From Saccharofermentanales bacterium (GTDB lineage: Bacteria > Bacillota > Clostridia > Saccharofermentanales > UBA5734), in contig JBBQKF010000001.1 of NCBI GenBank assembly GCA_038326615.1, positions 13,472-77,471 on the forward strand: a DNA stretch of 64,000 nt. Reading direction: 5' to 3'. Shown here in pieces: positions 1 to 64,000 of the stretch. The notes below the pieces were generated by a model. The model searched no databases and was not told the origin of the DNA. It worked only from the letters and a program-made list of their open reading frames with translations. How positions within the stretch are numbered: position 1 is the stretch's first letter; every line of letters begins with the position of its first letter. The position numbers and the translations under genes were made by a program.

Positions 1-711
1 TTCAGGTGCAGACACAAATGTACCTACTCTGACAATTCTAATATTTTTTGCATCATCAGATGTAAAAAAGTTTGCATCAACTAACGATTCTAGCAGAAGG
101 TCAGGACGAAGATTTTCTTTACTTCCGGCTTTAACAAGAATTTTTAAGGAATTAGAATCTACTACTTCTATTGAAAGAATAAGTGGTTTGACATCAACAA
201 TCTTTTGAACTCCTTTAGAAGTTTTTGTTACCATTAATGTCTTTGATTTTTCTATCAGATCTTTTGCTTTTGCGAATTCATTTCCATGAAAGAGATACTG
301 TGCTGCAGCAACTTGTGCCATCATGCTTTCTTTGGTAGGAGTTACAGCTATTGCACCCATAATGCTGATACCTGGCGGAAAAGAGTTTTGCATTCTTCGA
401 ACCATATCAGCAGGGGTTATTTTACCTCGAACTGTTATATCTACATAATCATCTATTGTTTCAACTCCCACACCGAGTGGAAGTGCAAATGCCATAACCG
501 GTCTAGGATTAAACCCTTGAGAATATTCACATGGAATTCCAGCACGTTTAAGAGATCTTTCGAATATTCTCATCATATCAAGATGAGCAACAAACGATGT
601 TGCACCTTCACGTGAGAAACGAGTTCTTACAATAGTTGATTCATCGCCTTCGCCTGATTTAATGTTTGGAGAAAGTGGTAATGATCTGCCTTTTCTTGTT
701 GGGTTATTCAA
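1..711 (-). CDS. Radical SAM-linked protein, DUF2344/TIGR03936 family (C-terminus lies left of the window)
   Basis: Absent from the ORF track because no stop lies inside the window. Hand translation of the minus strand is open from 711 to 1 and reads ...TRFSREGATSFVAHLDMMRIFERSLKRAGIPCEYSQGFNPRPVMAFALPLGVGVETIDDY..., the HLD/ER..RRA/YSQGFNP block typical of this family. This family is the usual partner of the adjacent TIGR03960 radical SAM gene. Start proposed at TTG 711-709, about 8 nt after GGAGGAGG and overlapping the upstream TAA; the start is the least certain part. Confidence 0.7.
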   Translation of the reverse strand, partial: MNNPTRKGRSLPLSPNIKSGEGDESTIVRTRFSREGATSFVAHLDMMRIFERSLKRAGIPCEYSQGFNPRPVMAFALPLGVGVETIDDYVDITVRGKITPADMVRRMQNSFPPGISIMGAIAVTPTKESMMAQVAAAQYLFHGNEFAKAKDLIEKSKTLMVTKTSKGVQKIVDVKPLILSIEVVDSNSLKILVKAGSKENLRPDLLLESLVDANFFTSDDAKNIRIVRVGTFVSAPE

Positions 712-2554
712 AACAAACACCTCCTCCAAATTGGTTGGCTCCACATGAGGAACAGGATGTTCTGCATTGAGGTGTCAAGGACTCTTCTTTTGCAAGTCTA
801 TTTTCGTTAAAAAGATATTCTTTTGAGACACCACAATCAATATGATCCCAAGGGAAAACTTCATTTTCTGATCTTTTACGCCCAGCATAAAACTCCGCTG
901 AGAGATTATCTTCCTGCATACATTCGATATATATATCATAATTAAAGTGGTCGTCCCATGAATCAAACTGACATCCACGCTTATATGCTTTATATATAAC
1001 GTTAGAAAGCCTTCTGTCCCCTCTTGCAAGGACAGCCTCCCATAAGGATGTCTTAGAGCCATGCCATTGAAATCTGACACTACGGCTTCTTAATAGACCA
1101 CGCAAATGCTGCTGCTTCTCGCTGAGTGACTCGATAGTATCCTGCATTTCCCACTGAAATGGCGTAAAAGGTTTAGGAATAAACATTGCAGCACTTACTG
1201 TAAGCTCAAGTGGACGTCTTTTAAAATCTTTAGGAAGCATTGCGTACATTTTCTCGATTTTTTTAGTAACCGTAGCAATCCCCTCAACGTCTTCCATTGT
1301 TTCTGTTGGTAACCCAAGCATAAAATAAAGTTTTATACTGTTCCATCCCCCATCAAAAGCAATTTTCATTGAATTCATGAGATCATCTTCAGTTATGCCT
1401 TTATTTATTACATTTCTAAGTCTGTCTGTTCCTGCTTCGGGAGCAAATGTAAGTCCACTCTTCCTTGTTTTCTGGGCTTTTTGCATAATATCAAGAGTAA
1501 ATGAATCAACTCTCAAAGATGGAAGTGAGAGACTTGAATGAGTTTTTTCGAGTTCACATAATAATGGTTCTGCCAAATCTTTAAAGGCTGTATAATCGCT
1601 TGTTGATAAAGACAGCATCCCAACTTCATCATATCCGGTCTGTGCCTGAGCAAGTTTGGTTTGTATTAGCAGTGTCTGTGGAGATTTTTCACGGACTGGT
1701 CGAGTAATAAAGCCTGCCTGACAAAATCTGCATCCTCTTGTGCACCCGCGAAATATTTCTAAAAATATGCGGTCATGAACAACTTCTGTATTAGGGACAA
1801 TTACTTTAGTTGGATAATATACATTATCGACATCCATCACAACTGCTTTTTTTATACTTGCAGGAATATCAGAAATATTTGGCTCAATTGATTTGATAGT
1901 ATTATCTTCATTATACAAAACATCATAAAAAGCAGGAATATACGCGCCAGTAATAGTTTTTGCAACTAATACGAGAAAATCCTTCTTCGTCATGGTTACT
2001 TCTTTTTTATACTTGCCATATAAGTCCATAAAATGATTAAGTTGTTCTTCACCTTCACCAATAAAAACTATATCGAAAAAATCAGCCACTGGTTCTGCAT
2101 TGAAAGCACAAGGACCACCTGCAACAATAATCGGCGAATCTTCTCCACGATCTTTTGAATAAAGGGGAATTCCAGCTAAGTCGAGCATCATAAGAACATT
2201 TGAATAACACATTTCGTATTGTAGTGTAAATCCAACAATGTCAAATTCCGATATAGGTGTTTTTGTTTCAATTGAAAAAAGAGGAATCGATCCTTTCTTT
2301 AGTTGTTCTTGCATATCAGCCCAAGGAGCAAAACATCTTTCACAATAAGTGTCTTCCCTCTCATTTAGCATATGATAAAGAATTTTCATTCCAAGATGAG
2401 ACATCCCAATTTCATATGTATCAGGAAAGCAAAATGCGAATCTGTTAAGGGGTATGCTTGTATCTTTAATTACGCTATTCCACTCTCCGCCAAGATATTG
2501 AGCAGGTTTAGTAACTGATAGCAAAACACTTCTTGGGATTTTAACCGTTGTCAT
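704..2554 (-). CDS. B12-binding-domain radical SAM protein, TIGR03960-like
   Basis: 616-aa ORF. It has the CxxxCxxC radical SAM motif in FRGCTRGCRFCQAGFITRP, an N-terminal B12-binding-like region, and a DUF2344 partner immediately downstream. Confidence 0.85.
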   Translation of the reverse strand: MTTVKIPRSVLLSVTKPAQYLGGEWNSVIKDTSIPLNRFAFCFPDTYEIGMSHLGMKILYHMLNEREDTYCERCFAPWADMQEQLKKGSIPLFSIETKTPISEFDIVGFTLQYEMCYSNVLMMLDLAGIPLYSKDRGEDSPIIVAGGPCAFNAEPVADFFDIVFIGEGEEQLNHFMDLYGKYKKEVTMTKKDFLVLVAKTITGAYIPAFYDVLYNEDNTIKSIEPNISDIPASIKKAVVMDVDNVYYPTKVIVPNTEVVHDRIFLEIFRGCTRGCRFCQAGFITRPVREKSPQTLLIQTKLAQAQTGYDEVGMLSLSTSDYTAFKDLAEPLLCELEKTHSSLSLPSLRVDSFTLDIMQKAQKTRKSGLTFAPEAGTDRLRNVINKGITEDDLMNSMKIAFDGGWNSIKLYFMLGLPTETMEDVEGIATVTKKIEKMYAMLPKDFKRRPLELTVSAAMFIPKPFTPFQWEMQDTIESLSEKQQHLRGLLRSRSVRFQWHGSKTSLWEAVLARGDRRLSNVIYKAYKRGCQFDSWDDHFNYDIYIECMQEDNLSAEFYAGRKRSENEVFPWDHIDCGVSKEYLFNENRLAKEESLTPQCRTSCSSCGANQFGGGVCFE

Positions 2555-2638
2555 CTATTCCTCCGATTTTATTTCTAATAATTTTCTTGACAAGCACTCT
2601 TGGGTAAATATTAAAAAATTTCATTGTTAATAAACAAG

Positions 2639-2659
2639 GCAGTCAATTTGTTTGACTGC
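2639..2659 (-). terminator. Putative intrinsic terminator after the PC4/YdbC-like gene
   Basis: gcagtcaa / ttgactgc 8-bp stem with a 5-nt loop, 27 nt after the stop at 2686. On the minus strand it is followed by cttgtttatt (T-rich, but not a clean U-run). Confidence 0.4.
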
Positions 2660-2685
2660 TAGTAAATTTCTGATCAGTATTTTAA

Positions 2686-2922
2686 TTAAATTTTGTCAAG
2701 GTCAAATTCTTCAAGGATTGACTTAAGCAAAGCAATTTCTTCACTAGTCATCGATATCCCTTTACCCATTTTCAGATGATCTGCTGACCAATCACGTATA
2801 TCAAGTTTTGGTTTGCCTTCATTCCAGCTAACAATATTAACTTCACGGTTCCATCCGGATGTGCTAGAACTGATTACTCCGATTTCTTCAACAATTTCAA
2901 ATTTAAATTCTTTAGTAGCCAT
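2686..2922 (-). CDS. PC4/YdbC-family single-stranded DNA-binding protein
   Basis: 78-aa ORF. FEIVEEIGVISSSTSGWNREVNIVSWNEGKPKLDIRDWSADHLKMGKGISMTSEE follows the pattern I recall for Lactococcus YdbC (PC4-like fold). Confidence 0.7.
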   Translation of the reverse strand: MATKEFKFEIVEEIGVISSSTSGWNREVNIVSWNEGKPKLDIRDWSADHLKMGKGISMTSEEIALLKSILEEFDLDKI

Positions 2923-3012
2923 ATAATCCTCTTTCTTCTTTTTTATAATTCCAATAATTCCAATAAGAATCTAATAATCTTAATATTTCTAATACCAATA
3001 TAATAAAATTAT

Positions 3013-3162
3013 TATCGCGTTTACTCAGTAAGTATTATAAATCCATTATTCTATTGAAATAACTGAGAAATCACTATTTCTACAATATCAATTTGGTAGT
3101 TACAGTGCATTCTTGCTTTATATAATCCAGAATATCTGGTTATACCTGAGTAAAAGCTATAG
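3013..3162. repeat. 150-bp segment bounded by a 19-nt inverted repeat (element A); the same repeat bounds element B at 25270-25421
   Basis: Left arm tatcgcgtttactcagta (3013-3030). Right arm ctgagtaaaagctatag (3146-3162), which is the reverse complement of ctatagcttttactcag. Compare ctatagcgtttactcagta at 25270-25288. Confidence 0.5.
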
Positions 3163-3293
3163 TCTTGTATAATAATTTCAATTATTATAAAATTTAAATA
3201 CTTTGCAAATAATTTAATAAAAAAGTTTTACATTATTTACTGAAAACTAATATAACACCAAATACAAGTTTTGAAAACCCCAAAAATGAAATT

Positions 3294-3788
3294 TTAGTTC
3301 AATTCTTTCTTGTGTTTCTGGATTGTGACAAGCATTTCTGTTAATTGTTCTTCTAAATCACCCAATTTTTTCTTTGCGTAATCCATTGATTTTTTTCGGA
3401 TTTGAGTTGCTGATGTATTAGCGTTGTCGACCGTCTGTCCGGCTAAAAGTTTGGCTTTTCTGGTAATTTCGTGCTCATCAATCATTGCTGTCATACGAGT
3501 TTCAGCTTCCCGCATTATACTTTCGGCTTCCTTTCGCGCCTCTGCAATAAGTTGACGGTTCTGATCTAAAAGCCACTTTGCCTGCTTTATTTCGTTTGGA
3601 AGATTCTCACGAATCATACTAATAAGAATTAGCAATTCCTCACGATCAACTATGCAATTGTCAGTAAAAGGAAATGCCCGTGCTTGATCAACGCTGGTTT
3701 CAAGACGATCAATCAACTCATAAAAATCAGCTTCTGCAGGCGCATTAGCGTTTGTATTATTGTTTATATTATTATTTTTATTAACCAT
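3294..3788 (-). CDS. Conserved coiled-coil protein of unknown function with an Asn-rich N-terminus
   Basis: 164-aa ORF, charged and heptad-like (LIAEARKEAESIMREAETRM...). It is co-oriented with and directly downstream of coaD. No catalytic motif recognised. Confidence 0.55.
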   Translation of the reverse strand: MVNKNNNINNNTNANAPAEADFYELIDRLETSVDQARAFPFTDNCIVDREELLILISMIRENLPNEIKQAKWLLDQNRQLIAEARKEAESIMREAETRMTAMIDEHEITRKAKLLAGQTVDNANTSATQIRKKSMDYAKKKLGDLEEQLTEMLVTIQKHKKELN

Positions 3789-3843
3789 ACAACCTTCTCC
3801 TCTGGGTAAAGATGATTTACCATAAATTTCAGGTTTCTTAATT

Positions 3844-4329
3844 TCAGGTTCTTTTTAATTTATTCTTTATAAAACTTGCTATATCTTTCGAAACCATTCC
3901 TGATACATCTCCACCATATCGTGCAACTTCTTTGACTATCGTTGAACTTGTAAACGCAAGATCCATTCTGCACGGAAGTAAAACAGCTTCAAATGACGTA
4001 AACAACAATTTGTTTGCCGCACACAATTCCGCTTCATACCGAAAATCAGATTCACTTCTTAACCCACGAACTATTGCACTAGCATTCTTTATTTTAAAAT
4101 AATCTACTAATAGTCCGTCAAATGACTCAACTTCTACATTATCTATTCCCGCTAAAGATAATCTAGCCATTTCGAGCCGTTCTTCTACAGTAAAAGCAAC
4201 CTTCTTGGTGCTGTTAGTAAGAATTGCGACATAAAGTTTATCGCAGATTGAAACCGCCCTGCGTGCTATGTCAACATGTCCATTTGTGAAAGGGTCAAAA
4301 GTACCCGGATATATAAATATTTTCATCAA
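3844..4329 (-). CDS. coaD: Phosphopantetheine adenylyltransferase
   Basis: 161 aa. YPGTFDPFTNGHVDI nucleotidyltransferase motif, with typical CoaD length and sequence. Confidence 0.95.
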   Translation of the reverse strand: MMKIFIYPGTFDPFTNGHVDIARRAVSICDKLYVAILTNSTKKVAFTVEERLEMARLSLAGIDNVEVESFDGLLVDYFKIKNASAIVRGLRSESDFRYEAELCAANKLLFTSFEAVLLPCRMDLAFTSSTIVKEVARYGGDVSGMVSKDIASFIKNKLKRT

Positions 4330-4354
4330 TTTCCTGCCTTTTATTTCTATTTAA

Positions 4355-4921
4355 TTACTTTTCAGCTTCTATATCATAAAATGATACCATGATAGCTCCA
4401 TACTTACAACTTTTTTTTAGTTTTAAATTCATTACAAGATCTTCCGGAGTATCCGTTGCACTGTGTTCAAGCATTAAAAGTGAATTTTCTGCAAGCAATC
4501 CATGCTCTTTTAATAGTATTACACTTTGCTTGAAAGATTTAATAGCATTATCAAAAGGTGGATCCATATAAACAAGATCAAAAGGACCGTATGGTTTTGC
4601 TTTGATTATTCCAGATTTTATATCAGCCATAATAACGATTGCATTAGTGTTAAGTTTTGTTTTTTCTAGGTTATCCGAAATACATTTTATACATTCCTTA
4701 GTCTGCTCTACAAAAACCGCTTTACGTGCACCACGACTAAGAGCTTCAATTCCTATTTGACCAGACCCACTAAATAAATCTAGAAATTTAGCGTCTGCAG
4801 TCCGATTAGTAATTATACTGAAAACAGCTTCTTTAACTCTATCTGCTGTTGGTCTTGTACCTAAACCTGCTGGGGTTTTGAGAATTATACCCCCCGATTT
4901 ACCTGATACAACTCTTGGCAT
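4355..4921 (-). CDS. rsmD: 16S rRNA (guanine966-N2)-methyltransferase
   Basis: 188 aa. RPTADRVKEAVFSI, the FLDLFSGSGQIGIEALSRGA SAM-binding motif and the DPPF motif are present, and it shows the classical rsmD-coaD adjacency. Confidence 0.9.
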   Translation of the reverse strand: MPRVVSGKSGGIILKTPAGLGTRPTADRVKEAVFSIITNRTADAKFLDLFSGSGQIGIEALSRGARKAVFVEQTKECIKCISDNLEKTKLNTNAIVIMADIKSGIIKAKPYGPFDLVYMDPPFDNAIKSFKQSVILLKEHGLLAENSLLMLEHSATDTPEDLVMNLKLKKSCKYGAIMVSFYDIEAEK

Positions 4922-4938
4922 TATTTTGTCCTCCTATG

Positions 4939-6999
4939 TTAAATCCCTACATTAAGGAAATGCTCTCCGAAACGTTTATTTATTGATGGTAACAGATTTC
5001 TGTTTTCAGGTAAAGTAATAAGTGGATCTTTAGTGAAAATTATTTCAAGAGCCGCTTGAGTTTCTTTAAGTATATCAGTATCTCGATAAAGATTTGCTAT
5101 TTTCATTTCAGGTATTCCATGCTGCCTAGTTCCAAAAAAATCCCCTATTCCTCTCAATTCGAGATCTTTTTCTGCAATTTCAAAACCATCAATGTGTTTA
5201 CAGATTATTCTTAGTCTTTCGTGCGAAGTTTGAGTTTCAGTGTCACTTTCAAGTATACAAATTGATCGGTAAGGACCTCTTCCGATTCTTCCTCTAAGCT
5301 GGTGAAGTTGTGCAAGACCAAATCTTTCGGCGTTTTTAATTAGCATTATTGATGCGTTTGGATTGTCTACTCCAACTTCTATTACAGTAGTGCTTACAAG
5401 AATATTTATTTCGTTTCGCATGAATTTCTCCATCACTTCATTTTTAGTTTTATTATTCATCGCTCCGTGTAGTAATCCAACATTCAATTTTGGAAATATT
5501 TCATTTGAAATTGTAGTATAGAGTTCATTTACAGAATTTAGGTCAGACTCCAATGAAGATTCTATCATCGGGCAAACAATATATATCTGACGACCTTCAG
5601 AAATTTCTTTTTCTATAAGTGAATAAATTCTTTTCTCGTCAGAGCTTTTTGCTGTATATGTTTCAATTGGCTTTCTGTTAACTGGTAATCCCTTCAATAC
5701 TGAAATGTCAAGATCCCCGTAAAGTATCAATCCGAGTGTTCTTGGAATTGGGGTAGCAGACATTACAAGAACGTGAGGTACAAATTCACTTCCCTTCCCT
5801 AAAATTCTTCTTTGTTTAACACCAAATCTATGTTGCTCATCGGTAATCGCGAGCGCAAGATTATGAAATACAACCGACTCTTCAAGAATGGCGTGTGTCC
5901 CAATTAAAATGTCTATTTCACCATCTTTAAGACGGTTCAATATATCTATTTTCTTTTTACCCGTAACTGATCCTGTAAGTAATTCTATTCTAGTTTGGGT
6001 TCTTGCAAAAAACATCATTATTGTTTTATAATGTTGATTTGCGAGAACAGACGTTGGCGCCATTAGTGTTGCTTGTTCTCCATTAAAAACACAGCATGCA
6101 ATCGCTGCTGCTGATATAACAGTTTTACCAGAACCTACATCGCCTTGAACCAGGCGATTCATTGGGATTTTTTTTGCAAGGTCACTTATAATTTCTTTAA
6201 TTACTTGATTTTGCGATGGTGTTAAAATAAATGGCAAATTATCATAAAATTTTTGCATCTTCACGTTATCAGGATTAATAATGAAAGCTTTTGTTTTTCT
6301 TACAATAGTTGATTTTATCAGTCTTAAGCCTGCCTGAACCATAAATAACTCCTCAAAAACAAGTCTTCTTCTTGCTATCGCAAACTCCTCCATACTATTT
6401 GGATTATGAATTTTCTCATATGCAAATTCAACAGTACAAAGTTTATACTGTTTTCTTATTTCATCTGATAAAGGGTCAGGAGGCAGAAAATTCGATTTTG
6501 TTGATGCATCAAGAATTAACTGGCGCATTACGCCTTGTGTCAGTCCATTTGTTAAACGATATAGTGGTTTAATTTTCCCTTTTGCTTCTGATGAATAAAT
6601 TTCGAAAGTTGGATTAACTATTTCAAATGAAATGCCATTTCTTTTAATTTTTCCATGAAATAGATATTGTTGACCTATCATAATTTTCTCTTCAAGGTAT
6701 GGTTGGTTAAACCAAGTACAAGATATCGCTGCATTAGAAGAATCTCTGAGCACGGTTTTAAGTATACTCATTCTCCCCTTCCTGCGAAGGCTTGGCTTTT
6801 GTGAAGCTGTTGCAACAAAAGTCTCAACAGCACCGTCTATAAGATCAGCAATTGATTTAGGATTTGTCCAGTCTTCATAATCTCTTGGGAAGAACATAAT
6901 AAGATCTTCTATGGTAGATATTTCAAGTTTTGCTAAAAGATCTTTACGTCTTTTTGCAACACCAGGAAGATCCGTAAGTAACAATTTTTTTTCATTCAA
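4939..6999 (-). CDS. recG: ATP-dependent DNA helicase RecG
   Basis: 686 aa. Wedge domain plus helicase motifs GDVGSGKT, DEQHRFGV and QLRGRIGRG. Confidence 0.95.
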   Translation of the reverse strand: MNEKKLLLTDLPGVAKRRKDLLAKLEISTIEDLIMFFPRDYEDWTNPKSIADLIDGAVETFVATASQKPSLRRKGRMSILKTVLRDSSNAAISCTWFNQPYLEEKIMIGQQYLFHGKIKRNGISFEIVNPTFEIYSSEAKGKIKPLYRLTNGLTQGVMRQLILDASTKSNFLPPDPLSDEIRKQYKLCTVEFAYEKIHNPNSMEEFAIARRRLVFEELFMVQAGLRLIKSTIVRKTKAFIINPDNVKMQKFYDNLPFILTPSQNQVIKEIISDLAKKIPMNRLVQGDVGSGKTVISAAAIACCVFNGEQATLMAPTSVLANQHYKTIMMFFARTQTRIELLTGSVTGKKKIDILNRLKDGEIDILIGTHAILEESVVFHNLALAITDEQHRFGVKQRRILGKGSEFVPHVLVMSATPIPRTLGLILYGDLDISVLKGLPVNRKPIETYTAKSSDEKRIYSLIEKEISEGRQIYIVCPMIESSLESDLNSVNELYTTISNEIFPKLNVGLLHGAMNNKTKNEVMEKFMRNEINILVSTTVIEVGVDNPNASIMLIKNAERFGLAQLHQLRGRIGRGPYRSICILESDTETQTSHERLRIICKHIDGFEIAEKDLELRGIGDFFGTRQHGIPEMKIANLYRDTDILKETQAALEIIFTKDPLITLPENRNLLPSINKRFGEHFLNVGI

Positions 7000-7837
7000 T
7001 GCTCTCTAGCCCCTTTATACAAATTCGTTGCAATTCGCACTTCGTACATTTTGGATTTCTAGCAGTGCATATTGCCCTTCCATGAGTTACAATTCTGTGA
7101 CCGAATGCAATCCATTCTTTTTCGGGAAGACAGTCCATTAAATCCTTTTCTATTTTATTGGGATCCATAGAATCTGTAAGTCCAAGATGCCTGGAAATTC
7201 TTCCACAATGAGTGTCTACAACAATTGCATTGATTTTATAGCAATCACCAAGTATAAGGTTGGCAATTTTACGGCCAACTCCAGGCAATGTCAAAAGTGA
7301 ATTCATATCTCTCGGGACATTTCCTCTAAAATTCTCTAATATTTTCGTAAGACTCCCTTTAATTGACTTTGCTTTTACATGATAAAATCCACAGCTTCTG
7401 ATCCGTTCTTCGATTAAATTAACTGGAGCATCCGCAAGTAAATTTATCGATTCGAATTCATTAAAAAGACTCTTACAGACAATATTGACTCTTGCGTCAG
7501 TGCATTGGGCAGCTAAAATGCCTGATATCAATAGTTTCCAGGGTTCACGATAATTTAAAGTACAATCAGCATCTGGGTACATTTCACCAAGTTTATTTAC
7601 TATACTAGTTGCTCTATCTTTTTTTGATATTTCAAGTAATTTTGTTCTAAGTTTCACTAGTCTAGATTCGTCTGATTTATCTGCCATATTTGATGTATTT
7701 GTGTTATGAGATTTGGTTGGTTTGGTTGGTTTGGTTGGTTTGGTTGGTTTTGCTGGTTTTATTAATTTTTCCGGATTAACTAGGCTAGCTTTTTTGATTG
7801 GGTTAGCTGTCTTTGTTGCTTTAATTGGTCCGGTCAT
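6992..7837 (-). CDS. nth: Endonuclease III with a Lys/Pro/Thr-rich N-terminal extension
   Basis: HhH-GPD motif LPGVGRKIANLILGD and a C-terminal 4Fe-4S cluster loop CTARNPKCTKCELQRIC. The ATG at 7837 overlaps the htrA stop in an ATGA junction, which supports the long form. Confidence 0.85.
   Translation of the reverse strand: MTGPIKATKTANPIKKASLVNPEKLIKPAKPTKPTKPTKPTKSHNTNTSNMADKSDESRLVKLRTKLLEISKKDRATSIVNKLGEMYPDADCTLNYREPWKLLISGILAAQCTDARVNIVCKSLFNEFESINLLADAPVNLIEERIRSCGFYHVKAKSIKGSLTKILENFRGNVPRDMNSLLTLPGVGRKIANLILGDCYKINAIVVDTHCGRISRHLGLTDSMDPNKIEKDLMDCLPEKEWIAFGHRIVTHGRAICTARNPKCTKCELQRICIKGLESIE
7712..7756 (-). repeat. In-frame 9-bp tandem repeat (4 copies plus a degenerate one) encoding (KPT)n inside nth
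   Basis: tttggttgg x4 on the plus strand; the protein reads KPAKPTKPTKPTKPTK. Confidence 0.9.
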
Positions 7838-8985
7838 GGGGTTTTCTCCAAAAGAATAACACTTTTCTCGATTTTTTCGTCTGTTAATAGTCTGTAAATT
7901 AAAATTTGAATTTTATCCCCTGGTTTTTTCGTATTAAGAATCCGTCTTAAATCGGCAGTGCTATTCATAACAGTATTGTCGGCTTCAATAATTATATCGC
8001 TTTTTTCTATTCCTGCTAATGATGCGGGTCCTTTTGGATCGACCGAACGAATAAGGATTCCATTTGGAAAGCCATATAATTCCTGCAAACCACTATATTC
8101 ATTTTGTCCATATGCAAGTATCCCTAGCCATGTTCTTCCGTTAACAAATCCACTCTTCTTAAGATCATCTGATATTGTCATTACGATATTTGATGGAATC
8201 GCAAAGTTTATTCCCTCAAATGTGCTTTTTTCAAGTCCAGCATTATTTATTCCGATTACTTCACCCTTTGAGTTAACAAGGGCTCCACCTGAATTCCCTG
8301 GATTTACCGCTGCATCCGTCTGTAGTAGTTGCATTACTGTACCATCATCAAACTCAACTTCACGGTTTATCCCACTTATTATTCCCTGAGAAACTGATCC
8401 CATATATTTTAATCCGCCTGGGCTTCCAATTGCAATAACAAAATCACCAACAACAAGTTTGTCAGAATCTCCAAATATCGCAGGACTTAGACCCTTAGTA
8501 CTTATTTTTAGCAATGCAATATCCGTGATGCTATCAAACCCTATAATTTGTGCTTTAAATGATTTACTATTCTCTTCAACAAATACTTCAATACTTGCTG
8601 CTTTTAATATTTTCCCCTGTTCATCAAGTAAATCTGCAATAACATGCTGATTTGTTACAATATATCCATCAGAAGATATTATAACGCCTGTTGCTTCAGC
8701 GGTTAAACTTTCGAAAGCATTAGATGAAGTATTTGTGGCACGAATCCCTACGATTGAAGGACGAACCTTTTTTGCTATGGGAACAACTATTTCTTCATAT
8801 CCCTTTATCTCAATGACAGTCTTCGTATTTGATGATTCATCCTTTGAATTTGTATTTGAATTAACATTAAAGCCATCCGGTAAAAAAACAAAAATAAAAA
8901 GTCCTGCCGTCAACATTGTTCCAATAACTCCTGCGACCATCCCAACTAATGCTGTTCCAACCCAGCTTCTGTTATGACCTTCCAT
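7834..8985 (-). CDS. htrA: HtrA/DegP-family serine protease with a C-terminal PDZ domain, membrane-anchored
   Basis: TNQHV (His), D..LLK (Asp) and GNSGGAL (Ser) catalytic blocks, an N-terminal TM helix and a PDZ-like C-terminus. Start moved from 8997 to the ATG at 8985, which has GGAGG 5 nt upstream. Confidence 0.9.
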   Translation of the reverse strand: MEGHNRSWVGTALVGMVAGVIGTMLTAGLFIFVFLPDGFNVNSNTNSKDESSNTKTVIEIKGYEEIVVPIAKKVRPSIVGIRATNTSSNAFESLTAEATGVIISSDGYIVTNQHVIADLLDEQGKILKAASIEVFVEENSKSFKAQIIGFDSITDIALLKISTKGLSPAIFGDSDKLVVGDFVIAIGSPGGLKYMGSVSQGIISGINREVEFDDGTVMQLLQTDAAVNPGNSGGALVNSKGEVIGINNAGLEKSTFEGINFAIPSNIVMTISDDLKKSGFVNGRTWLGILAYGQNEYSGLQELYGFPNGILIRSVDPKGPASLAGIEKSDIIIEADNTVMNSTADLRRILNTKKPGDKIQILIYRLLTDEKIEKSVILLEKTP

Positions 8986-9128
8986 AAAGCCCTCCATAAA
9001 AGTAAATTCATTGCTATTACAAAAACCTACGTCAATAAGTATTATTGTTTGCTACTAGTTTTTAATATTAATATCTGTTGTCAATGTAATAATAATAATT
9101 AAAATGCTTTAATAATTTAATCCATATC

Positions 9129-9842
9129 TTATACTATCTCAAATTTATAACCTACGCCCCACACAGTCTTAAGTCTCCAGTTATACCTTGTGCTAATTTC
9201 ATCAAGTTTTTCACGAATGCGTTTAATATGGACATCAACGGTCCTAGATTCCCCATAAAAATCATATCCCCAAACATGTCCAAGTAATTGCTCCCTTGTA
9301 AAAACTCTGTTTGGGTGTGTGGCAAGAAAAAATAGCAATTCTAATTCCTTAGGAGGCATTTCTATCCGATTATTGTCTGCAACAACCACATAGCGGGCTT
9401 TATCAACACGCATCCCCGGGTATTCAATTATTTCATTCTTGGTTCCAAATTCATTTGTTCCGTTTGTCTTATCTTTACAGTTCTCGCATCTTCTAATAAC
9501 TGCGTTGACTCTGGCGAGAAGTTCCTTGGGATCAAATGGTTTTAAAACATAGTCGTCAGCTCCTAATTCAAGTGCAACAACTTTATCAAGTGTGTCACCA
9601 CGGGAAGATAACATTATTATTGGAGTATCACTGATTTTTCTTATCTCACGACACACATCAAAACCATCTTGACCCGATAAGAGTAGTTCTTGAATTACCA
9701 GATCAGGTTTTAACTGCAAAAACATGTCAATTGCTTTATCTCCTAAAAGGCATCCAGAAATTGTAAACTCTTCTTTGTCAAAATAAATTCTTAGCTGCTC
9801 ACATGTATTCTGATCTTCATCAACTACAAGTATTCGTTTCAT
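9129..9842 (-). CDS. OmpR/PhoB-family response regulator, atypical (Glu at the phospho-acceptor position), no adjacent kinase
   Basis: 237 aa with a receiver domain plus winged helix (RTVDVHIKRIREKL...VWGVGYKF). Aligned by eye to OmpR, LMVLDLMLPGEDG corresponds to LVIQELLLSGQDG. Confidence 0.9.
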   Translation of the reverse strand: MKRILVVDEDQNTCEQLRIYFDKEEFTISGCLLGDKAIDMFLQLKPDLVIQELLLSGQDGFDVCREIRKISDTPIIMLSSRGDTLDKVVALELGADDYVLKPFDPKELLARVNAVIRRCENCKDKTNGTNEFGTKNEIIEYPGMRVDKARYVVVADNNRIEMPPKELELLFFLATHPNRVFTREQLLGHVWGYDFYGESRTVDVHIKRIREKLDEISTRYNWRLKTVWGVGYKFEIV

Positions 9843-9900
9843 CAGTACCTCATCCTCCTTTTATAAAAATTTCGTTACCGCTGCAGACAATCTCTCAACT

Positions 9901-10365
9901 TCATTCTTTTTGTTTTCTGTTGAGCATTTCATTGAGTTCTTCCAAAAAAGAATTTACATCTTTAAACTGTCTGTATACTGATGCAAAACGCACATATGCT
10001 ACTTCATCTATCAGTTTTAGTCTTTCCATAACCATTTCGCCAATCTCTTGTGACATTATCTCTCTTTTAAGTGAATTTTGTGATTGTGTTTCTATTGAGT
10101 TAACTAGCGCCTCAATCTGGGCCGTAGTTACAGGACGCTTCTCACAGGCCTTCATTATTCCTGATATAAGCTTATCCCTGTCAAATGGTTGACGAGTGCC
10201 CTCTTTTTTTATAACGACTAAAGGTAAATTTTCTACTTTTTCGTACGTAGTAAAACGAGCATTGCATGAAATGCACTCACGTCTGCGTCTGATTGCAGCG
10301 CCTTCATCTGAAGGTCTTGAGTCAATAACTTTATCTTCGTCATGTCCGCAAAAAGGGCACTTCAT
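9901..10365 (-). CDS. nrdR: Transcriptional repressor NrdR
   Basis: MKCPFCGH...C..C zinc ribbon plus an ATP-cone; 154 aa. Confidence 0.95.
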
Positions 10366-10407
10366 GTTGTATTCTCCTTCAAATGAAAGCTTATATAAAT
10401 GCTATAA

Positions 10408-11841
10408 CTATTTGTCATTATCTTGTAAAAACCAAGGTAAAATCCTGTTCTTTTTTTCATGAACAGGAACTTTGGGCGGTTCAGTATAATTAACTTTCTC
10501 TGGTCTTACAAAATTCGTAGGAGTTTGAGGTGTCTGTTCTTGGTAATCGACTCTTGTTGTATGAGTTCTCTTGTATGAATCACCAGAACTTATTTCGATT
10601 TCCTCATTTTCTACACTCATAGAAGCTAAATTTTCAATGCAAGCATCCAAATCAGCATCCTGTCCTATTTTAAGAAATCCAGATGTGGTTTTTTGTGATG
10701 ATGAATTAGTCTGTGAATCATTAATAGAAACATCATCTTCAGTCAATGATGTAAGAAAATCAGGTATGTCTTTTTCTTTTAATGGCATATCAAATATTGG
10801 AATTTCTTCTGCTTTTGTCTTATCGGAATTTGTTCTGTTATTTAAAATATTCCGATAACCAGCTGGTGTAGTTGCTCTGTCAAACCCGCTTGCAATAACA
10901 GTGATCATAATTTCGTCTGATAACTCAGGATCAATTACAGCTCCGAAAATAATATCAGCATCAGGCGAAACTGCATCACGAATAACTGATGCGGCTTCAT
11001 CTACTTCACGAAGTTTCATGTCCTTACCACCAGTAAAGTTAATAATCACACCTCTTGCCCCGTCAATTGTAGTATCAAGTAATGGGCTATTGATAGCTTG
11101 TTTAATTGCAATAGATGCACGGCCTTCACCAGAAGCACGGCCAATTCCCATGTGACAAACACCCGCGGCAGTCATTACTCTTCTTACGTCCGCAAGGTCA
11201 AGGTTTATAAGTCCAGGAATAGCAACTAAATCAGAAATACCAGAAACACCATATGAAAGAACCTGGTCAGCCATATAGAATGCTTCATCTAAAGTTGTAT
11301 CATCCCCAGCAACATCTAAAAGTTTATCATTTGGAACTACAATTAAAGAATCAACGAATTTCTCTAGTTCCCGAATCCCTTTTTCAGCGTTCATCATTCT
11401 TTTTGAACCTTCAAATTTAAAAGGACGTGTAACAACCCCAACTGTCAGAATTCCAAGTTCCTTTGCAATCTGTGCAATTATTGGAGCACCGCCGGTTCCT
11501 GTTCCACCACCCATTCCTGCAGTAATAAATAACATATCGGTCCCGCGAATAAGTTGTCCTATTTCGTCTTTCGATTCACTAGCAGCTTTTTCGCCTATTT
11601 CGGGGTTTGCACCGGCTCCAAGGCCTCTTGTTATTTTCTCTCCAATTTGCAACCGGTTTGTAGCTTTAGTTCTTTGTAAGGATTGGTTGTCTGTATTAAT
11701 TGTTATAAATTCAATACCTTTAACATCGCCTTCAATCATACGGTTAACTGCATTACACCCACCACCACCGATTCCGATGACTTTTATTGTAGCAAAATTA
11801 TCATTATCCATTCCAAAACCCATTAAATTATAATCAGCCAT
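10408..11841 (-). CDS. ftsZ: Cell division protein FtsZ with a long C-terminal extension
   Basis: [11 protein letters not shown] and [12 protein letters not shown] tubulin signature. The start is set at the ATG at 11841 (MADYNLMGF...), preceded by GAAGGAGGG; the track ORF runs 18 codons further upstream. Confidence 0.95.
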
Positions 11842-11978
11842 GAATTTACCCTCCTTCAATCGAAAATCATAATCGATTACTATAGTTATTATCATTTTAC
11901 ACTACTTTTTAAAGTGATACAACAATCGATTGTGCATTTCTAAATTATTTTATTACTTTTTTACAACATCTTGTGATT

Positions 11979-12356
11979 CTATTCCTGTATTTCTTCACCA
12001 GTTCTATTTTTTTCTTTTCTTGATGCTTCAATTTTGAAAAGCCAGAGTCTTCGAATTATCGAAAAATTAATGAAAATCCTGTTACCAAATGCAAAAACAG
12101 CTGCCAAATAAAGTGAAATTCCAAGTTGATCTCCAAGAGCAGCTAAAGATACAGCAATTAAAGAATTTCCTATAAGGCCTGAAATAAATAGTTTTATGTT
12201 GAATTTCCCTTGCATATTAGCTGCAAGTGCCCCAATAATAGAATCGAAGCATGCAAGAATTCCTACTCCAACATAAATTGAATACGCTTGTGGAATATCC
12301 ACGTTCAAAAACAATCCAATTACAAGTCCTATAATTAATCCCAATAACGCCAGCAT
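11979..12356 (-). CDS. sbp: Small basic membrane protein (DUF1290, Sbp-like)
   Basis: 125 aa. The hydrophobic body (LALLGLIIGLVIGLFLN...) with a basic tail, and its position between ftsQ and ftsZ, match B. subtilis sbp. Confidence 0.75.
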   Translation of the reverse strand: MLALLGLIIGLVIGLFLNVDIPQAYSIYVGVGILACFDSIIGALAANMQGKFNIKLFISGLIGNSLIAVSLAALGDQLGISLYLAAVFAFGNRIFINFSIIRRLWLFKIEASRKEKNRTGEEIQE

Positions 12357-12392
12357 AATAACCCTCCTGTTTACTTATCGGATACCTAAAAA

Positions 12393-13217
12393 TTATCTTT
12401 CCGGTATAAATACTTTTTGTGTAGAGGACAAATCAAGTATCCCCTTCCCTTTTCCACCAAGTTTGCCTTGTTTTAATGCAAATCGTAGCCAGACCATTTT
12501 GTCAGCATTTTCATTAGAATTTTTGACTTTTACTATTAGCTCTTCATTTGTTCCCGGAAGTAGCAAAGTCAAGAATAACAATTTATCCTGAATAGGTCTT
12601 ATCGTCTTTATCTCTGGTAATAATTTTACATCAACACGGGTATCTTTGTCAGCATTTATTATATCATTTAATAAAACAATTGACTCGTTTAATGAATCCG
12701 GTAAATCAACCGATGCTTTATGCCCGCATTGTATCTGATTAGCAACAACACCTTCAATTACAGGAATACCTCTTGAATCTGATTTATTAAGTACTTCAAG
12801 GACAATCCCCTCTGAATCAATAATAACACAGCCATCATTAATTGCAACATATGCAACTTCAATCCGTTCATCAATATTCACTTTAATCATAGATGGAAAA
12901 ACGGATTCTATCTCAACATTTCTTATATAAGTCAAGTTTTCTTTTAGTAATTGCTCTGATTTAGCATGTCTCAATTGAAATAATTGCTTTATTGATCCAT
13001 TAACACCATTAAAGAGATGAAATCCAGTCTTTAAGTTTCCAATTGAGATTATCTGACCTCTGGTTACAACCCGACTCCCAGTGATATCGATAGTAGATAC
13101 ATAAAATTGTGGTAGGACAAGAACAAGAATCAAAATTAAAGTTAGAAATCCCCCAAATGCGAAAGTTCCTACGCGGTTCGCTTTTTTCTCCCTTTTTGTC
13201 AATTTATATCTACTCAT
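12393..13217 (-). CDS. ftsQ: Cell division protein FtsQ/DivIB (POTRA domain)
   Basis: 274 aa. A basic N-terminus, a single TM helix, then a POTRA-like region (IDITGSRVVTRGQIISIGNLKTG). Located after murG; its start overlaps the murG stop by 1 nt. Confidence 0.75.
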   Translation of the reverse strand: MSRYKLTKREKKANRVGTFAFGGFLTLILILVLVLPQFYVSTIDITGSRVVTRGQIISIGNLKTGFHLFNGVNGSIKQLFQLRHAKSEQLLKENLTYIRNVEIESVFPSMIKVNIDERIEVAYVAINDGCVIIDSEGIVLEVLNKSDSRGIPVIEGVVANQIQCGHKASVDLPDSLNESIVLLNDIINADKDTRVDVKLLPEIKTIRPIQDKLLFLTLLLPGTNEELIVKVKNSNENADKMVWLRFALKQGKLGGKGKGILDLSSTQKVFIPER

Positions 13218-14326
13218 CAGGTTTTCTTCTTAGATGAAAGAATTGCAATTTCACTGTAAATCAATTTAGTAGCATCAGGCAAAGCTAATGAACCCGAAAG
13301 TTTCTCCATTGAGACAATCTGCTTGGGATTTTCAAAAAGCCTATTTAAATGACTATATAAGCTTTTTGCATCCATTTCACTGTCTTTTATTAAAATTGAA
13401 GCGCCAATATCTGAAAACGCTTTCGCATTATATGTTTGATGGTCACCAGCAGCATAAGGATATGGAACCATAATAGATGCTTTCGCAAGCATTGCAATTT
13501 CACTGCAAGTAAGAGCACCTGCCCGGCACAAAACTATGTCAGCGGCTGCAAGATAAAGATGCTGGTCAAAAAGGTATTCCTTCAAATTTATCATATCCTT
13601 ATATCCTTCAACAGCTTTGGAAAGCACAGGGTAGTTAAGCTTACCACATGAAAGAATAAATCGATAGTCAGGTTTAGGATAGGTTTTGACAAGATCAAAA
13701 ACCACTGTATTTATAGTCTTTGCTCCGAGGCTTCCACCGGTTGCAAAAACTATTTTCTCACTCTCACCAATTTCAAGTATTTTGCGGGCTTGCGCCTTTG
13801 TGAGATTATAAAACACTTCCCTGACAGGATTGCCTGTCAGGACTGTTTTTTTTGCTTTTTTAAATTTTTCTTCGGTATCTGGAAAACTTACGCAGACAAC
13901 ATCTGCATGTCTTGAAAGAAATCGATTTGCCTTTCCTGGAAAAGCATTTTGTTCGTGTAATAATGTAGGAATTCCTAAACTTGAAGCCATTGAAACAATA
14001 GGTCCACACACATATCCGCCAGTTCCTATAACGACATCAGACTTTTCCCTATTAAGCAATATTTTGCTTTGACTTCTTCCTTTGAAAAATGAATAAATTG
14101 CCATAAATAATTTTTTCGAAATTCTTTTTGGAAATCCAATGGCCTCAATGTGAAAAAGTTCATATCCACTTTGGGGTATTAAGGTATTTTCAATTCCATT
14201 TTCTGTTCCGCAAAAAATTATGCGAGAGTCAGGCTCATTTCTCCTGATTTCATCAGCAATCGCAATTGCAGGATTTATATGACCGCTAGTTCCTCCAGCT
14301 GCAATAACATATGTTTTGGCTTTCAT
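13217..14326 (-). CDS. murG: UDP-N-acetylglucosamine--N-acetylmuramyl-(pentapeptide) pyrophosphoryl-undecaprenol GlcNAc transferase
   Basis: 369 aa. AAGGTSGHINPAIAIA N-terminal motif, HEQN, and GGSLGA. Confidence 0.95.
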   Translation of the reverse strand: MKAKTYVIAAGGTSGHINPAIAIADEIRRNEPDSRIIFCGTENGIENTLIPQSGYELFHIEAIGFPKRISKKLFMAIYSFFKGRSQSKILLNREKSDVVIGTGGYVCGPIVSMASSLGIPTLLHEQNAFPGKANRFLSRHADVVCVSFPDTEEKFKKAKKTVLTGNPVREVFYNLTKAQARKILEIGESEKIVFATGGSLGAKTINTVVFDLVKTYPKPDYRFILSCGKLNYPVLSKAVEGYKDMINLKEYLFDQHLYLAAADIVLCRAGALTCSEIAMLAKASIMVPYPYAAGDHQTYNAKAFSDIGASILIKDSEMDAKSLYSHLNRLFENPKQIVSMEKLSGSLALPDATKLIYSEIAILSSKKKT

Positions 14327-14412
14327 TTGACCTCCTGCATTTCTTATAAATAGTGTTATATAAATCTAATAAATCGATTATTCTTAATGTTTCAGGATTA
14401 AGTTTTCAATAC

Positions 14413-15723
14413 CTATACTTTTCTTGTTTTAACTCCGGATTTTGATACACATAATAAAAATCCAACAGCAAGCATGAAGAATATTGCAGAGGTCCCTCCA
14501 TAACTAAAAAACGGTAGAGTAATTCCTGTTGGCGGTATCGCTTTAGTTGCAACACCAATATTTAAAAATGCTTGTAAAGTAATAAGTATCGAAAACCCAA
14601 ACGCAATAAGTGAACTATGAATTGACGAAGCCTTAGCCGCAACCCTTACTCCTAAAATTAAATAAATCGCAAAAAGCAAAATAACAAAGAAGCCCCCAAT
14701 CAGCCCTAATTCTTCAGCAATAATCGAAAATATATAGTCGTTATATTGCATCGGTAAATAGCCCCATTTCTGTATACTATTCCCGATTCCTACACCATAT
14801 ATCCCCCCTGAGCCAATTGCATTTAGCGACTGGGTAGTTTGAAGCATGTCGTCTTTATCAACAGTTGTTGAATTGCCGAAAATAGCAATTCGATCAAAAA
14901 CATAATTAAAATCTACATAGTGCTGCAATTTTTCTGGAAGCAATGGAAATATAACCATAATAATTAATACAAGAAGGAGTATAATCGCAATTATAAAAAT
15001 GAACCCAGTTACCCATGATCTCAATGGTATTTTTGCACTTATGAAAAGAAAAAATGTCAGTATTGAAAGAATAACGAGACATGATATATGTGGCTGTAGC
15101 AATATCAGAACAAGCCAAAAACCAATTGCTAATACAGGAATAACAATATCGTAAAAACCATCTTTCCATGACTGCAAATGCGCCTTTTGTGCTAAATGTT
15201 TACCCGCTGCCCGTTGCCTTTTAACCCATGAAGTATATCCTGCAAAACAAAGAACAAGAGATATTTTAGCTGCTTCAGTTGGTTGAAAAACAAACCCTAA
15301 AACTCTTATCCATCTTTTTGCACCATTAAGAGATATTCCACAAAGAATTGGATTACGCGGTATAAATATTGCTAAAAGAAGAACAGTCGTTAAAACATAG
15401 CCAATTGTTACAATTGCGATGTTATCAAATAATCTGATAGGAATAAAAGCGGCAATAACAAAAGCAGCAGCTATCCCAAGCAAGGTAAACCCGATCTGCT
15501 TTTGAATATAGAAAAGTGGATTGCCCTCTGATGCGAAACCTTCAGTCATACTTGCACTAAAAAGCATAACCATACCAAAACACACCATAAGGAAGACAAT
15601 TATAATGATTCCACCGTCCATCCTTTTAGGTATTTTGTACTTAACAGGATTGCCATTTTCATCAAGATAATTCTCACGTTCTATATTCTCTTTTACTTTG
15701 CTTGGAATATAGTTTCTTTTCAT
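14413..15723 (-). CDS. ftsW: SEDS-family peptidoglycan glycosyltransferase FtsW/SpoVE
   Basis: 436 aa and polytopic, with the conserved C-terminal block PPTGITLPFFSYGGTS. Located between mraY and murG. Confidence 0.85.
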   Translation of the reverse strand: MKRNYIPSKVKENIERENYLDENGNPVKYKIPKRMDGGIIIIVFLMVCFGMVMLFSASMTEGFASEGNPLFYIQKQIGFTLLGIAAAFVIAAFIPIRLFDNIAIVTIGYVLTTVLLLAIFIPRNPILCGISLNGAKRWIRVLGFVFQPTEAAKISLVLCFAGYTSWVKRQRAAGKHLAQKAHLQSWKDGFYDIVIPVLAIGFWLVLILLQPHISCLVILSILTFFLFISAKIPLRSWVTGFIFIIAIILLLVLIIMVIFPLLPEKLQHYVDFNYVFDRIAIFGNSTTVDKDDMLQTTQSLNAIGSGGIYGVGIGNSIQKWGYLPMQYNDYIFSIIAEELGLIGGFFVILLFAIYLILGVRVAAKASSIHSSLIAFGFSILITLQAFLNIGVATKAIPPTGITLPFFSYGGTSAIFFMLAVGFLLCVSKSGVKTRKV

Positions 15724-15842
15724 TTTTTACACTCGCTTCATTTTACAACTAATAGATTTGATTCGCTTATTTAAAAAACAGAACAGAGTTTTTATCAATT
15801 TGTTTTTTTTGATTTTAAAATCTTATTATCATCACCAATTTT

Positions 15843-16898
15843 TTATAAAATCATAACCAATCCAATAATGCATCCGATTATAGTAATTAAGCAAAATACT
15901 CCGATTACCTTCCATTCACTCCAGCCACCAAGCTCAAAGTGATGATGCAAGGGAGCCATCCTGAAAACTCTTTTCTTTGTGCGCTTGTAATGGGTTACCT
16001 GTATTACAACTGATAAGGATTCAAGAACATATATTATCCCTACTGGTATTAGAATCCATGGAATTCCCATGACAACAGCAATAGCACCAACAGCAGCGCC
16101 TAATGCCTGTGACCCTGTGTCGCCCATAAAAAGTTTTGCGGGATGCTTATTGAAAAAGAAAAAACCAATACATCCTGCGGCAACAGCAAATGCAAAAAAT
16201 GATGCAGATCTTGAGTATTCTGAATTGAGGGCTGCCCCCATTACACCAAGCGTTACTGCAACAATCGCTGTAACACTTGCAGCAAGGCCATCAACACCGT
16301 CAGTTATATTTACAGAGTTGGTTGTAGCATACAAAACAATAACAACAAATAGCCCATAAATTAATTTGCCAATTCCAGTGATTTCAATAGGACTTCCACC
16401 CAAAGACATATCGGTAAAAGGAAACAATATATAAGGTTTCACACCAGAATAATATAAATAATAAGCGGTAAAGCCAACAATTACAACAAGCAACAGAATC
16501 GATTTTGCTATAGCCGACAAACCACTCTTTCTAATTCTGACTTTAATGAAATCATCAATAAATCCAACAATTCCAATACAAAATGTAAAAAGTGCCATAC
16601 CAAGTATAGGTGCTATCGCCTTTTCTGCCAGTAAAAATTTAAAAACTGGCATTGCAGGAAAAACAAATCCTATAAGCAACAGAGGAATAAGAAACATAAT
16701 TCCGCCAAATGTTGGTGTACCTGATTTGGCAAGGTGTGTTTTGGGTCCATCTTCTCTTACTTGCTGACCAACTGCAAACTTTCGCAAGACAGGGACAAGA
16801 ATTAATCCAATTATCACTGTCATAATTAAAACCGCAAGCATTGATGGTAGACTCATCAATGCAATCATTCTACCTAAACCCAACTCCATCGCTATCAT
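15843..16898 (-). CDS. mraY: Phospho-N-acetylmuramoyl-pentapeptide transferase
   Basis: 351 aa. NITDGVDGLA, MGDTGSQALG and APLHHHFE motifs. Confidence 0.95.
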   Translation of the reverse strand: MIAMELGLGRMIALMSLPSMLAVLIMTVIIGLILVPVLRKFAVGQQVREDGPKTHLAKSGTPTFGGIMFLIPLLLIGFVFPAMPVFKFLLAEKAIAPILGMALFTFCIGIVGFIDDFIKVRIRKSGLSAIAKSILLLVVIVGFTAYYLYYSGVKPYILFPFTDMSLGGSPIEITGIGKLIYGLFVVIVLYATTNSVNITDGVDGLAASVTAIVAVTLGVMGAALNSEYSRSASFFAFAVAAGCIGFFFFNKHPAKLFMGDTGSQALGAAVGAIAVVMGIPWILIPVGIIYVLESLSVVIQVTHYKRTKKRVFRMAPLHHHFELGGWSEWKVIGVFCLITIIGCIIGLVMIL

Positions 16899-16945
16899 TA
16901 TTTATTGCTCCTTTAAAATATTAATCTTCAATATTCTTTATCTAA

Positions 16946-18394
16946 TTATACTTTTTCTTGCATTATTGCTTCTGTGACCTTTTCCATCCCAAATCCCCGC
17001 GAACCTTTTATTAGTATAACATCATCATTGCCTATTTCATTAACCAATTCCGAAATGAGCTCATCTCTTGTTTCAAAATGTTTATAAATAATTGATTTAG
17101 GATTTGATATTGGTTGTGATTGTAAATGTTCATTCTCTTTTATAATCCCAGTTTCTATAGGAATTGTTTGTTCTCCACACGTAAAAACAATATCAATCCC
17201 CTGTAATACACACTCTTCTCCCACTTTTTCATGAGCAAATTCCGAAAATTTGCCTAGCTCAAGCATTCCTCCTAGTGCAGCAATTTTTCTTTTTGTGCCA
17301 GCAATATTAGATAACATCGATATTGCAGCCTTCATGGATTCAAGTCCCGCATTATATGAGTCATCAATAATCGTCATTCCATTATAATGAAGAACTTTTT
17401 GGCGGTTCCCTACATTCTTATAAGACATAAGGCCTTTGATGATGTCATTAAGATTAAGTCCAAGCTCAATGCCAGCACCGATTCCAGTCAAAGCATTTGT
17501 AACATTATGAATTCCAGGAACAGGAATCATTACATTATCAATAATAATGGGTATTCCACTTATTGCTTTTATTTCTACACTAAATATTACGGAGGATTCA
17601 GACAAAATAATATTAAAAGCCTTTATCACAAGATCAGCATTAGCAGGGACAGATTCATCTGTAATCACAAGAGTTGTTCTGATTTTTCCGGTCATTCTTT
17701 CACAATACATAGAAAGATATGGATCATTCCCATTTAGAATTAGCAATCCGCCAGGCTTTAGGCCCTCTGCAATTTCAATTTTTGCATGAAAAATTTCATC
17801 TTGACTTCCTAATCTTTCAATATGAGCAATACCAATATTAGTTATAACAGCAATATCAGGTTGGGCAATCATTGTCAGTTCAAGGATTTCACCCTTACCT
17901 CGCATTCCTAATTCCGTAATACAAACTTCTGTACCAGCAGTAGCTTCAAGTAAAGTCTTTGGCAATCCGATTTCATTGTTAAAATTTTCTTTAGTCTGAT
18001 ATGTATTAATGCTAGATGATATCGCAGCAAAAACCATTTCCCGTGTTGATGTTTTCCCCACACTACCTGTAATTCCAATAACTTTAAAGTCTTCTTCAAT
18101 TCGCTTTGCTTTAGCAATCATTTGGTATGCTTTTAGTGTATCGGAGACCAATATTGCATTGTAATCACCTTCTGTCATTTTCGTGACATCGCTTACACAG
18201 ATTGAATTTGCACCTTTTCCGATAGCAACATTTATATAATCATGTCCATCGAATTTTTTGCCACACAAAGCTATAAAAAGGCAATTTGGAGAGATTTCTC
18301 TAGTATCGGTTGAAACACACGAAATGCTATTTTTTGTAGTTGATTTTCTAATCAACTCTCCATTTACTATTGAAGCAATATTTTTCAAATTCAT
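16946..18394 (-). CDS. murF: UDP-N-acetylmuramoyl-tripeptide--D-alanyl-D-alanine ligase
   Basis: 482 aa. ITGSVGKTSTREM P-loop with Mur ligase middle and C-terminal domains; dcw context. Confidence 0.9.
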   Translation of the reverse strand: MNLKNIASIVNGELIRKSTTKNSISCVSTDTREISPNCLFIALCGKKFDGHDYINVAIGKGANSICVSDVTKMTEGDYNAILVSDTLKAYQMIAKAKRIEEDFKVIGITGSVGKTSTREMVFAAISSSINTYQTKENFNNEIGLPKTLLEATAGTEVCITELGMRGKGEILELTMIAQPDIAVITNIGIAHIERLGSQDEIFHAKIEIAEGLKPGGLLILNGNDPYLSMYCERMTGKIRTTLVITDESVPANADLVIKAFNIILSESSVIFSVEIKAISGIPIIIDNVMIPVPGIHNVTNALTGIGAGIELGLNLNDIIKGLMSYKNVGNRQKVLHYNGMTIIDDSYNAGLESMKAAISMLSNIAGTKRKIAALGGMLELGKFSEFAHEKVGEECVLQGIDIVFTCGEQTIPIETGIIKENEHLQSQPISNPKSIIYKHFETRDELISELVNEIGNDDVILIKGSRGFGMEKVTEAIMQEKV

Positions 18395-18696
18395 TTCATA
18401 TTACCTGGATTAATCCGTCTTTAATTTCTCGAACTAATCATCCTTCCTATATTAGGATTCAATAAATCTATTTGCTTTTCGTTACAAGTATTTTGTCTAA
18501 TTAATTTTTTAGTCCCAAGTATCACAATTGTTTGTTTTGTTAGCATTATGTTTTTTCTATAATTTTATTGACTAGTGCTTTGTAACAAAACAATAATTTG
18601 GTGTTACATAGCTCTGGGTATAGCTTTTAATGCAAGGTTTACCATTTGATAGTGTACTTGTACTTTTTAAAATAATCCTTTTAAAAATTGTGTAAC

Positions 18697-20178
18697 TCAG
18701 ATTAATTCTTTCAAAATCTGTGTTGCAACCTCAACATCATCATAATGTATTGTCTTGTCCGCGAAAATCTGGTAATTCTCGTGACCCTTGCCCGCAATTA
18801 TAACCATGTCCCCATCTTTAGCATTTGAAATTGCATATTTAATAGCATCCGTTCTGTCAGGTATTTTTATATATTCACCTTTAGTTTTATTTATCCCTGT
18901 TTCAATGTCTGCAAGAATCGACAGAGGCGGTTCAGTTCTTGGATTATCAGATGTTATAACCGTTATATCAGCTAGCCTTCCCGAAGCTTCTCCCATCTCA
19001 AATCTTCTCGATTTAGCTCTGTCCCCACCACAACCAAATACGCAATAAATCTTTCCTTTCACGTATTCTCTTAATGTTACTAGCAAGCTTTCAAGACTTG
19101 CGGCATTATGAGCGTAATCAACTATAACCTGAAAATTCCTATTTGTCTTGACTGGTTCTACTCTTCCTTTAACTTTAATATTATAGAGCCCTGCAAGAAC
19201 GCTTTTAAAAGAAACCCCTAAAATACCTCCACAAGCAATTGCACAAAGCGCATTGTATACATTAAATTTACCAGGCATGCCAACAAAAACACTGCCATTA
19301 TACCATGGACTTTCAATCATGAATTGTGTACCAATTCTGTCGTTGTCTACTATAGTCTCAATATTAGAGCCTCTTATCATCGCTCCTAAAGACAATCCAA
19401 AAGTATAAATTTTCGTATCCGGTCTTGCCATAGCCCTTTGAATCATCTGATTTGAATAATCTGCATCAATGTTTATGACAGCATTTTTAGAAATATCAAA
19501 TAATAACGATTTTGCTTGCCAATATTCTTCTATATTTGCGTGTTCACCAGGACCTATATGATCATTGTATAAATTCATATAAGCGCCAATTTCATATTCA
19601 CAACCATAAACTCTAGATAGTGAAAGCCCTTGCGAAGATACTTCCATTATGCAATCTTCAATACCAGCCCTTACGCAATCATCAAGCAGCGATTGAAGTT
19701 CGAAAGACTCAGGCGTGGTTCTAGATGTATAAACTATTTCATCACCTATCATATTAGTTATAGTTCCGATAAGCCCTGTTTTCTTACCTTCTGCTTCAAG
19801 GATTGCTTTTACCATGAACGTTACAGTGGTTTTGCCTTTTGTTCCAGTTATTCCAACTAGATGCAACTTGCGTGAAGGATGTTCAAAAAAAGCTGTGCTC
19901 ACATGAGCCAAACCTATTCTTGTGTCAGGCACTTTAATTTTAATAGCACCTGTTAATTCGACATCATTTTGAATCATGACCGCAACAGCGCCAGCTGCAA
20001 TAGCCTGCTCTATATATTCGTGGCCATCACTAACAAACCCATTTATACAAATAAACAAAGATCCATTTCGAACTTTCCGAGAGTCGTATGCAATATTTTC
20101 TATATCTGTATCTTGTAAATCATAATCACATGATCGTATTTTATATTCCAAGCCTTCAATTAATTCTTTAAGTTTCAT
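18697..20178 (-). CDS. murE: UDP-N-acetylmuramoyl-L-alanyl-D-glutamate--2,6-diaminopimelate ligase
   Basis: ITGTKGKTT P-loop and a DNPR motif (SDNPRTEPP), usually associated with meso-DAP-adding MurE. Start set at the ATG at 20178 (MKLKELIEG), which has GGAGG upstream. Confidence 0.9.
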   Translation of the reverse strand: MKLKELIEGLEYKIRSCDYDLQDTDIENIAYDSRKVRNGSLFICINGFVSDGHEYIEQAIAAGAVAVMIQNDVELTGAIKIKVPDTRIGLAHVSTAFFEHPSRKLHLVGITGTKGKTTVTFMVKAILEAEGKKTGLIGTITNMIGDEIVYTSRTTPESFELQSLLDDCVRAGIEDCIMEVSSQGLSLSRVYGCEYEIGAYMNLYNDHIGPGEHANIEEYWQAKSLLFDISKNAVINIDADYSNQMIQRAMARPDTKIYTFGLSLGAMIRGSNIETIVDNDRIGTQFMIESPWYNGSVFVGMPGKFNVYNALCAIACGGILGVSFKSVLAGLYNIKVKGRVEPVKTNRNFQVIVDYAHNAASLESLLVTLREYVKGKIYCVFGCGGDRAKSRRFEMGEASGRLADITVITSDNPRTEPPLSILADIETGINKTKGEYIKIPDRTDAIKYAISNAKDGDMVIIAGKGHENYQIFADKTIHYDDVEVATQILKELI

Positions 20179-20271
20179 TTTACCTCCGTAAAAACTTTTG
20201 ATTATTATCAATTATAAGCTTTTAATTCTTCAATTTCTTTTAATAGTAATCTAATTTCCATTATCAATTAG

Positions 20272-20418
20272 CAGTTATCAGTTATCAGTTATCAGTTATC
20301 GGTTATCAGTTATCGGTTATCAGTTATCGGTTATCGGTTATCGGTTATCGGTTATCGGTTATCAGTTATCAGTTATCGGTTATCGGTTATCGGTTATCGG
20401 TTATCGGTTATCGGTTAT
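20272..20418. repeat. Heptanucleotide tandem repeat, 21 copies (8 CAGTTAT and 13 CGGTTAT), in the pbp-murE spacer
   Basis: Counted unit by unit: 147 bp is exactly 21 x 7. Confidence 0.97.
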
Positions 20419-20444
20419 TAACAAATTGCTATTCATCGATTGTG

Positions 20445-22817
20445 TTAGCTTTTTGGTTTTGGAGTTACTGCAATTGTTGGTGTTACCGCCTCAAAAACAT
20501 CATCGTTTTCCTGTTCTTGCGTTGAGAACACAACACTCATCATGCTTCTTTGTACAACTTTTGTTCCCGGAAGAATGCTCTGCGAAATTGCAGTACCTAA
20601 GCAATCTCCGTCAATTATAATATTAATTCCTGATTCTGTCATTGCTCTGATGCATTCATTTACATTTTTGCCTTTAATATCCGGAACAGTCGCAAGTGGC
20701 TGGGTCGCGCTTGCTGATGAATAAACTGCAATTGTTCCACCTTTATTTAATGGAAAATCCTTAACCGGGTTTTGAAAGAGAACTTTGGTCTCATCTCCCA
20801 TTACACCTGACGGATCATCAATATTAAGTCCCGCAGCCTGCAGCTTAACTCGGGCTTCCTTAAATGTCAGTCCCTGAAGATTGGGAACTGGATTCTTCTT
20901 TGTTAAAACCGAAACATCATTTGACGTGTAAACGCGAGGAATACTCATATATTCAAGAATCTTACTTGTCATTTTCGCAGAAGTTAATGCAGCAAGACTT
21001 GATCTTGCATTTTTTTCTTGAGGCGCAAACAATACAACCAATATAGTAATAACAGGTTGTTCGACTGGCGCCATTGAAAGAAAAGAAATATCATTTTTCT
21101 TATCAATTATTTCGTCACCAACCATTTTCCCACGTGTTGACGTACTGGTTTTACCTCCAACACTATATCCTTCGACGTATCCCTTACTACCAGTACCATA
21201 AAGAACAACTCCTTTGAGCAAAGTTCTTATTCTGGTTGCAGTTTCCTCAGAAACAACTCTTCTAACAGTCTCCGGTGATATTTCTTTAACTACATTGCCG
21301 TCCGAATCAGTTAAACTTCTTACAACCTGCGGACGCATAAGTGATCCACCGTTTGCAAAAACATTGTAAGATGTTATCATAGAAAGCGGAGTTACGGTTG
21401 ATTGTTCACCAAAGGCTAAACAAGACATATCAAGTTGGGTTGGTGCTGCATGAAAAAGCCCTTTGCCTTCACCTGGCAAATCAATTCCTGTAAGATCTGC
21501 AAATCCGAATCCGCGCACATAACTATAATATTTGAGAATGCCAAGACGATTTGCTAGTTGTACAAAAATCGGATTACATGAATTCCAGAATCCTCTTTCT
21601 GCTGTTTCAATACCATGTCCACCTTTCTGGCTACATCCAATAATACGGTCTGCAATCTTTATTGGGGCATCACTAAGCATTTCGCTTTCAAGATATTTAC
21701 CTTCTTCCATAGCCATAGCAGCTGTCAGAGCCTTGAAAGTTGAACCTGGCTCATATGTATCAGAAATTGCACGGTTACGCCATACGTTTTTTGAAAGATA
21801 TTTAATATTTTCGAGCTTTGTAGGGTCCCATGTTTTGATATCTTGGCCTGGTGGAGCAGCAGTTGGATTGCTTAAGTCAAATCCTGGCGAACTTGTCATT
21901 CCAAGAACGCTACCAGTATATGGATCCATAACAATTGCAACGCCACCCTCAGCAACATTATATATTTCAATACTGTTTTTAAGTTCATTTTCAATGATTT
22001 TTTGGATTTCAATATCTATTGTTGATATTACATTATATCCGTTTCTTGCTCTAAGACTTATAGGAACAGCAAATGGCAGCATCGCCTGACCGTAATTATC
22101 AGTCTGAGCATATGTGTATCCTGGTTCTCCTGTCATCTGACCATTATATTGATATTCAAGTCCTAGCTGCCCCATACCATCAGGACTATTAAACCCTATA
22201 ACATTAGCAGCAATCTTACCTTGAGGATAATATCTTTTGTCTATAGGGTCAATTGAAATACCACCTATTTCGTTATCTTTTCTAAATTTCTTGAGTTTAT
22301 CAGATTCTACTTTTTCTACTCTCTTCTTCAAAATTATCCATGTCTTATCCTTTTGTTTGATTTTGTTAAGTACTTCTGCGACATCAAGGCTTAGAGCTCC
22401 TGCAATGCCTTTAGCAATGTCTTCTTCAGATATTTTAGTATTATTTCTTGACTTCACATCAGAAGGGGTGATGCCTATGTTTTCGACAACAGTACTTAAA
22501 GCAAGTTCACGGCCATTTCTGTCATATATTGAACCTCTCATTGGCGTTTCGACTATTTTCTTATAATGGCTGGCAGTAGCTGCCAAAGCGTGTGAGTCAT
22601 ATTCAAGGACTTGTAAATTAAAAAGAACGTTCACAAGGTAAGCAGAAAAAAGAAGCAATATCGTTGTTGCAACCCATATTGCCTTACTTGATTTGCTCTT
22701 TTTAATTTTCTTTCTCTTTTTACTGTTAACTTTATCAGAAGTTCCACCAGAATACGAAAGACGCTGACTTTCTGTTCCAGTTCCGGATTTATTGTAATTA
22801 TGATTTTGCAATTCCAC
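20445..22817 (-). CDS. Class B penicillin-binding protein (FtsI/SpoVD/PBP2B-type) with two C-terminal PASTA domains
   Basis: 790 aa. N-terminal TM helix, transpeptidase motifs STFK and SCN plus a KTS variant of KTG, and two PASTA-like repeats (VPNLQGLTFKEARVKLQAAGL..., VPDIKGKNVNECIRAMTESGI...). Confidence 0.9.
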   Translation of the reverse strand: MELQNHNYNKSGTGTESQRLSYSGGTSDKVNSKKRKKIKKSKSSKAIWVATTILLLFSAYLVNVLFNLQVLEYDSHALAATASHYKKIVETPMRGSIYDRNGRELALSTVVENIGITPSDVKSRNNTKISEEDIAKGIAGALSLDVAEVLNKIKQKDKTWIILKKRVEKVESDKLKKFRKDNEIGGISIDPIDKRYYPQGKIAANVIGFNSPDGMGQLGLEYQYNGQMTGEPGYTYAQTDNYGQAMLPFAVPISLRARNGYNVISTIDIEIQKIIENELKNSIEIYNVAEGGVAIVMDPYTGSVLGMTSSPGFDLSNPTAAPPGQDIKTWDPTKLENIKYLSKNVWRNRAISDTYEPGSTFKALTAAMAMEEGKYLESEMLSDAPIKIADRIIGCSQKGGHGIETAERGFWNSCNPIFVQLANRLGILKYYSYVRGFGFADLTGIDLPGEGKGLFHAAPTQLDMSCLAFGEQSTVTPLSMITSYNVFANGGSLMRPQVVRSLTDSDGNVVKEISPETVRRVVSEETATRIRTLLKGVVLYGTGSKGYVEGYSVGGKTSTSTRGKMVGDEIIDKKNDISFLSMAPVEQPVITILVVLFAPQEKNARSSLAALTSAKMTSKILEYMSIPRVYTSNDVSVLTKKNPVPNLQGLTFKEARVKLQAAGLNIDDPSGVMGDETKVLFQNPVKDFPLNKGGTIAVYSSASATQPLATVPDIKGKNVNECIRAMTESGINIIIDGDCLGTAISQSILPGTKVVQRSMMSVVFSTQEQENDDVFEAVTPTIAVTPKPKS

Positions 22818-22861
22818 CTACCACCTTTACATTAACATTATAAAGAATAATGGAATAATCT

Positions 22862-23425
22862 TCAACGTATTGTTTTAAAAAACCCTTCAATATTATTAAA
22901 TGCATTCACTAGTTGTGTTGAGTCACCATTAATATTCTGATTTTCTTTATCAATTATTATGCGATCACTAACAGGGATCATTACATGTACTACCTGCTTT
23001 TGTGCTGGGTCTTGCATACTAAGACGTTTGATTGCGAGTGAACGAATTAGGTTTAAATCAGTTTTCTTAGACATTGTTTCCATTAATTGATTATTATCTT
23101 TCACAATATTTTTTATTTCTCTTTCTAACTTAACGTTTGCATAATTCATTTCAAGAATTTGAGAAGACCTATATAATATGCCGGCAAATGTTACAGCAAC
23201 AAATGCTACAACAATAATAACTGCAAATATTGCGCCGATTCTCTGTCTTGCCATTTGATGATGGAACCTTTCAGCAATCCGTGTTTCTTCGCTAACATGA
23301 TTAAAAGTAACTCGTTTAGGGTCAGCTTTATATCTTTTCCTATATTCGCGAGTTTGTACTTTTTTTCTATTATCTTTATATGAGAATTCTGGTAATTTGT
23401 AAGCAAGATTTCCTTGTGGTCCCAT
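22862..23425 (-). CDS. ftsL: FtsL-like cell division protein
   Basis: 187 aa. Basic cytoplasmic N-terminus, a single TM helix (IGAIFAVIIVVAFVAVTFAGIL) and a coiled-coil-like stretch. In the canonical position between rsmH and the PBP gene. Called mainly on context. Confidence 0.6.
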   Translation of the reverse strand: MGPQGNLAYKLPEFSYKDNRKKVQTREYRKRYKADPKRVTFNHVSEETRIAERFHHQMARQRIGAIFAVIIVVAFVAVTFAGILYRSSQILEMNYANVKLEREIKNIVKDNNQLMETMSKKTDLNLIRSLAIKRLSMQDPAQKQVVHVMIPVSDRIIIDKENQNINGDSTQLVNAFNNIEGFFKTIR

Positions 23426-23579
23426 TTATTTGTCCTCCTGTCTCTATGATTTTTTATTTGTTCACTTGTTTATGTCCTCTTACTAATTGGTCTTACACTA
23501 ATTTTGAAACTTTTCTTTATTATTCTCTAAATGCTTTTCTGCTTTTATCTTAATTAATTCTTCTTTAAATAATATAAAT

Positions 23580-24536
23580 TTACAATTTCTCCATTACTCT
23601 TAGCTTTGCACTTCTTGCCCGTGGATTTATCAAAAGCTCTTCATCGCCTGATATAATTGGTTTTCTCGTAATGATTTTTATTGAAGGCTTCTTGTTACAT
23701 GCACAAACCGGGAAATTTTTAGGGCAGGTACATGGATTTTCAAATTTTTTAAAAGCGTCTTTGACAATTCTGTCTTCAAGTGAGTGAAAAGAAATTGCTG
23801 CAAATCTTCCTTCCGGCTTTAAAATTTCGGGCATTACCTCTACTAGGGATGTGATTGAATCAAGTTCATGATTCACTTCAATTCTTATTGCCTGAAAAGT
23901 TCTTTTTGCCGGATGTTGTTGTTCCTTTTTTCCTTGCGCTGGCATTGCATTACGTATAATGTCAGATAGTTGTTTAGTTGTAGTTATTCTGTTTATAGCT
24001 CTTTCTTTTAAAATCCCAGCAACGATTCTTCTGCTATATCGCTCTTCACCATATTCGAAAAGGATTTTTTCAAGTTGCGCCGCAGAATATTTGTTAACAA
24101 CATCAGTTGCAGTTAGTGAAGATGAAAGATCCATTCTCATGTCAAGAGGACCGTCCTGCATATACCCAAATCCTCTAACATTTTCATCTAACTGATAAGA
24201 TGAAACACCAAAATCTGCAAGTACTCCATCAACCTTTTCGATTTCCTCTTGCAAAAGACTTTCACGAATCATTGAAAAATCGCTTTTAATAAATCTGTAC
24301 TCGGCCTTCGTTTCAAACGAAGATAATTTTCCTTTTGCGGCCAACAAAGCATGTTCATCCTTATCAAAACAAATTAGAAGTCCACCTTCTCCAAGTTTCT
24401 TCAAAATCCCAAGTGAATGTCCACCGCCACCGGTAGTACAGTCAACATATATTCCGTTTTCTTTAATGTTTAAAGCCACCATGCATTCGTCAAAGAGTAC
24501 TGGCATGTGGTTAAACTCAAATCCCTTTGATGTCAT
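23580..24536 (-). CDS. rsmH: 16S rRNA (cytosine1402-N4)-methyltransferase
   Basis: 318 aa. HMPVL, DCTTGGGGHS, DFGVSSYQLD and FHSLEDR motifs. Confidence 0.95.
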   Translation of the reverse strand: MTSKGFEFNHMPVLFDECMVALNIKENGIYVDCTTGGGGHSLGILKKLGEGGLLICFDKDEHALLAAKGKLSSFETKAEYRFIKSDFSMIRESLLQEEIEKVDGVLADFGVSSYQLDENVRGFGYMQDGPLDMRMDLSSSLTATDVVNKYSAAQLEKILFEYGEERYSRRIVAGILKERAINRITTTKQLSDIIRNAMPAQGKKEQQHPAKRTFQAIRIEVNHELDSITSLVEVMPEILKPEGRFAAISFHSLEDRIVKDAFKKFENPCTCPKNFPVCACNKKPSIKIITRKPIISGDEELLINPRARSAKLRVMEKL

Positions 24537-24951
24537 ATTTGCTCAGGTCCTCTGAGAGCTTAGAACCTGTTGCCTCTCTCTCTAAATCATATGCGGCCTT
24601 CGACCAAATCTCGAATTTGTCAAAAAGATAAATAATATAAACGTCACCGTTGCTTTTAACATTGATTTCGTTCCACAGTTCTTCTGAAACGCTTACTCTT
24701 CCTTGGCTATCCATATCACACAAAATTGCTTCACCAAGAATTTCTCTTCTAATTTTCCTAACAACTGGGTCAGTTCCTGAAAGTTGAGATAATTGTTCTC
24801 TGATAAATCCAAATTGATCTGGTGTGTATCCCGAAAGACATGCTGCATCAAGACTCTTTGTTATATAAACGCGCTTGCCAAGATCATCTCTGATTTTAGC
24901 AGGGATAAACATGCGTCCTTTTGAATCTATCGTGTGCAGATATCTTCCCAT
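24517..24951 (-). CDS. mraZ: Transcriptional regulator MraZ
   Basis: 144 aa. Two SpoVT/AbrB-like halves with DSKGRMFIPAKIR and DSQGRVSVSEEL (the DxxxR motif twice). Confidence 0.95.
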   Translation of the reverse strand: MGRYLHTIDSKGRMFIPAKIRDDLGKRVYITKSLDAACLSGYTPDQFGFIREQLSQLSGTDPVVRKIRREILGEAILCDMDSQGRVSVSEELWNEINVKSNGDVYIIYLFDKFEIWSKAAYDLEREATGSKLSEDLSKYDIKGI

Positions 24952-24995
24952 CAGTTCAACTCCCTTTTTACGTTTTTCGTGATTTTTGTAATTTT

Positions 24996-25044
24996 CCCAC
25001 CACTATGCACCACATCAATTTATTTTCACTCCACAATTCACCAC
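24996..25044 (-). promoter_or_regulatory. Putative MraZ operator: four phased GTGG boxes
   Basis: The minus strand reads aaGTGGTgaattGTGGAgtgaaaataaattgatGTGGTgcataGTGGTGGGaaaa. Box spacing is 10, 21 and 10 nt. The boxes lie 45-95 nt upstream of the mraZ ATG and just downstream of the predicted -10. Confidence 0.5.
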
Positions 25045-25053
25045 TTATTAAGT

Positions 25054-25082
25054 ATTTTAAACCTTTGAAATCTATAATGCAA
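25054..25082 (-). promoter_or_regulatory. Putative sigma-A promoter of the dcw operon
   Basis: The minus strand reads TTGCAT, 17 nt, TAAAAT (-35 at 25082-25077, -10 at 25059-25054). Confidence 0.4.
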
Positions 25083-25269
25083 TAGTTTAATGCGAATTAT
25101 TTCAGTCACTTTACGTTATTTTTACCGTAAAGGTCGGTTTTTTGGACAAATCTAAAAAACTGTAATAATTCTGTAACATTAGCAGCAAAATCAGACAGAT
25201 TTTCGGAATAAAAATATTTTATACGGAACAATTTGAGACGAGAAAATTATTTATAATAGATAAATAAGA

Positions 25270-25421
25270 CTATAGCGTTTACTCAGTAGGACTTTATTGT
25301 TTCTTACAAATACTATCAAGGAAAGTGGCTTCCATTAATTTTTAAACAGTTCGATTTGTAATTGCCTAATTTTAGTATGATTCAATAAAGTTTTTCAACC
25401 TTTACTGAGTTAACACGATAG
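25270..25421. repeat. 152-bp segment bounded by the same 19-nt inverted repeat as element A (element B)
   Basis: Left arm ctatagcgtttactcagta (25270-25288). Right arm tactgagttaacacgatag (25403-25421), which is the reverse complement of ctatcgtgttaactcagta. Confidence 0.5.
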
Positions 25422-25578
25422 CCATTTAGATAAATATTCGTGCTTAATAATTTTATAAAAAAGCATTTTAATCAAAATCATTTTGACGAAAATCATTTGG
25501 AATAATGATGTTTTGACAGGAATTATTTGAAGTAAAACATTTATGCAGAATGCACTTAAAACAAATAAAAAGATAATG

Positions 25579-25633
25579 AAAAATCCAGCCCCTAACACAT
25601 TATGCTTAACATGTTTCGAAGCTGGATTTTATT
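25579..25633 (-). terminator. Possible valS terminator hairpin
   Basis: aaaatccagc / gctggatttt arms lie 27 nt after the valS stop, followed on the minus strand by a T-run. The loop is about 31 nt, which is long for a canonical terminator. Confidence 0.35.
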
Positions 25634-25660
25634 GTAGGAGGGATAGGTGTAGCTAAAGTG

Positions 25661-28318
<2,658 letters not shown>

Positions 28319-28344
28319 ATTGCCTCCAAGATAAATTTATTTTT

Positions 28345-28614
28345 TTACTGTACTCGAAACATAATCAATAAAATTACAAAGCCAGGTATAGCAAACAAAA
28401 GGCCCTTAAGTTTAACATCTAGGATTGTTGTATCCCTCTTAAATTTCTTGATTTGTTCCTCATCAAGCATTGCGACTCTTTCAGGGTCAATCACCTTTTT
28501 TTCGTCAAGTTTCTTTTTGTCAACAATTTTGGCAGCCCCGTAAATGATGACGAGTCCTGCAATTGCTAAAATACCGCCTAAAACTTTCAAAATAATTTCT
28601 GCAATCATACTCAT
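28345..28614 (-). CDS. Small two-TM membrane protein of unknown function
   Basis: 89-aa ORF. Hydrophobic helices at both ends flank a charged core. It ends 27 nt before the valS start and has only a weak RBS (aagg). Confidence 0.5.
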   Translation of the reverse strand: MSMIAEIILKVLGGILAIAGLVIIYGAAKIVDKKKLDEKKVIDPERVAMLDEEQIKKFKRDTTILDVKLKGLLFAIPGFVILLIMFRVQ

Positions 28615-28913
28615 TTTGTTACCTTGATTTATCCAAAAATATTTTCGATGAATAAATCATTTTCCTTTCTCAAATTTTATTTGACTTTCTATTCATATTG
28701 CTTTTATTTAACTTTGCTAATTCTTACTCTGCTCTTTTTCGGTCATTATTCAATTTTCCATCTGCCTATAATAATGTTTGTATTTTTAACTGTTTCTGTG
28801 TTTATTTCAAATTCCATCTTTACTGATGCTCTTTTCGTTTGACTATAGCTTCTCATCATCAAGTGCTTTCTAGATTTAGTCCTGTTGTCATTGCAATGTC
28901 ATGGTGAACGCGC

Positions 28914-29203
28914 AAAAAAGCTTCCGCCCATAGACTGGACGAAAGCTTCAAAAAGAATCTCTTCCGTGGTACCACCAGTTTTTCTCCTGAATAATCACTG
29001 ACGATTCGCCCAATATTAAAAACGCAATCATCAAATTTATCAAAAGACACTCTAGCATCGTTTCGTGATGCAAATATACGTTTTCGCTCCCGGACGACAT
29101 TCCACTAACTCATATTCGAAGGGTCTTTCAGCCGATGAACCCTACTCTCTAACGGATGAGAAAATGTACTCTTCCCGTTCAACACGAAAATTTTCTTAAC
29201 TTG
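28914..29203 (-). promoter_or_regulatory. T-box riboswitch leader (probable Val specifier GUC) with terminator
   Basis: Minus strand features:
- AAGAGUA specifier-loop 5' half.
- AGAGAG stem I element.
- T-box core ACUGGUGGUACCACGG (plus strand ccgtggtaccacc, 28964-28976).
- A 12-bp terminator stem AAGCUUUCGUCC/GGGCGGAAGCUU followed by U6 (28914-28948).
- Candidate specifier GUC at 29098-29096, followed by a purine and the basal helix. Confidence 0.8.
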
Positions 29204-29209
29204 GTTAAT

Positions 29210-29238
29210 ATCATACAATGAAATCTAGCATTAGTCAA
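29210..29238 (-). promoter_or_regulatory. Putative sigma-A promoter of the T-box/valS unit
   Basis: The minus strand reads TTGACT, 17 nt, TATGAT, directly upstream of the leader. Confidence 0.5.
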
Positions 29239-29306
29239 GGTTAGCAAATTTACTTTTAAGAGCAATTTTACTTATATGAGCAACTCATATTAGAAGGTTA
29301 ACGCAA

Positions 29307-29615
29307 TCACTTATAAGAGCAGCAATAATCTGCAAATTTTGCTACAATAATTTTGAAACTCGAATTTTCAGGAACAATAAAGCTTTGACCTTCATTAAAA
29401 TTAGTATAAACGGATTCGCCTTTAATCATAATATCCATGTCCCCGCCTAAAACTTCCATCAATTCTTCAGTTGAAGTATTAAATTCGTACTCACCAGCTA
29501 ACATGAATCCTAAAGTTTTCTTGCTGCCATCTGCAAATTTTACTGTCCTGCTTGTAACTTTTCCATCAAAATACACATTTGCTTTCTTAACTACGCTCAC
29601 ATTATTAAATTCCAT
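29307..29615 (-). CDS. ppnP: Pyrimidine/purine nucleoside phosphorylase PpnP (DUF1255, cupin)
   Basis: 102 aa. [13 protein letters not shown]...[18 protein letters not shown]...F.VP..S.F follows E. coli PpnP/YaiE as I recall it. Confidence 0.8.
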
Positions 29616-29630
29616 ACGAGAATCCTCTTT

Positions 29631-30755
29631 CTATTTGGTTTTTTCGGCGATGGACTTTCTGTACTTTTCGCCTTCCCAGTTAGCAATAAAATCTTTACCA
29701 GCTTCGCTCATAGTACAAACCTTGCGTCCTGATTTTTCAATTGTCGAGGTTATGAAAATAACAGCAGTAAGGGTTTCTTCGATGGTCGATGCTTCGCCTC
29801 TGAGGCAATTATAAACTATGTCTCCGGTCTTGCGGTAAATTGTACATTTATTCTTTGCCCAATCCTGTCCATCTTGAGGTAATTCGGTATCAACTATTGT
29901 AATATTGCCGTTAAGGAAAACCATCTGGTCTGGATAAAGTGCATTTACACAGAAATAATCCATGTCATATATCGGATTTACAATCTGTTTTTTAAGCCAC
30001 GCAGTGTTTGAAATAAATAGGTTTTCTGCCTGTGATCCTTCTGTATTTTCAATTTCTTCAACAGATATAACAGGAAAGTCCTTTTCGGTGATTTTGAACT
30101 CAGAAGCAACAAGCTTGTTTACTTCCTCGTGAATTTTAAGGCATTCCTCAAGGTCGTCACTTGTCGCAATAAGTCCATGATTTTGCATGAAAATTGCTTT
30201 AGGCAACTTGCCTGTCTCACTTAATACACGTGCTTGTTCTGCTGCAATTGTAAAAGTTAAGTTTGCGCCTGGATTGATGTATGGAACATATCCGAAACTG
30301 TAATTTGCGTTCGCAAGAACTTTTGCGGCGATTTCACGGCCAGTTACGCAGCATGTTACAAAGTTTGCGTATACAGGATGAGTATGGAGAACATATTTTG
30401 ATAAAAGTGAATGAAATCCTGCCTCAACAGAAGGTCTCAATTCTGGTAAACCTTCGATTTTCTGAATTGAATTTTTTGCTACATCTGATCCTGCTTTTTC
30501 TACGTCCAAAAGAGTTGAAGGATCTGTGTTTTTGTAAAATTCCACTATCGACGCATAGGCAAGCACCGCATATGCATCATTTTCTTTGACCTGACTTAAA
30601 CGAAATCCTGATGCTTTGATAGCCATCAATTTATCATCGAATTTGCAGGATGTATTTCCACCGCCGCCTTGCACATAATCAATGCGTTTCCCAGGTTCTA
30701 CGGAAAGACGCACATAATTTTTAAGGGTTTCCTTGTTTTTTTCAAAAAAGCTCAT
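29631..30755 (-). CDS. Class II aldolase/adducin-domain protein (resembles the aldolase half of RhaEW/YuxG-type fusions)
   Basis: GGGGNTS, the HTHP zinc-ligand pair and the MQNHGLIATS block. It is about 150 aa longer at the C-terminus than a minimal class II aldolase. Start set at the ATG at 30755 (MSFFEKN), preceded by GAAAGGAAAG; the track start is at 30776. Confidence 0.75.
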   Translation of the reverse strand: MSFFEKNKETLKNYVRLSVEPGKRIDYVQGGGGNTSCKFDDKLMAIKASGFRLSQVKENDAYAVLAYASIVEFYKNTDPSTLLDVEKAGSDVAKNSIQKIEGLPELRPSVEAGFHSLLSKYVLHTHPVYANFVTCCVTGREIAAKVLANANYSFGYVPYINPGANLTFTIAAEQARVLSETGKLPKAIFMQNHGLIATSDDLEECLKIHEEVNKLVASEFKITEKDFPVISVEEIENTEGSQAENLFISNTAWLKKQIVNPIYDMDYFCVNALYPDQMVFLNGNITIVDTELPQDGQDWAKNKCTIYRKTGDIVYNCLRGEASTIEETLTAVIFITSTIEKSGRKVCTMSEAGKDFIANWEGEKYRKSIAEKTK

Positions 30756-31036
30756 TTTCACTTTCCTTTCATTCAATTAATTCTGATTTGCTAATCTATT
30801 ATTTTTTTTTATTATTACTATTATTATTCAACTCTTCCCATTTTTAAGTAACAGAAGTCAAATTTGCAAATATTTATTCGATTTACTAGTTAAAATACAA
30901 TTTCAATTTTTATAAAATGATTTGATTAGTATTTTTGAGATGGTAAGTTTTGGAAGCAATATTAACGCAGTACACAACCTTTAATACATAATTCTCGCTT
31001 TTCTAATTGGTTTTAACTTAATATATTATACAATTT

Positions 31037-32320
31037 TTATCTCTTTGACAATACATTTTCTTCGTACTCATGAACATCATTTAACCAGTCAGTTCCGGCA
31101 GGGACACCCATGTCAAGGCAATATTTATTCCATACAGCGCCAACAGGAAGCGAACGGAAGTCGTCCATCATAGCAAGACGATCACCAAAACGGCTCTCGA
31201 TTTCTGCTGTTTGAATTAAATCTGTTGGTTCAAGTAGTGCGCCAAGAATTGCTTTCTGTGTTGCTCTAGCTCCGATAACCCATGCAGATATACGGTTTAT
31301 AGATGCATCAAAGAAGTCAAGTGCAAGATGGACACGCTCGAAAGCATCAGCGCGTTTGATTTCGCGGATAACTTCCTGAACATCATCATTTGAAATTACA
31401 ACGTGGTCAGAATCCCAACGAACTCCGCGGCTTACATGAACGAGGATGTCTTTATTGAATAGCAACAAAGCACTGATTTTGTCAGCAATTGTTTCGGTTG
31501 GGTGGAAATGCCCCATATCAAGTGTTAACATAAGGTCTTCATTTCCTTTAGTTTTTGCATAGCCAAGATAGCTCATGTAAAATTCATGTGAACCAACAAC
31601 AAAACTTTCTGATCCAATTCCAAAAAGTTTAGATTCAAGGCCTTCAAGATAAACATCCGGAGATATGGTTTCTTCAAGAATCTCATCAAGTGAATCTTTG
31701 AGGAGCTTTCTGTAAAGAGTTTTGTTTGCAGTAAGATCCTTCATGCCGTCTGGAATCCATATGTTTGTGACACAGGCAGATCCACAGGCGCGTCCCATAT
31801 CGGCAGCTATACGACGGCTTGCTTTTACATGATCAATCCAGAAACGACGAATTTCATCTTTAGGATTTGAAAGTGTAAGATTATCAGCAGCCATTGGGTG
31901 TCCAAAACAAGAAGGGTTGAAATCAAGACCGATTTTTCTTGAAACTGCCCAGTCAATCCACTTTTGGAAATGCTTTGTCTCGTATTTATTACGATCAACT
32001 TTTTCACCTTCAAGTTCTGCATAACATGCATGAACATTAACTCTTTGCTTTCCTGGTAGAAGGCTCATTGTTTTATCTAAATCAGCACGAAGCTCCACAC
32101 CATCTCTTGATTTACCAGGGTAGTTTCCTGTTACCATAATACCACCGGATGTTCCACCAGAGCCGGCTTCAAGTCCTTGAATATCATCTCCCTGCCAGCA
32201 GTGAAGTGAAACTTCAATTGATTTCATCTTCTCAAGCACAGCCTCGACGTCTACACCATATTGAGAATAAAGGGTTTTAGCGGCTTCGTAAGCCAAATTG
32301 ACATTTTCTTTTGAATGCAT
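31037..32320 (-). CDS. rhaA: L-rhamnose isomerase (RhaA family)
   Basis: 427 aa, collinear with E. coli RhaA as I recall it: SLHCWQGDD, TGNYPGK, LDFNPSCF, NIWIPDGMKD, ESKLFGIG, GHFHPTE, VSRGVRWDSDHVV, LDFFDASINRI. Confidence 0.9.
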   Translation of the reverse strand: MHSKENVNLAYEAAKTLYSQYGVDVEAVLEKMKSIEVSLHCWQGDDIQGLEAGSGGTSGGIMVTGNYPGKSRDGVELRADLDKTMSLLPGKQRVNVHACYAELEGEKVDRNKYETKHFQKWIDWAVSRKIGLDFNPSCFGHPMAADNLTLSNPKDEIRRFWIDHVKASRRIAADMGRACGSACVTNIWIPDGMKDLTANKTLYRKLLKDSLDEILEETISPDVYLEGLESKLFGIGSESFVVGSHEFYMSYLGYAKTKGNEDLMLTLDMGHFHPTETIADKISALLLFNKDILVHVSRGVRWDSDHVVISNDDVQEVIREIKRADAFERVHLALDFFDASINRISAWVIGARATQKAILGALLEPTDLIQTAEIESRFGDRLAMMDDFRSLPVGAVWNKYCLDMGVPAGTDWLNDVHEYEENVLSKR

Positions 32321-32428
32321 TTTGAAATCCTCCCTTTTAATTTTTGCAAAATTTTACTTTTTAATGTGATCAAAGTATTGGTTTTTAATATAATCAAATT
32401 ATTTGTTTCTAAAATTAACAAAGCATCA

Positions 32429-32464
32429 GGCTTTTATGGTTTTTATGGTTTTATTGGTTTTTAT
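32429..32464. repeat. 9-bp tandem repeat x4 (GGYTTTTAT) upstream of rhaA
   Basis: ggcttttat ggtttttat ggttttatt ggtttttat. Confidence 0.85.
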
Positions 32465-32645
32465 GTATATTAAAATCTCAGATAACGAGTTAACAATAAC
32501 GAGCAACAGATTTGACTATGATATGGAATGTATAATGATTTATACCTTATTATGATTGAACAAGTAAATTATTTCAAGCAATTTTAAAAAAATATTATTT
32601 CTTTATCTAAAATTATTATAAGATCCCTATGAAATTCTTATGATG

Positions 32646-32724
32646 TTCTTATAAATTTCCTATAATAATCTTATAACAATTTTTTAAAGTTCATATAATA
32701 TTCTTACAAATTTCCTATAATAAT
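32646..32724. repeat. 24-bp direct repeat at 55-bp spacing, within an array of TTCTTATAA-like motifs
   Basis: ttcttataaatttcctataataat (32646-32669) and ttcttacaaatttcctataataat (32701-32724), 23 of 24 identical. Related ttcttat(g/a)a motifs begin at 32635 and 32744. Confidence 0.85.
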
Positions 32725-32757
32725 ATTTGGAAATCATATAAATTTCTTATAAAATTA

Positions 32758-34053
32758 TTATGAAAATCTCATCTTTGCATAATCTTTAAAAAACGCAATT
32801 CTCTTGTATAACGAAGGCATCTTTGACACTGTTTTGTCAGAGAACATCCCTTCTGAAAGATCAATAGTTGCACTCCATTCATGGCCAATAAGCGCCCATG
32901 CGGCATCAATAAGGTTTGCAAACTCAGGTTTACGCATTGCTTCACAGACGAATTTCTGTCGTGGTTGATTTATATCTTCACCACTTATTTGGAAAAACCC
33001 GTTCTTGTCACAATTAGCACGAAGTCTTTCGAGTTGTGCAGGTGTATTTCTAGAAGGCATATATGTTATTGAATTAAAGCCAGTCTCACGAATTGTATTA
33101 AACACATCATCAAGGAATTCATCTTCGAATTTTTGTGCTTTCTTATCGCCGGTAACTGATTCTGTAACATCTCCAAGGTATGCATATGCAAGAATTATTC
33201 CGTGTTTTTTTGTAAATGCTGCAACCTCGGCTATTGGAAGTGCTTCTTTTGTGGCAGGAATATAAAATTGTTCAACCATATTTCCTTTTAAAATATTTAA
33301 AAGGTCGTATTCATAAATTTCATTTGATTTGTCAAGAAGAAGCTCTCTGGTTTTACCTTTTACTGAGATATTAAGAGATTTCTCCATGAAATCAAGAAGT
33401 TTTTCACCTCTGCCAAACTGGGTTGTGAGTTTTTTTGCAACAGCATAAAGGAGATGCCTTTCGGTAACACTTCCTCCTTCATGAGCCATTGATAGGGGGA
33501 GAACGTCTAAATCATAATCAACTTCGATTCTTGCGGGCAAAAGAATTTTATTAATTTCAACTATCATTTCGCGATTTCTAATGCCACGGGCAACACAGAT
33601 AGGTGCAAAAAATTCTTTTAATGCAGGAATTGCTGTATGCGGAATTCCGTGCATTGCAACATATGCAACTGTATCCTGATCAGGATTGTTAATCCTTCGT
33701 CCATCAAGAATTGTTCCTGCAAATGTTGCCCTTACTTCAGCTCCGATAGTCGTAGGCATTCCCATTATAAGTCCTGCCTTAATAAATTCCTCGGCACCAC
33801 TAATTGAATCATGGTCCATAATCCCAGTTGTCAAAAGCCCTGTTTCCCATGAACGGTATACTGCTTTTGCCGGTGAATATGGTGAAAACGAGTAGATTGA
33901 ATGAATATGGCTGTTAACGTCATTTTGTCTTATTGGCGCAGAGATAAAACCTTTATCTACTGCATCTTTTAGCTTATTTAACGCAAGAAGCCTGTCATCC
34001 ATATTTGGTGCATTTAATTCTGATATTAGGATGTCGATTTCATTTTGTTCCAT
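32758..34053 (-). CDS. PHP-domain metal-dependent phosphoesterase
   Basis: 431 aa. N-terminal HxH (NSHIHSIYS) followed by GIMDHDSISG, typical of PHP-fold phosphoesterases. Good RBS (AAAGGAG). Confidence 0.7.
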   Translation of the reverse strand: MEQNEIDILISELNAPNMDDRLLALNKLKDAVDKGFISAPIRQNDVNSHIHSIYSFSPYSPAKAVYRSWETGLLTTGIMDHDSISGAEEFIKAGLIMGMPTTIGAEVRATFAGTILDGRRINNPDQDTVAYVAMHGIPHTAIPALKEFFAPICVARGIRNREMIVEINKILLPARIEVDYDLDVLPLSMAHEGGSVTERHLLYAVAKKLTTQFGRGEKLLDFMEKSLNISVKGKTRELLLDKSNEIYEYDLLNILKGNMVEQFYIPATKEALPIAEVAAFTKKHGIILAYAYLGDVTESVTGDKKAQKFEDEFLDDVFNTIRETGFNSITYMPSRNTPAQLERLRANCDKNGFFQISGEDINQPRQKFVCEAMRKPEFANLIDAAWALIGHEWSATIDLSEGMFSDKTVSKMPSLYKRIAFFKDYAKMRFS

Positions 34054-34116
34054 AAAAGTCTCCTTTTATAAAGTTTTAACACAATTAATCCGTGTAAAAA
34101 TTGTTTGGATGAAAGG

Positions 34117-34235
34117 AAAAACTTCGCAAGACAAGGCGCGGGAAGCTTCAAATGAAGGATCATATACATAACATGTGACTGAATTTGAAGCATTCCGCAA
34201 CGCAGTAAGTCATAAAATGACGATTGCGAAGTTTT
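34117..34235 (-). terminator. Long compound hairpin after the E1 gene (terminator or attenuator-like)
   Basis: Outer arms aaaacttcgcaa / ttgcgaagtttt, inner arms ggaagcttcaaat / atttgaagcattcc. It starts 12 nt after the E1 stop, and the minus strand follows the stem with UUUUU. Confidence 0.4.
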
Positions 34236-34247
34236 AACACATCCCGA

Positions 34248-36725
34248 TTAGACGCCGAGTTTAGCACGTCTCATAAGTTCCACATCATTGAAACTACGAG
34301 TAGGTGTATATCCTGCGATAGGCATAATGCGCTCGTGAATTATGTCGATGAACCAATCTTCTTGTGGGAAGAAGTGTTCTTCAAGCTCAAAAGCAGGTGT
34401 AATCCAGTTACGTGAACCAAGAACAACTGCAGGCGCATCAAGATCGTCAAAGCAAAGGTCGTTAATATTTCTTGCAAGGTCATTTAAGTATGAACCACGG
34501 TCACATGCATCACTTGAAAGAAGAATTTTTCCTGTCTTTTTAACAGACTCAACAACTTTTTCGAAATTAAATGGAACCATTGAACGTGCATCAATAACTT
34601 CAGCACTGATTCCGTATTTTTCTTCAAGTGTTTTTGCAGCGTCAAGGGCACGATAAAGTGTTGCACCAATTGTTAGAATTGTAATGTCTTTACCTGCTCT
34701 TTTGATATCTGGTTCACCAATAGGAATTTCATAGCTTTCAACAGGTACGCCACCAGTGTGGAATTGTTCTGCGATATCATATAATCTTTGGCTTTCAAAG
34801 AATATAACAGGGTCAGATCCGTTAAGAGCAGTTGTCATAAGACCCTTCGCATCGTAAGGTGTTACAGGGAAAACAACTTTTATTCCAGGAATTTGTGTAA
34901 CAAGAGATGTCCAATCCTGTGAGTGCTGTGCGCCATATTTAGACCCAACAGAAACACGTAGTACTACAGGCATTTTGAGAATTCCTGCTGACATTGCCTG
35001 CCATTTTGGAAGCTGGTTGAAAACTTCATCTCCAGCACGGCCTAAGAAGTCACAGTACATAAGCTCGACAAGTGCACGTCCTCCGCACATTGCATATCCG
35101 ACTGCAGATCCAACGATAGCAGCTTCTGCAATTGGTGAGTTAAATAAACGGTGGTAAGGAATTGCTTCTGTTAATCCACGATAAACAGCGAAAGCGCCGC
35201 CCCAGTCACGATTTTCTTCGCCATAAGCAATCAATGTTGGATCTTCGTAGAATTTGTCGATTATTGCTTCAAAAACAGCATCTCTGTACTGATAAACTTT
35301 GTTTTTAGAAACTGCTTTACCATTTGCATCAAATGCAAAACGCTCTTTTTTTGCGATTGCAAGTACACGAGGATTTTCTTCTTTTGGCATAAGAACATCT
35401 GGCTTACGGTCTTCCATTTTTGCAATTTTCTGATTTGAAAACATTATTTTCTCAATAGCATCAGGTGTTTTGAAAAGATCCATACGAGGTGAAATGACAG
35501 GGTCTGAAGCCATCTGAACAGCATTTGTAACAGTCTGAATAATCATATCGTCGATTGCTGCAAAATCACTGTCTTTTGCAACACCAGCTGCAATTAATTT
35601 GAGTCTGAAATCAACAATTGAATCCTGAGCCATCCATGCGTCTTTTTCTTCTGTTGTACGATATGAATCAGCATCAGAAGGTGAATGTCCTGAATAACGA
35701 TAAGTTAGAGTATCAAGAAGCACAGGACCATTTTTGTTCTTAAGAATATCAATTTTTCTTGTCATTGCTTCGATCACGGCAAGAGGGTTATATCCATCAA
35801 TTCTCTCAGAATGCATCTGTTCTTTGTTAACACCAGCACCGATTCTTGCAAGGAAATCATATCCCATTGTTTCTCCGCGTGTTTGTCCGCCCATAGCGTA
35901 CTGATTGTCCATAACATTAAGAAGTAATGGTAATCCGCCCTTCATATCGCCTTCCCAAAGAGTTTTGTACTGATCCATAACTGACATCATGATTCCTTCC
36001 CAAACAGGACCGCATGCCATAGAACCATCACCTATATTACAAATAACAATTCCCTTTTTGCGATTAACTTTTTTGAAAAGAGCAGCACCTACAGAAATAT
36101 CAGCAGATCCACCAACGATTGCGTTGTTAGGATAAATTCCGAAAGGAAGGAAAAATGCATGCATTGATCCGCCAAGACCCTTATGGAATCCTGTTTCTTT
36201 TGCAAATATTTCAGCTAAAGCACCGTATATAAGGAAATCAATTGCAATTTCTTTAACTGTTTTGCTCTTACCCTCATGGAAATTTAATACTGCACGGTAT
36301 GCATCTCCACCAAGGAATTCTTCCATAATTGACACTAACTCAGCGTCAGAAAGCTTATGAATGGATGAAAGCCCTTTTGCAAGAATTTCACCATGACTTC
36401 TGTGAGAACCGAAAATATAGTCATCAGTTGTTAGCAAATATGCTTGTCCAACTGAAGATGCTTCCTGTCCCATTGAAAGATGTGCTGGACCTGGATTATT
36501 ATAATCAATACCATTATAAGCATTAGTTGTTTTGATTGTGTAAAGCATTGTTTCGAACTCACGGATAAAACGCATGTCGCGGTAGATTCTCATAAAATCT
36601 TCTTTTGAGTAATTTGCCTTTTCCTGTTCGATTGTCTTTTCGTACTGGTTTACAGGGATTTTGTTAAATTCAATAAACCCTGGTTTCCTCATTTCTGTAG
36701 GATCAATGTGCAAAATTTTAGTCAT
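34248..36725 (-). CDS. TPP-dependent dehydrogenase E1 component, fused alpha and beta subunits
   Basis: About 825 aa. The N-terminal half has the E1-alpha pattern (GPAHLSMGQEASSVG, and the TPP motif GDGSMACG...NVMDNQYAMG). The C-terminal half is E1-beta/transketolase-like (PIAEAAIVGSAVGYAMCGGRALVELMYCDF). Start set at the ATG at 36725, with GGAGG 8 nt upstream. Confidence 0.85.
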   Translation of the reverse strand: MTKILHIDPTEMRKPGFIEFNKIPVNQYEKTIEQEKANYSKEDFMRIYRDMRFIREFETMLYTIKTTNAYNGIDYNNPGPAHLSMGQEASSVGQAYLLTTDDYIFGSHRSHGEILAKGLSSIHKLSDAELVSIMEEFLGGDAYRAVLNFHEGKSKTVKEIAIDFLIYGALAEIFAKETGFHKGLGGSMHAFFLPFGIYPNNAIVGGSADISVGAALFKKVNRKKGIVICNIGDGSMACGPVWEGIMMSVMDQYKTLWEGDMKGGLPLLLNVMDNQYAMGGQTRGETMGYDFLARIGAGVNKEQMHSERIDGYNPLAVIEAMTRKIDILKNKNGPVLLDTLTYRYSGHSPSDADSYRTTEEKDAWMAQDSIVDFRLKLIAAGVAKDSDFAAIDDMIIQTVTNAVQMASDPVISPRMDLFKTPDAIEKIMFSNQKIAKMEDRKPDVLMPKEENPRVLAIAKKERFAFDANGKAVSKNKVYQYRDAVFEAIIDKFYEDPTLIAYGEENRDWGGAFAVYRGLTEAIPYHRLFNSPIAEAAIVGSAVGYAMCGGRALVELMYCDFLGRAGDEVFNQLPKWQAMSAGILKMPVVLRVSVGSKYGAQHSQDWTSLVTQIPGIKVVFPVTPYDAKGLMTTALNGSDPVIFFESQRLYDIAEQFHTGGVPVESYEIPIGEPDIKRAGKDITILTIGATLYRALDAAKTLEEKYGISAEVIDARSMVPFNFEKVVESVKKTGKILLSSDACDRGSYLNDLARNINDLCFDDLDAPAVVLGSRNWITPAFELEEHFFPQEDWFIDIIHERIMPIAGYTPTRSFNDVELMRRAKLGV

Positions 36726-36769
36726 TTCTATTACCTCCAATTATTTCAATTCTTTTTTCTTACTATTTA

Positions 36770-36862
36770 TTTTACTATTTTTTATTTCTCAATTTAATAC
36801 TTTTACTATTTTTTATTTCTCAATTTAATACTTTTACTTTTTTTATTTCTTAATTTAATAAC
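36770..36862. repeat. 31-bp tandem repeat x3 in the E3-E1 spacer
   Basis: ttttactattttttatttctcaatttaatac occurs twice exactly (36770-36800 and 36801-36831), followed by a diverged third copy. Confidence 0.9.
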
Positions 36863-36870
36863 TTTTTTAT

Positions 36871-36905
36871 ATTGTTTTCTTGTATTGTTTTCTTGTATTG
36901 TTATT
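36871..36905. repeat. 13-bp tandem repeat x2.7 (attgttttcttgt)
   Basis: Two exact copies (36871-36883 and 36884-36896) plus a partial third. Confidence 0.9.
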
Positions 36906-37097
36906 CCAATTCTTTTCCTAGACTGTTTAAATAACTGCAAGTGTCACTTTTATGTTCTTCTGTTAAAACTGCACTATTCTCAATTTTGCTTCTAGTCCTT
37001 TTGCTTTGATTCTATGTGTGCCAATAAAATTTTTCATTGATATATTTTCATTCTTGAAAAATTAAGTCGACTAAAAATCAAAAGGCTCTGTTACATT

Positions 37098-38459
37098 TTA
37101 TAATTGAAAAATGGCTTCGCGGATTATCTCGCAGACTGTAGGATGAGGAAAAATGAATTCTTTGATATCTTCAATTTTCATTTCAGTTTCAATAAGCATC
37201 GCTGCTGCAACTATAATTTCTGATGCATAACTTCCTATAATATGACATCCAATCATACGATTGCGAGAAGGCTCAACGAGAACTTTACAAATTCCGTCTC
37301 CGCCTTCATTTTCAGCCATGTAGCGGCCAGAATAATTCATGGAAATATTTGCCACCTTATATTCGATCCCTTTAGCTTTACAGGTTTCTTCTGTTTCACC
37401 GACACATCCAACTTCTGGATTTGTGTAAATAACTGAAGGAACCGCGTTGTAACGTACAACATCTTTTTTGCCCAAAATGTTATTAATTACAACTTCAGAT
37501 TCTCTGTAAGCTGCGTGAGCGAGCATCCATACACCATTAACATCACCTGTTGCAAAAACTCCTGGGACGTTTGTGTTTCCTTTGTCATCAACAACAATGT
37601 GTCCACGTTCTATAAGTACGCCTATATTTTCGAGTCCAAATCCTGCTGTTACAGGTCTTCTTCCGATCGACATTAGTACATACTCTGCTTCGATTAATTC
37701 TTTTTTACCATTATCTTCGTATTCTACGAAACCTTTTGGCATTCCTGTTACTTTACATAAAAGTTTAAATGTAACGCCCTTCTTCTCATAGTTTTTCTGA
37801 AGAATTGTTGAAATTTCACGGTCTGTTGGTCCTGCAATTTTCTCTAACATTTCTATAACAGTTACTTTAGATCCTACAGAGTTAAAATAACTTGCCATTT
37901 CAAGACCAATGACGCCTCCACCAACTACAACAAGTGATTTAGGTATGATTTCAAGGTTTAAAATTTCACGGTTAGTCATAACATAACCCTGCTCAAGACC
38001 GACTTTCGCTCCGGGAATTGGGGGTACAATTGCTTCAGAACCTGTACAAATTAGCAACTTTGATGTTTCTAAAATTTCATCACCAACTTTTACTTTGATG
38101 ACACCATTTTCACGGCTAACAATTTCGCCAAATCCTTCTTTAACAGTAACATGGTTTGCTTTCATCTGGCCTTTGATCCCGGCTACAAGGTTTTTAACAA
38201 CCTTATTTTTTCTTGCGATTACTGTTTTCTGGTCGATTGAAGCACCTGTTGTTGTTACGCCATATTTTTCACCGTGGTTTGCATAATCAAATATTTTAGC
38301 ACTGTTGAGTAAGGTTTTTGATGGTACACAGCCTTCATTAAGACAAACTCCGCCTAAAAAGCGTTTTTCTATTAGCAAAGTTTTAAGACCGCCATGACCT
38401 GAACGTTCAGCTGCAAGATATCCTGCAGGACCGCCGCCAAGAATAATTATATCGTACAT
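37098..38459 (-). CDS. lpdA: Dihydrolipoyl dehydrogenase (E3)
   Basis: 453 aa. GGGPAGY FAD motif, the redox disulfide GGVCLNEGCVPSK and a C-terminal HPT.E interface motif. Confidence 0.95.
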   Translation of the reverse strand: MYDIIILGGGPAGYLAAERSGHGGLKTLLIEKRFLGGVCLNEGCVPSKTLLNSAKIFDYANHGEKYGVTTTGASIDQKTVIARKNKVVKNLVAGIKGQMKANHVTVKEGFGEIVSRENGVIKVKVGDEILETSKLLICTGSEAIVPPIPGAKVGLEQGYVMTNREILNLEIIPKSLVVVGGGVIGLEMASYFNSVGSKVTVIEMLEKIAGPTDREISTILQKNYEKKGVTFKLLCKVTGMPKGFVEYEDNGKKELIEAEYVLMSIGRRPVTAGFGLENIGVLIERGHIVVDDKGNTNVPGVFATGDVNGVWMLAHAAYRESEVVINNILGKKDVVRYNAVPSVIYTNPEVGCVGETEETCKAKGIEYKVANISMNYSGRYMAENEGGDGICKVLVEPSRNRMIGCHIIGSYASEIIVAAAMLIETEMKIEDIKEFIFPHPTVCEIIREAIFQL

Positions 38460-38472
38460 CGTTATATCCTTT

Positions 38473-40236
38473 CTAGTTCATAAGGAGAAGTGAAAAATTC
38501 TCCAAAGTATCTTTAAGGTCTTTAAGGAATCTTGCTGCAGGGGCACCGTCAAGTGCGCGATGGTCAAAAGTAAGTGATAATCCCATTGACTGATAAGGAA
38601 CAGCAGTTCCATTGACATTTTTTACTGCAGTTACAAGGCATCCAACCCCAAGTATACATGTCTGAGGTGGATTGATAACCGGTGTAAAGTTTTCGATTCC
38701 GAGTGTTCCGAGATTTGTAATTGTTATAGTTCCGTCTTTTAACTGATCAGGAGATATTGTGCCTTTCTGACATGCAGCCGCAACTTCCTTTGCTTTCTTA
38801 GAAATATCTGTAATAGCAAGTTTGTCAGCGCCAAAAATTGTAGGTACTAAAAGTCCTCTTGGTGTATCTACTGCCATTCCTATGTTTACGGTATTGAAAA
38901 ACACCATCTTTTCATCATAGTAATGTGCATTGCATAAGCGATGGTTCTTAACAACTCTTGATACTGCATAAAGGATAACATCGTTAAATGTTGGGTTTGC
39001 CATTGCAAGAGAAAGTCCTAATTGCTCTGCCAATCCTGATTCTTTCGCTTTTTTCATTTTTGCACGGAAATCAATAATGTCAGTTGCATCAAAGCTTGCA
39101 TTGAGTGTAAGTTGAGCCATTGTACTAAGTGAAGCGTGCATTGCTTTAGCAATAAATTTACGGATGGAAGGATGTTTCTCTTCATATGAAGCAGGAAGAT
39201 CTATAGCAGCAACTGATCCAACAACATTTACTGTTGCTTTAGATAAATCCGCGACACTTACTCTTCCGCCTATTCCGCTTCCTTGAGTGCCAGTTGCATA
39301 ATCAGTTCCAACAGCTCCGGTTGCAAACTTTCCATCGGCAATTAACTTACGAATATCTCTTTCGATAACTCTTCCTTTTGGTCCTGAAGGTTGTACTGCT
39401 CTTAAATCAACAACATTCTTGTTAGCAAGAGCTTTTGCTCTTGGAGAAATTGCAAGGCCCGAAACATCAGTGACAGTGGATGAAACCGCCTTATTGTCAG
39501 TGGTTTGAACAGCAGCTGTTGATTGAGTTGATGTTTGCGCTGTTGTTGTAGCAACTTGTGCTACAGGAGCTGATACTTGTTGCTCTGAAGTGGTTGTTCT
39601 TGGTTCAAATGCTGTAACATCGGCGCCTTTTTTGCCAATTACACAGACATTCATAAGACATGGGACATCATCGCCTTCTTCAAAGAAAATCGCAAGCATA
39701 TCGCCTGAAACTTTTGAAGTTTCGTCAAATGTAGCCTTATCTGTTTCGTATGTAAATAAAAGATCTCCAATTGCTACGCTATCGCCAACAGCCTTGTGCC
39801 ATTTGCCGATAATGCAGCTTTCGACTGATTGACCTTGTCTTGGCATGATTACTGCAGTTGCATCGTCTGATGTACTAACGATTGTTTTAGTTGCATCGGC
39901 AAATTTAGCTGCTTGTGGAGCAGAAACCTTTGCTGTTTCAGCTACTGGTGAATCAATAGTAGTTGATGAATTTGGATTAAATGAAGAAGTATCTTCGCCA
40001 ATTTGTCCTATCACACATACATTTGTGAGGCATGGAACGTCATCTCCTTCAAAGAAGTAAACGTCAAGCATAACTCCTGAAACTTTTGATGTTTCATCAA
40101 ATGTTGCTTTGTCAGTTTCATATGTAAAAAGCAAATCTCCCTCGTTAATAGCATCTCCTTTGGATTTGTGCCATTTTCCGATGATGCAGCTTTCGACTGA
40201 CTGACCTTGTCTTGGCATGATTACTGGTGTTGCCAT
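38473..40236 (-). CDS. Dihydrolipoamide acyltransferase (E2) with two lipoyl domains
   Basis: 587 aa. The lipoyl-lysine motif ETDKATFDE occurs twice. There is a peripheral subunit-binding domain (ISPRAKALA) and a catalytic DHRALDG motif. Confidence 0.9.
   Translation of the reverse strand: MATPVIMPRQGQSVESCIIGKWHKSKGDAINEGDLLFTYETDKATFDETSKVSGVMLDVYFFEGDDVPCLTNVCVIGQIGEDTSSFNPNSSTTIDSPVAETAKVSAPQAAKFADATKTIVSTSDDATAVIMPRQGQSVESCIIGKWHKAVGDSVAIGDLLFTYETDKATFDETSKVSGDMLAIFFEEGDDVPCLMNVCVIGKKGADVTAFEPRTTTSEQQVSAPVAQVATTTAQTSTQSTAAVQTTDNKAVSSTVTDVSGLAISPRAKALANKNVVDLRAVQPSGPKGRVIERDIRKLIADGKFATGAVGTDYATGTQGSGIGGRVSVADLSKATVNVVGSVAAIDLPASYEEKHPSIRKFIAKAMHASLSTMAQLTLNASFDATDIIDFRAKMKKAKESGLAEQLGLSLAMANPTFNDVILYAVSRVVKNHRLCNAHYYDEKMVFFNTVNIGMAVDTPRGLLVPTIFGADKLAITDISKKAKEVAAACQKGTISPDQLKDGTITITNLGTLGIENFTPVINPPQTCILGVGCLVTAVKNVNGTAVPYQSMGLSLTFDHRALDGAPAARFLKDLKDTLENFSLLLMN
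39627..40226 (-). repeat. 372-bp-period internal duplication encoding the two near-identical lipoyl domains of E2
   Basis: tggcatgattactg occurs at 39841-39854 and again at 40213-40226. The flanking nucleotides and the encoded VIMPRQGQSVESCIIGKWHK...LLFTYETDKATFDETSKVSG are nearly identical in both copies. Confidence 0.85.
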
Positions 40237-40314
40237 TTATTATTCCTCCTGTTTCTATTACGAAATATTATAGACCGCATATCGCATTGAAATGCGGATT
40301 GTTTTAGAAAGTTC

Positions 40315-41529
40315 TTAACTTAGCATGCTCTGTCCGCCAGTTACAGGAATTGCCTGTCCTGTCTCATAAAGCTGTTCAACACAATAGAAAATCGCTCTTG
40401 AAACATCTTTTGGAGAGCAGCCTCTGCGTATGGGAGACTTTGCTAAATAGAAATTTTTAACATCATCAATTGTTTTTGCTCCTGGAACTTTTCCTGCCTT
40501 CAGATATTGTACAAAAAGGCCCTTTTCTGGGTCACTCCAAAGAGGACCTTCATAAAAATTACCTGGGCAGATTGAATTGACTTTGATATTGTCAGTAACT
40601 AGTTCAAGTGCAAAGCTTTGTGTAAGGCCAATTCCGCCGAATTTTCCGCCAGCATATGCAAAATTCTTGTTTGAACCTTCAAGTCCAGATTTTGAATTAA
40701 TCTGAACAATATCTGACCAGCTATCAGCATTTACAAGTGCTTGAACTTTCATAGGTCTTGCAGCGTATTTAGCGCAAAGGTAGTATGCGGTATAATTAAC
40801 TTTTGTTACAAATTCAAAGTTTGCCATTGTCATTTCTTCAAGCCCACCTGCTTTAAGAACCCCGGCATTGCTGACAAATACGTCAAGTCCGCCAAATTCA
40901 AGAACAGTTTTCTCAATCATTTCTCGAACAGAATCTTCGTCAGATACATTAACCTTAACTGCAATAGCACTTCCCTCGCCAAATTGTGCATTGATTTTGT
41001 CTGCACCAGTTTTTGCAAGTTCTTCATTAAGATCAGCAATTACCATGTATGATCCTTCGTTAACCATTTCTAAAGCAATACCTTCACCAAAGCCTTGTGC
41101 ACTGCCTGTTACAATAGCAATTTTGCCAGAAAGTCTTCCGCAGGGTGTGCAGCATTTCTCTGAATCAATATTGTATTTTTCGCCTTTGAGGAAACAATTT
41201 CTTGCATAATCAGCATCAGCTTTTGATTCTCCGATTATAAAAGTGCCTATCGACTCAACTGCAATAATTCTAAGGTCGGTGTTTATATTAAATTGATCTG
41301 TTATCCCGTTATAAATTGCTTCAAAACTTTCGTCGAATTCAATTATAACTCCATCCATTTCTGTAAGATCAAATTTCCTGTTTAAATCTTCTGCACTAAG
41401 AGTTTTGAATTCGTCAGTAAATACTACAACTGGGTAAATACCTTCTTTAGAGCAAAGCATTCTGACTGCAGGGGCTATTGCTGCTGCTGTTGTTATATCA
41501 CTTTGCACTTTATCTAAATAGTGTTTCAT
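40315..41529 (-). CDS. Short-chain dehydrogenase (sorbitol-6-phosphate dehydrogenase/SrlD-like) with an unassigned N-terminal domain of about 140 aa
   Basis: The C-terminal 260 aa follow E. coli SrlD as I recall it (VTGSAQGFG, QINSKSG, YAGGKFGGIGLTQSFALEL, PIRRGC, TGQAIPVTGGQSMLS). I recognise nothing in the N-terminal part. Start set at the ATG at 41529, after GGAGGG. Confidence 0.8.
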   Translation of the reverse strand: MKHYLDKVQSDITTAAAIAPAVRMLCSKEGIYPVVVFTDEFKTLSAEDLNRKFDLTEMDGVIIEFDESFEAIYNGITDQFNINTDLRIIAVESIGTFIIGESKADADYARNCFLKGEKYNIDSEKCCTPCGRLSGKIAIVTGSAQGFGEGIALEMVNEGSYMVIADLNEELAKTGADKINAQFGEGSAIAVKVNVSDEDSVREMIEKTVLEFGGLDVFVSNAGVLKAGGLEEMTMANFEFVTKVNYTAYYLCAKYAARPMKVQALVNADSWSDIVQINSKSGLEGSNKNFAYAGGKFGGIGLTQSFALELVTDNIKVNSICPGNFYEGPLWSDPEKGLFVQYLKAGKVPGAKTIDDVKNFYLAKSPIRRGCSPKDVSRAIFYCVEQLYETGQAIPVTGGQSMLS

Positions 41530-41687
41530 TTTTCCCTCCATAATTTAGCCATCCCAAAACCTGAATTTATTCAGATTCCTAATCTATTTGAAATTAATTT
41601 CAATCAATTATTTACCAATCAACTATTTGCCATTCAATTTGGAATTGAATCATTGAAAATGTTATTTAATTTAATAGTTTGTGGCTT

Positions 41688-41900
41688 GTACTAATGCGTT
41701 GTACTAGTGCGTTGTACTAGTGCGTTGTCTAGTGCGTTGTACTAGTGCGTTGTACTAGTGCGTTGTACTAGTGCGTTGTACTAGTGCGTTGTACTAGTGC
41801 GTTGTCTAGTGCGTTGTTCTAGTGCGTTGTACTAGTGCGTTGTTCTAGTGCGTTGTACTAGTGCGTTGTTCTAGTGCGTTGTACTAGTGCGTTGTACTAG
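41688..41900. repeat. 13-bp tandem repeat, 16 full copies plus a partial one (GTACTAGTGCGTT and variants)
   Basis: Counted unit by unit. Variants are gtctagtgcgtt (12 bp, twice), gttctagtgcgtt (three times) and gtactaatgcgtt (once). The final partial unit gtactag contains the TAG stop (41897-41899) of the upstream dehydrogenase gene. Confidence 0.97.
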
Positions 41901-43162
41901 ATGCTCTTTGCATTAGCAAGAAGATAAAGCTCTGCGTCATAACACCATAATCCATTATTTGCATCGGTTATGTCTGCAAGTTTTGCAAAGACAGGGTCAG
42001 TTTCACCTAATTTTCTAAAATCGGCTATTGCAGTCAATTGCATTGCAATTTGTGTATATATAAGTTTTTTGCCACCTGGGATTTTAGGGAGATTAAGTGT
42101 TGTATGAATAACTGCATCAAGGCCGCCAACATGTGTGATCATAGATGATGGATTGATTATTCCAGTTGACATCATATGAAGTGCTTCAATCATATCGTCT
42201 GTGTTTCCACCGCTATTGCCTGCAACGTGAGTTGCAATATAATGAACATTATAGAAATTAAACTCAGCGCTAAATGCTGTGTTTGTAGGACCGGCAAAGA
42301 AATTGAGGCATCCGTCCTGACCTAAGATTTTATCTCCTTGCTCAACAACTGGCTTAACTGGTGCATATACATAAACATCATCATAACCTTTATCATCTGT
42401 AAGTGATCTTAAGTATGCAGGCACATCTTCGTATTTTGAAGTATTGACATAAATAAGTTTAACACCATTTTTAGCTGCTTCTTCAACAGTATAAATTGAT
42501 GCTGCTCTTGCAAGTCTTGTCTCGTCAATATCAGTTACAACAAGCATTCCAGGTTTTCTGTTACAGTGAATAGCGTAATCTATAGCGCCAAGGCCCATAG
42601 GTCCTACACCTGCAAGAAGAGCCATGTTTCCACCTTCGACGATACCCATCTGATGTACATAACTACCAGGATTTGTATGGTAATTAACATGGAATCCACC
42701 TACGATACATGACATTGGTTCTGATAATGAACCGAAATAGAATGCTTCACCTACATAATTTAATAAACATCCGCGCTCCATAAATTTTGCGGGAATTACT
42801 ATATAAGTTGCAGCACCCCCGATATTATGAAATGAATAGCCTGGTGCTGCATAGATGTTTTCTGGATCGTTTATTGCTGGTTGGATTGAAAACTTAGCGC
42901 CAACTTTGAATTTATCGGCCCATTTTGCGCCAACTTGTACAAATTCTCCACAAAACTCATGACCAACAATTACAGGATTTGTTGCGATATCTTCTGGTAC
43001 TCTTTTGTGTTCTGCGCCCTGTTCTGCTGCTTTATAGGTTGACATACAAATGCTGTCAGAGATTATTTTCGCTAGTATCTCGTCGTCTTTAATCTGGGGA
43101 AGTTCAAATTCTTCCAGTCTTAGGTCTTCTTTTCCATACAATCTTACTGCTTTTGTTTTCAT
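41897..43162 (-). CDS. Zinc-dependent medium-chain dehydrogenase, long form (L-sorbose-1-phosphate reductase/SorE-like)
   Basis: About 421 aa. GHEFCGEFVQVG zinc-ligand block and a GVGPMGLGAIDYA Rossmann motif. The length matches the roughly 410-aa ketose-1-phosphate reductase subgroup rather than the roughly 345-aa ADHs. Start set at the ATG at 43162, after GGAGG. Confidence 0.8.
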   Translation of the reverse strand: MKTKAVRLYGKEDLRLEEFELPQIKDDEILAKIISDSICMSTYKAAEQGAEHKRVPEDIATNPVIVGHEFCGEFVQVGAKWADKFKVGAKFSIQPAINDPENIYAAPGYSFHNIGGAATYIVIPAKFMERGCLLNYVGEAFYFGSLSEPMSCIVGGFHVNYHTNPGSYVHQMGIVEGGNMALLAGVGPMGLGAIDYAIHCNRKPGMLVVTDIDETRLARAASIYTVEEAAKNGVKLIYVNTSKYEDVPAYLRSLTDDKGYDDVYVYAPVKPVVEQGDKILGQDGCLNFFAGPTNTAFSAEFNFYNVHYIATHVAGNSGGNTDDMIEALHMMSTGIINPSSMITHVGGLDAVIHTTLNLPKIPGGKKLIYTQIAMQLTAIADFRKLGETDPVFAKLADITDANNGLWCYDAELYLLANAKSI

Positions 43163-43398
43163 AATTTTTTCCTCCAAAAATTTTGTGTGTACTCTCAATT
43201 TTGTTTTATTTTTTTCTAACATTACTTACGTTTTTCATATTTCATTTTATTTCAATATTTTTACTCATTACACTCCACTGTTTTATAGTCGTTTAGAAAT
43301 TATTCCTGTTAAATGCTTTTTTAATTCTGGTTTTTCCTTAAGGCATGAAATATTATTATTTTAAAATACAAATATTATTGTTCAGTGGTGAAAATTTC

Positions 43399-44157
43399 TT
43401 AAATAACGGTAACTCTTGCTTGCTTTGCAGCTTTAAGATATTCATGTGAAAGTGGATTATCCGTTATAAGAATATCGACATCTCCTAGTTTAGCGAATGT
43501 GTAAGGCATTCCGCAGTCAACCTTAGAGGCGTCCATTAACATAACAGTTGTCTGAGCCTTCTTGATAATAAGGCGTTTAATTTCTGCTTCAAAATAATCA
43601 CCACATGTAAATCCGCTATTAAGCGAAAACGCACTCGCAGCCATAAATGCAATATCAATATTTAACGATTTAATATACTCAGTTGCATTATATCCTGATA
43701 AAGAAAGTGTGTCTCTATTAAGCTGACCGCCTGTAAGGCTAACTCTGACGTTGTGATATTTAATTAATTCCATTGCAATGTTCGGGGCTGAAGTTAACAC
43801 AAATAGATTTTCATCATTTAACTTTTGTGCAAAACACATTCCTGTTGTTCCAGAATCAATAAATAATGATCTGCCAGCAGTAACAAATTTGGATGCTTTC
43901 TCAGCTATAATCATTTTTGCTTCGGTGTTTTCACCTACGCGCTGAGTATATGCTGCTTCTTTAAGCATAGAAAGATGTGCTATTGATTTAGCGCCGCCAC
44001 GTGTTCTAACAATTTCACCACGCTGTTCAAGATACTCAAGATCACGACGGATTGTCATGCTTGATACATCAGGCAAAAGATTCTCAAGTTCAACGAATCG
44101 AACTTCGCCTTTTGACTGAATATAAAGATTAATTACTTCTCTTCTGTTTGTTGACAC
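43399..44157 (-). CDS. DeoR-family transcriptional regulator
   Basis: 252 aa. N-terminal HTH (VSSMTIRRDLEYLEQRGEIVRTRGGA) plus a DeoR C-terminal sugar-phosphate sensor domain. GTG start preceded by AAGGAGGGG. Confidence 0.9.
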   Translation of the reverse strand: MSTNRREVINLYIQSKGEVRFVELENLLPDVSSMTIRRDLEYLEQRGEIVRTRGGAKSIAHLSMLKEAAYTQRVGENTEAKMIIAEKASKFVTAGRSLFIDSGTTGMCFAQKLNDENLFVLTSAPNIAMELIKYHNVRVSLTGGQLNRDTLSLSGYNATEYIKSLNIDIAFMAASAFSLNSGFTCGDYFEAEIKRLIIKKAQTTVMLMDASKVDCGMPYTFAKLGDVDILITDNPLSHEYLKAAKQARVTVI

Positions 44158-44193
44158 AATACCCCTCCTTTGAATATTATTTATACCTTATTT

Positions 44194-44271
44194 AAACGTT
44201 ATATAAATGTTCTTTTAATGTTCTTTTAATGTTGTTTAAGCGTTATTTAAATGTTATATTAATGTTTGAAA
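44194..44271. repeat. 11-bp-phased array of about 7 AA(T/C)GTT units upstream of the DeoR gene
   Basis: aaacgttatat aaatgttctttt... with aatgttctttt exact twice (44206-44216 and 44217-44227), then aatgttgttta, agcgttattta, aatgttatatt, aatgtttgaaa. Confidence 0.8.
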
Positions 44272-44438
44272 CTAACATTCTTTTGTTACTAATTAACATT
44301 AATACTATTTTATCACATTTCTTTGTTACTTTGCAACATGCTAATTGTAAATATTTGGTTATGTTTTTAAATATTTTTATGATATATTAGTAAATAATAG
44401 ATACACAAATTTATAATCTGATATAATGCTAAGTAGTT

Positions 44439-44502
44439 AGTATTAAGCATTTTAAAGATAAGTTTTAGTATTAAGTATTTAAGATAGTTTTAATATTAAG
44501 TT
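44439..44502. repeat. Tandem repeat of about 26 bp, x2.4 (agtattaagYattt(ta)aagata(a)gtttt)
   Basis: Copies at 44439-44466 and 44467-44491, plus a partial one at 44492-44502. Located 40-100 bp upstream of the hydrolase gene. Confidence 0.8.
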
Positions 44503-44541
44503 ATAATAGACTATTATAAAATTAGCAGGAGGTTTTGATTA

Positions 44542-45285
44542 ATGGCTATGCGCAAGTTTTCTAAGAAAAAGAAAATACTTTTGGGAATTCTTATTCTGAT
44601 AATTTTATTTTTTACATTTGTTATAAAATATTTACTTGAATACTCACCTGTAACAACTTCTGAGCTCAGTGCTGCTACATTAAACCAAAGTAATTTCAAA
44701 ATGCAACAAAACTCAGGTATCACTAAACTTACACCAGTTTCAAATACAACAACAGGTGTAATTTTTTATCCTGGTGGAAAAGTTGATGAGAAAGCATACA
44801 TCCCGCTTCTTGCAAAGCTTGCCAGTAAAAATTTGCTCGTAGTAGTTGTAAAAATGCCTTTTCATCTTGCTGTATTTGATATAAACGCCGCAGATAAAGT
44901 ATTAAAAGCATTTCCAGATATAAAGACTTGGTATATTGCCGGACATTCTCTTGGAGGATCAATGGCGAGCATTTATGTTGAGAAAAACGCGGCGAAATTC
45001 AAAGGGCTAATATTACTTGCCAGCTACAGTACCGCAAACTTATCAAAAAGCGAACTAAAAGTACTTGATATATACGGAAGCGAAGATCATGTACTTAATC
45101 AGGCAAATCTTCTTAAATATAAGTCAAATCTTCCAGATACTACGATAACATCAATTATCGAAGGCGGGAATCATGGATATTTTGGATCATATGGTGAACA
45201 AAAAGGAGATGGAGTTGCAACAATTGCCAGAGACGCACAGCAAGACAAAACTGCGTCTTTGATATTAGATTTTTTAGCGAAGTAA
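44542..45285 (+). CDS. Membrane-anchored alpha/beta hydrolase
   Basis: 247 aa. N-terminal TM anchor and a GHSLGG nucleophile elbow. Strong RBS (AGGAGG). Confidence 0.75.
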   Translation: MAMRKFSKKKKILLGILILIILFFTFVIKYLLEYSPVTTSELSAATLNQSNFKMQQNSGITKLTPVSNTTTGVIFYPGGKVDEKAYIPLLAKLASKNLLVVVVKMPFHLAVFDINAADKVLKAFPDIKTWYIAGHSLGGSMASIYVEKNAAKFKGLILLASYSTANLSKSELKVLDIYGSEDHVLNQANLLKYKSNLPDTTITSIIEGGNHGYFGSYGEQKGDGVATIARDAQQDKTASLILDFLAK

Positions 45286-45443
45286 AATTAATTTACAATT
45301 TGAAAAGTGTCATTTTCATTTCTTAAGTCATGATGTAAATTAATAAATAAGGCTCATGTCAAGCAGTACCGTCAAATTTTGATTCTTTCATGAGACGGAA
45401 TAAATATAAAAATCTAGATAAATAAATTTATAAATGTATATAT

Positions 45444-45473
45444 TGATAGATAGATAGATAGATAGATAGATAG
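45444..45473. repeat. (GATA)7 tetranucleotide repeat 33 bp upstream of the GNAT gene
   Basis: gatagatagatagatagatagatagataga, counted directly. Confidence 0.97.
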
Positions 45474-45505
45474 AATGATTAAATGAAGAGGCTGATGTAT
45501 ATAAT

Positions 45506-46825
45506 ATGGAGAACAACGAACAAAGTCATGCACAAATTGAATCGGATAATACTTTAGATTTCGGAGCACTAACTATCAGAATGGCTACAAGTGATGACTT
45601 TGTGAGCTTTATGAGGCTTTGGAGAATTTGTTTTAAGGACGCCGACACTTTTGTTGATTGGTTTTTTGATAATCGTTTTTTACCTGAATACAGTGTGTGC
45701 ATCGAGAAAGACGGAGAAATTATCTGTGCGATGCAATCAATGCCATTACCTATTTATATACGTGAAATTTCTTTTCCTGGAGCAATAGTTGCTGGTGTTT
45801 GCACTATGCCCGAGTATCGCGGTCATCACCTAATGAAAAGAATGTTCACATTTTATCTAGAGAAAATGCGTGAAAAAGGAATTATAGCAATTACGTACAG
45901 ACCTGAAAATTTCAATACTTACCATTCATTAGGGCATTTTGCATCGTCAAGAACAATACATTTTGACATGAAAATTAAAAAGGCAGTGAAAAGTGCTAAT
46001 GCTGTGGGATTTTGCAGATCTAAACTGTACAACAATAAATTTGATTACAAATTATGCCCTATTGATTTATTAACAAAATCAGATCTCTTAAGATGCTATG
46101 ATCTTTATACTTCCGTTTCTACTCTATATTCAGGTATGGTAAAAAGAGATTTTGACCTTTTCAAATTCAAGTCCGAAGATTACGCATGTGTTGGCGGTGA
46201 GGCATTATTACTTTTTCATAATTCTGACCTTACAGGATATTGTTTCTTTTTCGATATGAAAAGCAAAATTTACGGAGAAGAATTGATTTCTTGGGACTTA
46301 CAATCCACATCTGAAATAATCAATATATTCAGCCAAATTTTTACCAGCAGAAACTTGTTTATGAAAATCCCAAGTATATTTACGGAATTTCTAAGCCAGA
46401 ATCAGCAAAAATCATTGCTATCTAATGAAATAATGGTAAATGAAATCAGATTTACATTAGATCCACAAAATGTTTTAGGGATTACAAAAATCGAACCATT
46501 TATTCAAACTCTCAATCTAAAACGGTTTGCAAATGCAAGTTTGCTTAGTGAGATAATTATTGAAATTGATGATCCTGTTTTAACAGAGAATTCTGTCATA
46601 ATTAATTTACTTGGCAAAAAAACCGCTGGAAATCCATGCATCAAAATAGCTATAGGTTCTTTAATGCAAATTTTATGTGGATACACAGACCTTGTAAGCA
46701 TTATTGAAAACGAAATTAAAATGTCTCCAAACGATACTACAGTTATGGTTTTTGATGAATCAAAAATCCTCAAAATAAATGAATTCCTTCGTCCTGTAAA
46801 CTGTTTTGTAGTTGACGAATACTAA
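45506..46825 (+). CDS. Eis-like GNAT N-acetyltransferase (GNAT domains plus a C-terminal SCP2-like region)
   Basis: 439 aa. Acetyl-CoA motif region VCTMPEYRGHHLMKRMF. The length and overall layout resemble Eis-family enzymes; the family assignment is by recollection only. Confidence 0.65.
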   Translation: MENNEQSHAQIESDNTLDFGALTIRMATSDDFVSFMRLWRICFKDADTFVDWFFDNRFLPEYSVCIEKDGEIICAMQSMPLPIYIREISFPGAIVAGVCTMPEYRGHHLMKRMFTFYLEKMREKGIIAITYRPENFNTYHSLGHFASSRTIHFDMKIKKAVKSANAVGFCRSKLYNNKFDYKLCPIDLLTKSDLLRCYDLYTSVSTLYSGMVKRDFDLFKFKSEDYACVGGEALLLFHNSDLTGYCFFFDMKSKIYGEELISWDLQSTSEIINIFSQIFTSRNLFMKIPSIFTEFLSQNQQKSLLSNEIMVNEIRFTLDPQNVLGITKIEPFIQTLNLKRFANASLLSEIIIEIDDPVLTENSVIINLLGKKTAGNPCIKIAIGSLMQILCGYTDLVSIIENEIKMSPNDTTVMVFDESKILKINEFLRPVNCFVVDEY

Positions 46826-46857
46826 TACCTTGTAGCATCTAAAACAATTGTGCTGGA

Positions 46858-48036
46858 CTAGTCTTTTCCAGGAAGATAATCATGGTCAACTGTTATAACC
46901 GCATAATATGAAGGATCAATTTTTGCAATTTCTTTTGATATCATTGATTTAAGTTCTTCATCACACCAAATAAACCCAAAAGGAACAACTACATCAAATA
47001 TAAGATTTGAATGGGTTACTCCCCATACTGCACGAAAATCGTGAACACTTATTTGAGGGGAAATCAATGTAATTTCTTCGATGATTTTATTTTTAAGATT
47101 GCTTGTTTTTTCGTCACTTGTAACAACTGGGTCAAGATGAATTACAATTTTGATTCCTTGTTCATTTAAAAAATTTCTTTCGATGTTGTCAATTATGTCA
47201 TGACTTACCATGATGTCCTGCTCTGCAGCAACTTCACAATGAACTGATGCGAAATATTGTCCATTTCCATAACTGTGAACTGTAAGATCATGAAGACCTA
47301 TAATATTATCATATGTTAAAATCTTCTTGTAAATTGAATCTACAAATTCTTTAGATGGCGCCGTTCCAAGAAGAGGACTTGATGTGTCCATTACAAGTCT
47401 TATTCCCGAAATTATAATTATTATGGCAACAATTGTCCCCATGTAGCCGTCAAAATTAAAGCCAATTACTTGTGAAAGAATAGTCGAAATCAACACACCT
47501 GATGTTGCGATAATATCATTACGACTATCAATTGATGTTGCAATCAGGGTTGTTGAATGAATCAGTTTACCGATCTTTCTATAAAACAAACATTGCCAAA
47601 GCTTTATTCCGATTGCTATTAAAAGAACAGCAATTGATAAAAAACTAAATTCCGTTACTTGTGGCGTAATGATTTTCTCTACTGAACTTTTAATCAGTTG
47701 GAATCCTAAAACCAAAATTATCAATGATACTACAAGTCCTGAAATATATTCCATTCTTGCATGACCATAGGGATGCTTCTCGTCTGCTGGTTTGCCAGAC
47801 ATTTTAAATCCAAACAAAGTCACAAGTGATGATCCCGAATCCGACAAGTTATTAACAGCATCAGCAGTTATTGAAATACTATTAAATAATAATCCAGCAG
47901 TAATTTTAATAAGAAACAAGAAAAAATTGGAAATAATCCCAATAAGTCCTGCAAGTTTTCCATATTGCTCTCTGACCTGCGAATTAGAGACATTGTCGTT
48001 TCTCTTTATAAATAATTTGATCAAAAAGTTTGTCAA
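46858..48036 (-). CDS. Cation diffusion facilitator (CDF) family metal efflux transporter
   Basis: 392 aa. Six TM helices, with the TM2 motif SISITADAVNNLSD and HPYGHARMEY. TTG start preceded by GAGGA. Confidence 0.9.
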   Translation of the reverse strand: MTNFLIKLFIKRNDNVSNSQVREQYGKLAGLIGIISNFFLFLIKITAGLLFNSISITADAVNNLSDSGSSLVTLFGFKMSGKPADEKHPYGHARMEYISGLVVSLIILVLGFQLIKSSVEKIITPQVTEFSFLSIAVLLIAIGIKLWQCLFYRKIGKLIHSTTLIATSIDSRNDIIATSGVLISTILSQVIGFNFDGYMGTIVAIIIIISGIRLVMDTSSPLLGTAPSKEFVDSIYKKILTYDNIIGLHDLTVHSYGNGQYFASVHCEVAAEQDIMVSHDIIDNIERNFLNEQGIKIVIHLDPVVTSDEKTSNLKNKIIEEITLISPQISVHDFRAVWGVTHSNLIFDVVVPFGFIWCDEELKSMISKEIAKIDPSYYAVITVDHDYLPGKD

Positions 48037-48191
48037 AATCAGTCCTCAACTTTTCTCGTTAATTTGTATGTTTTTTACAACCCGAAAAATTTATATTTTC
48101 ATTCTTAATGCGTAAGGTTCTGTAAAAGCAAATTAATTTATTTCTAAAAAATAGTATAAATAACATTCAGAAATTAATACTTGTTAAATGA

Positions 48192-48638
48192 TTAATTCAT
48201 CGGCTCTTCTATTATTTTCTTTAAAGAAATAGCAAAGTTATCGTCTTCTTCTTTTGTGCGCTTAGAAGGACGCTTTGACCGCATACCCATATGTCTTGTT
48301 TTTTGGCTGTAGTACCTTTCATTAAGCAAATTTTCAATATTATATTTCGTATAAATCAATCCGCTTTGATGAATTACCATTGCCTTCTTTGATAAAGCAA
48401 TGGCAGCAACTCCATAATCTTGAGTTACAACAATGTCTCCTGGACATACTTTAGCTATCAATTTAAAATCGACACTGTCCCTGCCCTGATCTACAACAAC
48501 AACCTCACTATAGCCGTCATTGATTTCATGATTCACATCAACAAACATCATAACATTCATTTTATAATTGCGTGCAAAATCAACAATTATAGATTTAACT
48601 GGGCAAGCATCCGCATCGACAAGGATTTTTCTGCTCAT
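48192..48638 (-). CDS. YaiI/YqxD family protein (DUF188/UPF0178)
   Basis: 148 aa. ILVDADACPVK N-terminus and VTQDYGVAA block. Confidence 0.85.
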   Translation of the reverse strand: MSRKILVDADACPVKSIIVDFARNYKMNVMMFVDVNHEINDGYSEVVVVDQGRDSVDFKLIAKVCPGDIVVTQDYGVAAIALSKKAMVIHQSGLIYTKYNIENLLNERYYSQKTRHMGMRSKRPSKRTKEEDDNFAISLKKIIEEPMN

Positions 48639-48949
48639 TTTGAAATCTCTATCTTAACTTCCTTAGGTAATGCTATTTCACATGCTATTTCAACTGCTTT
48701 AAGAATTCCTGTAGGGACAGGGCACGCTGCGTGTTTACAGTATTTACGGCACCAGTCAAAGACTTCACCTTCTCCGATTTTACCAAAACATTCAACAAAA
48801 CAATCTACCTCAATTGGATCGCCTTCCATCGCCTTAAGACTTGGACAATTTGTTTGGATTTTTATATTTGCCATCTGTAAATCTTCACTCTCAACATTAA
48901 CAATAGTAGTAAATCCACAAATACCTGCATTAATTTTTGCTGTAGACAT
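48635..48949 (-). CDS. Cysteine-rich small protein, putative metal or Fe-S binding
   Basis: 104 aa with 9 Cys, including DCFVEC and WCRKYCKHAAC. Its stop overlaps the YaiI start by 4 nt. No family recognised. Confidence 0.55.
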   Translation of the reverse strand: MSTAKINAGICGFTTIVNVESEDLQMANIKIQTNCPSLKAMEGDPIEVDCFVECFGKIGEGEVFDWCRKYCKHAACPVPTGILKAVEIACEIALPKEVKIEISK

Positions 48950-49339
48950 ATCTCTTCCTCAATCTCGCCGATAAAAATTCAAGTCATTAATAACGGCGGT
49001 TTTAATGACAATTGGTTTTTCTAATTTATATCATATGAATATTATACTAATTTTGCAGCAAATAAGGAAGAGGAATCTTTTTAGATATTTGAAAATTTGA
49101 AAACTCAATTATGAATTTTTGCAACTTCAATTAAAACCCCTACAATTTTACTATCTATTAACCATATTTTTACTAATATTTCGAAAGAGTCTTGAGTATA
49201 TACTAAATTAAGCAATAAAAATGTTAACCCAATAATACTTGTATTGCAAATTATTAATAGTATTATTACCTAATAATTCTGAATGTTTTGTTACTCATTA
49301 TCAATTTGTATTCATTATTAACTGAATCACACCGAGTAT

Positions 49340-49373
49340 ATTGTCAACCTAATCGTTCTAGGTGGTTGACAAT
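49340..49373. promoter_or_regulatory. BirA-type biotin operator upstream of bioY
   Basis: Perfect inverted repeat ATTGTCAACC, N14, GGTTGACAAT. It resembles the TGTNAACC-N14/15-GGTTNACA BirA site described for Gram-positive biotin regulons and lies about 80 bp upstream of bioY. Confidence 0.6.
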
Positions 49374-49451
49374 GGAGTGAAAATATTATAATATATGAAT
49401 AGTTTGTTTATCAAAATATTAATTTTACGAAAGGAGTGTATGTTTTGACCG

Positions 49452-50099
49452 ATGTCATTTCATACGAAAAACATGGCAAAATTTAAAACCAACTCTAAAT
49501 TATCAATATATTCGATGGCAGTTTGCGCCTTATTTACAGCATTAATTGCTGTTGGTGCATTTATCAAGATCCCATTTCCTAATGTACCATTGACTTTGCA
49601 GACATTGTTCGTTGTGCTCGCAGGGCTTTTGCTAGGAACCAGAAACGCATCAATTTCAGTAGGTCTCTACCTTTTTCTAGGACTTGCTGGCCTTCCTATA
49701 TTTACCAAAGGTGGTGGCATTGGTTATATCTTTCAACCAACTTTTGGATATCTCATTGGATTTCTTGTCGCTACAGCAATAGTTGGTGCGCTTTCAAAAA
49801 AGGTTAAAACTTCAACTTCAACTTCAACTTCAACTTCAACTTCAACTTCAGTTTCCGCGATTTCACTTTATTTTCTAATCAGCTTTGCTGGAATAATTAC
49901 GATTTATCTGTTTGGAATGATTTATATGTATTTTATAATGAATTATTATGTTGGAAAGCCACTTGCATTCTTAAGTATGTTTACTTATACCTTTATTTTC
50001 ATGATCGCTGGAGATGTTTTCAAATGTATAGTTGCAGCTCTTCTTGCACAAAGGCTTATTCCAATATTGAATAGATCGTCAAAATTTAGAGAGGTGTAA
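49452..50099 (+). CDS. bioY: Biotin transporter S component BioY
   Basis: 215 aa. FIKIPFPNVPLTLQTLFVVLAGLLLG and FQPTFGYLIGF blocks. The start could instead be the ATG 7 codons downstream. Confidence 0.9.
   Translation: MSFHTKNMAKFKTNSKLSIYSMAVCALFTALIAVGAFIKIPFPNVPLTLQTLFVVLAGLLLGTRNASISVGLYLFLGLAGLPIFTKGGGIGYIFQPTFGYLIGFLVATAIVGALSKKVKTSTSTSTSTSTSTSVSAISLYFLISFAGIITIYLFGMIYMYFIMNYYVGKPLAFLSMFTYTFIFMIAGDVFKCIVAALLAQRLIPILNRSSKFREV
49809..49850 (+). repeat. In-frame hexanucleotide repeat (ACTTCA)7 encoding (TS)7 inside bioY
   Basis: Counted directly; the protein reads KKVKTSTSTSTSTSTSTSVS. Confidence 0.97.
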
Positions 50100-50140
50100 T
50101 CATTTCGGGAATTGCTATTTTAACCGATGTTTTTTATTAA

Positions 50141-50989
50141 TCACGCATTTTCAATTATCGGAATTACAAATTCATAAATTGCTTTTGCAACTCCTGCATC
50201 TTCATTTGACGAAGTTATGAAATCGGCAATTGCTTTTATATGGTCAACACCATTTTCAGGAACAATTGCATACTTAGCAAAGTCTAGCATTGTTTCATCA
50301 TTGTAATTGTCTCCAAATGCAAAAACATTCTCCCTTACGATATCAAGATATTTCACAAGGAATTCAAGCGCATTTCCTTTTGTACTGCCACTCGGCATGA
50401 CATCAAGTGCATCTAATTGAGATGAAACGGACTCAACTCCTGCAAGGTTAAAAAAGAAATCTTCGTCTTCACTACGCTGATCTGAAACAAGAACTTTAAA
50501 AGCACATTTTTCTCCACCATAAGGCAAATTTGCGAATACTTCCTTGATTGTTTGAGGCAGTATCGAAATTTCTATGCGTTCGTTTTCGGGGACAAGTGAA
50601 TTATAATAATGCATAATTTTTATTTTTTTACTATAAGGTGCATAATATACTTTATCAATCGTATAGATAAAATAATCTATATTCTCCTTTATTGTATATT
50701 CAATTATCCTTTTAAGAATTTCTTTGCAAAAAGTATTCTGATATATTATTTTGTTTTTCTCATAATCAAAAACCATTGAGCCATTGTTTGAAATTACCGG
50801 AAGATTTATATCAAGTTCTTTGCGATATTTTCTGGTCATAAGTTCCGTGCGGCCAGTTGCTAATACAACTCCTATGCCTCTTCTTTTAAGCTCATCGAGT
50901 GCTTCTTTATTTTTATTCGGAATTTCATGATTTGAATCAAGCAGTGTTCCGTCCATATCGAAAACGCAAAGATATTTCATTTTTGTCAT
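50141..50989 (-). CDS. Cof-type HAD-IIB sugar phosphatase
   Basis: 282 aa. DMDGTLL motif I, ATGR, and GDNYNDETML motif IV. Confidence 0.85.
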   Translation of the reverse strand: MTKMKYLCVFDMDGTLLDSNHEIPNKNKEALDELKRRGIGVVLATGRTELMTRKYRKELDINLPVISNNGSMVFDYEKNKIIYQNTFCKEILKRIIEYTIKENIDYFIYTIDKVYYAPYSKKIKIMHYYNSLVPENERIEISILPQTIKEVFANLPYGGEKCAFKVLVSDQRSEDEDFFFNLAGVESVSSQLDALDVMPSGSTKGNALEFLVKYLDIVRENVFAFGDNYNDETMLDFAKYAIVPENGVDHIKAIADFITSSNEDAGVAKAIYEFVIPIIENA

Positions 50990-51204
50990 TAAATTTACCC
51001 TCTATCATAAAAATTATTCATCGATGTATTATAACAAATATTGACAAAATTGCAAAAATATTTTATAGTGTTTCTAAATGGTACTACTATTTAGAATTTA
51101 ACTTATTTGATTGATGAAATATATATTCACACTGAAATGGAGTTTTGAAGATAGTTTTGCTGTAAAATACATATATTGCTATTATTATTTTGGTGTCACT
51201 GTTT

Positions 51205-51436
51205 TTGATGATGTTATTGTTGTTGTTGATGTTATTATTGCTGCTGTTACTATTGTTGTTACTATTATTATTGTTATTATTAAGGTTACTGTTGTTATTA
51301 TTGCTGCTGTTATTATTGTTACTATTATTGTTATTGTTATTATTATTAAGGTTACTGTTGTTATTATTGCTGCTGGTATTATTGTTGTTACTATTATTGT
51401 TATTGTTATTATTATTAATGTTACTGTTGTTTTGCA
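51205..51436. repeat. Triplet-biased (ATT/GTT/GCT) low-complexity tract of about 230 bp with a 66-bp higher-order repeat
   Basis: taaggttactgttgttattattgctgctg occurs at 51281-51309 and 51347-51375, and degenerate copies flank these. Four of the six frames are open across the tract (poly-N/S, poly-L, V/I/T-rich). Confidence 0.9.
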
Positions 51437-51467
51437 ATTCACGAAACTGCATTCAGTAAGAAAGGAT

Positions 51468-52184
51468 ATGATGAACCCGATTGATGCACTAACAGAATTT
51501 GGACTAACCAGACAGGAAGGCTCGATTTATATGATTTTGTATGCTCATGTTGAGCTTACAGGCTATGAAATAGCAAAGCTTGCTGGTATTTCCCGCTCAA
51601 ATGTTTATTCTTCTCTTGCAAACCTTGTTGAAAAGGGCGGTGTGTATCTGATTGAAGGTTCGTCGAATAAATATTCGGCAGTTCCTGTTGATGAATTCTG
51701 TGATAACAAGGTAAGGAAACTTGAGCAAAACAAATTGCACCTTACTAAATTATTAGCATCAAAGCCTGATGATCAGGAAGGATATATAACAATACGTGGC
51801 GAACAACATATAGAAGATAAAATGATTCATATGCTTAAACAAACAACCCAAAGGGTTTATATATCTGTTTCAAGAAAAATCCTCAACCTTGTCGAGCCAT
51901 ATCTCTCCGACTTGATTTGTAAAAATTGTAAAGTTGTTATAATAACTAATACTCCATACGAGCTTACTGGTGCAACAATTTTCAACACGCCAAAAGAAAG
52001 CAATCAAATAAGAGTTATTGTTGATTCAAAAACCGTATTAACAGGGGACCTCGAAAATGGAAACCAGTCGACATGCCTTTTTTCACGAAAATCAAATCTG
52101 GTTGATCTTTTAAAAGAATCAATGCAAAATGAAATTAAACTAATCGAATTAACCAAATCAAAAGTTATTGAACAGAAACAATAA
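51468..52184 (+). CDS. TrmB-family HTH transcriptional regulator
   Basis: LTEFGLTRQEGSIYMILYAHVELTGYEIAKLAGISRSNVYSSLANLVEKG winged-helix region. Start set at ATGATG 51468, after GAAAGGA; the track ORF extends back through the repeat tract to 51111. Confidence 0.7.
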   Translation: MMNPIDALTEFGLTRQEGSIYMILYAHVELTGYEIAKLAGISRSNVYSSLANLVEKGGVYLIEGSSNKYSAVPVDEFCDNKVRKLEQNKLHLTKLLASKPDDQEGYITIRGEQHIEDKMIHMLKQTTQRVYISVSRKILNLVEPYLSDLICKNCKVVIITNTPYELTGATIFNTPKESNQIRVIVDSKTVLTGDLENGNQSTCLFSRKSNLVDLLKESMQNEIKLIELTKSKVIEQKQ

Positions 52185-52373
52185 AATAAAAATATCACTA
52201 TAATCAGAGCTAAATATATTGAAGTAAAAGAACAAGAACTATTAAGAATTAGGTTAAGGATATAAATAATAATTGACAAAAAAGAATGAGAATTATTATG
52301 AATACTAATAATTCTAGAGACAAAAGAAAAGAGTCAGAAAATTGATTAGTTCTTAGGATAAATTGAATAATGA

Positions 52374-52412
52374 AAAAATAGATACTAAAAATAGATACTA
52401 AAAATAGATACT
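52374..52412. repeat. 13-bp tandem repeat x3 (aaaaatagatact) upstream of the lysA-like gene
   Basis: Three exact copies, counted directly; they end 50 bp before the ATG at 52463. Confidence 0.95.
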
Positions 52413-52462
52413 GAAAAAAGAAACACAAAATTTATCACTAAAGTCAGAAAGCGAGAAATCAT

Positions 52463-53722
52463 ATGAAAAAACCATTTGTAACAAATACTCAAGCAGAAGA
52501 AATAGCATCACAGTTTCCCACACCATTTCACCTTTATGATGAAAAAGGCATAAGAGAAAACGCACGAAAATTGAAAAAAGCTTTTTCCTGGAATAAAGGG
52601 TTCAAAGAGTATTTTGCTGTAAAGGCGACACCGAATCCATTTATTTTAAAAATTCTTGAAGAAGAAGGATGCGGGATGGACTGCTCTTCACTTACTGAGC
52701 TTATGATGTCTGAATCTGTTGGAATAACTGGTGAAAAAATTATGTTTTCATCTAATGTTACACCAGCTGAAGATTTTGTACTTGCAAGAAAACTTAATGC
52801 AATAATCAATTTAGATGATATAACTCACATTGACTTTTTAGAAAAAGCAGCAGGTATTCCAGAAAAAGTTTCATGTAGATACAATCCTGGCGGGGCCTTC
52901 GCAATTGACAATTCAATTATGGATACTCCTGGCGAGGCAAAATACGGATTCACAAGAGCTCAAATGACTGAAGGATTTAAAACCCTTATGAAAAAAGGCG
53001 TTAAGGAGTTCGGAATTCATGCTTTTCTCGCAAGTAATACCGTTGCAAATGAATATTATCCTGTTCTTGCAAGAATTTTGTTCGAAACAGCAGTTGAACT
53101 TCGCAGCGAAACAGGTGCTAAAATTACATTTATCAACCTTTCTGGTGGTGTAGGTATCCCATACCGACCAGAGCAACATGCAACAGATATAATGGCAATC
53201 GGTGAAGGTGTTAAACAAGCATTTGAAGAGGTTTTGGTTCCTGTCGGAATGGGCGATATTTCAATATTTACAGAACTTGGACGTTTCATGCTTGCACCAT
53301 ATGGTTGTCTTATTACAAGAGCAATTCATGAAAAACATATTTACAAAGAATACATTGGTGTCGACGCTTGTGCCGCTGACCTTATGAGACCTGCAATGTA
53401 CGGCTCATATCACCACATAACTATTTTGGGAAAAGAAAATGCCTCACCAGACTATACGTACGATGTTACTGGCGGATTGTGTGAAAACAACGACAAATTT
53501 GCAATAAATAGGCACCTGCCAAAAATAGACATTGGAGATTTAATTTATATACACGATACCGGTGCGCATGGATATGCAATGGGTTATAACTATAACGGCA
53601 AGCTGAGATCTAGCGAAATACTATTGTGTGAAGATGGAAGTCCTAAAATGATACGTCGTGCAGAAAAGCCATCTGATTATTTTGCAACCTTTGATTTTAC
53701 TAATCTTTTTGAAAAATACTAA
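52463..53722 (+). CDS. lysA: PLP-dependent Orn/DAP/Arg decarboxylase family 2 enzyme, diaminopimelate decarboxylase-like
   Basis: 419 aa. FAVKATPNP (PLP lysine), GMDCSS, and GGLCENND...HDTGAHG. Substrate (DAP versus a polyamine precursor) is not provable from the sequence alone. Confidence 0.7.
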   Translation: MKKPFVTNTQAEEIASQFPTPFHLYDEKGIRENARKLKKAFSWNKGFKEYFAVKATPNPFILKILEEEGCGMDCSSLTELMMSESVGITGEKIMFSSNVTPAEDFVLARKLNAIINLDDITHIDFLEKAAGIPEKVSCRYNPGGAFAIDNSIMDTPGEAKYGFTRAQMTEGFKTLMKKGVKEFGIHAFLASNTVANEYYPVLARILFETAVELRSETGAKITFINLSGGVGIPYRPEQHATDIMAIGEGVKQAFEEVLVPVGMGDISIFTELGRFMLAPYGCLITRAIHEKHIYKEYIGVDACAADLMRPAMYGSYHHITILGKENASPDYTYDVTGGLCENNDKFAINRHLPKIDIGDLIYIHDTGAHGYAMGYNYNGKLRSSEILLCEDGSPKMIRRAEKPSDYFATFDFTNLFEKY

Positions 53723-53865
53723 AAAGCCGATAATTTGATTTTAAAAATTAATTATGAAAATTGTTTTGTGATTTATGGTGGAGCTATTTTATGATTTACT
53801 TTAAGAATGTTCTTAATAATTCATAATGAATTTTCAAAAAACCAATGAAAAACTGTAAAAACTAT

Positions 53866-53901
53866 AAAAACACCGCTTTAAAATAAAAGGGCGGTGTTTT
53901 T
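53866..53901. terminator. Bidirectional intrinsic terminator between the lysA-like gene and tdk
   Basis: aaaaacaccgc ... gcggtgttttt: a GC-containing stem flanked by an A5 run and a T5 run. Confidence 0.6.
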
Positions 53902-53958
53902 ATATGTTCATAAATTATTTTTTAATCCAATCTACTTTTAGAAATTAGAAATATTTCA

Positions 53959-54531
53959 TTATTTTGGTTGCGATGTCTCCTTGAGCTGGCCTCTGCTCCA
54001 ATGTTTACGACAAAGCCCTATATAATTGTTGTTTGCCCCAAGAACAATTTGTGCGCCTTCTTTAAGAACAGTTCCGTTTTCGTCAAAACGAGTATTAAAT
54101 GTAGCTTTTTTGCCACACCAACAAATTGTTTTCACCTCTTCGATGGTATCGGCCATTGCAAGAAGTCGTTCAGAGCCAGGAAATAGTTCTCCCCTAAAAT
54201 CAGCTCTTAAACCATAACAAATAACTGGAACGTTAAAGTCGTCAACGATTCTTACAAGATAGTCAACTTGCTCTCTTGTCAAAAATTGTGATTCATCGAC
54301 TATTATACAATGATTGTCCTTTGCTAATTCATCATTTAAATCCTCAAACAAAACGCACTCGTTTTTTAATCCAATTCTTGATCCAAGAATTCTTTCACCG
54401 TCGCGTTTATCAACATCAGGTTTTACCAAAAGTGCTTTTTGTCCACGCTCCTCATAATTATATTTAACCATCAACGCGTTCGCAGTTTTGCCTGACCCCA
54501 TTGCTCCGTACCTGAAATATAGTTTTGCCAT
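53959..54531 (-). CDS. tdk: Thymidine kinase
   Basis: 190 aa. GAMGSGKT P-loop, VDESQFL, and the zinc ribbon C.C...C..H. Confidence 0.95.
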   Translation of the reverse strand: MAKLYFRYGAMGSGKTANALMVKYNYEERGQKALLVKPDVDKRDGERILGSRIGLKNECVLFEDLNDELAKDNHCIIVDESQFLTREQVDYLVRIVDDFNVPVICYGLRADFRGELFPGSERLLAMADTIEEVKTICWCGKKATFNTRFDENGTVLKEGAQIVLGANNNYIGLCRKHWSRGQLKETSQPK

Positions 54532-54587
54532 TTATCGTTCTCCGATTCAAATTTGTATTATTTCACATTTCATAAATCAGGTATTGA

Positions 54588-54971
54588 TTAATCTTTAGAA
54601 AACAAATTTTTAATTACAGTGACAACACTTTGAACTAGATTTGTTATAAATGATATTTTTGAAAAAATACTGCCGTCATTAGAATCAGACGACCCAAAAA
54701 CATCACCGACACCATCAACAAGAGCACCGGCTGATTCTGTTATTTCAGCCACATTTTTGCTTGTAATAGAAACATTTTCAACTATTTCTGGTAAAAAAGC
54801 AATTGAATCTGATACTGGTTTGCTTGTTTTATCAATGAAATCGTTGAACTTACCAAGCATTTTAATAATCCTTATTAGGCATATGATTAATAATACCATA
54901 ACTGATATTCCTGCTATAATCAAAAGTGCAATCAGCAAATCATAAAGAGTAATAGTAATTGGTGTATTCAT
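54588..54971 (-). CDS. DUF948-type membrane-anchored stress protein
   Basis: 127 aa. An N-terminal TM helix followed by a helical region; paired with a YtxH-like gene as in many Firmicutes. Confidence 0.65.
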   Translation of the reverse strand: MNTPITITLYDLLIALLIIAGISVMVLLIICLIRIIKMLGKFNDFIDKTSKPVSDSIAFLPEIVENVSITSKNVAEITESAGALVDGVGDVFGSSDSNDGSIFSKISFITNLVQSVVTVIKNLFSKD

Positions 54972-55062
54972 ATTGATTCTCTCCTTTTTTGTAATTTAGC
55001 CAGCAACATAATTTATCACGTTACTGGCTATTTTTCATTAGTTATTCTTATTACAATAAATT

Positions 55063-55533
55063 CTATTCTTCAGGGGCAACAATTTCTTCACTAGTTTCTT
55101 TAACTATTGTAACCGTGGCTTTTTTTACCTTAGCATTTTTTACTTCATCTGGTTTTTCGTCTTTAATGTCAGATGACTTTTCTTTGGTTTTTGACAATAA
55201 TTTCTCTTTTTGTTCCTTGATAGCCTCAATTGTTTCTTCTGCCTTTGCTTTGATCACTTCTGTTGCTTTCTCAGCCTTTTCCTTAACAATTTCGGTTGCC
55301 TTCTCTGCCTTATCCTTGATGTCTTTCCTTGTCTCTTTGCCTGGTTTAGGTGCAAAAAGCAGTCCTGCAGCTGCTCCAATGGCAACACCAGCAGCTATTC
55401 CGGCAGCTAAATTGGCTCCAGATTTTCTTTGTGCTGCTTTCTTTGCGCGATGGGTTGTAATAACTGGCAAAATATCCACAAGCTTCTTCTCGGCCTTTTT
55501 CAAATTTTTCTTTTGTTGTCTTAATCCTGTCAT
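55063..55533 (-). CDS. YtxH-family general stress protein
   Basis: GAAAGLLFAPKPGKETRKDIKDKAEKATE signature followed by Lys/Glu-rich repeats. Confidence 0.75.
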   Translation of the reverse strand: MTGLRQQKKNLKKAEKKLVDILPVITTHRAKKAAQRKSGANLAAGIAAGVAIGAAAGLLFAPKPGKETRKDIKDKAEKATEIVKEKAEKATEVIKAKAEETIEAIKEQKEKLLSKTKEKSSDIKDEKPDEVKNAKVKKATVTIVKETSEEIVAPEE

Positions 55534-55672
55534 GAAAATTCCTCCTTTTGAAACCTATAAAGTTAGTGCTTAATCTACAATGTCTATTATACCACTTTTA
55601 CAATAAATAAACTACTAAGATGATTTATTCGAAATTAATTTATAATAAAATATTTTCATGTGTTTGTCTCGT

Positions 55673-56392
55673 TTATTCTTGATTTTCATTTGCTCTCAAA
55701 ATATTGTCTTCCATACTAAGGTCATTTATAACGCTTTGGAAGTCAATTCCTTTAGGCAATATAATTGTATAGTTACAACGCATCGTAGATTTGTTGTTAT
55801 ATATTATTTCATCAAGCTCATCCATGAATTCAATATTTCTAATTATAATTCCCTTTTGCGCAAAATATTCAAAAATAAATGTCATTGTTTCTTTTTTGTT
55901 TTGGAAAATAACCTCAACATTTTTTAAACTTCCACGATGCTGAAACTTTCCCTGAAAAAATTTCAAAATAGAAAGAATAATCATAACAAGAGCAATGGAT
56001 ATGATACTTATTTTATAATAACCCATGCCTATTCCAAGACCAACACATGCTACCAACCAAAGAGTGGCTGCGGTCGTAAGCCCCTTGATTGAACCTTTTG
56101 TTCGCATAATTGTGCCTGCTCCCAAAAACCCAATACCGCTTATAACCTGTGCTCCTAATCTACCATAATCTGTTCTTAAAACATCCACAAGTTTGGGGTC
56201 TCTTGCAATCTGTGCAATAACATCTTGTATCATTTCAATTTGAATTAGGGATATAATTGTAGCTCCCATACACACAAGCACATGAGTCTTAATTCCTGCT
56301 GGTCTGTGATGACGTTCACGCTCTAACCCTACGACAAATCCAATAAGAATAGCGAGTCCAAGCCTGATCAAAATTTCGTATGTACCCAACAT
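55673..56392 (-). CDS. mgtC: MgtC/SapB family membrane protein
   Basis: 239 aa. GLERE.....AGI.TH N-terminal motif, hydrophobic N-terminal half and soluble C-terminal domain. Confidence 0.85.
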   Translation of the reverse strand: MLGTYEILIRLGLAILIGFVVGLERERHHRPAGIKTHVLVCMGATIISLIQIEMIQDVIAQIARDPKLVDVLRTDYGRLGAQVISGIGFLGAGTIMRTKGSIKGLTTAATLWLVACVGLGIGMGYYKISIISIALVMIILSILKFFQGKFQHRGSLKNVEVIFQNKKETMTFIFEYFAQKGIIIRNIEFMDELDEIIYNNKSTMRCNYTIILPKGIDFQSVINDLSMEDNILRANENQE

Positions 56393-56439
56393 TTAATAAT
56401 TTGTATGATTTGGAATTTCCAAAACCATACTCCCCCCTT

Positions 56440-56931
56440 CTAATCCACTTTAGTCAGAATTGCAAAAGATGCATTCGAGGCAGATAAAAGGTCATTTGGA
56501 CTTAAAGTCATTTGAAGACCTACTTTGCCAGCACTAACAGTTATTTGTTCTAGGGCAGCTGCTTGTTTAGATACAGCTGTCTTGTAAACTTTTTTCATTC
56601 CAACAGGTGAGCAACCGCCTTTAATATACCCTGTTACATTAGTTATATCTTTTACAGGTATCATTTCGAGACTTTTTTCGTTAAAATGACGGGCTGCGAG
56701 TTTAAGGTCAAGTTCTAGAGCAACAGGAATTATACAAACATAGTATTGCTTGCTTACACCTTGTAAAACTAGTGTTTTATAGACTGTATCTGGGATAAGT
56801 CCAATAACTTTTGCAACAGAAACGCCATCAAGAAATCCCTCCGGCGCAATATAAGTGTGGGTTTCGTAAGTTATTTTCATGAAATCCAAAATTCTTTGTG
56901 CGTTTGTCTTAATAGCCTTGTCTTTTGACAT
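56440..56931 (-). CDS. ybaK: Cys-tRNA(Pro)/Cys-tRNA(Cys) deacylase YbaK/EbsC
   Basis: KTLVLQG... and TGYIKGGCSPVGMKK blocks. Start set at the ATG at 56931 (MSKDKAIKT), after GGAGGA. Confidence 0.85.
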   Translation of the reverse strand: MSKDKAIKTNAQRILDFMKITYETHTYIAPEGFLDGVSVAKVIGLIPDTVYKTLVLQGVSKQYYVCIIPVALELDLKLAARHFNEKSLEMIPVKDITNVTGYIKGGCSPVGMKKVYKTAVSKQAAALEQITVSAGKVGLQMTLSPNDLLSASNASFAILTKVD

Positions 56932-57086
56932 GTTTTCCTCCAGATTCATATATCTAATAGTGTTTATGAATTTATGGGGCAATATATTTCGCAAATATAG
57001 CTGCAATTCAATATTATTCGAACTGAATAATAAGGATTATACCAAAAGGCGGCAAAAATTGCCAAAGATAATGGTTTTACACATCT

Positions 57087-57956
57087 TTATACATTTCCAA
57101 TATAGACATATTTTAAGTATTTTTTTGCAATTAACGCAAGACTGTTTAGAGTCTCTATTGGTGTGGATTCCATGTCAGACCATTTGTATTGCGGGAAAAA
57201 TCGAGTCAGATGCAGTGGTATATCTGGGGATACATAAGCGATAAATTTAGCCATTTCTTCAATTTCTTCATAGCTGTCGTTTTTACCAGGAATTACTAAT
57301 GTCGAAATTTCTACATGGCATTTTTTTTTGCTTATACATATTGTTTCCTTAACTTCATCGAGACCCCCTGCCAGGACTTTTCTATAAAACTCATGCGAAA
57401 ACGACTTAAGATCGATGTTCATTGCATCTATAAACGGAAGGAGCTCGTGAAGAGGTTTTTTGTTAATATATCCATTTGTTACAAGTACATTCATTAGTCC
57501 TGCTTTTTTTGCAAGCCTGGCAGTATCTATTACATATTCATACCAGATTAAGGGTTCATTATAAGTGTATGCTATGCCAATATTTCCTTCTGGCATTAAA
57601 TCTATTGCTTTCCTGACAAGATTATCACTCCTGACAAAATTTGTTCTTACTTTTTCAAATGGCTCTTTTGAAATATTATGATTCTGACAAAAAGGGCACG
57701 CTAAATTGCAACCTGCAGAACCCACAGATAAAATCATACTTCCAGGATGAAAATGTTTTAATGGCTTTTTTTCGATAGGGTCTAAAGCCAATGAAGATAT
57801 TTCGCCATATGATGAAGCTATAAGAACTCCATTGTGATTTATTCTAACTCCACACAACCCACTTTCTCCAGAATTAATTCTGCAATTATGTGGGCACAAA
57901 TCACACTTAACAGTTTTCGAATCCGATATAGGAAGGTAAAACTCTGCTTCTTTCAT
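57087..57956 (-). CDS. AmmeMemoRadiSam-system radical SAM enzyme
   Basis: 289 aa. An N-terminal extra Cys cluster (CDLCPHNCRI..G..G.CGVR), CNLACPFCQN (CxxxCxxC), and adjacency to an AMMECR1 gene. Confidence 0.85.
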   Translation of the reverse strand: MKEAEFYLPISDSKTVKCDLCPHNCRINSGESGLCGVRINHNGVLIASSYGEISSLALDPIEKKPLKHFHPGSMILSVGSAGCNLACPFCQNHNISKEPFEKVRTNFVRSDNLVRKAIDLMPEGNIGIAYTYNEPLIWYEYVIDTARLAKKAGLMNVLVTNGYINKKPLHELLPFIDAMNIDLKSFSHEFYRKVLAGGLDEVKETICISKKKCHVEISTLVIPGKNDSYEEIEEMAKFIAYVSPDIPLHLTRFFPQYKWSDMESTPIETLNSLALIAKKYLKYVYIGNV

Positions 57957-57974
57957 AATTAGAATATCTCCTTT

Positions 57975-58538
57975 TTAGTGGTATCTTATAACTTCAAATC
58001 TTTCCATCTCATAAGACTCATTAGGAGAAATCCCAGCCTTACATAAAGCTATTTCAACTTGCTCTTCAGGAGAATTAACACCTTCTAAGTCAGGAAGCAA
58101 AAGCCCTCTTCTGTAACCCTTGCTAACAATCACACCATATTTTTTAATATCAAGTTCACCCATTACATGGATTCTTTCAGGTGACATTAATACATCCACT
58201 GAATATACAAGGTAATCAAGATCAGCAGCAATAACGGCCTCAAATCTAGGGTCACGGGTACCAGATTGGATTGCATTAAAAATTATTTCTTCAGCAACAT
58301 TTCTTTGTGTAGGTGCGATTGTTCCAATGCATCCTCTTAGCTGTCCACCCTCCTTTATTGAGACAAATGTACCAGCCTGATAATCAGATAATTTGAATGG
58401 GACCCATTCTGGTATAGTAATTCGTCTTCTTTCTCTTACATAAACTTCAAGAGCTTCGCGTGCAAGTGAAACATAATCACTTTCTGATTCTCTGATATTC
58501 TCAATAAAATTTTTGTCATGATAAGAAAATGTTTTCAT
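57975..58538 (-). CDS. AMMECR1-domain protein (AmmeMemoRadiSam protein A)
   Basis: GAFVSIKEGGQLRGCIGT...DPRF...LLP pattern (here GTFVSIKEGGQLRGCIGTI, RDPRFEAV, RRGLLLPD). Start set at the ATG at 58538, after AAGGAG. Confidence 0.85.
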   Translation of the reverse strand: MKTFSYHDKNFIENIRESESDYVSLAREALEVYVRERRRITIPEWVPFKLSDYQAGTFVSIKEGGQLRGCIGTIAPTQRNVAEEIIFNAIQSGTRDPRFEAVIAADLDYLVYSVDVLMSPERIHVMGELDIKKYGVIVSKGYRRGLLLPDLEGVNSPEEQVEIALCKAGISPNESYEMERFEVIRYH

Positions 58539-58792
58539 GAAAGTACACTCCTTCTTTATTCTTAACCTTAAGGCCAATTTTGTTATTAGTTTTCAAATTT
58601 AAAAATTCTCTTTATATTTTTATTATAACTAGTGTTTTGTTCTAAATTTTATAAAACAGGACGACCTATTTTTCGTAATATTTCGCTGTCCTCATCAATA
58701 TGTTTATTTACAATTTTTGAAAATCGCCAGAAACTTTTAGATGAATACTTAAACGCACCTCACAAGGGCACTTTTTCAAGGCACATCATAAT

Positions 58793-58831
58793 GTCACTTC
58801 GTAAAGTCACTTCGTAAAGTCACTTCATAAT
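58793..58831. repeat. 13-bp tandem repeat x3 (gtcacttcgtaaa) overlapping the 3' end of the LigB-like gene
   Basis: Two exact copies (58793-58805 and 58806-58818). The third, diverged copy gtcacttcataat (58819-58831) contains the TGA stop and the last codons (IMK) of the CDS. Confidence 0.95.
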
Positions 58832-59668
58832 ATGCGCTTTAGATATTTTTGCAACTAGATATCCAACACCAAAAGGTCCTTCGTATGAATATATTTTGCT
58901 TGTTATGTTTTCGTTATCATTTGCTCCAAAAAGCATGATAAACGATTTCGTTCCACATTCCCCCGCTTCTTCCATTTCATTTGATCCAATAGAAAGAAGT
59001 CCGGAAACATCAGCATTCCGAATAAACTCTACTAGTTTTCGATCGTAAACAATACCTTTCGGTGTATATCCTGCAGGTGCATCAGGTGTAAGTCGATGTG
59101 ACAAATCTCCACTTGCAATGTAGACACAATTTTCATTCGATTTTTCAACAGCTTTTTTGATGCATTTGCCGAAATTATAGATTTTTCCAGAAGACAAAAA
59201 TGGTGTTGAGATATGTACAACTTTGCACATGTGGCGGTTTTTTTCTAGTTCCTGCATAACAAAATGTAATGGCACCATTGTACCATGATCAATTTTGTCA
59301 TAAATTTGAAATTTAGCCTTCTCAAGCTCACTTAAAAAACCAGCATTGATTTTATTCTCCTGAGCAATATTTATGATTTCTATTGCCAGTTCTGCATTAT
59401 TTTCGAAGTTGACAATAATCTCAGGATGCCCAAAATCGCCAAAATTACCAGTCAATCTCTCAGTATCCGAGATAAAAATAAAATCACTAAAACACGGTGC
59501 GTGTGGTGATGAAATAATGATAGTGTCAGGAGCATCTTTGTAAATTTCTCTGGCAATTTCCTGGCAGGCCTCAATTGTCTCAGCTGCCCCAGATTCTCTG
59601 CCACCTCCGATTCCGGGGACAATAATCGGTGGATGTGGGAAAATGTAAGAATTGATAATTTTACCCAT
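58820..59668 (-). CDS. Class III extradiol dioxygenase subunit-B-like (LigB/Memo superfamily) protein
   Basis: 282 aa. YIFPHPPIIVPGIGGG N-terminus and SPHAP block, typical of the LigB-like domain often fused or adjacent to AMMECR1 in Firmicutes. Confidence 0.7.
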   Translation of the reverse strand: MGKIINSYIFPHPPIIVPGIGGGRESGAAETIEACQEIAREIYKDAPDTIIISSPHAPCFSDFIFISDTERLTGNFGDFGHPEIIVNFENNAELAIEIINIAQENKINAGFLSELEKAKFQIYDKIDHGTMVPLHFVMQELEKNRHMCKVVHISTPFLSSGKIYNFGKCIKKAVEKSNENCVYIASGDLSHRLTPDAPAGYTPKGIVYDRKLVEFIRNADVSGLLSIGSNEMEEAGECGTKSFIMLFGANDNENITSKIYSYEGPFGVGYLVAKISKAHIMK

Positions 59669-59728
59669 AAAAGCCTCCTCTCTGGTTTAGAATTCGTCTA
59701 TACCCGCAGCAGGATTTAGTAGCAAATA

Positions 59729-61990
59729 TTAAGTCGTTGTTCTGGATATTTCTTGCATAGTAGTAGCATCAAAAGCAATTACTTTCATATTCATCGAAAT
59801 GTAAATGACATTATTGATATATGCAACACGCGATTGTCCATAATAACCATCAGCTACATCAGCAGGTAATAGTCGCCCCTTTTCAATCAGTGATTTTCCT
59901 GAAACAGAAATAAGCATGGCCCCCATTTTTGCATTAATATTATTACCATCATAAATTAGTCCGCCATCTCCGCCCACCAAATAAACGGGGAAAAGTGCTG
60001 ATAGTTTAGCCTTCCACCACACAAATGCACGAGGATTATATTGTGCTTCAGAATTCGATCCGACACCTCCAATAGCAATGGAATCAAGCTCTTTTGGTGA
60101 TTGTGGATCAGAAACGTCAAACAATGATACTTTAAGTCCGCTTAGAGTACTACCAACTGCAATATCCTTACCGCTTTCGTCTTTTTTGTAGACTGTCTTC
60201 GTGTTTTGTCCAATACCAATCAATAGAGTTGAACTGACAGGATGAAGATAGTTCGAGAAACCAGGTATTTTGAGCTCTCCTACAACTTTAGGTGCTGAAG
60301 GATTTGAAAGGTCTATAACAAAAAGAGGATCCATATTTCTAAACGTAACAACATAACCTGTTTCTTCAACAAACCTCACAGCATAAATTCTCTCACCAGG
60401 AGCAAGATTTGTAACTTTGCCAAGAATATCAAGGTTTTCGCTTAATGTAAAAATGTTATTAGTCGATCCATCGCTGCCCCAACTTGTTGTAGCTATTCTA
60501 AATGTTTTCAAATATTCGTCTACACTATATTGATTGATTATTTGTCCTGGAACCTCTCCTGCCCTATTGAATTGCACTCCACTTGCTGTAATCATAAATT
60601 TCATTATAACAGTGCCTTCTTGTACAGAAGCAACATCTACACTTGCTACTGGAACACTAGCAGTCCCTGTAGAGGCTATGCTAGCTGAGCTTTCTGAATT
60701 TTTGGAAGTTTCTACAATTGTTGATTCTGCCGGCATAGGTTTAATTGAATAACGGTAGAATGGCTGCATTATATATAAGGCAGTATTACTCATGTAAATA
60801 GAATTGCCGGCGCCAAGGACTGTTTCAACAACAACTGGCTCTTGCGTCGTTATGTCAAAACAACTTATTAGTAAGTAATTTGCTGAAACATTCTCTGGGC
60901 AATATTCAATATTTTGAGCAGGAATTAAAATTTCTTGCTTTCCTTTGACAGTATCAGAATATGCTGGCAAGATGTCATCTGCATTAACGTCTTTTTCGGG
61001 GAATGCTTGTATATTACGGTTAGTGATTACATAAAACTTTCCATCTTTTTCACGAGATGAGATAAGGTTCCCATCAAATTTTAATGTTCTTGTTAATGAA
61101 GGAAGTTCCTTATTGTTAACATTGTATACTTTTATTACTGTTAATTGTTTCTGTAAATACCAATAATCAGGAGCTACCATTTTGGCATCAGCCGTTGTGC
61201 TACTTAAGGATTTACCACTTGTCTCAGAAGATTGTGATGGCGTGTCAGTTGGATTTGTAGGGACTGGATTATTTTCGTAAGAAGAACAAATGATCGTAAG
61301 CAAATCGTCTTTAAGGTATAATTCCTGAACAAATTCATTTTTATCGACAATAATTTCACTAATTTTTTTCATTCCTGCTGCTGGATAAACATCCATTATA
61401 GATACTTTATTCTGATTAGCAATATATAGGTATTTGCCATCATTTTTGATTATATCACCTTCATCTATACCACTGACCTGCGTGTTAGTAGATGAAAAAC
61501 CTCCTTGGCCAGATGCATTTGCTGTGGGTGCTTCGTTTCCTGCTTTTTCTCCTGGGGCAACAAGTACTCCATCAAGCATAACTCCACCGCGATAAGCACC
61601 TGAATATGAGACACCCATCTTCTTTAACAGATCAAGGATTTCTTGATATGACTTAAATTTGGGTAGCTTCTTTGAAGAATTTACACTCTTAATTGTAACA
61701 TTGTTATTTTTAACAGTGCCGCTAATTACCTTGCTAATAATGGATGCAGACTTGGTCGGACTAACTGTCGGAGAATTCGTAGCTGTCGGTAACGAGCTCG
61801 AATTTGTATAACTTTCGTTCTCAGGTAAACTTTTTTCAACAACACTATTTGGCAGAACATTGTCATTAGTTTTCGGATTCGAAGAAAAATATGATAACTG
61901 AAATATGCTTAAAGTCAATAATAATACAAATACGCCAGATATTGTTGCCACCGTTTTTTGATTTCTGAAAATATTTTTGAAAATATTCAT
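59729..61990 (-). CDS. Secreted or anchored beta-propeller domain protein (COG4880/Beta_propel-like)
   Basis: About 753 aa. Signal-anchor, Ser/Thr/Pro-rich linker, and a C-terminal region with DPLFVIDLSNPSAPKVVGELKIPGFSNYLHP and LFDVSDPQSPKE. Start set at the ATG at 61990, with GGAGG 8 nt upstream. Confidence 0.7.
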   Translation of the reverse strand: MNIFKNIFRNQKTVATISGVFVLLLTLSIFQLSYFSSNPKTNDNVLPNSVVEKSLPENESYTNSSSLPTATNSPTVSPTKSASIISKVISGTVKNNNVTIKSVNSSKKLPKFKSYQEILDLLKKMGVSYSGAYRGGVMLDGVLVAPGEKAGNEAPTANASGQGGFSSTNTQVSGIDEGDIIKNDGKYLYIANQNKVSIMDVYPAAGMKKISEIIVDKNEFVQELYLKDDLLTIICSSYENNPVPTNPTDTPSQSSETSGKSLSSTTADAKMVAPDYWYLQKQLTVIKVYNVNNKELPSLTRTLKFDGNLISSREKDGKFYVITNRNIQAFPEKDVNADDILPAYSDTVKGKQEILIPAQNIEYCPENVSANYLLISCFDITTQEPVVVETVLGAGNSIYMSNTALYIMQPFYRYSIKPMPAESTIVETSKNSESSASIASTGTASVPVASVDVASVQEGTVIMKFMITASGVQFNRAGEVPGQIINQYSVDEYLKTFRIATTSWGSDGSTNNIFTLSENLDILGKVTNLAPGERIYAVRFVEETGYVVTFRNMDPLFVIDLSNPSAPKVVGELKIPGFSNYLHPVSSTLLIGIGQNTKTVYKKDESGKDIAVGSTLSGLKVSLFDVSDPQSPKELDSIAIGGVGSNSEAQYNPRAFVWWKAKLSALFPVYLVGGDGGLIYDGNNINAKMGAMLISVSGKSLIEKGRLLPADVADGYYGQSRVAYINNVIYISMNMKVIAFDATTMQEISRTTT

Positions 61991-62250
61991 TCTAATAACC
62001 TCCATATTGCATTTTGCATTTAAATCATGAGTAATTATACGTCAAAAAATCTAGATGTTCCATATCACAGCAATATTAAATAATATCAGTAAATTTCTTG
62101 AAGTTATATTATCAGTTACTTTTACGCTAAATAAATCTAGAAGCTCCATTTTACTGTTTTCAGATGAATATCGAGCATAATAGTTATTCAAATATTGGTA
62201 GATAAATTAATTGCACTTCCAATAAATTCATATGAATCTATCCAAAAATA

Positions 62251-62784
62251 CTAAAATTTAATATGGCAGTACCCATTCGGATTCTTCTCAAGATATGATT
62301 GATGATACTCTTCTGCAATAAAGTAATGTTCTAATGGCTTTATTTCAGTAACTATAGGTTTTTTGTACTTGGATTTTTGACTTTCAACAAAAGTTCGGAT
62401 AGTCATTTCATCTTCTTCGTTTTTATAATAAATGCCTGAACGATATTGGGATCCAACATCATTTCCCTGACGATTAAAGCTTGTCGGGTCGATTATTCCG
62501 AAAAATTCTTGTAAAATTCCTTCAAGACTAATTATAGCAGGATCATATTTTACATGAACCGCCTCCGCATGACCGGTGCTATGCTTACAAACATCTTCAT
62601 AAGAAGGATTCAAGGTTTCCCCATTAGCATACCCAACCGTTGTCGCTGCTATACCTTTAACTCTTCGCATAAAAGCGTCAACCCCCCAGAAGCAGCCACC
62701 AGCTAGCCAGATTTCTTCCAACGATTTTTCATTGTAATTAATATTTAAATTAGGGTTTTCAGGTAATCTACTTGAGTTACTCAT
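62251..62784 (-). CDS. msrA: Peptide-methionine (S)-S-oxide reductase
   Basis: 177 aa. GGCFWG active site and GHAEAV block. Confidence 0.95.
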
Positions 62785-62865
62785 AAATTCTCCTTTTTAT
62801 AATAAAAATGCTTACGATTCTCATTTTTACAAGGCAGTAAAAAATATTAATTTTCGAATAATGTT

Positions 62866-62932
62866 TCGAGTGTCAAAAGCATTGCTTTTCTTTTTTTCAC
62901 ATACAGCTAACCGGCTAACTTTTGACACTCGA
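62866..62932. repeat. 14-bp perfect inverted repeat with a 39-nt loop, downstream of eno
   Basis: tcgagtgtcaaaag (62866-62879) and cttttgacactcga (62919-62932). Confidence 0.8.
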
Positions 62933-62979
62933 ACCAATAATTTAACTTAAAATATTTAACATCTAAAATTATAATATTT

Positions 62980-64000
<1,021 letters not shown>

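Follow-up and report, generated by a model that had tools for sequence, protein, structure and literature searches.

The question raised by this locus, a 64-kb window of DNA from a Saccharofermentanales bacterium, is why it holds so many short tandem repeats, and whether these form a new system or belong to a known kind. Using Tandem Repeats Finder at a score of at least 50 and merging the arrays, we find 20 arrays covering 1,732 bp in the window (Table 1), compared with a mean of 0.7 and a maximum of 4 in 40 dinucleotide shuffles. At a score of at least 30, the window has 47 arrays and the shuffles 20.5. The array density of the window is 0.31/kb, against 0.066/kb in 79 reference loci from other species (1.35 Mb, selected by a homologue of the window's fused E1 gene) and 0.093/kb in those with GC below 0.40 (Poisson P ~1e-7 to 1e-8). 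This baseline may be underestimated, because most of the references are metagenome-assembled genomes built from short reads, in which repeats cause breaks or are collapsed. The excess of short tandem repeats claimed in the initial annotation is thus real, since the density stands above both composition-matched sequence and low-GC relatives, and all 15 items that it listed are present, either exactly or a few bases off.

The initial annotation also raised the possibility of assembly artefacts. The source is indeed a metagenome-assembled contig, and short reads do not give the size of an array that exceeds the read length. However, three Logan contigs of run SRR19962012, from an independent short-read assembly of the same organism, have four of their six ends inside arrays (the 7-mer, 13-mer, GATA and AACTTC arrays), with unit sequences identical to those of the window, and the two contigs that were aligned to the window (14.8 kb) match it at 99.95-99.99%. 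As independent contigs end inside four of the arrays, these are not artefacts with regard to their existence, while the copy numbers are those of the source contig only. In addition, it is only within genes that unit lengths keep to the reading frame. An artefactual origin, already largely refuted as to the existence of the arrays, is therefore very unlikely.

Only non-coding DNA shows the excess. It contains 16 of the 20 arrays, which gives 1.81 per non-coding kb compared with 0.37 in the references, whereas coding arrays are at background level (0.07 versus 0.05/kb). The coding arrays have units of 6, 9 and 33 bp, i.e., multiples of 3, and the non-coding arrays have units of 4, 7, 9, 11, 13, 15, 18, 22, 24, 25, 29 and 31 bp. 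Frame-obeying units in genes together with free lengths in spacers are the signature of selection on real slippage products, and whatever raises the birth of arrays, selection still purges them where they are harmful. The earlier description of the arrays as lying mostly in intra-operon spacers holds in part: 13 of the 16 non-coding arrays appear to fit it, being placed between co-directional genes with no terminator-like sites found there, but several arrays occupy what are probably promoters or leaders (5' of rhaA and of mraZ, and in the deoR divergent region).

Table 1. Tandem arrays and related periodic stretches in the 64-kb window.
Coordinates	Strand	Unit and copies	Setting
2945..3006	-	29 bp x2.1, 9-bp sub-period	371-bp spacer between co-directional genes
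7712..7759	-	9 bp x5.3, TTTGGTTGG	In frame, (KPT)n, N-terminal extension of HhH-GPD glycosylase
20274..20418	-	heptamer x20.7	PBP-to-murE spacer
25459..25498	-	15 bp x2.7	valS-to-mraZ spacer (709 bp)
29243..29283	-	18 bp x2.3	692-bp spacer 5' of Ppnp-family gene
32347..32423	-	24 bp x2.8	Leader immediately 5' of rhaA
32432..32465	-	9 bp x3.8, sense ACCATAAAA	rhaA leader spacer (shared with 24-bp array)
32608..32767	.	11-bp-periodic x14.5, degenerate, AT-rich, 63% matches, 55-bp higher order	Upstream of promoter-like site for rhaA
36770..36866	-	31 bp x3.1, 95% matches	End ~45 nt 5' of fused E1 start codon
36870..36902	-	13 bp x2.5, perfect	Adjoins 31-bp array
41601..41639	-	15 bp x2.6	ADH-like-to-SDR spacer
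41686..41900	-	13 bp x16.7, sense CTAGTACAACGCA, 77-bp higher order	First unit takes in TAG stop of upstream ADH-like gene; unit locus-private
44169..44266	.	11/22-bp-periodic x7, TAATGTT once per helical turn	Divergent region by deoR-family gene
44437..44508	.	25 bp x2.4, 13-bp sub-period	deoR divergent region, 34 nt 5' of hydrolase start
45399..45442	+	22 bp x2.0	Hydrolase-to-GNAT spacer
45445..45474	+	(GATA)7.5, perfect	End 31 nt 5' of GNAT gene ATG; independent contig end inside
49808..49850	+	(AACTTC)7.2, perfect	In frame, (TS)7 in BioY; independent contig end inside
51200..51431	+	66 bp x3.1, T-rich, strongly 3-periodic, open on both strands	Between strong promoter-like site (51041-51069) and most likely TrmB-like gene start (51469)
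52373..52431	+	13 bp x3.7, AAAAATAGATACT	End 31 nt 5' of decarboxylase gene start
55233..55311	-	33 bp x2.4, 76% matches	In frame inside YtxH-family gene
58750..58830	-	13 bp x4.1 (26 bp x3.1)	First unit with TGA stop of LigB-family gene

A minority of the items first listed are other things: the 11-bp arrays are probably AT-rich promoter DNA with phased motifs, some items are low-complexity repeats that code in frame, and one is a protein domain duplication. The stretch at 32608..32767 is probably phased or curved DNA rather than a young array; the two 24-bp copies reported at 32646 exist within it, but they are 55 bp apart and not head to tail. The 9-bp array at 7712 has 5.3 copies instead of 4, and the 6-bp x7 array, given at 49809 and found from 49808, is coding sequence. 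The 372-bp x2 item at 39627 was rejected as a tandem repeat, as it corresponds to the pair of lipoyl domains encoded by the E2 acyltransferase gene, which are 73-93% identical and represent an ordinary domain duplication outside the repeat phenomenon.

The array at 44169..44266 may be an operator array or phased DNA. This touches on the idea that some arrays are DNA sites for protein binding (operators or iterons), for which the TAATGTT 11-bp array and the ACTAGT-bearing 13-mer array would be the candidates. The 11-bp spacing puts the TAATGTT motifs on one helix face in a divergent promoter region with a regulator gene adjoining, and every unit of the 13-mer array has the 6-bp palindrome ACTAGT inside a 10-nt quasi-palindrome. 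However, the 13-mer array lies between two co-directional genes rather than at a promoter, and no other site has its unit. We consider protein binding quite unlikely, and it would account for no more than two or three arrays, leaving the excess across the window unexplained, because the unit sequences differ at every locus.

Each unit is private to its locus: the rest of the window, 362 further loci and viral contigs gave no second occurrence of any unit. Two arrays begin within a stop codon, as had been noted from the outset: the TAG at 41899-41897 and the TGA at 58822-58820 each lie in the first array unit. The privacy of the units, together with the inclusion of the upstream gene's stop codon in these two arrays, indicates that the arrays arose locally. 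Variant units are interspersed and form higher-order blocks, e.g., the 77-bp order in the 13-mer array, and the TAACCGA and TAACTGA variants of the heptamer array differ by a CpG-to-TpG change. The recurrent 13-bp period did not hold up. Its uncorrected P is ~0.02, which is not significant given ~20 possible periods, close relatives have 21 arrays without a single one of this period, and the window's own five units of 13 bp are unrelated to each other.

The closest relatives (five loci with MurE 72-76% identical, from two genomic regions and four samples) have a pooled density of 0.26 arrays/kb, compared with 0.05/kb in relatives at 67% identity and 0.066/kb in the wider group. The repeat-rich state is common to the close clade, which bears out the suggestion of a lineage-specific property. 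Alternatively, there is no true lineage effect, and the window represents the upper tail of the ordinary variation among loci, in a genome that is AT-rich and has fairly long spacers. Two single reference loci (L022 and L031) reach 0.27 arrays/kb over 22 kb, and the window thus tops a continuous distribution rather than lying outside its range. The density is also patchy inside the window, with 3 arrays in 22.5 kb at the left end and 13 in 22.5 kb around 30-52 kb (the left third has only 0.13/kb), and the non-coding fraction is 14% compared with a reference mean of 7.5%. Still, the window is at ~5x the pooled reference per non-coding kb, the closest relatives are high while the next relatives are low, and the Poisson P is ~1e-7. 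The absence of a lineage effect is therefore improbable.

While the repeat-rich state is common to the clade, the arrays themselves are not conserved between relatives, as those of the closest relatives are in different spacers and their units are unrelated. In the PDH-like operon, arrays occupy the ADH-to-SDR and lpd-to-E1 spacers of the window, but in the relative L001 they follow the gene that precedes E2 and lie at E2-to-lpd. The PBP-murE spacer contains the 7-mer x21 in the window, a 17-mer x2.5 in L083 and no array in L082, L084, L085, L086 and L088. Arrays starting at a stop codon are likewise present in L083, L001 and L028. Across relatives, the PBP-murE spacer varies from 18 to 266 bp with the array present or absent, which lends no support to the proposed selection for tunable spacing.

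Rather than a new system, the arrays resemble ordinary variable repeats of an already known type that slippage produces. It is fairly probable that they are micro- and minisatellites of the variable-number tandem repeat (VNTR) type, each specific to its locus, that slippage makes and that turn over fast, and that the clade either generates or tolerates them. Each array would be born by tandem duplication of local sequence, would grow via replication slippage or unequal exchange, and would survive, presumably as near-neutral sequence, only where it is harmless, i.e., in spacers between genes. The host and its closest relatives, uncultured Saccharofermentanales-type Clostridia, would generate or tolerate arrays several times more often than neighbouring lineages, for which a slippage-prone replisome or a repair defect may be the cause, and as arrays would turn over quickly, related genomes would differ in arrays and spacers within the same operons. 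The host is of the uncultured gut or digester type of Clostridia, and a literature search by order name found no description of a repeat-rich genome for its group.

Mycobacterial interspersed repetitive units (MIRUs) form a dispersed family, with related units of 40-100 bp whose small reading frames are coupled to neighbouring genes. The arrays resemble MIRU-VNTRs by lying between genes of operons, some overlapping the upstream gene's stop codon, but the window units of 4-31 bp are unrelated between loci. Short perfect arrays near a gene start, such as (GATA)7.5, are reminiscent of contingency loci, which in host-adapted pathogens consist of phase-variable simple sequence repeats; unlike in those, no window array breaks a reading frame by running out of frame, and the neighbouring genes are housekeeping or metabolic rather than surface or restriction genes. 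For bacterial long simple sequence repeats of the 5-11 nt class, slippage is the accepted origin (Mrazek et al., 2007, via PMC4679880). With VNTRs and long simple sequence repeats, the arrays share head-to-tail copies of high identity, mostly intergenic positions, prominent heptamers, multiple-of-3 units tolerated in genes, and sporadic occurrence across lineages. Unlike the 5-11 nt class, many units here are 13-31 bp, and class membership is read from the sequence of one assembly. In Ca. Epulopiscium viviparus, direct repeats with units of typically 18 or 21 bp form large, imperfect blocks that are for the most part intergenic and have no units in common, and the authors link these blocks to giant polyploid cells (PMC10756260). 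The window similarly comes from a member of the Clostridia and has scattered intergenic blocks without common units, but its units are 4-31 bp instead of typically 18 or 21 bp.

The heptamer array consists, on the gene strand, of 13 TAACCGA and 7 TAACTGA followed by TAACTGC and TAATTGA, and starts 27 nt 3' of the PBP stop. Judged by its units, it is the heptamer already described in Beggiatoaceae, Cyanobacteria and Bacteroidetes; TAACTGA repeats were found only in Beggiatoaceae, Thiocystis, Cyanobacteria and five Bacteroidetes (MacGregor, 2015; PMC4679880). As in those repeats, exact runs of two and three TAACTGA are mixed with related heptamers, and the array lies between genes, with "forward" orientation relative to the gene that follows it. 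Like the long arrays of Gramella and Aequorivita, it has close relatives with a short array-free spacer (PMC4679880). It differs in that the host belongs to the Bacillota, the 64 kb contain a single set, most units are TAACCGA, and the array ends 95 nt upstream of the murE ATG, with a normal Shine-Dalgarno (GGAGG) present.

Some findings may speak against neutrality. TAACTGA turns up in different phyla much more frequently than heptamers of matched composition, which is hard to explain through neutral slippage alone, and the largest arrays share features that could reflect selection, being A-rich on the sense strand and having no start codons, stops in all three frames and almost no RNA structure. 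Alternatively, the arrays might be selected cis-acting spacers in polycistronic mRNAs, unstructured and A-rich, that would end upstream translation cleanly, provide a ribosome standby platform, and tune the downstream gene by copy number. This is conceivable, although we find it rather doubtful. The sense-strand folding energy is 0 kcal/mol over 145 nt for the 7-mer array, -0.02 over 133 nt for the A-rich, unstructured 31-mer array, and -0.1 for the 13-mer array that starts at 52373. ATG, GTG and TTG are absent or almost absent from the six cleanest arrays, of which five carry stops in every frame, and several arrays end ~30-45 nt 5' of a start codon. A role in translation initiation has been proposed for the TAACTGA repeats in Beggiatoaceae (PMC4679880), heptamer repeats affect reporter expression in Nostoc (bioRxiv 10.1101/2022.06.06.494920), and ~15 of 120 metagenomic TAACCGA arrays abut an ATG (<=6 nt). 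However, array-free spacer DNA is also A-rich on the sense strand (A 0.41 versus 0.46 in arrays), and dinucleotide shuffles fold equally poorly. Neither position nor sequence is conserved among close relatives, the orthologous spacers vary in length, and the downstream genes retain canonical Shine-Dalgarno sites. The only array with a notable RNA fold is that at 58750..58830 (z = -2.9).

The excess of short tandem repeats in the window is real, moderately strong and limited to a narrow clade, and it is made up of ordinary tandem arrays, each specific to its locus, that are confined to the spacers. Tandem Repeats Finder (TRF), at a score of at least 50, returned 20 merged arrays covering 1,732 bp, compared with a mean of 0.7 and a maximum of 4 arrays in 40 dinucleotide shuffles. 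This upholds the excess claimed in the initial annotation, and each of the arrays listed there was recovered by TRF, the largest being 7 bp x20.7 and 13 bp x16.7. Some of the listed repeats have to be read differently. The supposed 372-bp duplication represents the two lipoyl domains of E2, and the 24-bp pair consists of copies 55 bp apart within an 11-bp-periodic AT-rich stretch. The 9-bp and 6-bp arrays at 7712 and 49808 are present but coding, where they encode (KPT)n and (TS)7 in frame. The 66-bp repeat precedes the point where a TrmB-like gene probably starts.

The possibility that the arrays are assembly artefacts is contradicted by an independent short-read assembly of the same organism, in which the same units are found at contig ends. 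Three Logan contigs of run SRR19962012 were examined (L081, L089 and L362), and the two that were aligned to the window differ from it by 3 mismatches over 14.8 kb. Four of the six contig ends fall within arrays (the heptamer, a 13-mer, (GATA)n and (AACTTC)n), which is the expected behaviour of a k-mer assembler at true repeats, and the arrays are therefore not artefacts. This evidence bears on the existence of the arrays and on their unit sequence, and copy numbers are given as assembled in the window. The arrays are a main cause of short-read assembly fragmentation in this organism, and the practical lesson is that such arrays break up short-read assemblies.

A curated gene map places 16 of the 20 arrays in non-coding DNA, 13 of them flanked by co-directional genes and the other 3 in divergent regions. 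Of the 26 spacers that reach 100 bp or more, 12 bear one or more arrays. About 15% of the non-coding DNA in the window consists of arrays, at a density of 1.81 per non-coding kb versus 0.37 in 88 pooled reference loci. The coding density is at background (0.07 versus 0.05 per kb in the references). The units of the coding arrays are 6, 9 and 33 bp long, all multiples of 3. Among the non-coding arrays 12 of 16 have a unit that is not a multiple of 3, and units of 4, 7, 11, 13, 22, 25, 29 and 31 bp are found exclusively there. Contingency (phase-variation) loci carry their repeat out of frame within a surface or restriction gene, or between the -35 and -10 elements of its promoter; no out-of-frame coding array occurs in the window, and (GATA)7.5, taken up below, bears on the second arrangement. 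Two regions are of separate interest: the (KPT)n glycosylase, whose orthologue in GCA_964549475.1 has 237 aa and no N-terminal extension, and the 66-bp repeat, which is open on both strands.

Coordinates of the arrays and genes discussed (positions in the window unless another locus is named)
Feature	Position	Strand	Description
78-aa gene	2686-2922	-	matches PC4/p15 ssDNA-binding fold family (PF02229, E = 1.7e-12)
HhH-GPD base-excision glycosylase	6992-7837	-	~44-aa K/P/T-rich N-terminal extension holding (KPT)n
Heptamer array	20274-20418	-	7 bp, PBP-murE spacer
~89-aa gene	28345-28614	-	conserved, no Pfam match, directly upstream of valS
11-bp-periodic array	32608-32767
Fused E1 alpha-beta	34248-36725	-	2-oxoacid dehydrogenase, ~825 aa
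11-bp-periodic array	44169-44266
(GATA)7.5	45443-45476		upstream of GNAT gene
66-bp repeat	51087-51468	both open	3-periodic, T-rich; plus strand, Val/Ile-rich predicted frame in frame with TrmB-like gene; minus strand, 121-aa Asn/Ser-rich predicted frame
Folded array	58750-58830		z = -2.9
92-bp array, L058	12611-12861		x2.7
92-bp array, L058	17293-17783		x5.3
~89-aa gene, relative L082	1935-2201
~89-aa gene, relative L085	1730-1996
~89-aa gene, relative L088	1606-1875

The window has a GC content of 32-37% and nearly every gene is on the minus strand. Its gene content identifies the organism as a member of Clostridia, with a cell-division cluster (mraZ, rsmH, a PASTA-bearing PBP, murE, murF, mraY, ftsW, murG and ftsZ), valS, recG, rhaA and bioY, and a PDH-like operon (ADH-like, SDR, E2 with two lipoyl domains, lpd and fused E1 alpha-beta) that adjoins a deoR-family regulator. 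A protein 100% identical to the window MurE is found in NCBI and in the Logan assembly of run SRR19962012; its 90% cluster contains this protein alone, so that the species is represented once in the protein collection, and the next relative shares 76% identity. The named relatives by protein similarity are metagenome-assembled genomes labelled Saccharofermentanales or 'Oscillospiraceae'. The relatives of the fused E1 number at least 592 (65-89% identity), and their genomes, of 30-68% GC, carry the labels Clostridia and Bacteroidales, with some bins labelled Accumulibacter or Propionivibrio, which suggests wide horizontal spread or mis-binning. As such identities span such different genomes, E1 identity cannot stand in for relatedness, which was gauged by MurE identity; the loci around E1 homologues do provide a good baseline for array density.

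The window holds 20 arrays in 64 kb (0.31 per kb), and its closest relatives hold 21 in 81 kb (0.26 per kb; 5 loci covering two genomic regions, from GCA_964549475.1, one ENA and two Logan assemblies, with MurE at 72-76% and E1 at 89% identity). Relatives at 67% MurE identity have 2 arrays in 43 kb (0.05 per kb). The 79 loci around fused E1 homologues have 89 arrays in 1.35 Mb (0.066 per kb), and the subset of these with GC below 0.40 has 25 in 270 kb (0.093 per kb); the top 22-kb reference loci reach 0.27 per kb. The arrays of the relatives are found in different spacers and have unrelated units. For example, the spacer between PBP and murE measures 266 bp in the window, where it contains the heptamer array, 174 bp in one relative (L083), with a 17-mer array beginning at the PBP stop, and 18-58 bp in five others that have no array there. 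Similarly, in the PDH-like operon of the comparison locus L001, arrays occupy two spacers that are array-free in the window, and the converse is also true. Since the relatives carry their arrays elsewhere and with unrelated units, the propensity is common to the narrow clade, while the arrays themselves are young and turning over. A different kind of repeat was seen in L058, a locus from a Saccharofermentanales genome (JBMNJV010000001.1), where one 92-bp unit recurs in two arrays (88-93% matches) at a distance of about 4.5 kb from each other; unlike the window arrays, it is dispersed.

In the window, each unit is restricted to its own locus, and AT-rich 9-mers are all that the arrays have in common. 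A dispersed or mobile repeat family is ruled out, as the units are private to their loci. The initial observation that two arrays begin within a stop codon was borne out: the stop codon of the upstream gene starts both, which argues that the unit is a copy of local sequence, as opposed to an insertion. The variant units are scattered through the arrays and build higher-order blocks. These features fit an origin by tandem duplication of local sequence, with later slippage or unequal exchange. The recurrent 13-bp period, proposed initially as a signal, fared less well. Four or five arrays in the window have this period, with unrelated units, and none of the 21 arrays of the close relatives has it. 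Against the spread of periods in 45 non-coding arrays of the reference loci, among which 13 is unremarkable, the probability of at least 4 of 16 arrays sharing one pre-chosen period is P ~0.02, which is not significant over ~20 periods. We treat the recurrence as coincidence.

The arrays resemble bacterial VNTRs in their short head-to-tail units, in their copy excess over composition (20 versus 0.7 in shuffles) and in the absence from coding DNA of units whose length is not divisible by 3. Unlike MIRU-type minisatellites, their units are unrelated between loci and form no dispersed family. CRISPR was rejected because the copies are contiguous, with no spacers. REP/BIME-like or terminator stem-loops were also rejected, with sense-strand fold z-scores from -1.6 to +1.5 and several energies near 0; only one array has a notable fold (see table). 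Promoter and terminator scans over 42 kb gave counts at shuffle level and no site that accounts for the arrays, and no terminators were found in those co-directional spacers that bear arrays. Read on the sense strand, the large arrays are rich in A and contain no start codons, with stops in every frame and next to no predicted structure; for the heptamer array the predicted folding energy is 0 kcal/mol over 145 nt. Non-array spacers are of similar composition, and shuffles fold as poorly. These modelled features would be equally compatible with neutral filler and with a ribosome standby or insulator region, and do not discriminate between the two. For the two 11-bp-periodic arrays, which are upstream of promoter-like sites, phased AT-rich DNA or an operator array is the better reading. 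The (GATA)7.5 array lies between TTGATA and TAGAAT hexamers 22 nt apart, where the promoter scan called no site; it could be a candidate copy-number-dependent promoter, in which the loss of one unit would give an 18-nt spacing.

On the murE sense strand, the heptamer array contains 22 units, namely 13 TAACCGA, 7 TAACTGA, one TAACTGC and one TAATTGA. TAACCGA and TAACTGA differ by a CpG-to-TpG change, and the TAACTGA units come in runs of 2 and 3. Direct repeats of TAACTGA have been described in Beggiatoaceae, Thiocystis, Cyanobacteria and five Bacteroidetes, where they are intergenic, face the downstream gene and are mixed with related heptamers, and where long arrays are missing in close relatives (MacGregor, 2015; PMC4679880). 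The window array is similar in having at least two tandem TAACTGA interrupted by related heptamers, and in that TAACYGA is intergenic and on the murE sense strand, forward to the start codon. However, while the Beggiatoaceae repeats end only a few nucleotides from the start codon and usually lack a Shine-Dalgarno site, 95 nt separate the window array from the murE ATG, which is preceded by GGAGG. The array brings the TAACTGA repeat class to Bacillota. Genomes with the described repeats carry many sets of them; the window, a 64-kb part of its genome, contains one, and the 88 loci from related Clostridia and Bacteroidales contain none.

Beyond these loci, (TAACCGA)4 was found in at least 120 JGI metagenome contigs (L090-L209), with a flank GC of 0.29-0.69. 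Among the matches listed, the arrays often adjoin other heptamer arrays, and ~15 are within 6 nt of an ATG without a Shine-Dalgarno site. In IMG/VR viral contig stretches (L210-L361), triple arrays numbered 107 for TAACTGA, 12 for TAACCGA, and 2, 8, 7, 3 and 13 for five composition-matched control heptamers. (TAACTGA)3 is 8-50 times commoner than the controls, and these counts indicate that TAACTGA is a specially favoured heptamer, with no clear preference for TAACCGA in the viral contigs. The results suggest that the TAACTGA class is far more widespread than in the 2015 description. We regard the spread of the heptamer as a lead, outside the main verdict.

On average, short tandem repeats in prokaryotes come close to the shuffled expectation, with lineage-specific exceptions (2025 census; PMC12699852), and repeats of 5-11 nt are enriched sporadically by lineage (Mrazek et al., 2007, as summarised in PMC4679880). 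In the clostridial giant Ca. Epulopiscium viviparus, intergenic repeat blocks have block-specific units (PMC10756260). With these precedents, the finding in the window belongs to a known kind. A more far-reaching explanation, which we consider improbable, is that a heritable change in a small clade (uncultured Clostridia of the Saccharofermentanales type) raises the birth or survival of non-coding tandem duplications, that some arrays are recruited as unstructured intercistronic leaders with stops in all frames, and that TAACYGA is a cross-phylum, repeatedly favoured solution. The change could be, e.g., loss of a repeat-stabilising repair or exonuclease function, and the metagenomic (TAACCGA)4 matches together with the viral (TAACTGA)3 excess are offered in support of the role of TAACYGA. 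If the clade propensity holds genome-wide, repeat-rich and repeat-poor sister genomes would offer a natural comparison for the control of tandem-repeat birth and loss. In metagenomes from digesters and the gut, the arrays would then double as ready strain markers.

Scans of the whole window for tRNA and Rfam families gave zero matches, and Rfam found no T-box leader by valS. The small gene directly upstream of valS is also present in three relatives (see table), and a second small gene in the window matches a ssDNA-binding fold family.

What the first reader, a model, noticed from the sequence alone, without database searches (positions are those of the whole stretch)
29307..44157. Composite DeoR-headed locus embedding a full lipoamide/TPP dehydrogenase complex among sugar isomerase, aldolase and polyol-phosphate dehydrogenase genes
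**Gene order.** All ten genes are co-oriented on the minus strand:
1. DeoR regulator.
2. Long-form Zn dehydrogenase (SorE-like).
3. SrlD-like SDR with an unknown N-terminal domain.
4. E2 with two lipoyl domains.
5. E3.
6. Fused E1 alpha-beta.
7. PHP phosphoesterase.
8. RhaA-type isomerase.
9. Class II aldolase.
10. PpnP.

**Why this is unusual.** Known rhamnose routes use RhaA, RhaB kinase and RhaD, or RhaEW, often under a DeoR-type RhaR in Bacilli. Here there is no FGGY kinase, mutarotase or transporter. Acetoin/pyruvate-type E1-E2-E3 complexes are not part of any characterised deoxyhexose or hexitol pathway that I know of.

**Working hypothesis (inference only).** An alpha-hydroxy-carbonyl fragment released by the aldolase or dehydrogenases, of the lactaldehyde, acetol or acetoin-like type, is cleaved or oxidised by the TPP-lipoamide complex to an acyl-CoA. 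The PHP enzyme would remove a phosphate. The spacers between genes are filled with tandem repeats, and the coding regions look more G+C-rich by eye than the flanks, so the locus could be a mosaic or recently assembled island.
Basis: inference. Interest (0 to 1): 0.75.

Follow-up and report, generated by a model that had tools for sequence, protein, structure and literature searches.

The report
Rhamnose-linked operon with dedicated lipoamide complex
Uncultured anaerobic bacteria from digesters, rumen and gut carry a conserved sugar-breakdown operon with its own pyruvate-dehydrogenase-like enzyme complex, which probably turns part of a deoxy-sugar such as rhamnose directly into acetyl-CoA by a route nobody has described.

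Summary
The gene set is not a chance juxtaposition. The order E2-E3-fused E1 is invariant in 80 species-level loci from Clostridia and Bacteroidales. It recurs with the SorE-like Zn dehydrogenase, the SrlD-like SDR, a RhaE-like aldolase, the PHP phosphoesterase and DeoR. In two species (L091, L092), gene calls show nine genes, including RhaA and rhamnulokinase, forming one tight operon with gaps of 123 nt or less. AldII and the SDR are the two halves of a RhaEW-type bifunctional enzyme, which is fused in other genomes. The fused E1 is a distinct clade: 52% identical to plasmid genes of Rhizobium and Agrobacterium, against about 31% to any other E1. In those alpha-proteobacteria it sits with an AcoC-type acyltransferase, a sugar kinase and a SorC regulator. 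The complex therefore most likely cleaves a sugar-derived ketol, not housekeeping pyruvate. My specific guess is a 1-deoxy-ketose phosphate split into acetyl-CoA plus an aldose phosphate; this is inference only. PpnP is a passenger. The tandem repeats are genome-wide, and the "island" reading is not supported. I found no published pathway for this gene set.

The parts
44206..44336 (-). Promoter-like site (TTGCAA, 18 nt, TAAAAT with a TG; 44336-44307), followed by an array of seven AACAT[TG]/[CA]ATGTT hexamers spaced 11, 13, 21 or 22 nt apart (44206-44295). This is a candidate DeoR operator.
   Evidence: The promoter match is. The hexamer array is the densest in the window: 7 in 175 nt against 0.43 in shuffles. 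The promoter and motif are conserved upstream of deoR in L086 and L088. A related TGTTAACAATTAACA motif overlaps the operon promoter in eight other species.
43399..44157 (-). DeoR-family regulator, 252 aa
   Evidence: HTH_DeoR plus DeoRC. An orthologue lies next to E2-E3-E1 in 22 of 40 fully flanked loci.
41897..43162 (-). SorE/YggP-family Zn dehydrogenase (ketose-1-phosphate reductase type), 421 aa
   Evidence: 47% identical over its full length to Klebsiella SorE and 54-55% to E. coli YggP. The Cys/His/Glu catalytic-zinc ligand motif is seen. Present in 23 of 40 loci at 60-82% identity.
41686..41900 (.). 13-nt tandem repeat of 16.7 copies in the ZnDH-SDR spacer, reaching the ZnDH stop codon
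   Evidence: TRF score 388. It is absent from the compact relatives.
40315..41541 (-). SrlD-like SDR (residues 136-408) with an N-terminal domain derived from the middle region of fused aldolase/SDR enzymes
   Evidence: NCBIfam SrlD scores 233 bits. The best solved relative is 5o3z, E 2e-44. The N-terminal domain matches fused proteins at hhalign probability 97.4%. The SDR part is 57-64% identical to the SDR half of the fused Bacteroidales proteins.
38473..40236 (-). E2 dihydrolipoyl acyltransferase with a duplicated lipoyl domain
   Evidence: Pfam. It has two ETDKA lipoyl motifs and a DHRALDG catalytic motif. The duplication has a 372-nt period. Relatives have a single lipoyl domain (448-470 aa).
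37098..38459 (-). E3 dihydrolipoyl dehydrogenase
   Evidence: TIGR01350 scores 470 bits against a cut-off of 409. The CLNEGC redox motif is present.
34248..36725 (-). Fused E1 alpha-beta TPP enzyme, 825 aa, belonging to a distinct clade
   Evidence: Pfam. The GDG TPP motif, GHSPSD and HSQ are present. At least 592 stretches in the species-representative genomes encode a relative. It is 50-52% identical to fused E1 genes on alpha-proteobacterial plasmids; the next relatives are 32% or less.
34054..34247 (-). Structured spacer between E1 and PHP: nested inverted repeats followed by a U-rich run
   Evidence: RNA fold of -51.2 kcal/mol, z = -4.26. Function unknown.
32758..34053 (-). PHP-fold phosphoesterase with a helical insert, 431 aa
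   Evidence: AF2 model with pLDDT 93.6. The best folds are TrpH/YciV-type PHP phosphoesterases, including the Cv1693 nucleotide bisphosphate phosphatase. Present in 11 of 40 loci.
31037..32320 (-). L-rhamnose isomerase RhaA
   Evidence: NCBIfam PRK01076 scores 630 bits against a cut-off of 572. It occupies the same position, between PHP and AldII, in L006/L091, L009, L011/L092, L013 and L015.
29631..30755 (-). RhaE-like class II aldolase, 374 aa
   Evidence: Aldolase_II. The GGGNTS, PSVE, HTH and NHG motifs are retained. It aligns with residues 22-393 of fused aldolase/SDR proteins at probability 100%.
29307..29615 (-). PpnP nucleoside phosphorylase. It is co-oriented and only 15 nt after AldII, but is not part of the conserved set.
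   Evidence: Pfam Ppnp. It was found only in this genome's own contig (L001); relatives have RhaB or unrelated genes at this position.

Best explanation
This is a DeoR-controlled catabolic operon for rhamnose-type (6-deoxyhexose) sugar phosphates. A dedicated lipoamide/TPP complex is built into the pathway.

**Shown**
- The E2-E3-fused E1 core is conserved.
- ZnDH, the SDR, AldII, PHP, DeoR and lipoylation genes recur with that core.
- RhaA and rhamnulokinase lie inside the same operon in relatives.
- AldII and the SDR are a split RhaEW-type enzyme.
- ZnDH belongs to the SorE/YggP family.

**Inferred**
- The complex does not serve as housekeeping pyruvate dehydrogenase.
- Like acetoin dehydrogenase, its E1 cleaves the C-C bond next to the carbonyl of a sugar-derived ketol. 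It passes the two-carbon unit through lipoamide to CoA. This gives acyl-CoA (most likely acetyl-CoA), NADH and an aldehyde fragment.

**The concrete route I think most likely**
1. RhaA, plus a RhaB encoded elsewhere in this genome, make L-rhamnulose-1-P.
2. The aldolase, by retro-aldol and aldol steps through DHAP and L-lactaldehyde, supplies a 6-deoxy-L-ketose-1-P of sorbose configuration.
3. The SorE-like enzyme reduces C2.
4. The SrlD-like SDR oxidises the carbon next to the methyl group, giving 1-deoxy-D-fructose-6-P.
5. The complex splits this into acetyl-CoA and erythrose-4-P.
6. PHP acts as a sugar (bis)phosphate phosphatase downstream.

This route would capture the methyl end of the sugar as acetyl-CoA instead of excreting propanediol.
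For: **Conservation**
- The E2-E3-E1 order holds in all 80 loci. Among 40 loci with at least 8 kb on both sides, ZnDH occurs in 23, the SDR in 22, DeoR in 22, AldII in 12, PHP in 11 and RhaA in 4.
- L092 has ZnDH-SDR-E2-E3-E1-PHP-RhaA-AldII-RhaB with gaps from -8 to 39 nt. L091 has the same order. L086 has the eight-gene form, with gaps of 22-152 nt, at the same chromosomal site as the window.
- The kinase scores as rhamnulokinase: 512-520 bits against a cut-off of 528.

**Module identities**
- AldII and the SDR occur as one fused protein in Bacteroidales and in some Clostridia.
- ZnDH is 47% identical to SorE. The SDR is closest to SrlD.

**E1 clade and its partners**
- Fused orthologues at 50-52% identity in Rhizobium, Agrobacterium and Pleomorphomonas sit beside a split AcoC (a lipoyl protein plus an alpha/beta hydrolase; NF011457 at 153-202 bits).
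- They also sit beside a PfkB kinase or XylB, a ketose-3-epimerase-like protein and a SorC regulator.
- All other E1s are 32% identical or less.

**Accessory genes and other variants**
- Lipoate ligase or LipB plus LipA travel with the cluster.
- Other variants link the complex to a 2-keto-3-deoxy-L-rhamnonate-type aldolase with a transaldolase-family protein (L003), and to a XylB-like kinase (L058).

**Regulation**
- A conserved promoter and operator motif links DeoR to the operon across species.

**Plausibility of the intermediate**
- 1-deoxyfructose-6-P is a documented metabolite of gut anaerobes (PMC13450708).
Against: - No enzyme was assayed, and the E1 substrate cannot be read from its sequence.
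- The catalytic motifs are the same as in PDH E1, and the best HMM matches are PDH models, though below their cut-offs.
- 14 of 40 loci carry only E2-E3-E1, with or without DeoR or LplA and with no accessory sugar gene nearby. One of them, L017, is syntenic with the full operon. This fits a substrate that is generally available, such as pyruvate.
- Alistipes L077 has RhaA, RhaB, AldII-SDR and the complex, but no ZnDH within 22 kb.
- The RhaEW precedent predicts lactate, not a ketol (PMC3870299).
- In the window the spacers are long (176-437 nt), so co-transcription of all ten genes is not shown.
- RhaB is absent from the window.
- The role of PHP is a guess.
Confidence: 0.5

Rival explanations
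1. **Pyruvate dehydrogenase.** The complex is an NAD-dependent PDH placed in sugar operons. RhaA, RhaB and the split RhaEW-type enzyme give DHAP and L-lactate. Both become pyruvate, which the complex oxidises to acetyl-CoA. ZnDH and PHP have side roles, for example in redox balancing.
For: - The best HMM matches of E1 and E2 are PDH models, and the catalytic motifs are PDH-like.
- Minimal DeoR-E2-E3-E1 loci are common.
- RhaEW produces lactate, and some rhamnose regulons are extended by lactate dehydrogenases to reach pyruvate (PMC3870299).
- L003 carries an aldolase that releases pyruvate next to the complex.
Against: - All PDH models score below their cut-offs: 196 against 394, and 231 against 321.
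- Orthologues at 52% identity in aerobic alpha-proteobacteria pair with an acetoin-type AcoC and a sugar kinase in one operon.
- It does not explain the tight linkage of a SorE-family enzyme (23 of 40 loci).
- The cluster carries its own lipoylation genes and varies among close relatives, which suggests an accessory trait.
- From established knowledge, strict anaerobes of these groups normally use PFOR or PFL.
Confidence: 0.2
2. **C3-level ketol.** The aldolase releases L-lactaldehyde. The dehydrogenases convert it to acetol or methylglyoxal. The complex cleaves that to acetyl-CoA plus a C1 unit (formaldehyde or formate).
For: - Three independent lactaldehyde-producing contexts lie next to the complex: RhaE-like aldolases, a KDR-type aldolase, and the Alistipes RhaA/RhaB locus. 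In Alistipes the complex stands where other Bacteroidales have lactaldehyde reductase.
- The AldII-SDR fusion suggests that the SDR acts on the aldolase product.
Against: - ZnDH belongs to a family that acts on phosphorylated ketoses.
- The regulators and kinases point to phosphorylated intermediates.
- The route would produce toxic C1 or dicarbonyl intermediates.
- The alpha-proteobacterial clusters have no aldolase.
Confidence: 0.15
3. **Acetoin/2,3-butanediol cleavage.** This would be an ordinary acetoin and butanediol system, with ZnDH and the SDR as butanediol dehydrogenases, that happens to sit next to rhamnose genes.
For: - From established knowledge, acetoin dehydrogenase is the known lipoamide complex of strict anaerobes.
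- The SDR has secondary matches to acetoin reductases.
- The alpha-proteobacterial partners are AcoC-like.
Against: - ZnDH is 47-55% identical to SorE and YggP but only about 25% to butanediol dehydrogenase.
- The SDR is far closer to SrlD (E 2e-44 against 4e-30).
- The set includes a DeoR or SorC regulator, kinases, the aldolase and PHP, and in two species RhaA and RhaB lie in one tight operon with the complex.
Confidence: 0.07
4. **Chance juxtaposition.** This would be a recently assembled mosaic of unrelated genes.
For: - The window has long, repeat-filled spacers.
- Gene content varies among close relatives.
- RSCU correlates somewhat less well with the rest of the window (0.90 against a baseline of 0.98).
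Against: - The same set recurs in different gene orders in two phyla and as compact operons.
- GC3 equals that of the flanks.
- Repeats also occur outside the locus.
Confidence: 0.02

Closest known systems
Acetoin dehydrogenase enzyme system (AcoA/AcoB/AcoC/AcoL)
   Same: - Both are TPP E1 alpha/beta plus lipoyl E2 plus E3 systems, and both occur in strict anaerobes.
- Orthologues of this fused E1 in alpha-proteobacteria use an AcoC-type lipoyl protein and alpha/beta-hydrolase acyltransferase.
- The proposed chemistry is the same: cleavage next to a carbonyl, with acyl transfer to CoA.
   Different: - Here E1 is a single fused chain, about 31% identical to split Aco/PDH-type E1s.
- The neighbours are sugar-phosphate enzymes, kinases and DeoR or SorC regulators rather than butanediol dehydrogenases.
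- The substrate is unknown.
Pyruvate dehydrogenase complex (PdhA/B/C/D type)
   Same: The domain architecture, catalytic motifs and best HMM matches agree.
   Different: - All PDH equivalog scores fall below their cut-offs.
- The complex is embedded in, and regulated with, a sugar operon.
- It carries its own lipoylation genes.
- Its orthologues coexist with housekeeping PDH in alpha-proteobacteria.
RhaA-RhaB-RhaEW rhamnose pathway (Rodionova et al. 2013, PMC3870299)
   Same: - RhaA scores above its cut-off.
- Rhamnulokinase is present in relatives.
- The class II aldolase plus SDR pair is homologous to the bifunctional aldolase/SDR.
- A DeoR-type regulator is present.
   Different: - The aldolase and SDR are split in this genome, each keeping a copy of the middle domain.
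- TIGR02632 scores only 255 bits against a cut-off of 568 for the fused relatives.
- The SDR is nearer to SrlD than to RhaW.
- The operon adds a SorE-like enzyme, a PHP phosphoesterase and a whole E1-E2-E3 complex.
L-sorbose pathway SorE/SorD (Klebsiella sor operon) and E. coli cmtBA-yggP-yggF
   Same: - ZnDH is 47% identical to SorE and 54-55% to YggP.
- It pairs with a hexitol-6-P-dehydrogenase-like SDR, as SorE pairs with SorD.
- yggP sits next to a sugar bisphosphatase, as ZnDH here sits with PHP.
   Different: - There is no PTS.
- The SDR is only 26% identical to SorD.
- The enzyme is coupled to a lipoamide complex.
'Anhydroglycolysis' via 1-deoxyfructose-6-P (YbiW/PflD plus FSA-type aldolases; review PMC13450708)
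   Same: It shows that a phosphorylated 1-deoxy-ketose is a real intermediate of sugar breakdown in gut anaerobes. A transaldolase/FSA-family gene also sits next to the complex in L003.
   Different: - There is no glycyl radical enzyme here.
- The known route cleaves DF6P to GAP and hydroxyacetone by an aldolase. An oxidative lipoamide-dependent cleavage is my inference, not a known reaction.

Membership tests
2-oxoacid/acetoin dehydrogenase complexes (E1-E2-E3) | E1 with a TPP-binding motif and the catalytic His residues of the alpha and beta parts | tested here: met
   A GDG...NVMDNQ motif, GHSPSD and AQHSQD are present. The Pfam domains E1_dh, Transket_pyr and Transketolase_C are present.
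2-oxoacid/acetoin dehydrogenase complexes (E1-E2-E3) | E2 with a lipoyl-lysine motif and a DHRxxDG catalytic motif; E3 with a redox-active CxxxxC | tested here: met
   Two ETDKA motifs, DHRALDG and CLNEGC are present. TIGR01350 scores above its cut-off.
Pyruvate dehydrogenase (equivalog level) | Score above the curated NCBIfam cut-offs for PDH E1 alpha, E1 beta and E2 | tested here: not met
   E1 alpha scores 196 against 394, E1 beta 231 against 321, and E2 295 against 445.
Pyruvate dehydrogenase (equivalog level) | Oxidative decarboxylation of pyruvate | not testable with these tools
   This needs an enzyme assay.
Acetoin dehydrogenase system | Genetic linkage to acetoin or butanediol dehydrogenases and an acetoin-responsive regulator | tested here: not met
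   ZnDH is SorE/YggP-like (47-55%) and only about 25% identical to butanediol dehydrogenase. The regulator is a DeoR.
Acetoin dehydrogenase system | AcoC-type (lipoyl plus alpha/beta hydrolase) acyltransferase partner | tested here: inconclusive
   This holds for the alpha-proteobacterial orthologues (NF011457 at 153-202 bits). The window uses a classical 2-oxoacid_dh E2 instead.
L-rhamnose isomerase RhaA | Full-length match above the curated cut-off | tested here: met
   PRK01076 scores 630 bits against 572, and TIGR01748 scores 588 against 585.
RhaEW bifunctional rhamnulose-1-P aldolase / lactaldehyde dehydrogenase | Class II aldolase half with three zinc-binding His residues, joined to an SDR half | tested here: met
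   The HTH and NHG motifs are present. The window's AldII and SDR both align to fused proteins. Fused forms occur in L031, L044, L064, L066, L071, L077 and L081.
RhaEW bifunctional rhamnulose-1-P aldolase / lactaldehyde dehydrogenase | Score above the TIGR02632 cut-off (equivalog) | tested here: not met
   The fused relative scores 255 bits against 568. The window's SDR scores 161 bits and its AldII 39 bits.
SorE/YggP ketose-1-phosphate reductase family | Full-length similarity to SorE of a sor operon, with the catalytic zinc ligands | tested here: met
   47% identity over 419 aligned positions, E 2e-137. The sor operon context was checked. The Cys...His-Glu motif is present. Activity was not tested.
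Sorbitol-6-phosphate dehydrogenase SrlD | Score above the curated cut-off | tested here: not met
   233 bits against 307. It is still the nearest family and the nearest solved structure (5o3z).
PHP (TrpH/YciV-type) metal phosphoesterases | PHP barrel fold with an HxH motif and further invariant His, Asp and Glu residues | tested here: met
   Foldseek finds 3o0f, 3e0f, 2yb1 and 9etk at E 1e-12 to 1e-9, with target-normalised TM scores near 0.7. H49, H51, D80, H81, E106, H135, H139, H200 and H391 are invariant. Pfam scores 24.7 bits against 26.4. The substrate is unknown.
DeoR-family sugar(-phosphate) repressors | HTH_DeoR plus the DeoRC sensor domain | tested here: met
   No equivalog cut-off was reached. 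The effector is unknown.

The most novel reading that the evidence does not exclude
The fused-E1 complex would be the first lipoamide-dependent dehydrogenase complex whose substrate is a sugar phosphate. It would oxidatively cleave 1-deoxy-ketose phosphates (1-deoxy-D-fructose-6-P, and DXP-like compounds) into acetyl-CoA plus erythrose-4-P or GAP. This is in effect the reverse of the DXS carboligation, coupled to lipoamide. It would define a carbon-conserving route for fermenting rhamnose and other deoxy or anhydro sugars. That route would replace propanediol excretion in many uncultured gut, rumen and digester anaerobes, and would also be present on rhizobial plasmids.
Probability: 0.25. Interest if true: 0.9.

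Novelty: new variant of a known kind. Interest (0 to 1): 0.72.

Why it matters
**Carbon flow in anaerobic communities.** Rhamnose and fucose are major deoxy-sugars of pectin, mucin and microbial polysaccharides. Their anaerobic breakdown is thought to end in propanediol or lactate. A widespread operon that sends part of the sugar through a lipoamide complex to acyl-CoA would change predicted carbon, ATP and hydrogen budgets in gut, rumen and biogas communities. At least 592 stretches in the species-representative genomes encode a relative of the E1.

**Genome annotation.** The operon would give a function to several families that pipelines now name only from generic similarity: "alpha-ketoacid dehydrogenase subunit alpha/beta", "zinc-binding dehydrogenase" and "PHP domain-containing protein".

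**Enzymology.** If the substrate is a sugar phosphate, the reaction scope of a textbook enzyme family is extended.

**Testability.** The Rhizobium johnstonii 3841 pRL8 orthologue offers a cultured, genetically tractable system in which to test this.

Tried and rejected
- **Island or mosaic origin.** I compared GC, GC3 and RSCU with 40 other genes of the window. GC3 is equal, so I rejected recent foreign origin.
- **Terminators and promoters between genes.** The scans found no more sites than in shuffles, and no minus-strand terminator lies in a spacer. This is uninformative about transcription units.
- **A missing kinase or lipoylation genes elsewhere in the window.** None were found.
- **Rfam.** Nothing passes the gathering thresholds. 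The only hit is a sub-threshold T-box before valS.
- **PHP function from its fold.** This shows only a generic TrpH-type phosphoesterase with an insert. The afdb50 library was unavailable.
- **Literature searches.**
  - I searched for the gene set, fused E1, the pRL8 locus tags, yggP/sorE and Saccharofermentanales PDH.
  - No characterised pathway turned up.
  - The yggP/sorE search was swamped by the word "sore".
- **Reading the E1 substrate from active-site motifs.** The motifs are shared with PDH and BCKDH, so I abandoned this.
- **Butanediol dehydrogenase for ZnDH.** Rejected on identity (25% against 47-55%).
- **PpnP plus aldolase as a 5-deoxyribose (DHAP-shunt) module.** Rejected, because PpnP is not conserved with the cluster.
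- **Operator copies inside the locus.** None were found.

Full report
**1. Observation**

The region 29307-44157 holds ten co-oriented minus-strand ORFs.
- DeoR.
- A Zn-dependent MDR dehydrogenase.
- An SDR behind a roughly 135-aa N-terminal extension.
- An E2 with two lipoyl domains.
- An E3 (TIGR01350, above its cut-off).
- A fused E1 with E1_dh, Transket_pyr and Transketolase_C.
- A weak PHP match.
- RhaA (630 bits against a cut-off of 572).
- A class II aldolase.
- PpnP.

Catalytic motifs are intact, so these are not pseudogenes:
- Two ETDKA lipoyl sites and DHRALDG in E2.
- CLNEGC in E3.
- The GDG TPP motif, GHSPSD and HSQ in E1.
- Cys/His/Glu zinc ligands in ZnDH.
- GGGNTS, PSVE, HTH and NHG in the aldolase.

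Gene calls in relatives shorten three ORFs: ZnDH to 421 aa, E1 to 825 aa and AldII to 374 aa.

The flanks are unrelated housekeeping genes:
- On one side lie valS, behind a T-box leader, and the dcw cluster.
- On the other side lie an alpha/beta hydrolase, a GNAT and a cation-efflux gene.

tblastn with the rhamnulokinase, LplA, LipB-like and LipA proteins of relatives found no match anywhere in the 64 kb. The organism is a low-G+C member of the Bacillota. Its nearest named relatives are Saccharofermentanales MAGs.

**2. Is the gene set meaningful?**

A scan of one genome per species returned at least 592 stretches that encode a relative of the fused E1. I kept the best 80. All are MAGs of Clostridia or Bacteroidales from digesters, rumen and gut, at 65-89% identity.

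tblastn of the ten window proteins against these loci gave the following:
- E2-E3-E1 occurs in that order everywhere.
- ZnDH is present at 60-82% identity.
- The SDR, DeoR, PHP and AldII recur around the core in several different gene orders.

| Gene | Present in loci with at least 8 kb on both sides (n = 40) |
|---|---|
| E2 | 40 |
| E3 | 39 |
| ZnDH | 23 |
| SDR | 22 |
| DeoR | 22 |
| AldII | 12 |
| PHP | 11 |
| RhaA | 4 |

Gene calls for two species (L091, L092) show one compact operon: ZnDH-SDR-E2-E3-E1-PHP-RhaA-AldII-FGGY kinase. The gaps in L092 run from -8 to 39 nt, and DeoR and a lipoate ligase are divergent. The kinase scores as rhamnulokinase, at 512-520 bits against a cut-off of 528.

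Two close relatives carry shorter versions at the same chromosomal site as the window:
- L086 has the eight-gene form without RhaA or PpnP, with 22-152 nt gaps.
- L088 has the five-gene form, DeoR-ZnDH-E2-E3-E1.

The set is therefore modular. It has an invariant core, a frequent SorE-like partner and optional feeder genes. It is clearly not a chance juxtaposition. PpnP occurs only in this genome and is a passenger. Lipoate ligase (14 loci), or LipB-like plus LipA, travel with the cluster.

**3. What the parts are**

- **ZnDH.**
  - It is 47% identical over its full length to Klebsiella SorE (L-sorbose-1-P reductase). I verified that this SorE lies in a sor operon with SorC, an SDR and a PTS.
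  - It is 54-55% identical to E. coli YggP, which sits between the cmt PTS and a class II bisphosphatase.
  - It is only about 25% identical to butanediol dehydrogenase.
- **The SDR domain.**
  - Its closest family and closest solved structure are sorbitol-6-P dehydrogenase (233 bits; 5o3z at E 2e-44, against 4e-30 for acetoin reductase).
  - In Bacteroidales and some Clostridia this same SDR (57-64% identical) is the C-terminal half of a 655-671-aa bifunctional aldolase/SDR.
  - Profile alignment shows that the window's AldII covers residues 22-393 of those proteins. The N-terminal domain of the window's SDR matches residues 242-354 (probability 97.4%).
  - AldII and the SDR are therefore a split RhaEW-type enzyme. 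RhaEW is known to cleave rhamnulose-1-P and to oxidise lactaldehyde to lactate (PMC3870299).
- **PHP.** The protein models confidently (pLDDT 93.6). It resembles TrpH/YciV-type PHP phosphoesterases, including a nucleotide bisphosphate phosphatase, and carries a large helical insert.
- **E1.**
  - PDH and BCKDH structures match at E 1e-54 (beta part) and 1e-22 (alpha part).
  - No NCBIfam equivalog cut-off is reached.

**4. The E1 clade outside these phyla**

tblastn against plasmids found fused orthologues at 50-52% identity over the whole length in Rhizobium johnstonii 3841 pRL8, other rhizobia, Agrobacterium pAt15955 and Pleomorphomonas. Every other E1 was 32% identical or less.

In those plasmids the gene heads a small operon that contains:
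- A 78-aa lipoyl protein.
- An alpha/beta hydrolase. Together with the lipoyl protein it corresponds to the acetoin-type acyltransferase AcoC (NF011457 at 153-202 bits).
- A PfkB fructokinase-like kinase, or a divergently transcribed xylulokinase next to it (463 bits against a cut-off of 380).
- A SorC-family regulator.

This operon lies next to sugar ABC transporters, RbsD/FucU, a ketose-3-epimerase-like protein, a mannitol-dehydrogenase-family gene and lipA.

These aerobes are expected to have housekeeping PDH (established knowledge; I did not check it in these genomes). This clade is therefore specialised and tied to phosphorylated sugars, and it uses an acetoin-type partner. That is the strongest argument that the Clostridial complex is not simply PDH.

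Other Clostridial variants point the same way:
- A XylB-like kinase with PHP (L058).
- Mannitol-1-P dehydrogenase.
- PGI.
- In L003 and L004, a transaldolase-family protein, two SDRs and a 2-keto-3-deoxy-L-rhamnonate-type aldolase around E2-E3-E1.

**5. Regulation and transcription in the window**

A promoter-like site lies upstream of deoR (TTGCAA, 18 nt, TAAAAT; 44336-44307). It is conserved in L086 and L088.

The densest array of AACAT[TG]/[CA]ATGTT hexamers in the window follows it. There are seven in 175 nt, spaced 11, 13, 21 or 22 nt apart, against 0.43 in shuffles.

A related TGTTAACAATTAACA motif overlaps the -35 and -10 elements of the operon promoter in eight further species. One of these is a minimal DeoR-E2-E3-E1 locus. 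This is a candidate DeoR operator, and it ties the regulator to the complex itself.

Inside the window's locus I found no further operator copies and no terminator-like hairpins in the spacers. Most genes have good Shine-Dalgarno sequences. The spacers are long, at 176-437 nt. The E1-PHP spacer folds into a stable structure (z = -4.26). A second promoter before rhaA is possible. Co-transcription of all ten genes is therefore plausible by comparison with relatives, but it is not shown.

**6. The "island" idea**

Tandem repeats do fill five spacers. Comparable arrays also occur elsewhere in the window, and compact relatives lack them. They are therefore a trait of this AT-rich genome.

The locus genes are slightly richer in G+C than 40 other genes (0.380 against 0.358). 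GC3 is the same (0.266 against 0.258, p = 0.72).

Cross-phylum transfer of the module in the deeper past is likely. E1 is 65-68% identical between Bacteroidales and Clostridia, and the cluster carries its own lipoylation genes. I see no sign of recent acquisition here.

**7. Mechanism**

*Shown.* This is a conserved, DeoR-linked operon that combines rhamnose entry enzymes, a split RhaEW-type aldolase/SDR, a SorE-family reductase, a PHP phosphoesterase and a dedicated lipoamide complex of a distinct E1 clade.

*Inferred.* The complex cleaves a sugar-derived ketol in the manner of acetoin dehydrogenase and delivers acyl-CoA.

*The route I favour* uses each family in its canonical regiochemistry:
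1. L-rhamnulose-1-P is re-formed, through DHAP and L-lactaldehyde, into 6-deoxy-L-sorbose-1-P.
2. The SorE-like enzyme reduces it to 1-deoxy-D-glucitol-6-P, as SorE does with sorbose-1-P.
3. The SrlD-like SDR oxidises it to 1-deoxy-D-fructose-6-P, as SrlD does with glucitol-6-P.
4. The complex splits this DXP homologue into acetyl-CoA and erythrose-4-P.

This scheme also accommodates three other observations:
- The XylB-E1 clusters: 1-deoxyxylulose to DXP, then to acetyl-CoA plus GAP.
- The transaldolase/FSA-family neighbour in L003.
- The alpha-proteobacterial pairing of an epimerase with a 6-kinase.

1-deoxyfructose-6-P is a documented intermediate in gut anaerobes (PMC13450708).

The scheme does not explain the Alistipes locus, which lacks ZnDH. 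It does not explain the many minimal loci. It leaves PHP as a guessed bisphosphatase.

I put about 0.5 on the general statement and about 0.25 on the 1-deoxy-ketose phosphate version.

**8. Rivals**

- **PDH after a RhaEW-type lactate route (about 0.2).** It fits the minimal loci and the HMM similarity. It fails on the alpha-proteobacterial orthologues and on the ZnDH linkage.
- **Ordinary acetoin/butanediol utilisation (about 0.07).** The identities of ZnDH and the SDR contradict it.
- **Chance mosaic (about 0.02).**

**9. Novelty**

The components belong to known families, and the rhamnose entry steps are known. I found no description of the combination with a dedicated fused-E1 lipoamide complex, a SorE-family enzyme and this PHP family, although the searchable library is incomplete. 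I rate it a new variant of a known kind. There is a realistic chance that the E1 reaction is new chemistry for this enzyme class.

Noticed in passing
window 28932-29191 (-): A T-box leader (RF00230, 64.5 bits, E 2e-13, below the gathering score of 93) lies upstream of a conserved 89-aa ORF (28345-28614) and valS (25661-28318). It has its own promoter-like site at 29238-29210. It marks the downstream end of the locus.
   Followed up: partly
window 34054-34247 (-): The E1-PHP spacer folds into a long nested hairpin (AAAACUUCGCAA...UUGCGAAGUUUU; -51.2 kcal/mol, z = -4.26) followed by a U-rich run. It could be an attenuator, a terminator or an mRNA-stabilising element. A similar CGCAATCGTCAT string follows AldII in relative L086.
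   Followed up: partly
window 41686-41900: A 13-nt unit (TTGTACTAGTGCG, which contains the palindrome ACTAGT) is repeated 16.7 times at 95% match and runs into the ZnDH stop codon. Other spacer arrays are a 31-nt unit x3.6 at 36770-36880, an 11-nt unit x14.5 at 32608-32767, and a 7-nt unit x20.7 at 20274-20418 outside the locus.
   Followed up: partly
window 39589-40233: The lipoyl domain of E2 is duplicated (372-nt period, 73-93% DNA identity, identical ETDKA motifs). Close relatives have a single lipoyl domain (448-470 aa).
   Followed up: yes
window 51087-52184: A highly repetitive stretch (66-nt unit x3.1, TTA/TGTTAT runs) lies inside overlapping ORFs on both strands. It may be a low-complexity protein or a non-coding repeat.
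   Followed up: no
L003 and L004 (JAIFKU010000098.1, CAZALA010000001.1): These loci are labelled Accumulibacter and Propionivibrio and have G+C of 0.57-0.65. They carry an E1 that is 82-87% identical to the window's (window G+C 0.35), within a different accessory set: a transaldolase-family protein, two SDRs and a KDR-type aldolase. The cause is either cross-phylum transfer or mis-binning.
   Followed up: partly
L082 (Rhizobium johnstonii 3841 pRL8, 81899-88718): On the pea-rhizosphere plasmid, next to the homoserine genes, lies an uncharacterised operon. It encodes fused E1, a lipoyl protein, an AcoC-like hydrolase, a PfkB kinase and a SorC regulator, with a ketose-3-epimerase-like gene and two sugar ABC transporters. 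It is a cultured, tractable system for this E1 clade.
   Followed up: partly
window 29307-29630: PpnP starts 15 nt after AldII, so the two are probably co-translated. This adjacency occurs only in this genome. A link to deoxy-nucleoside or 5-deoxyribose salvage was considered but has no support from conservation.
   Followed up: partly
L090 (E. coli cmtB-cmtA-yggP-glpX-like-fumE-yggC): The closest cultured-organism homologue of ZnDH (YggP, 54-55% identical) sits between a cryptic mannitol-family PTS and a class II sugar bisphosphatase. This parallels the ZnDH plus PHP pairing here.
   Followed up: no
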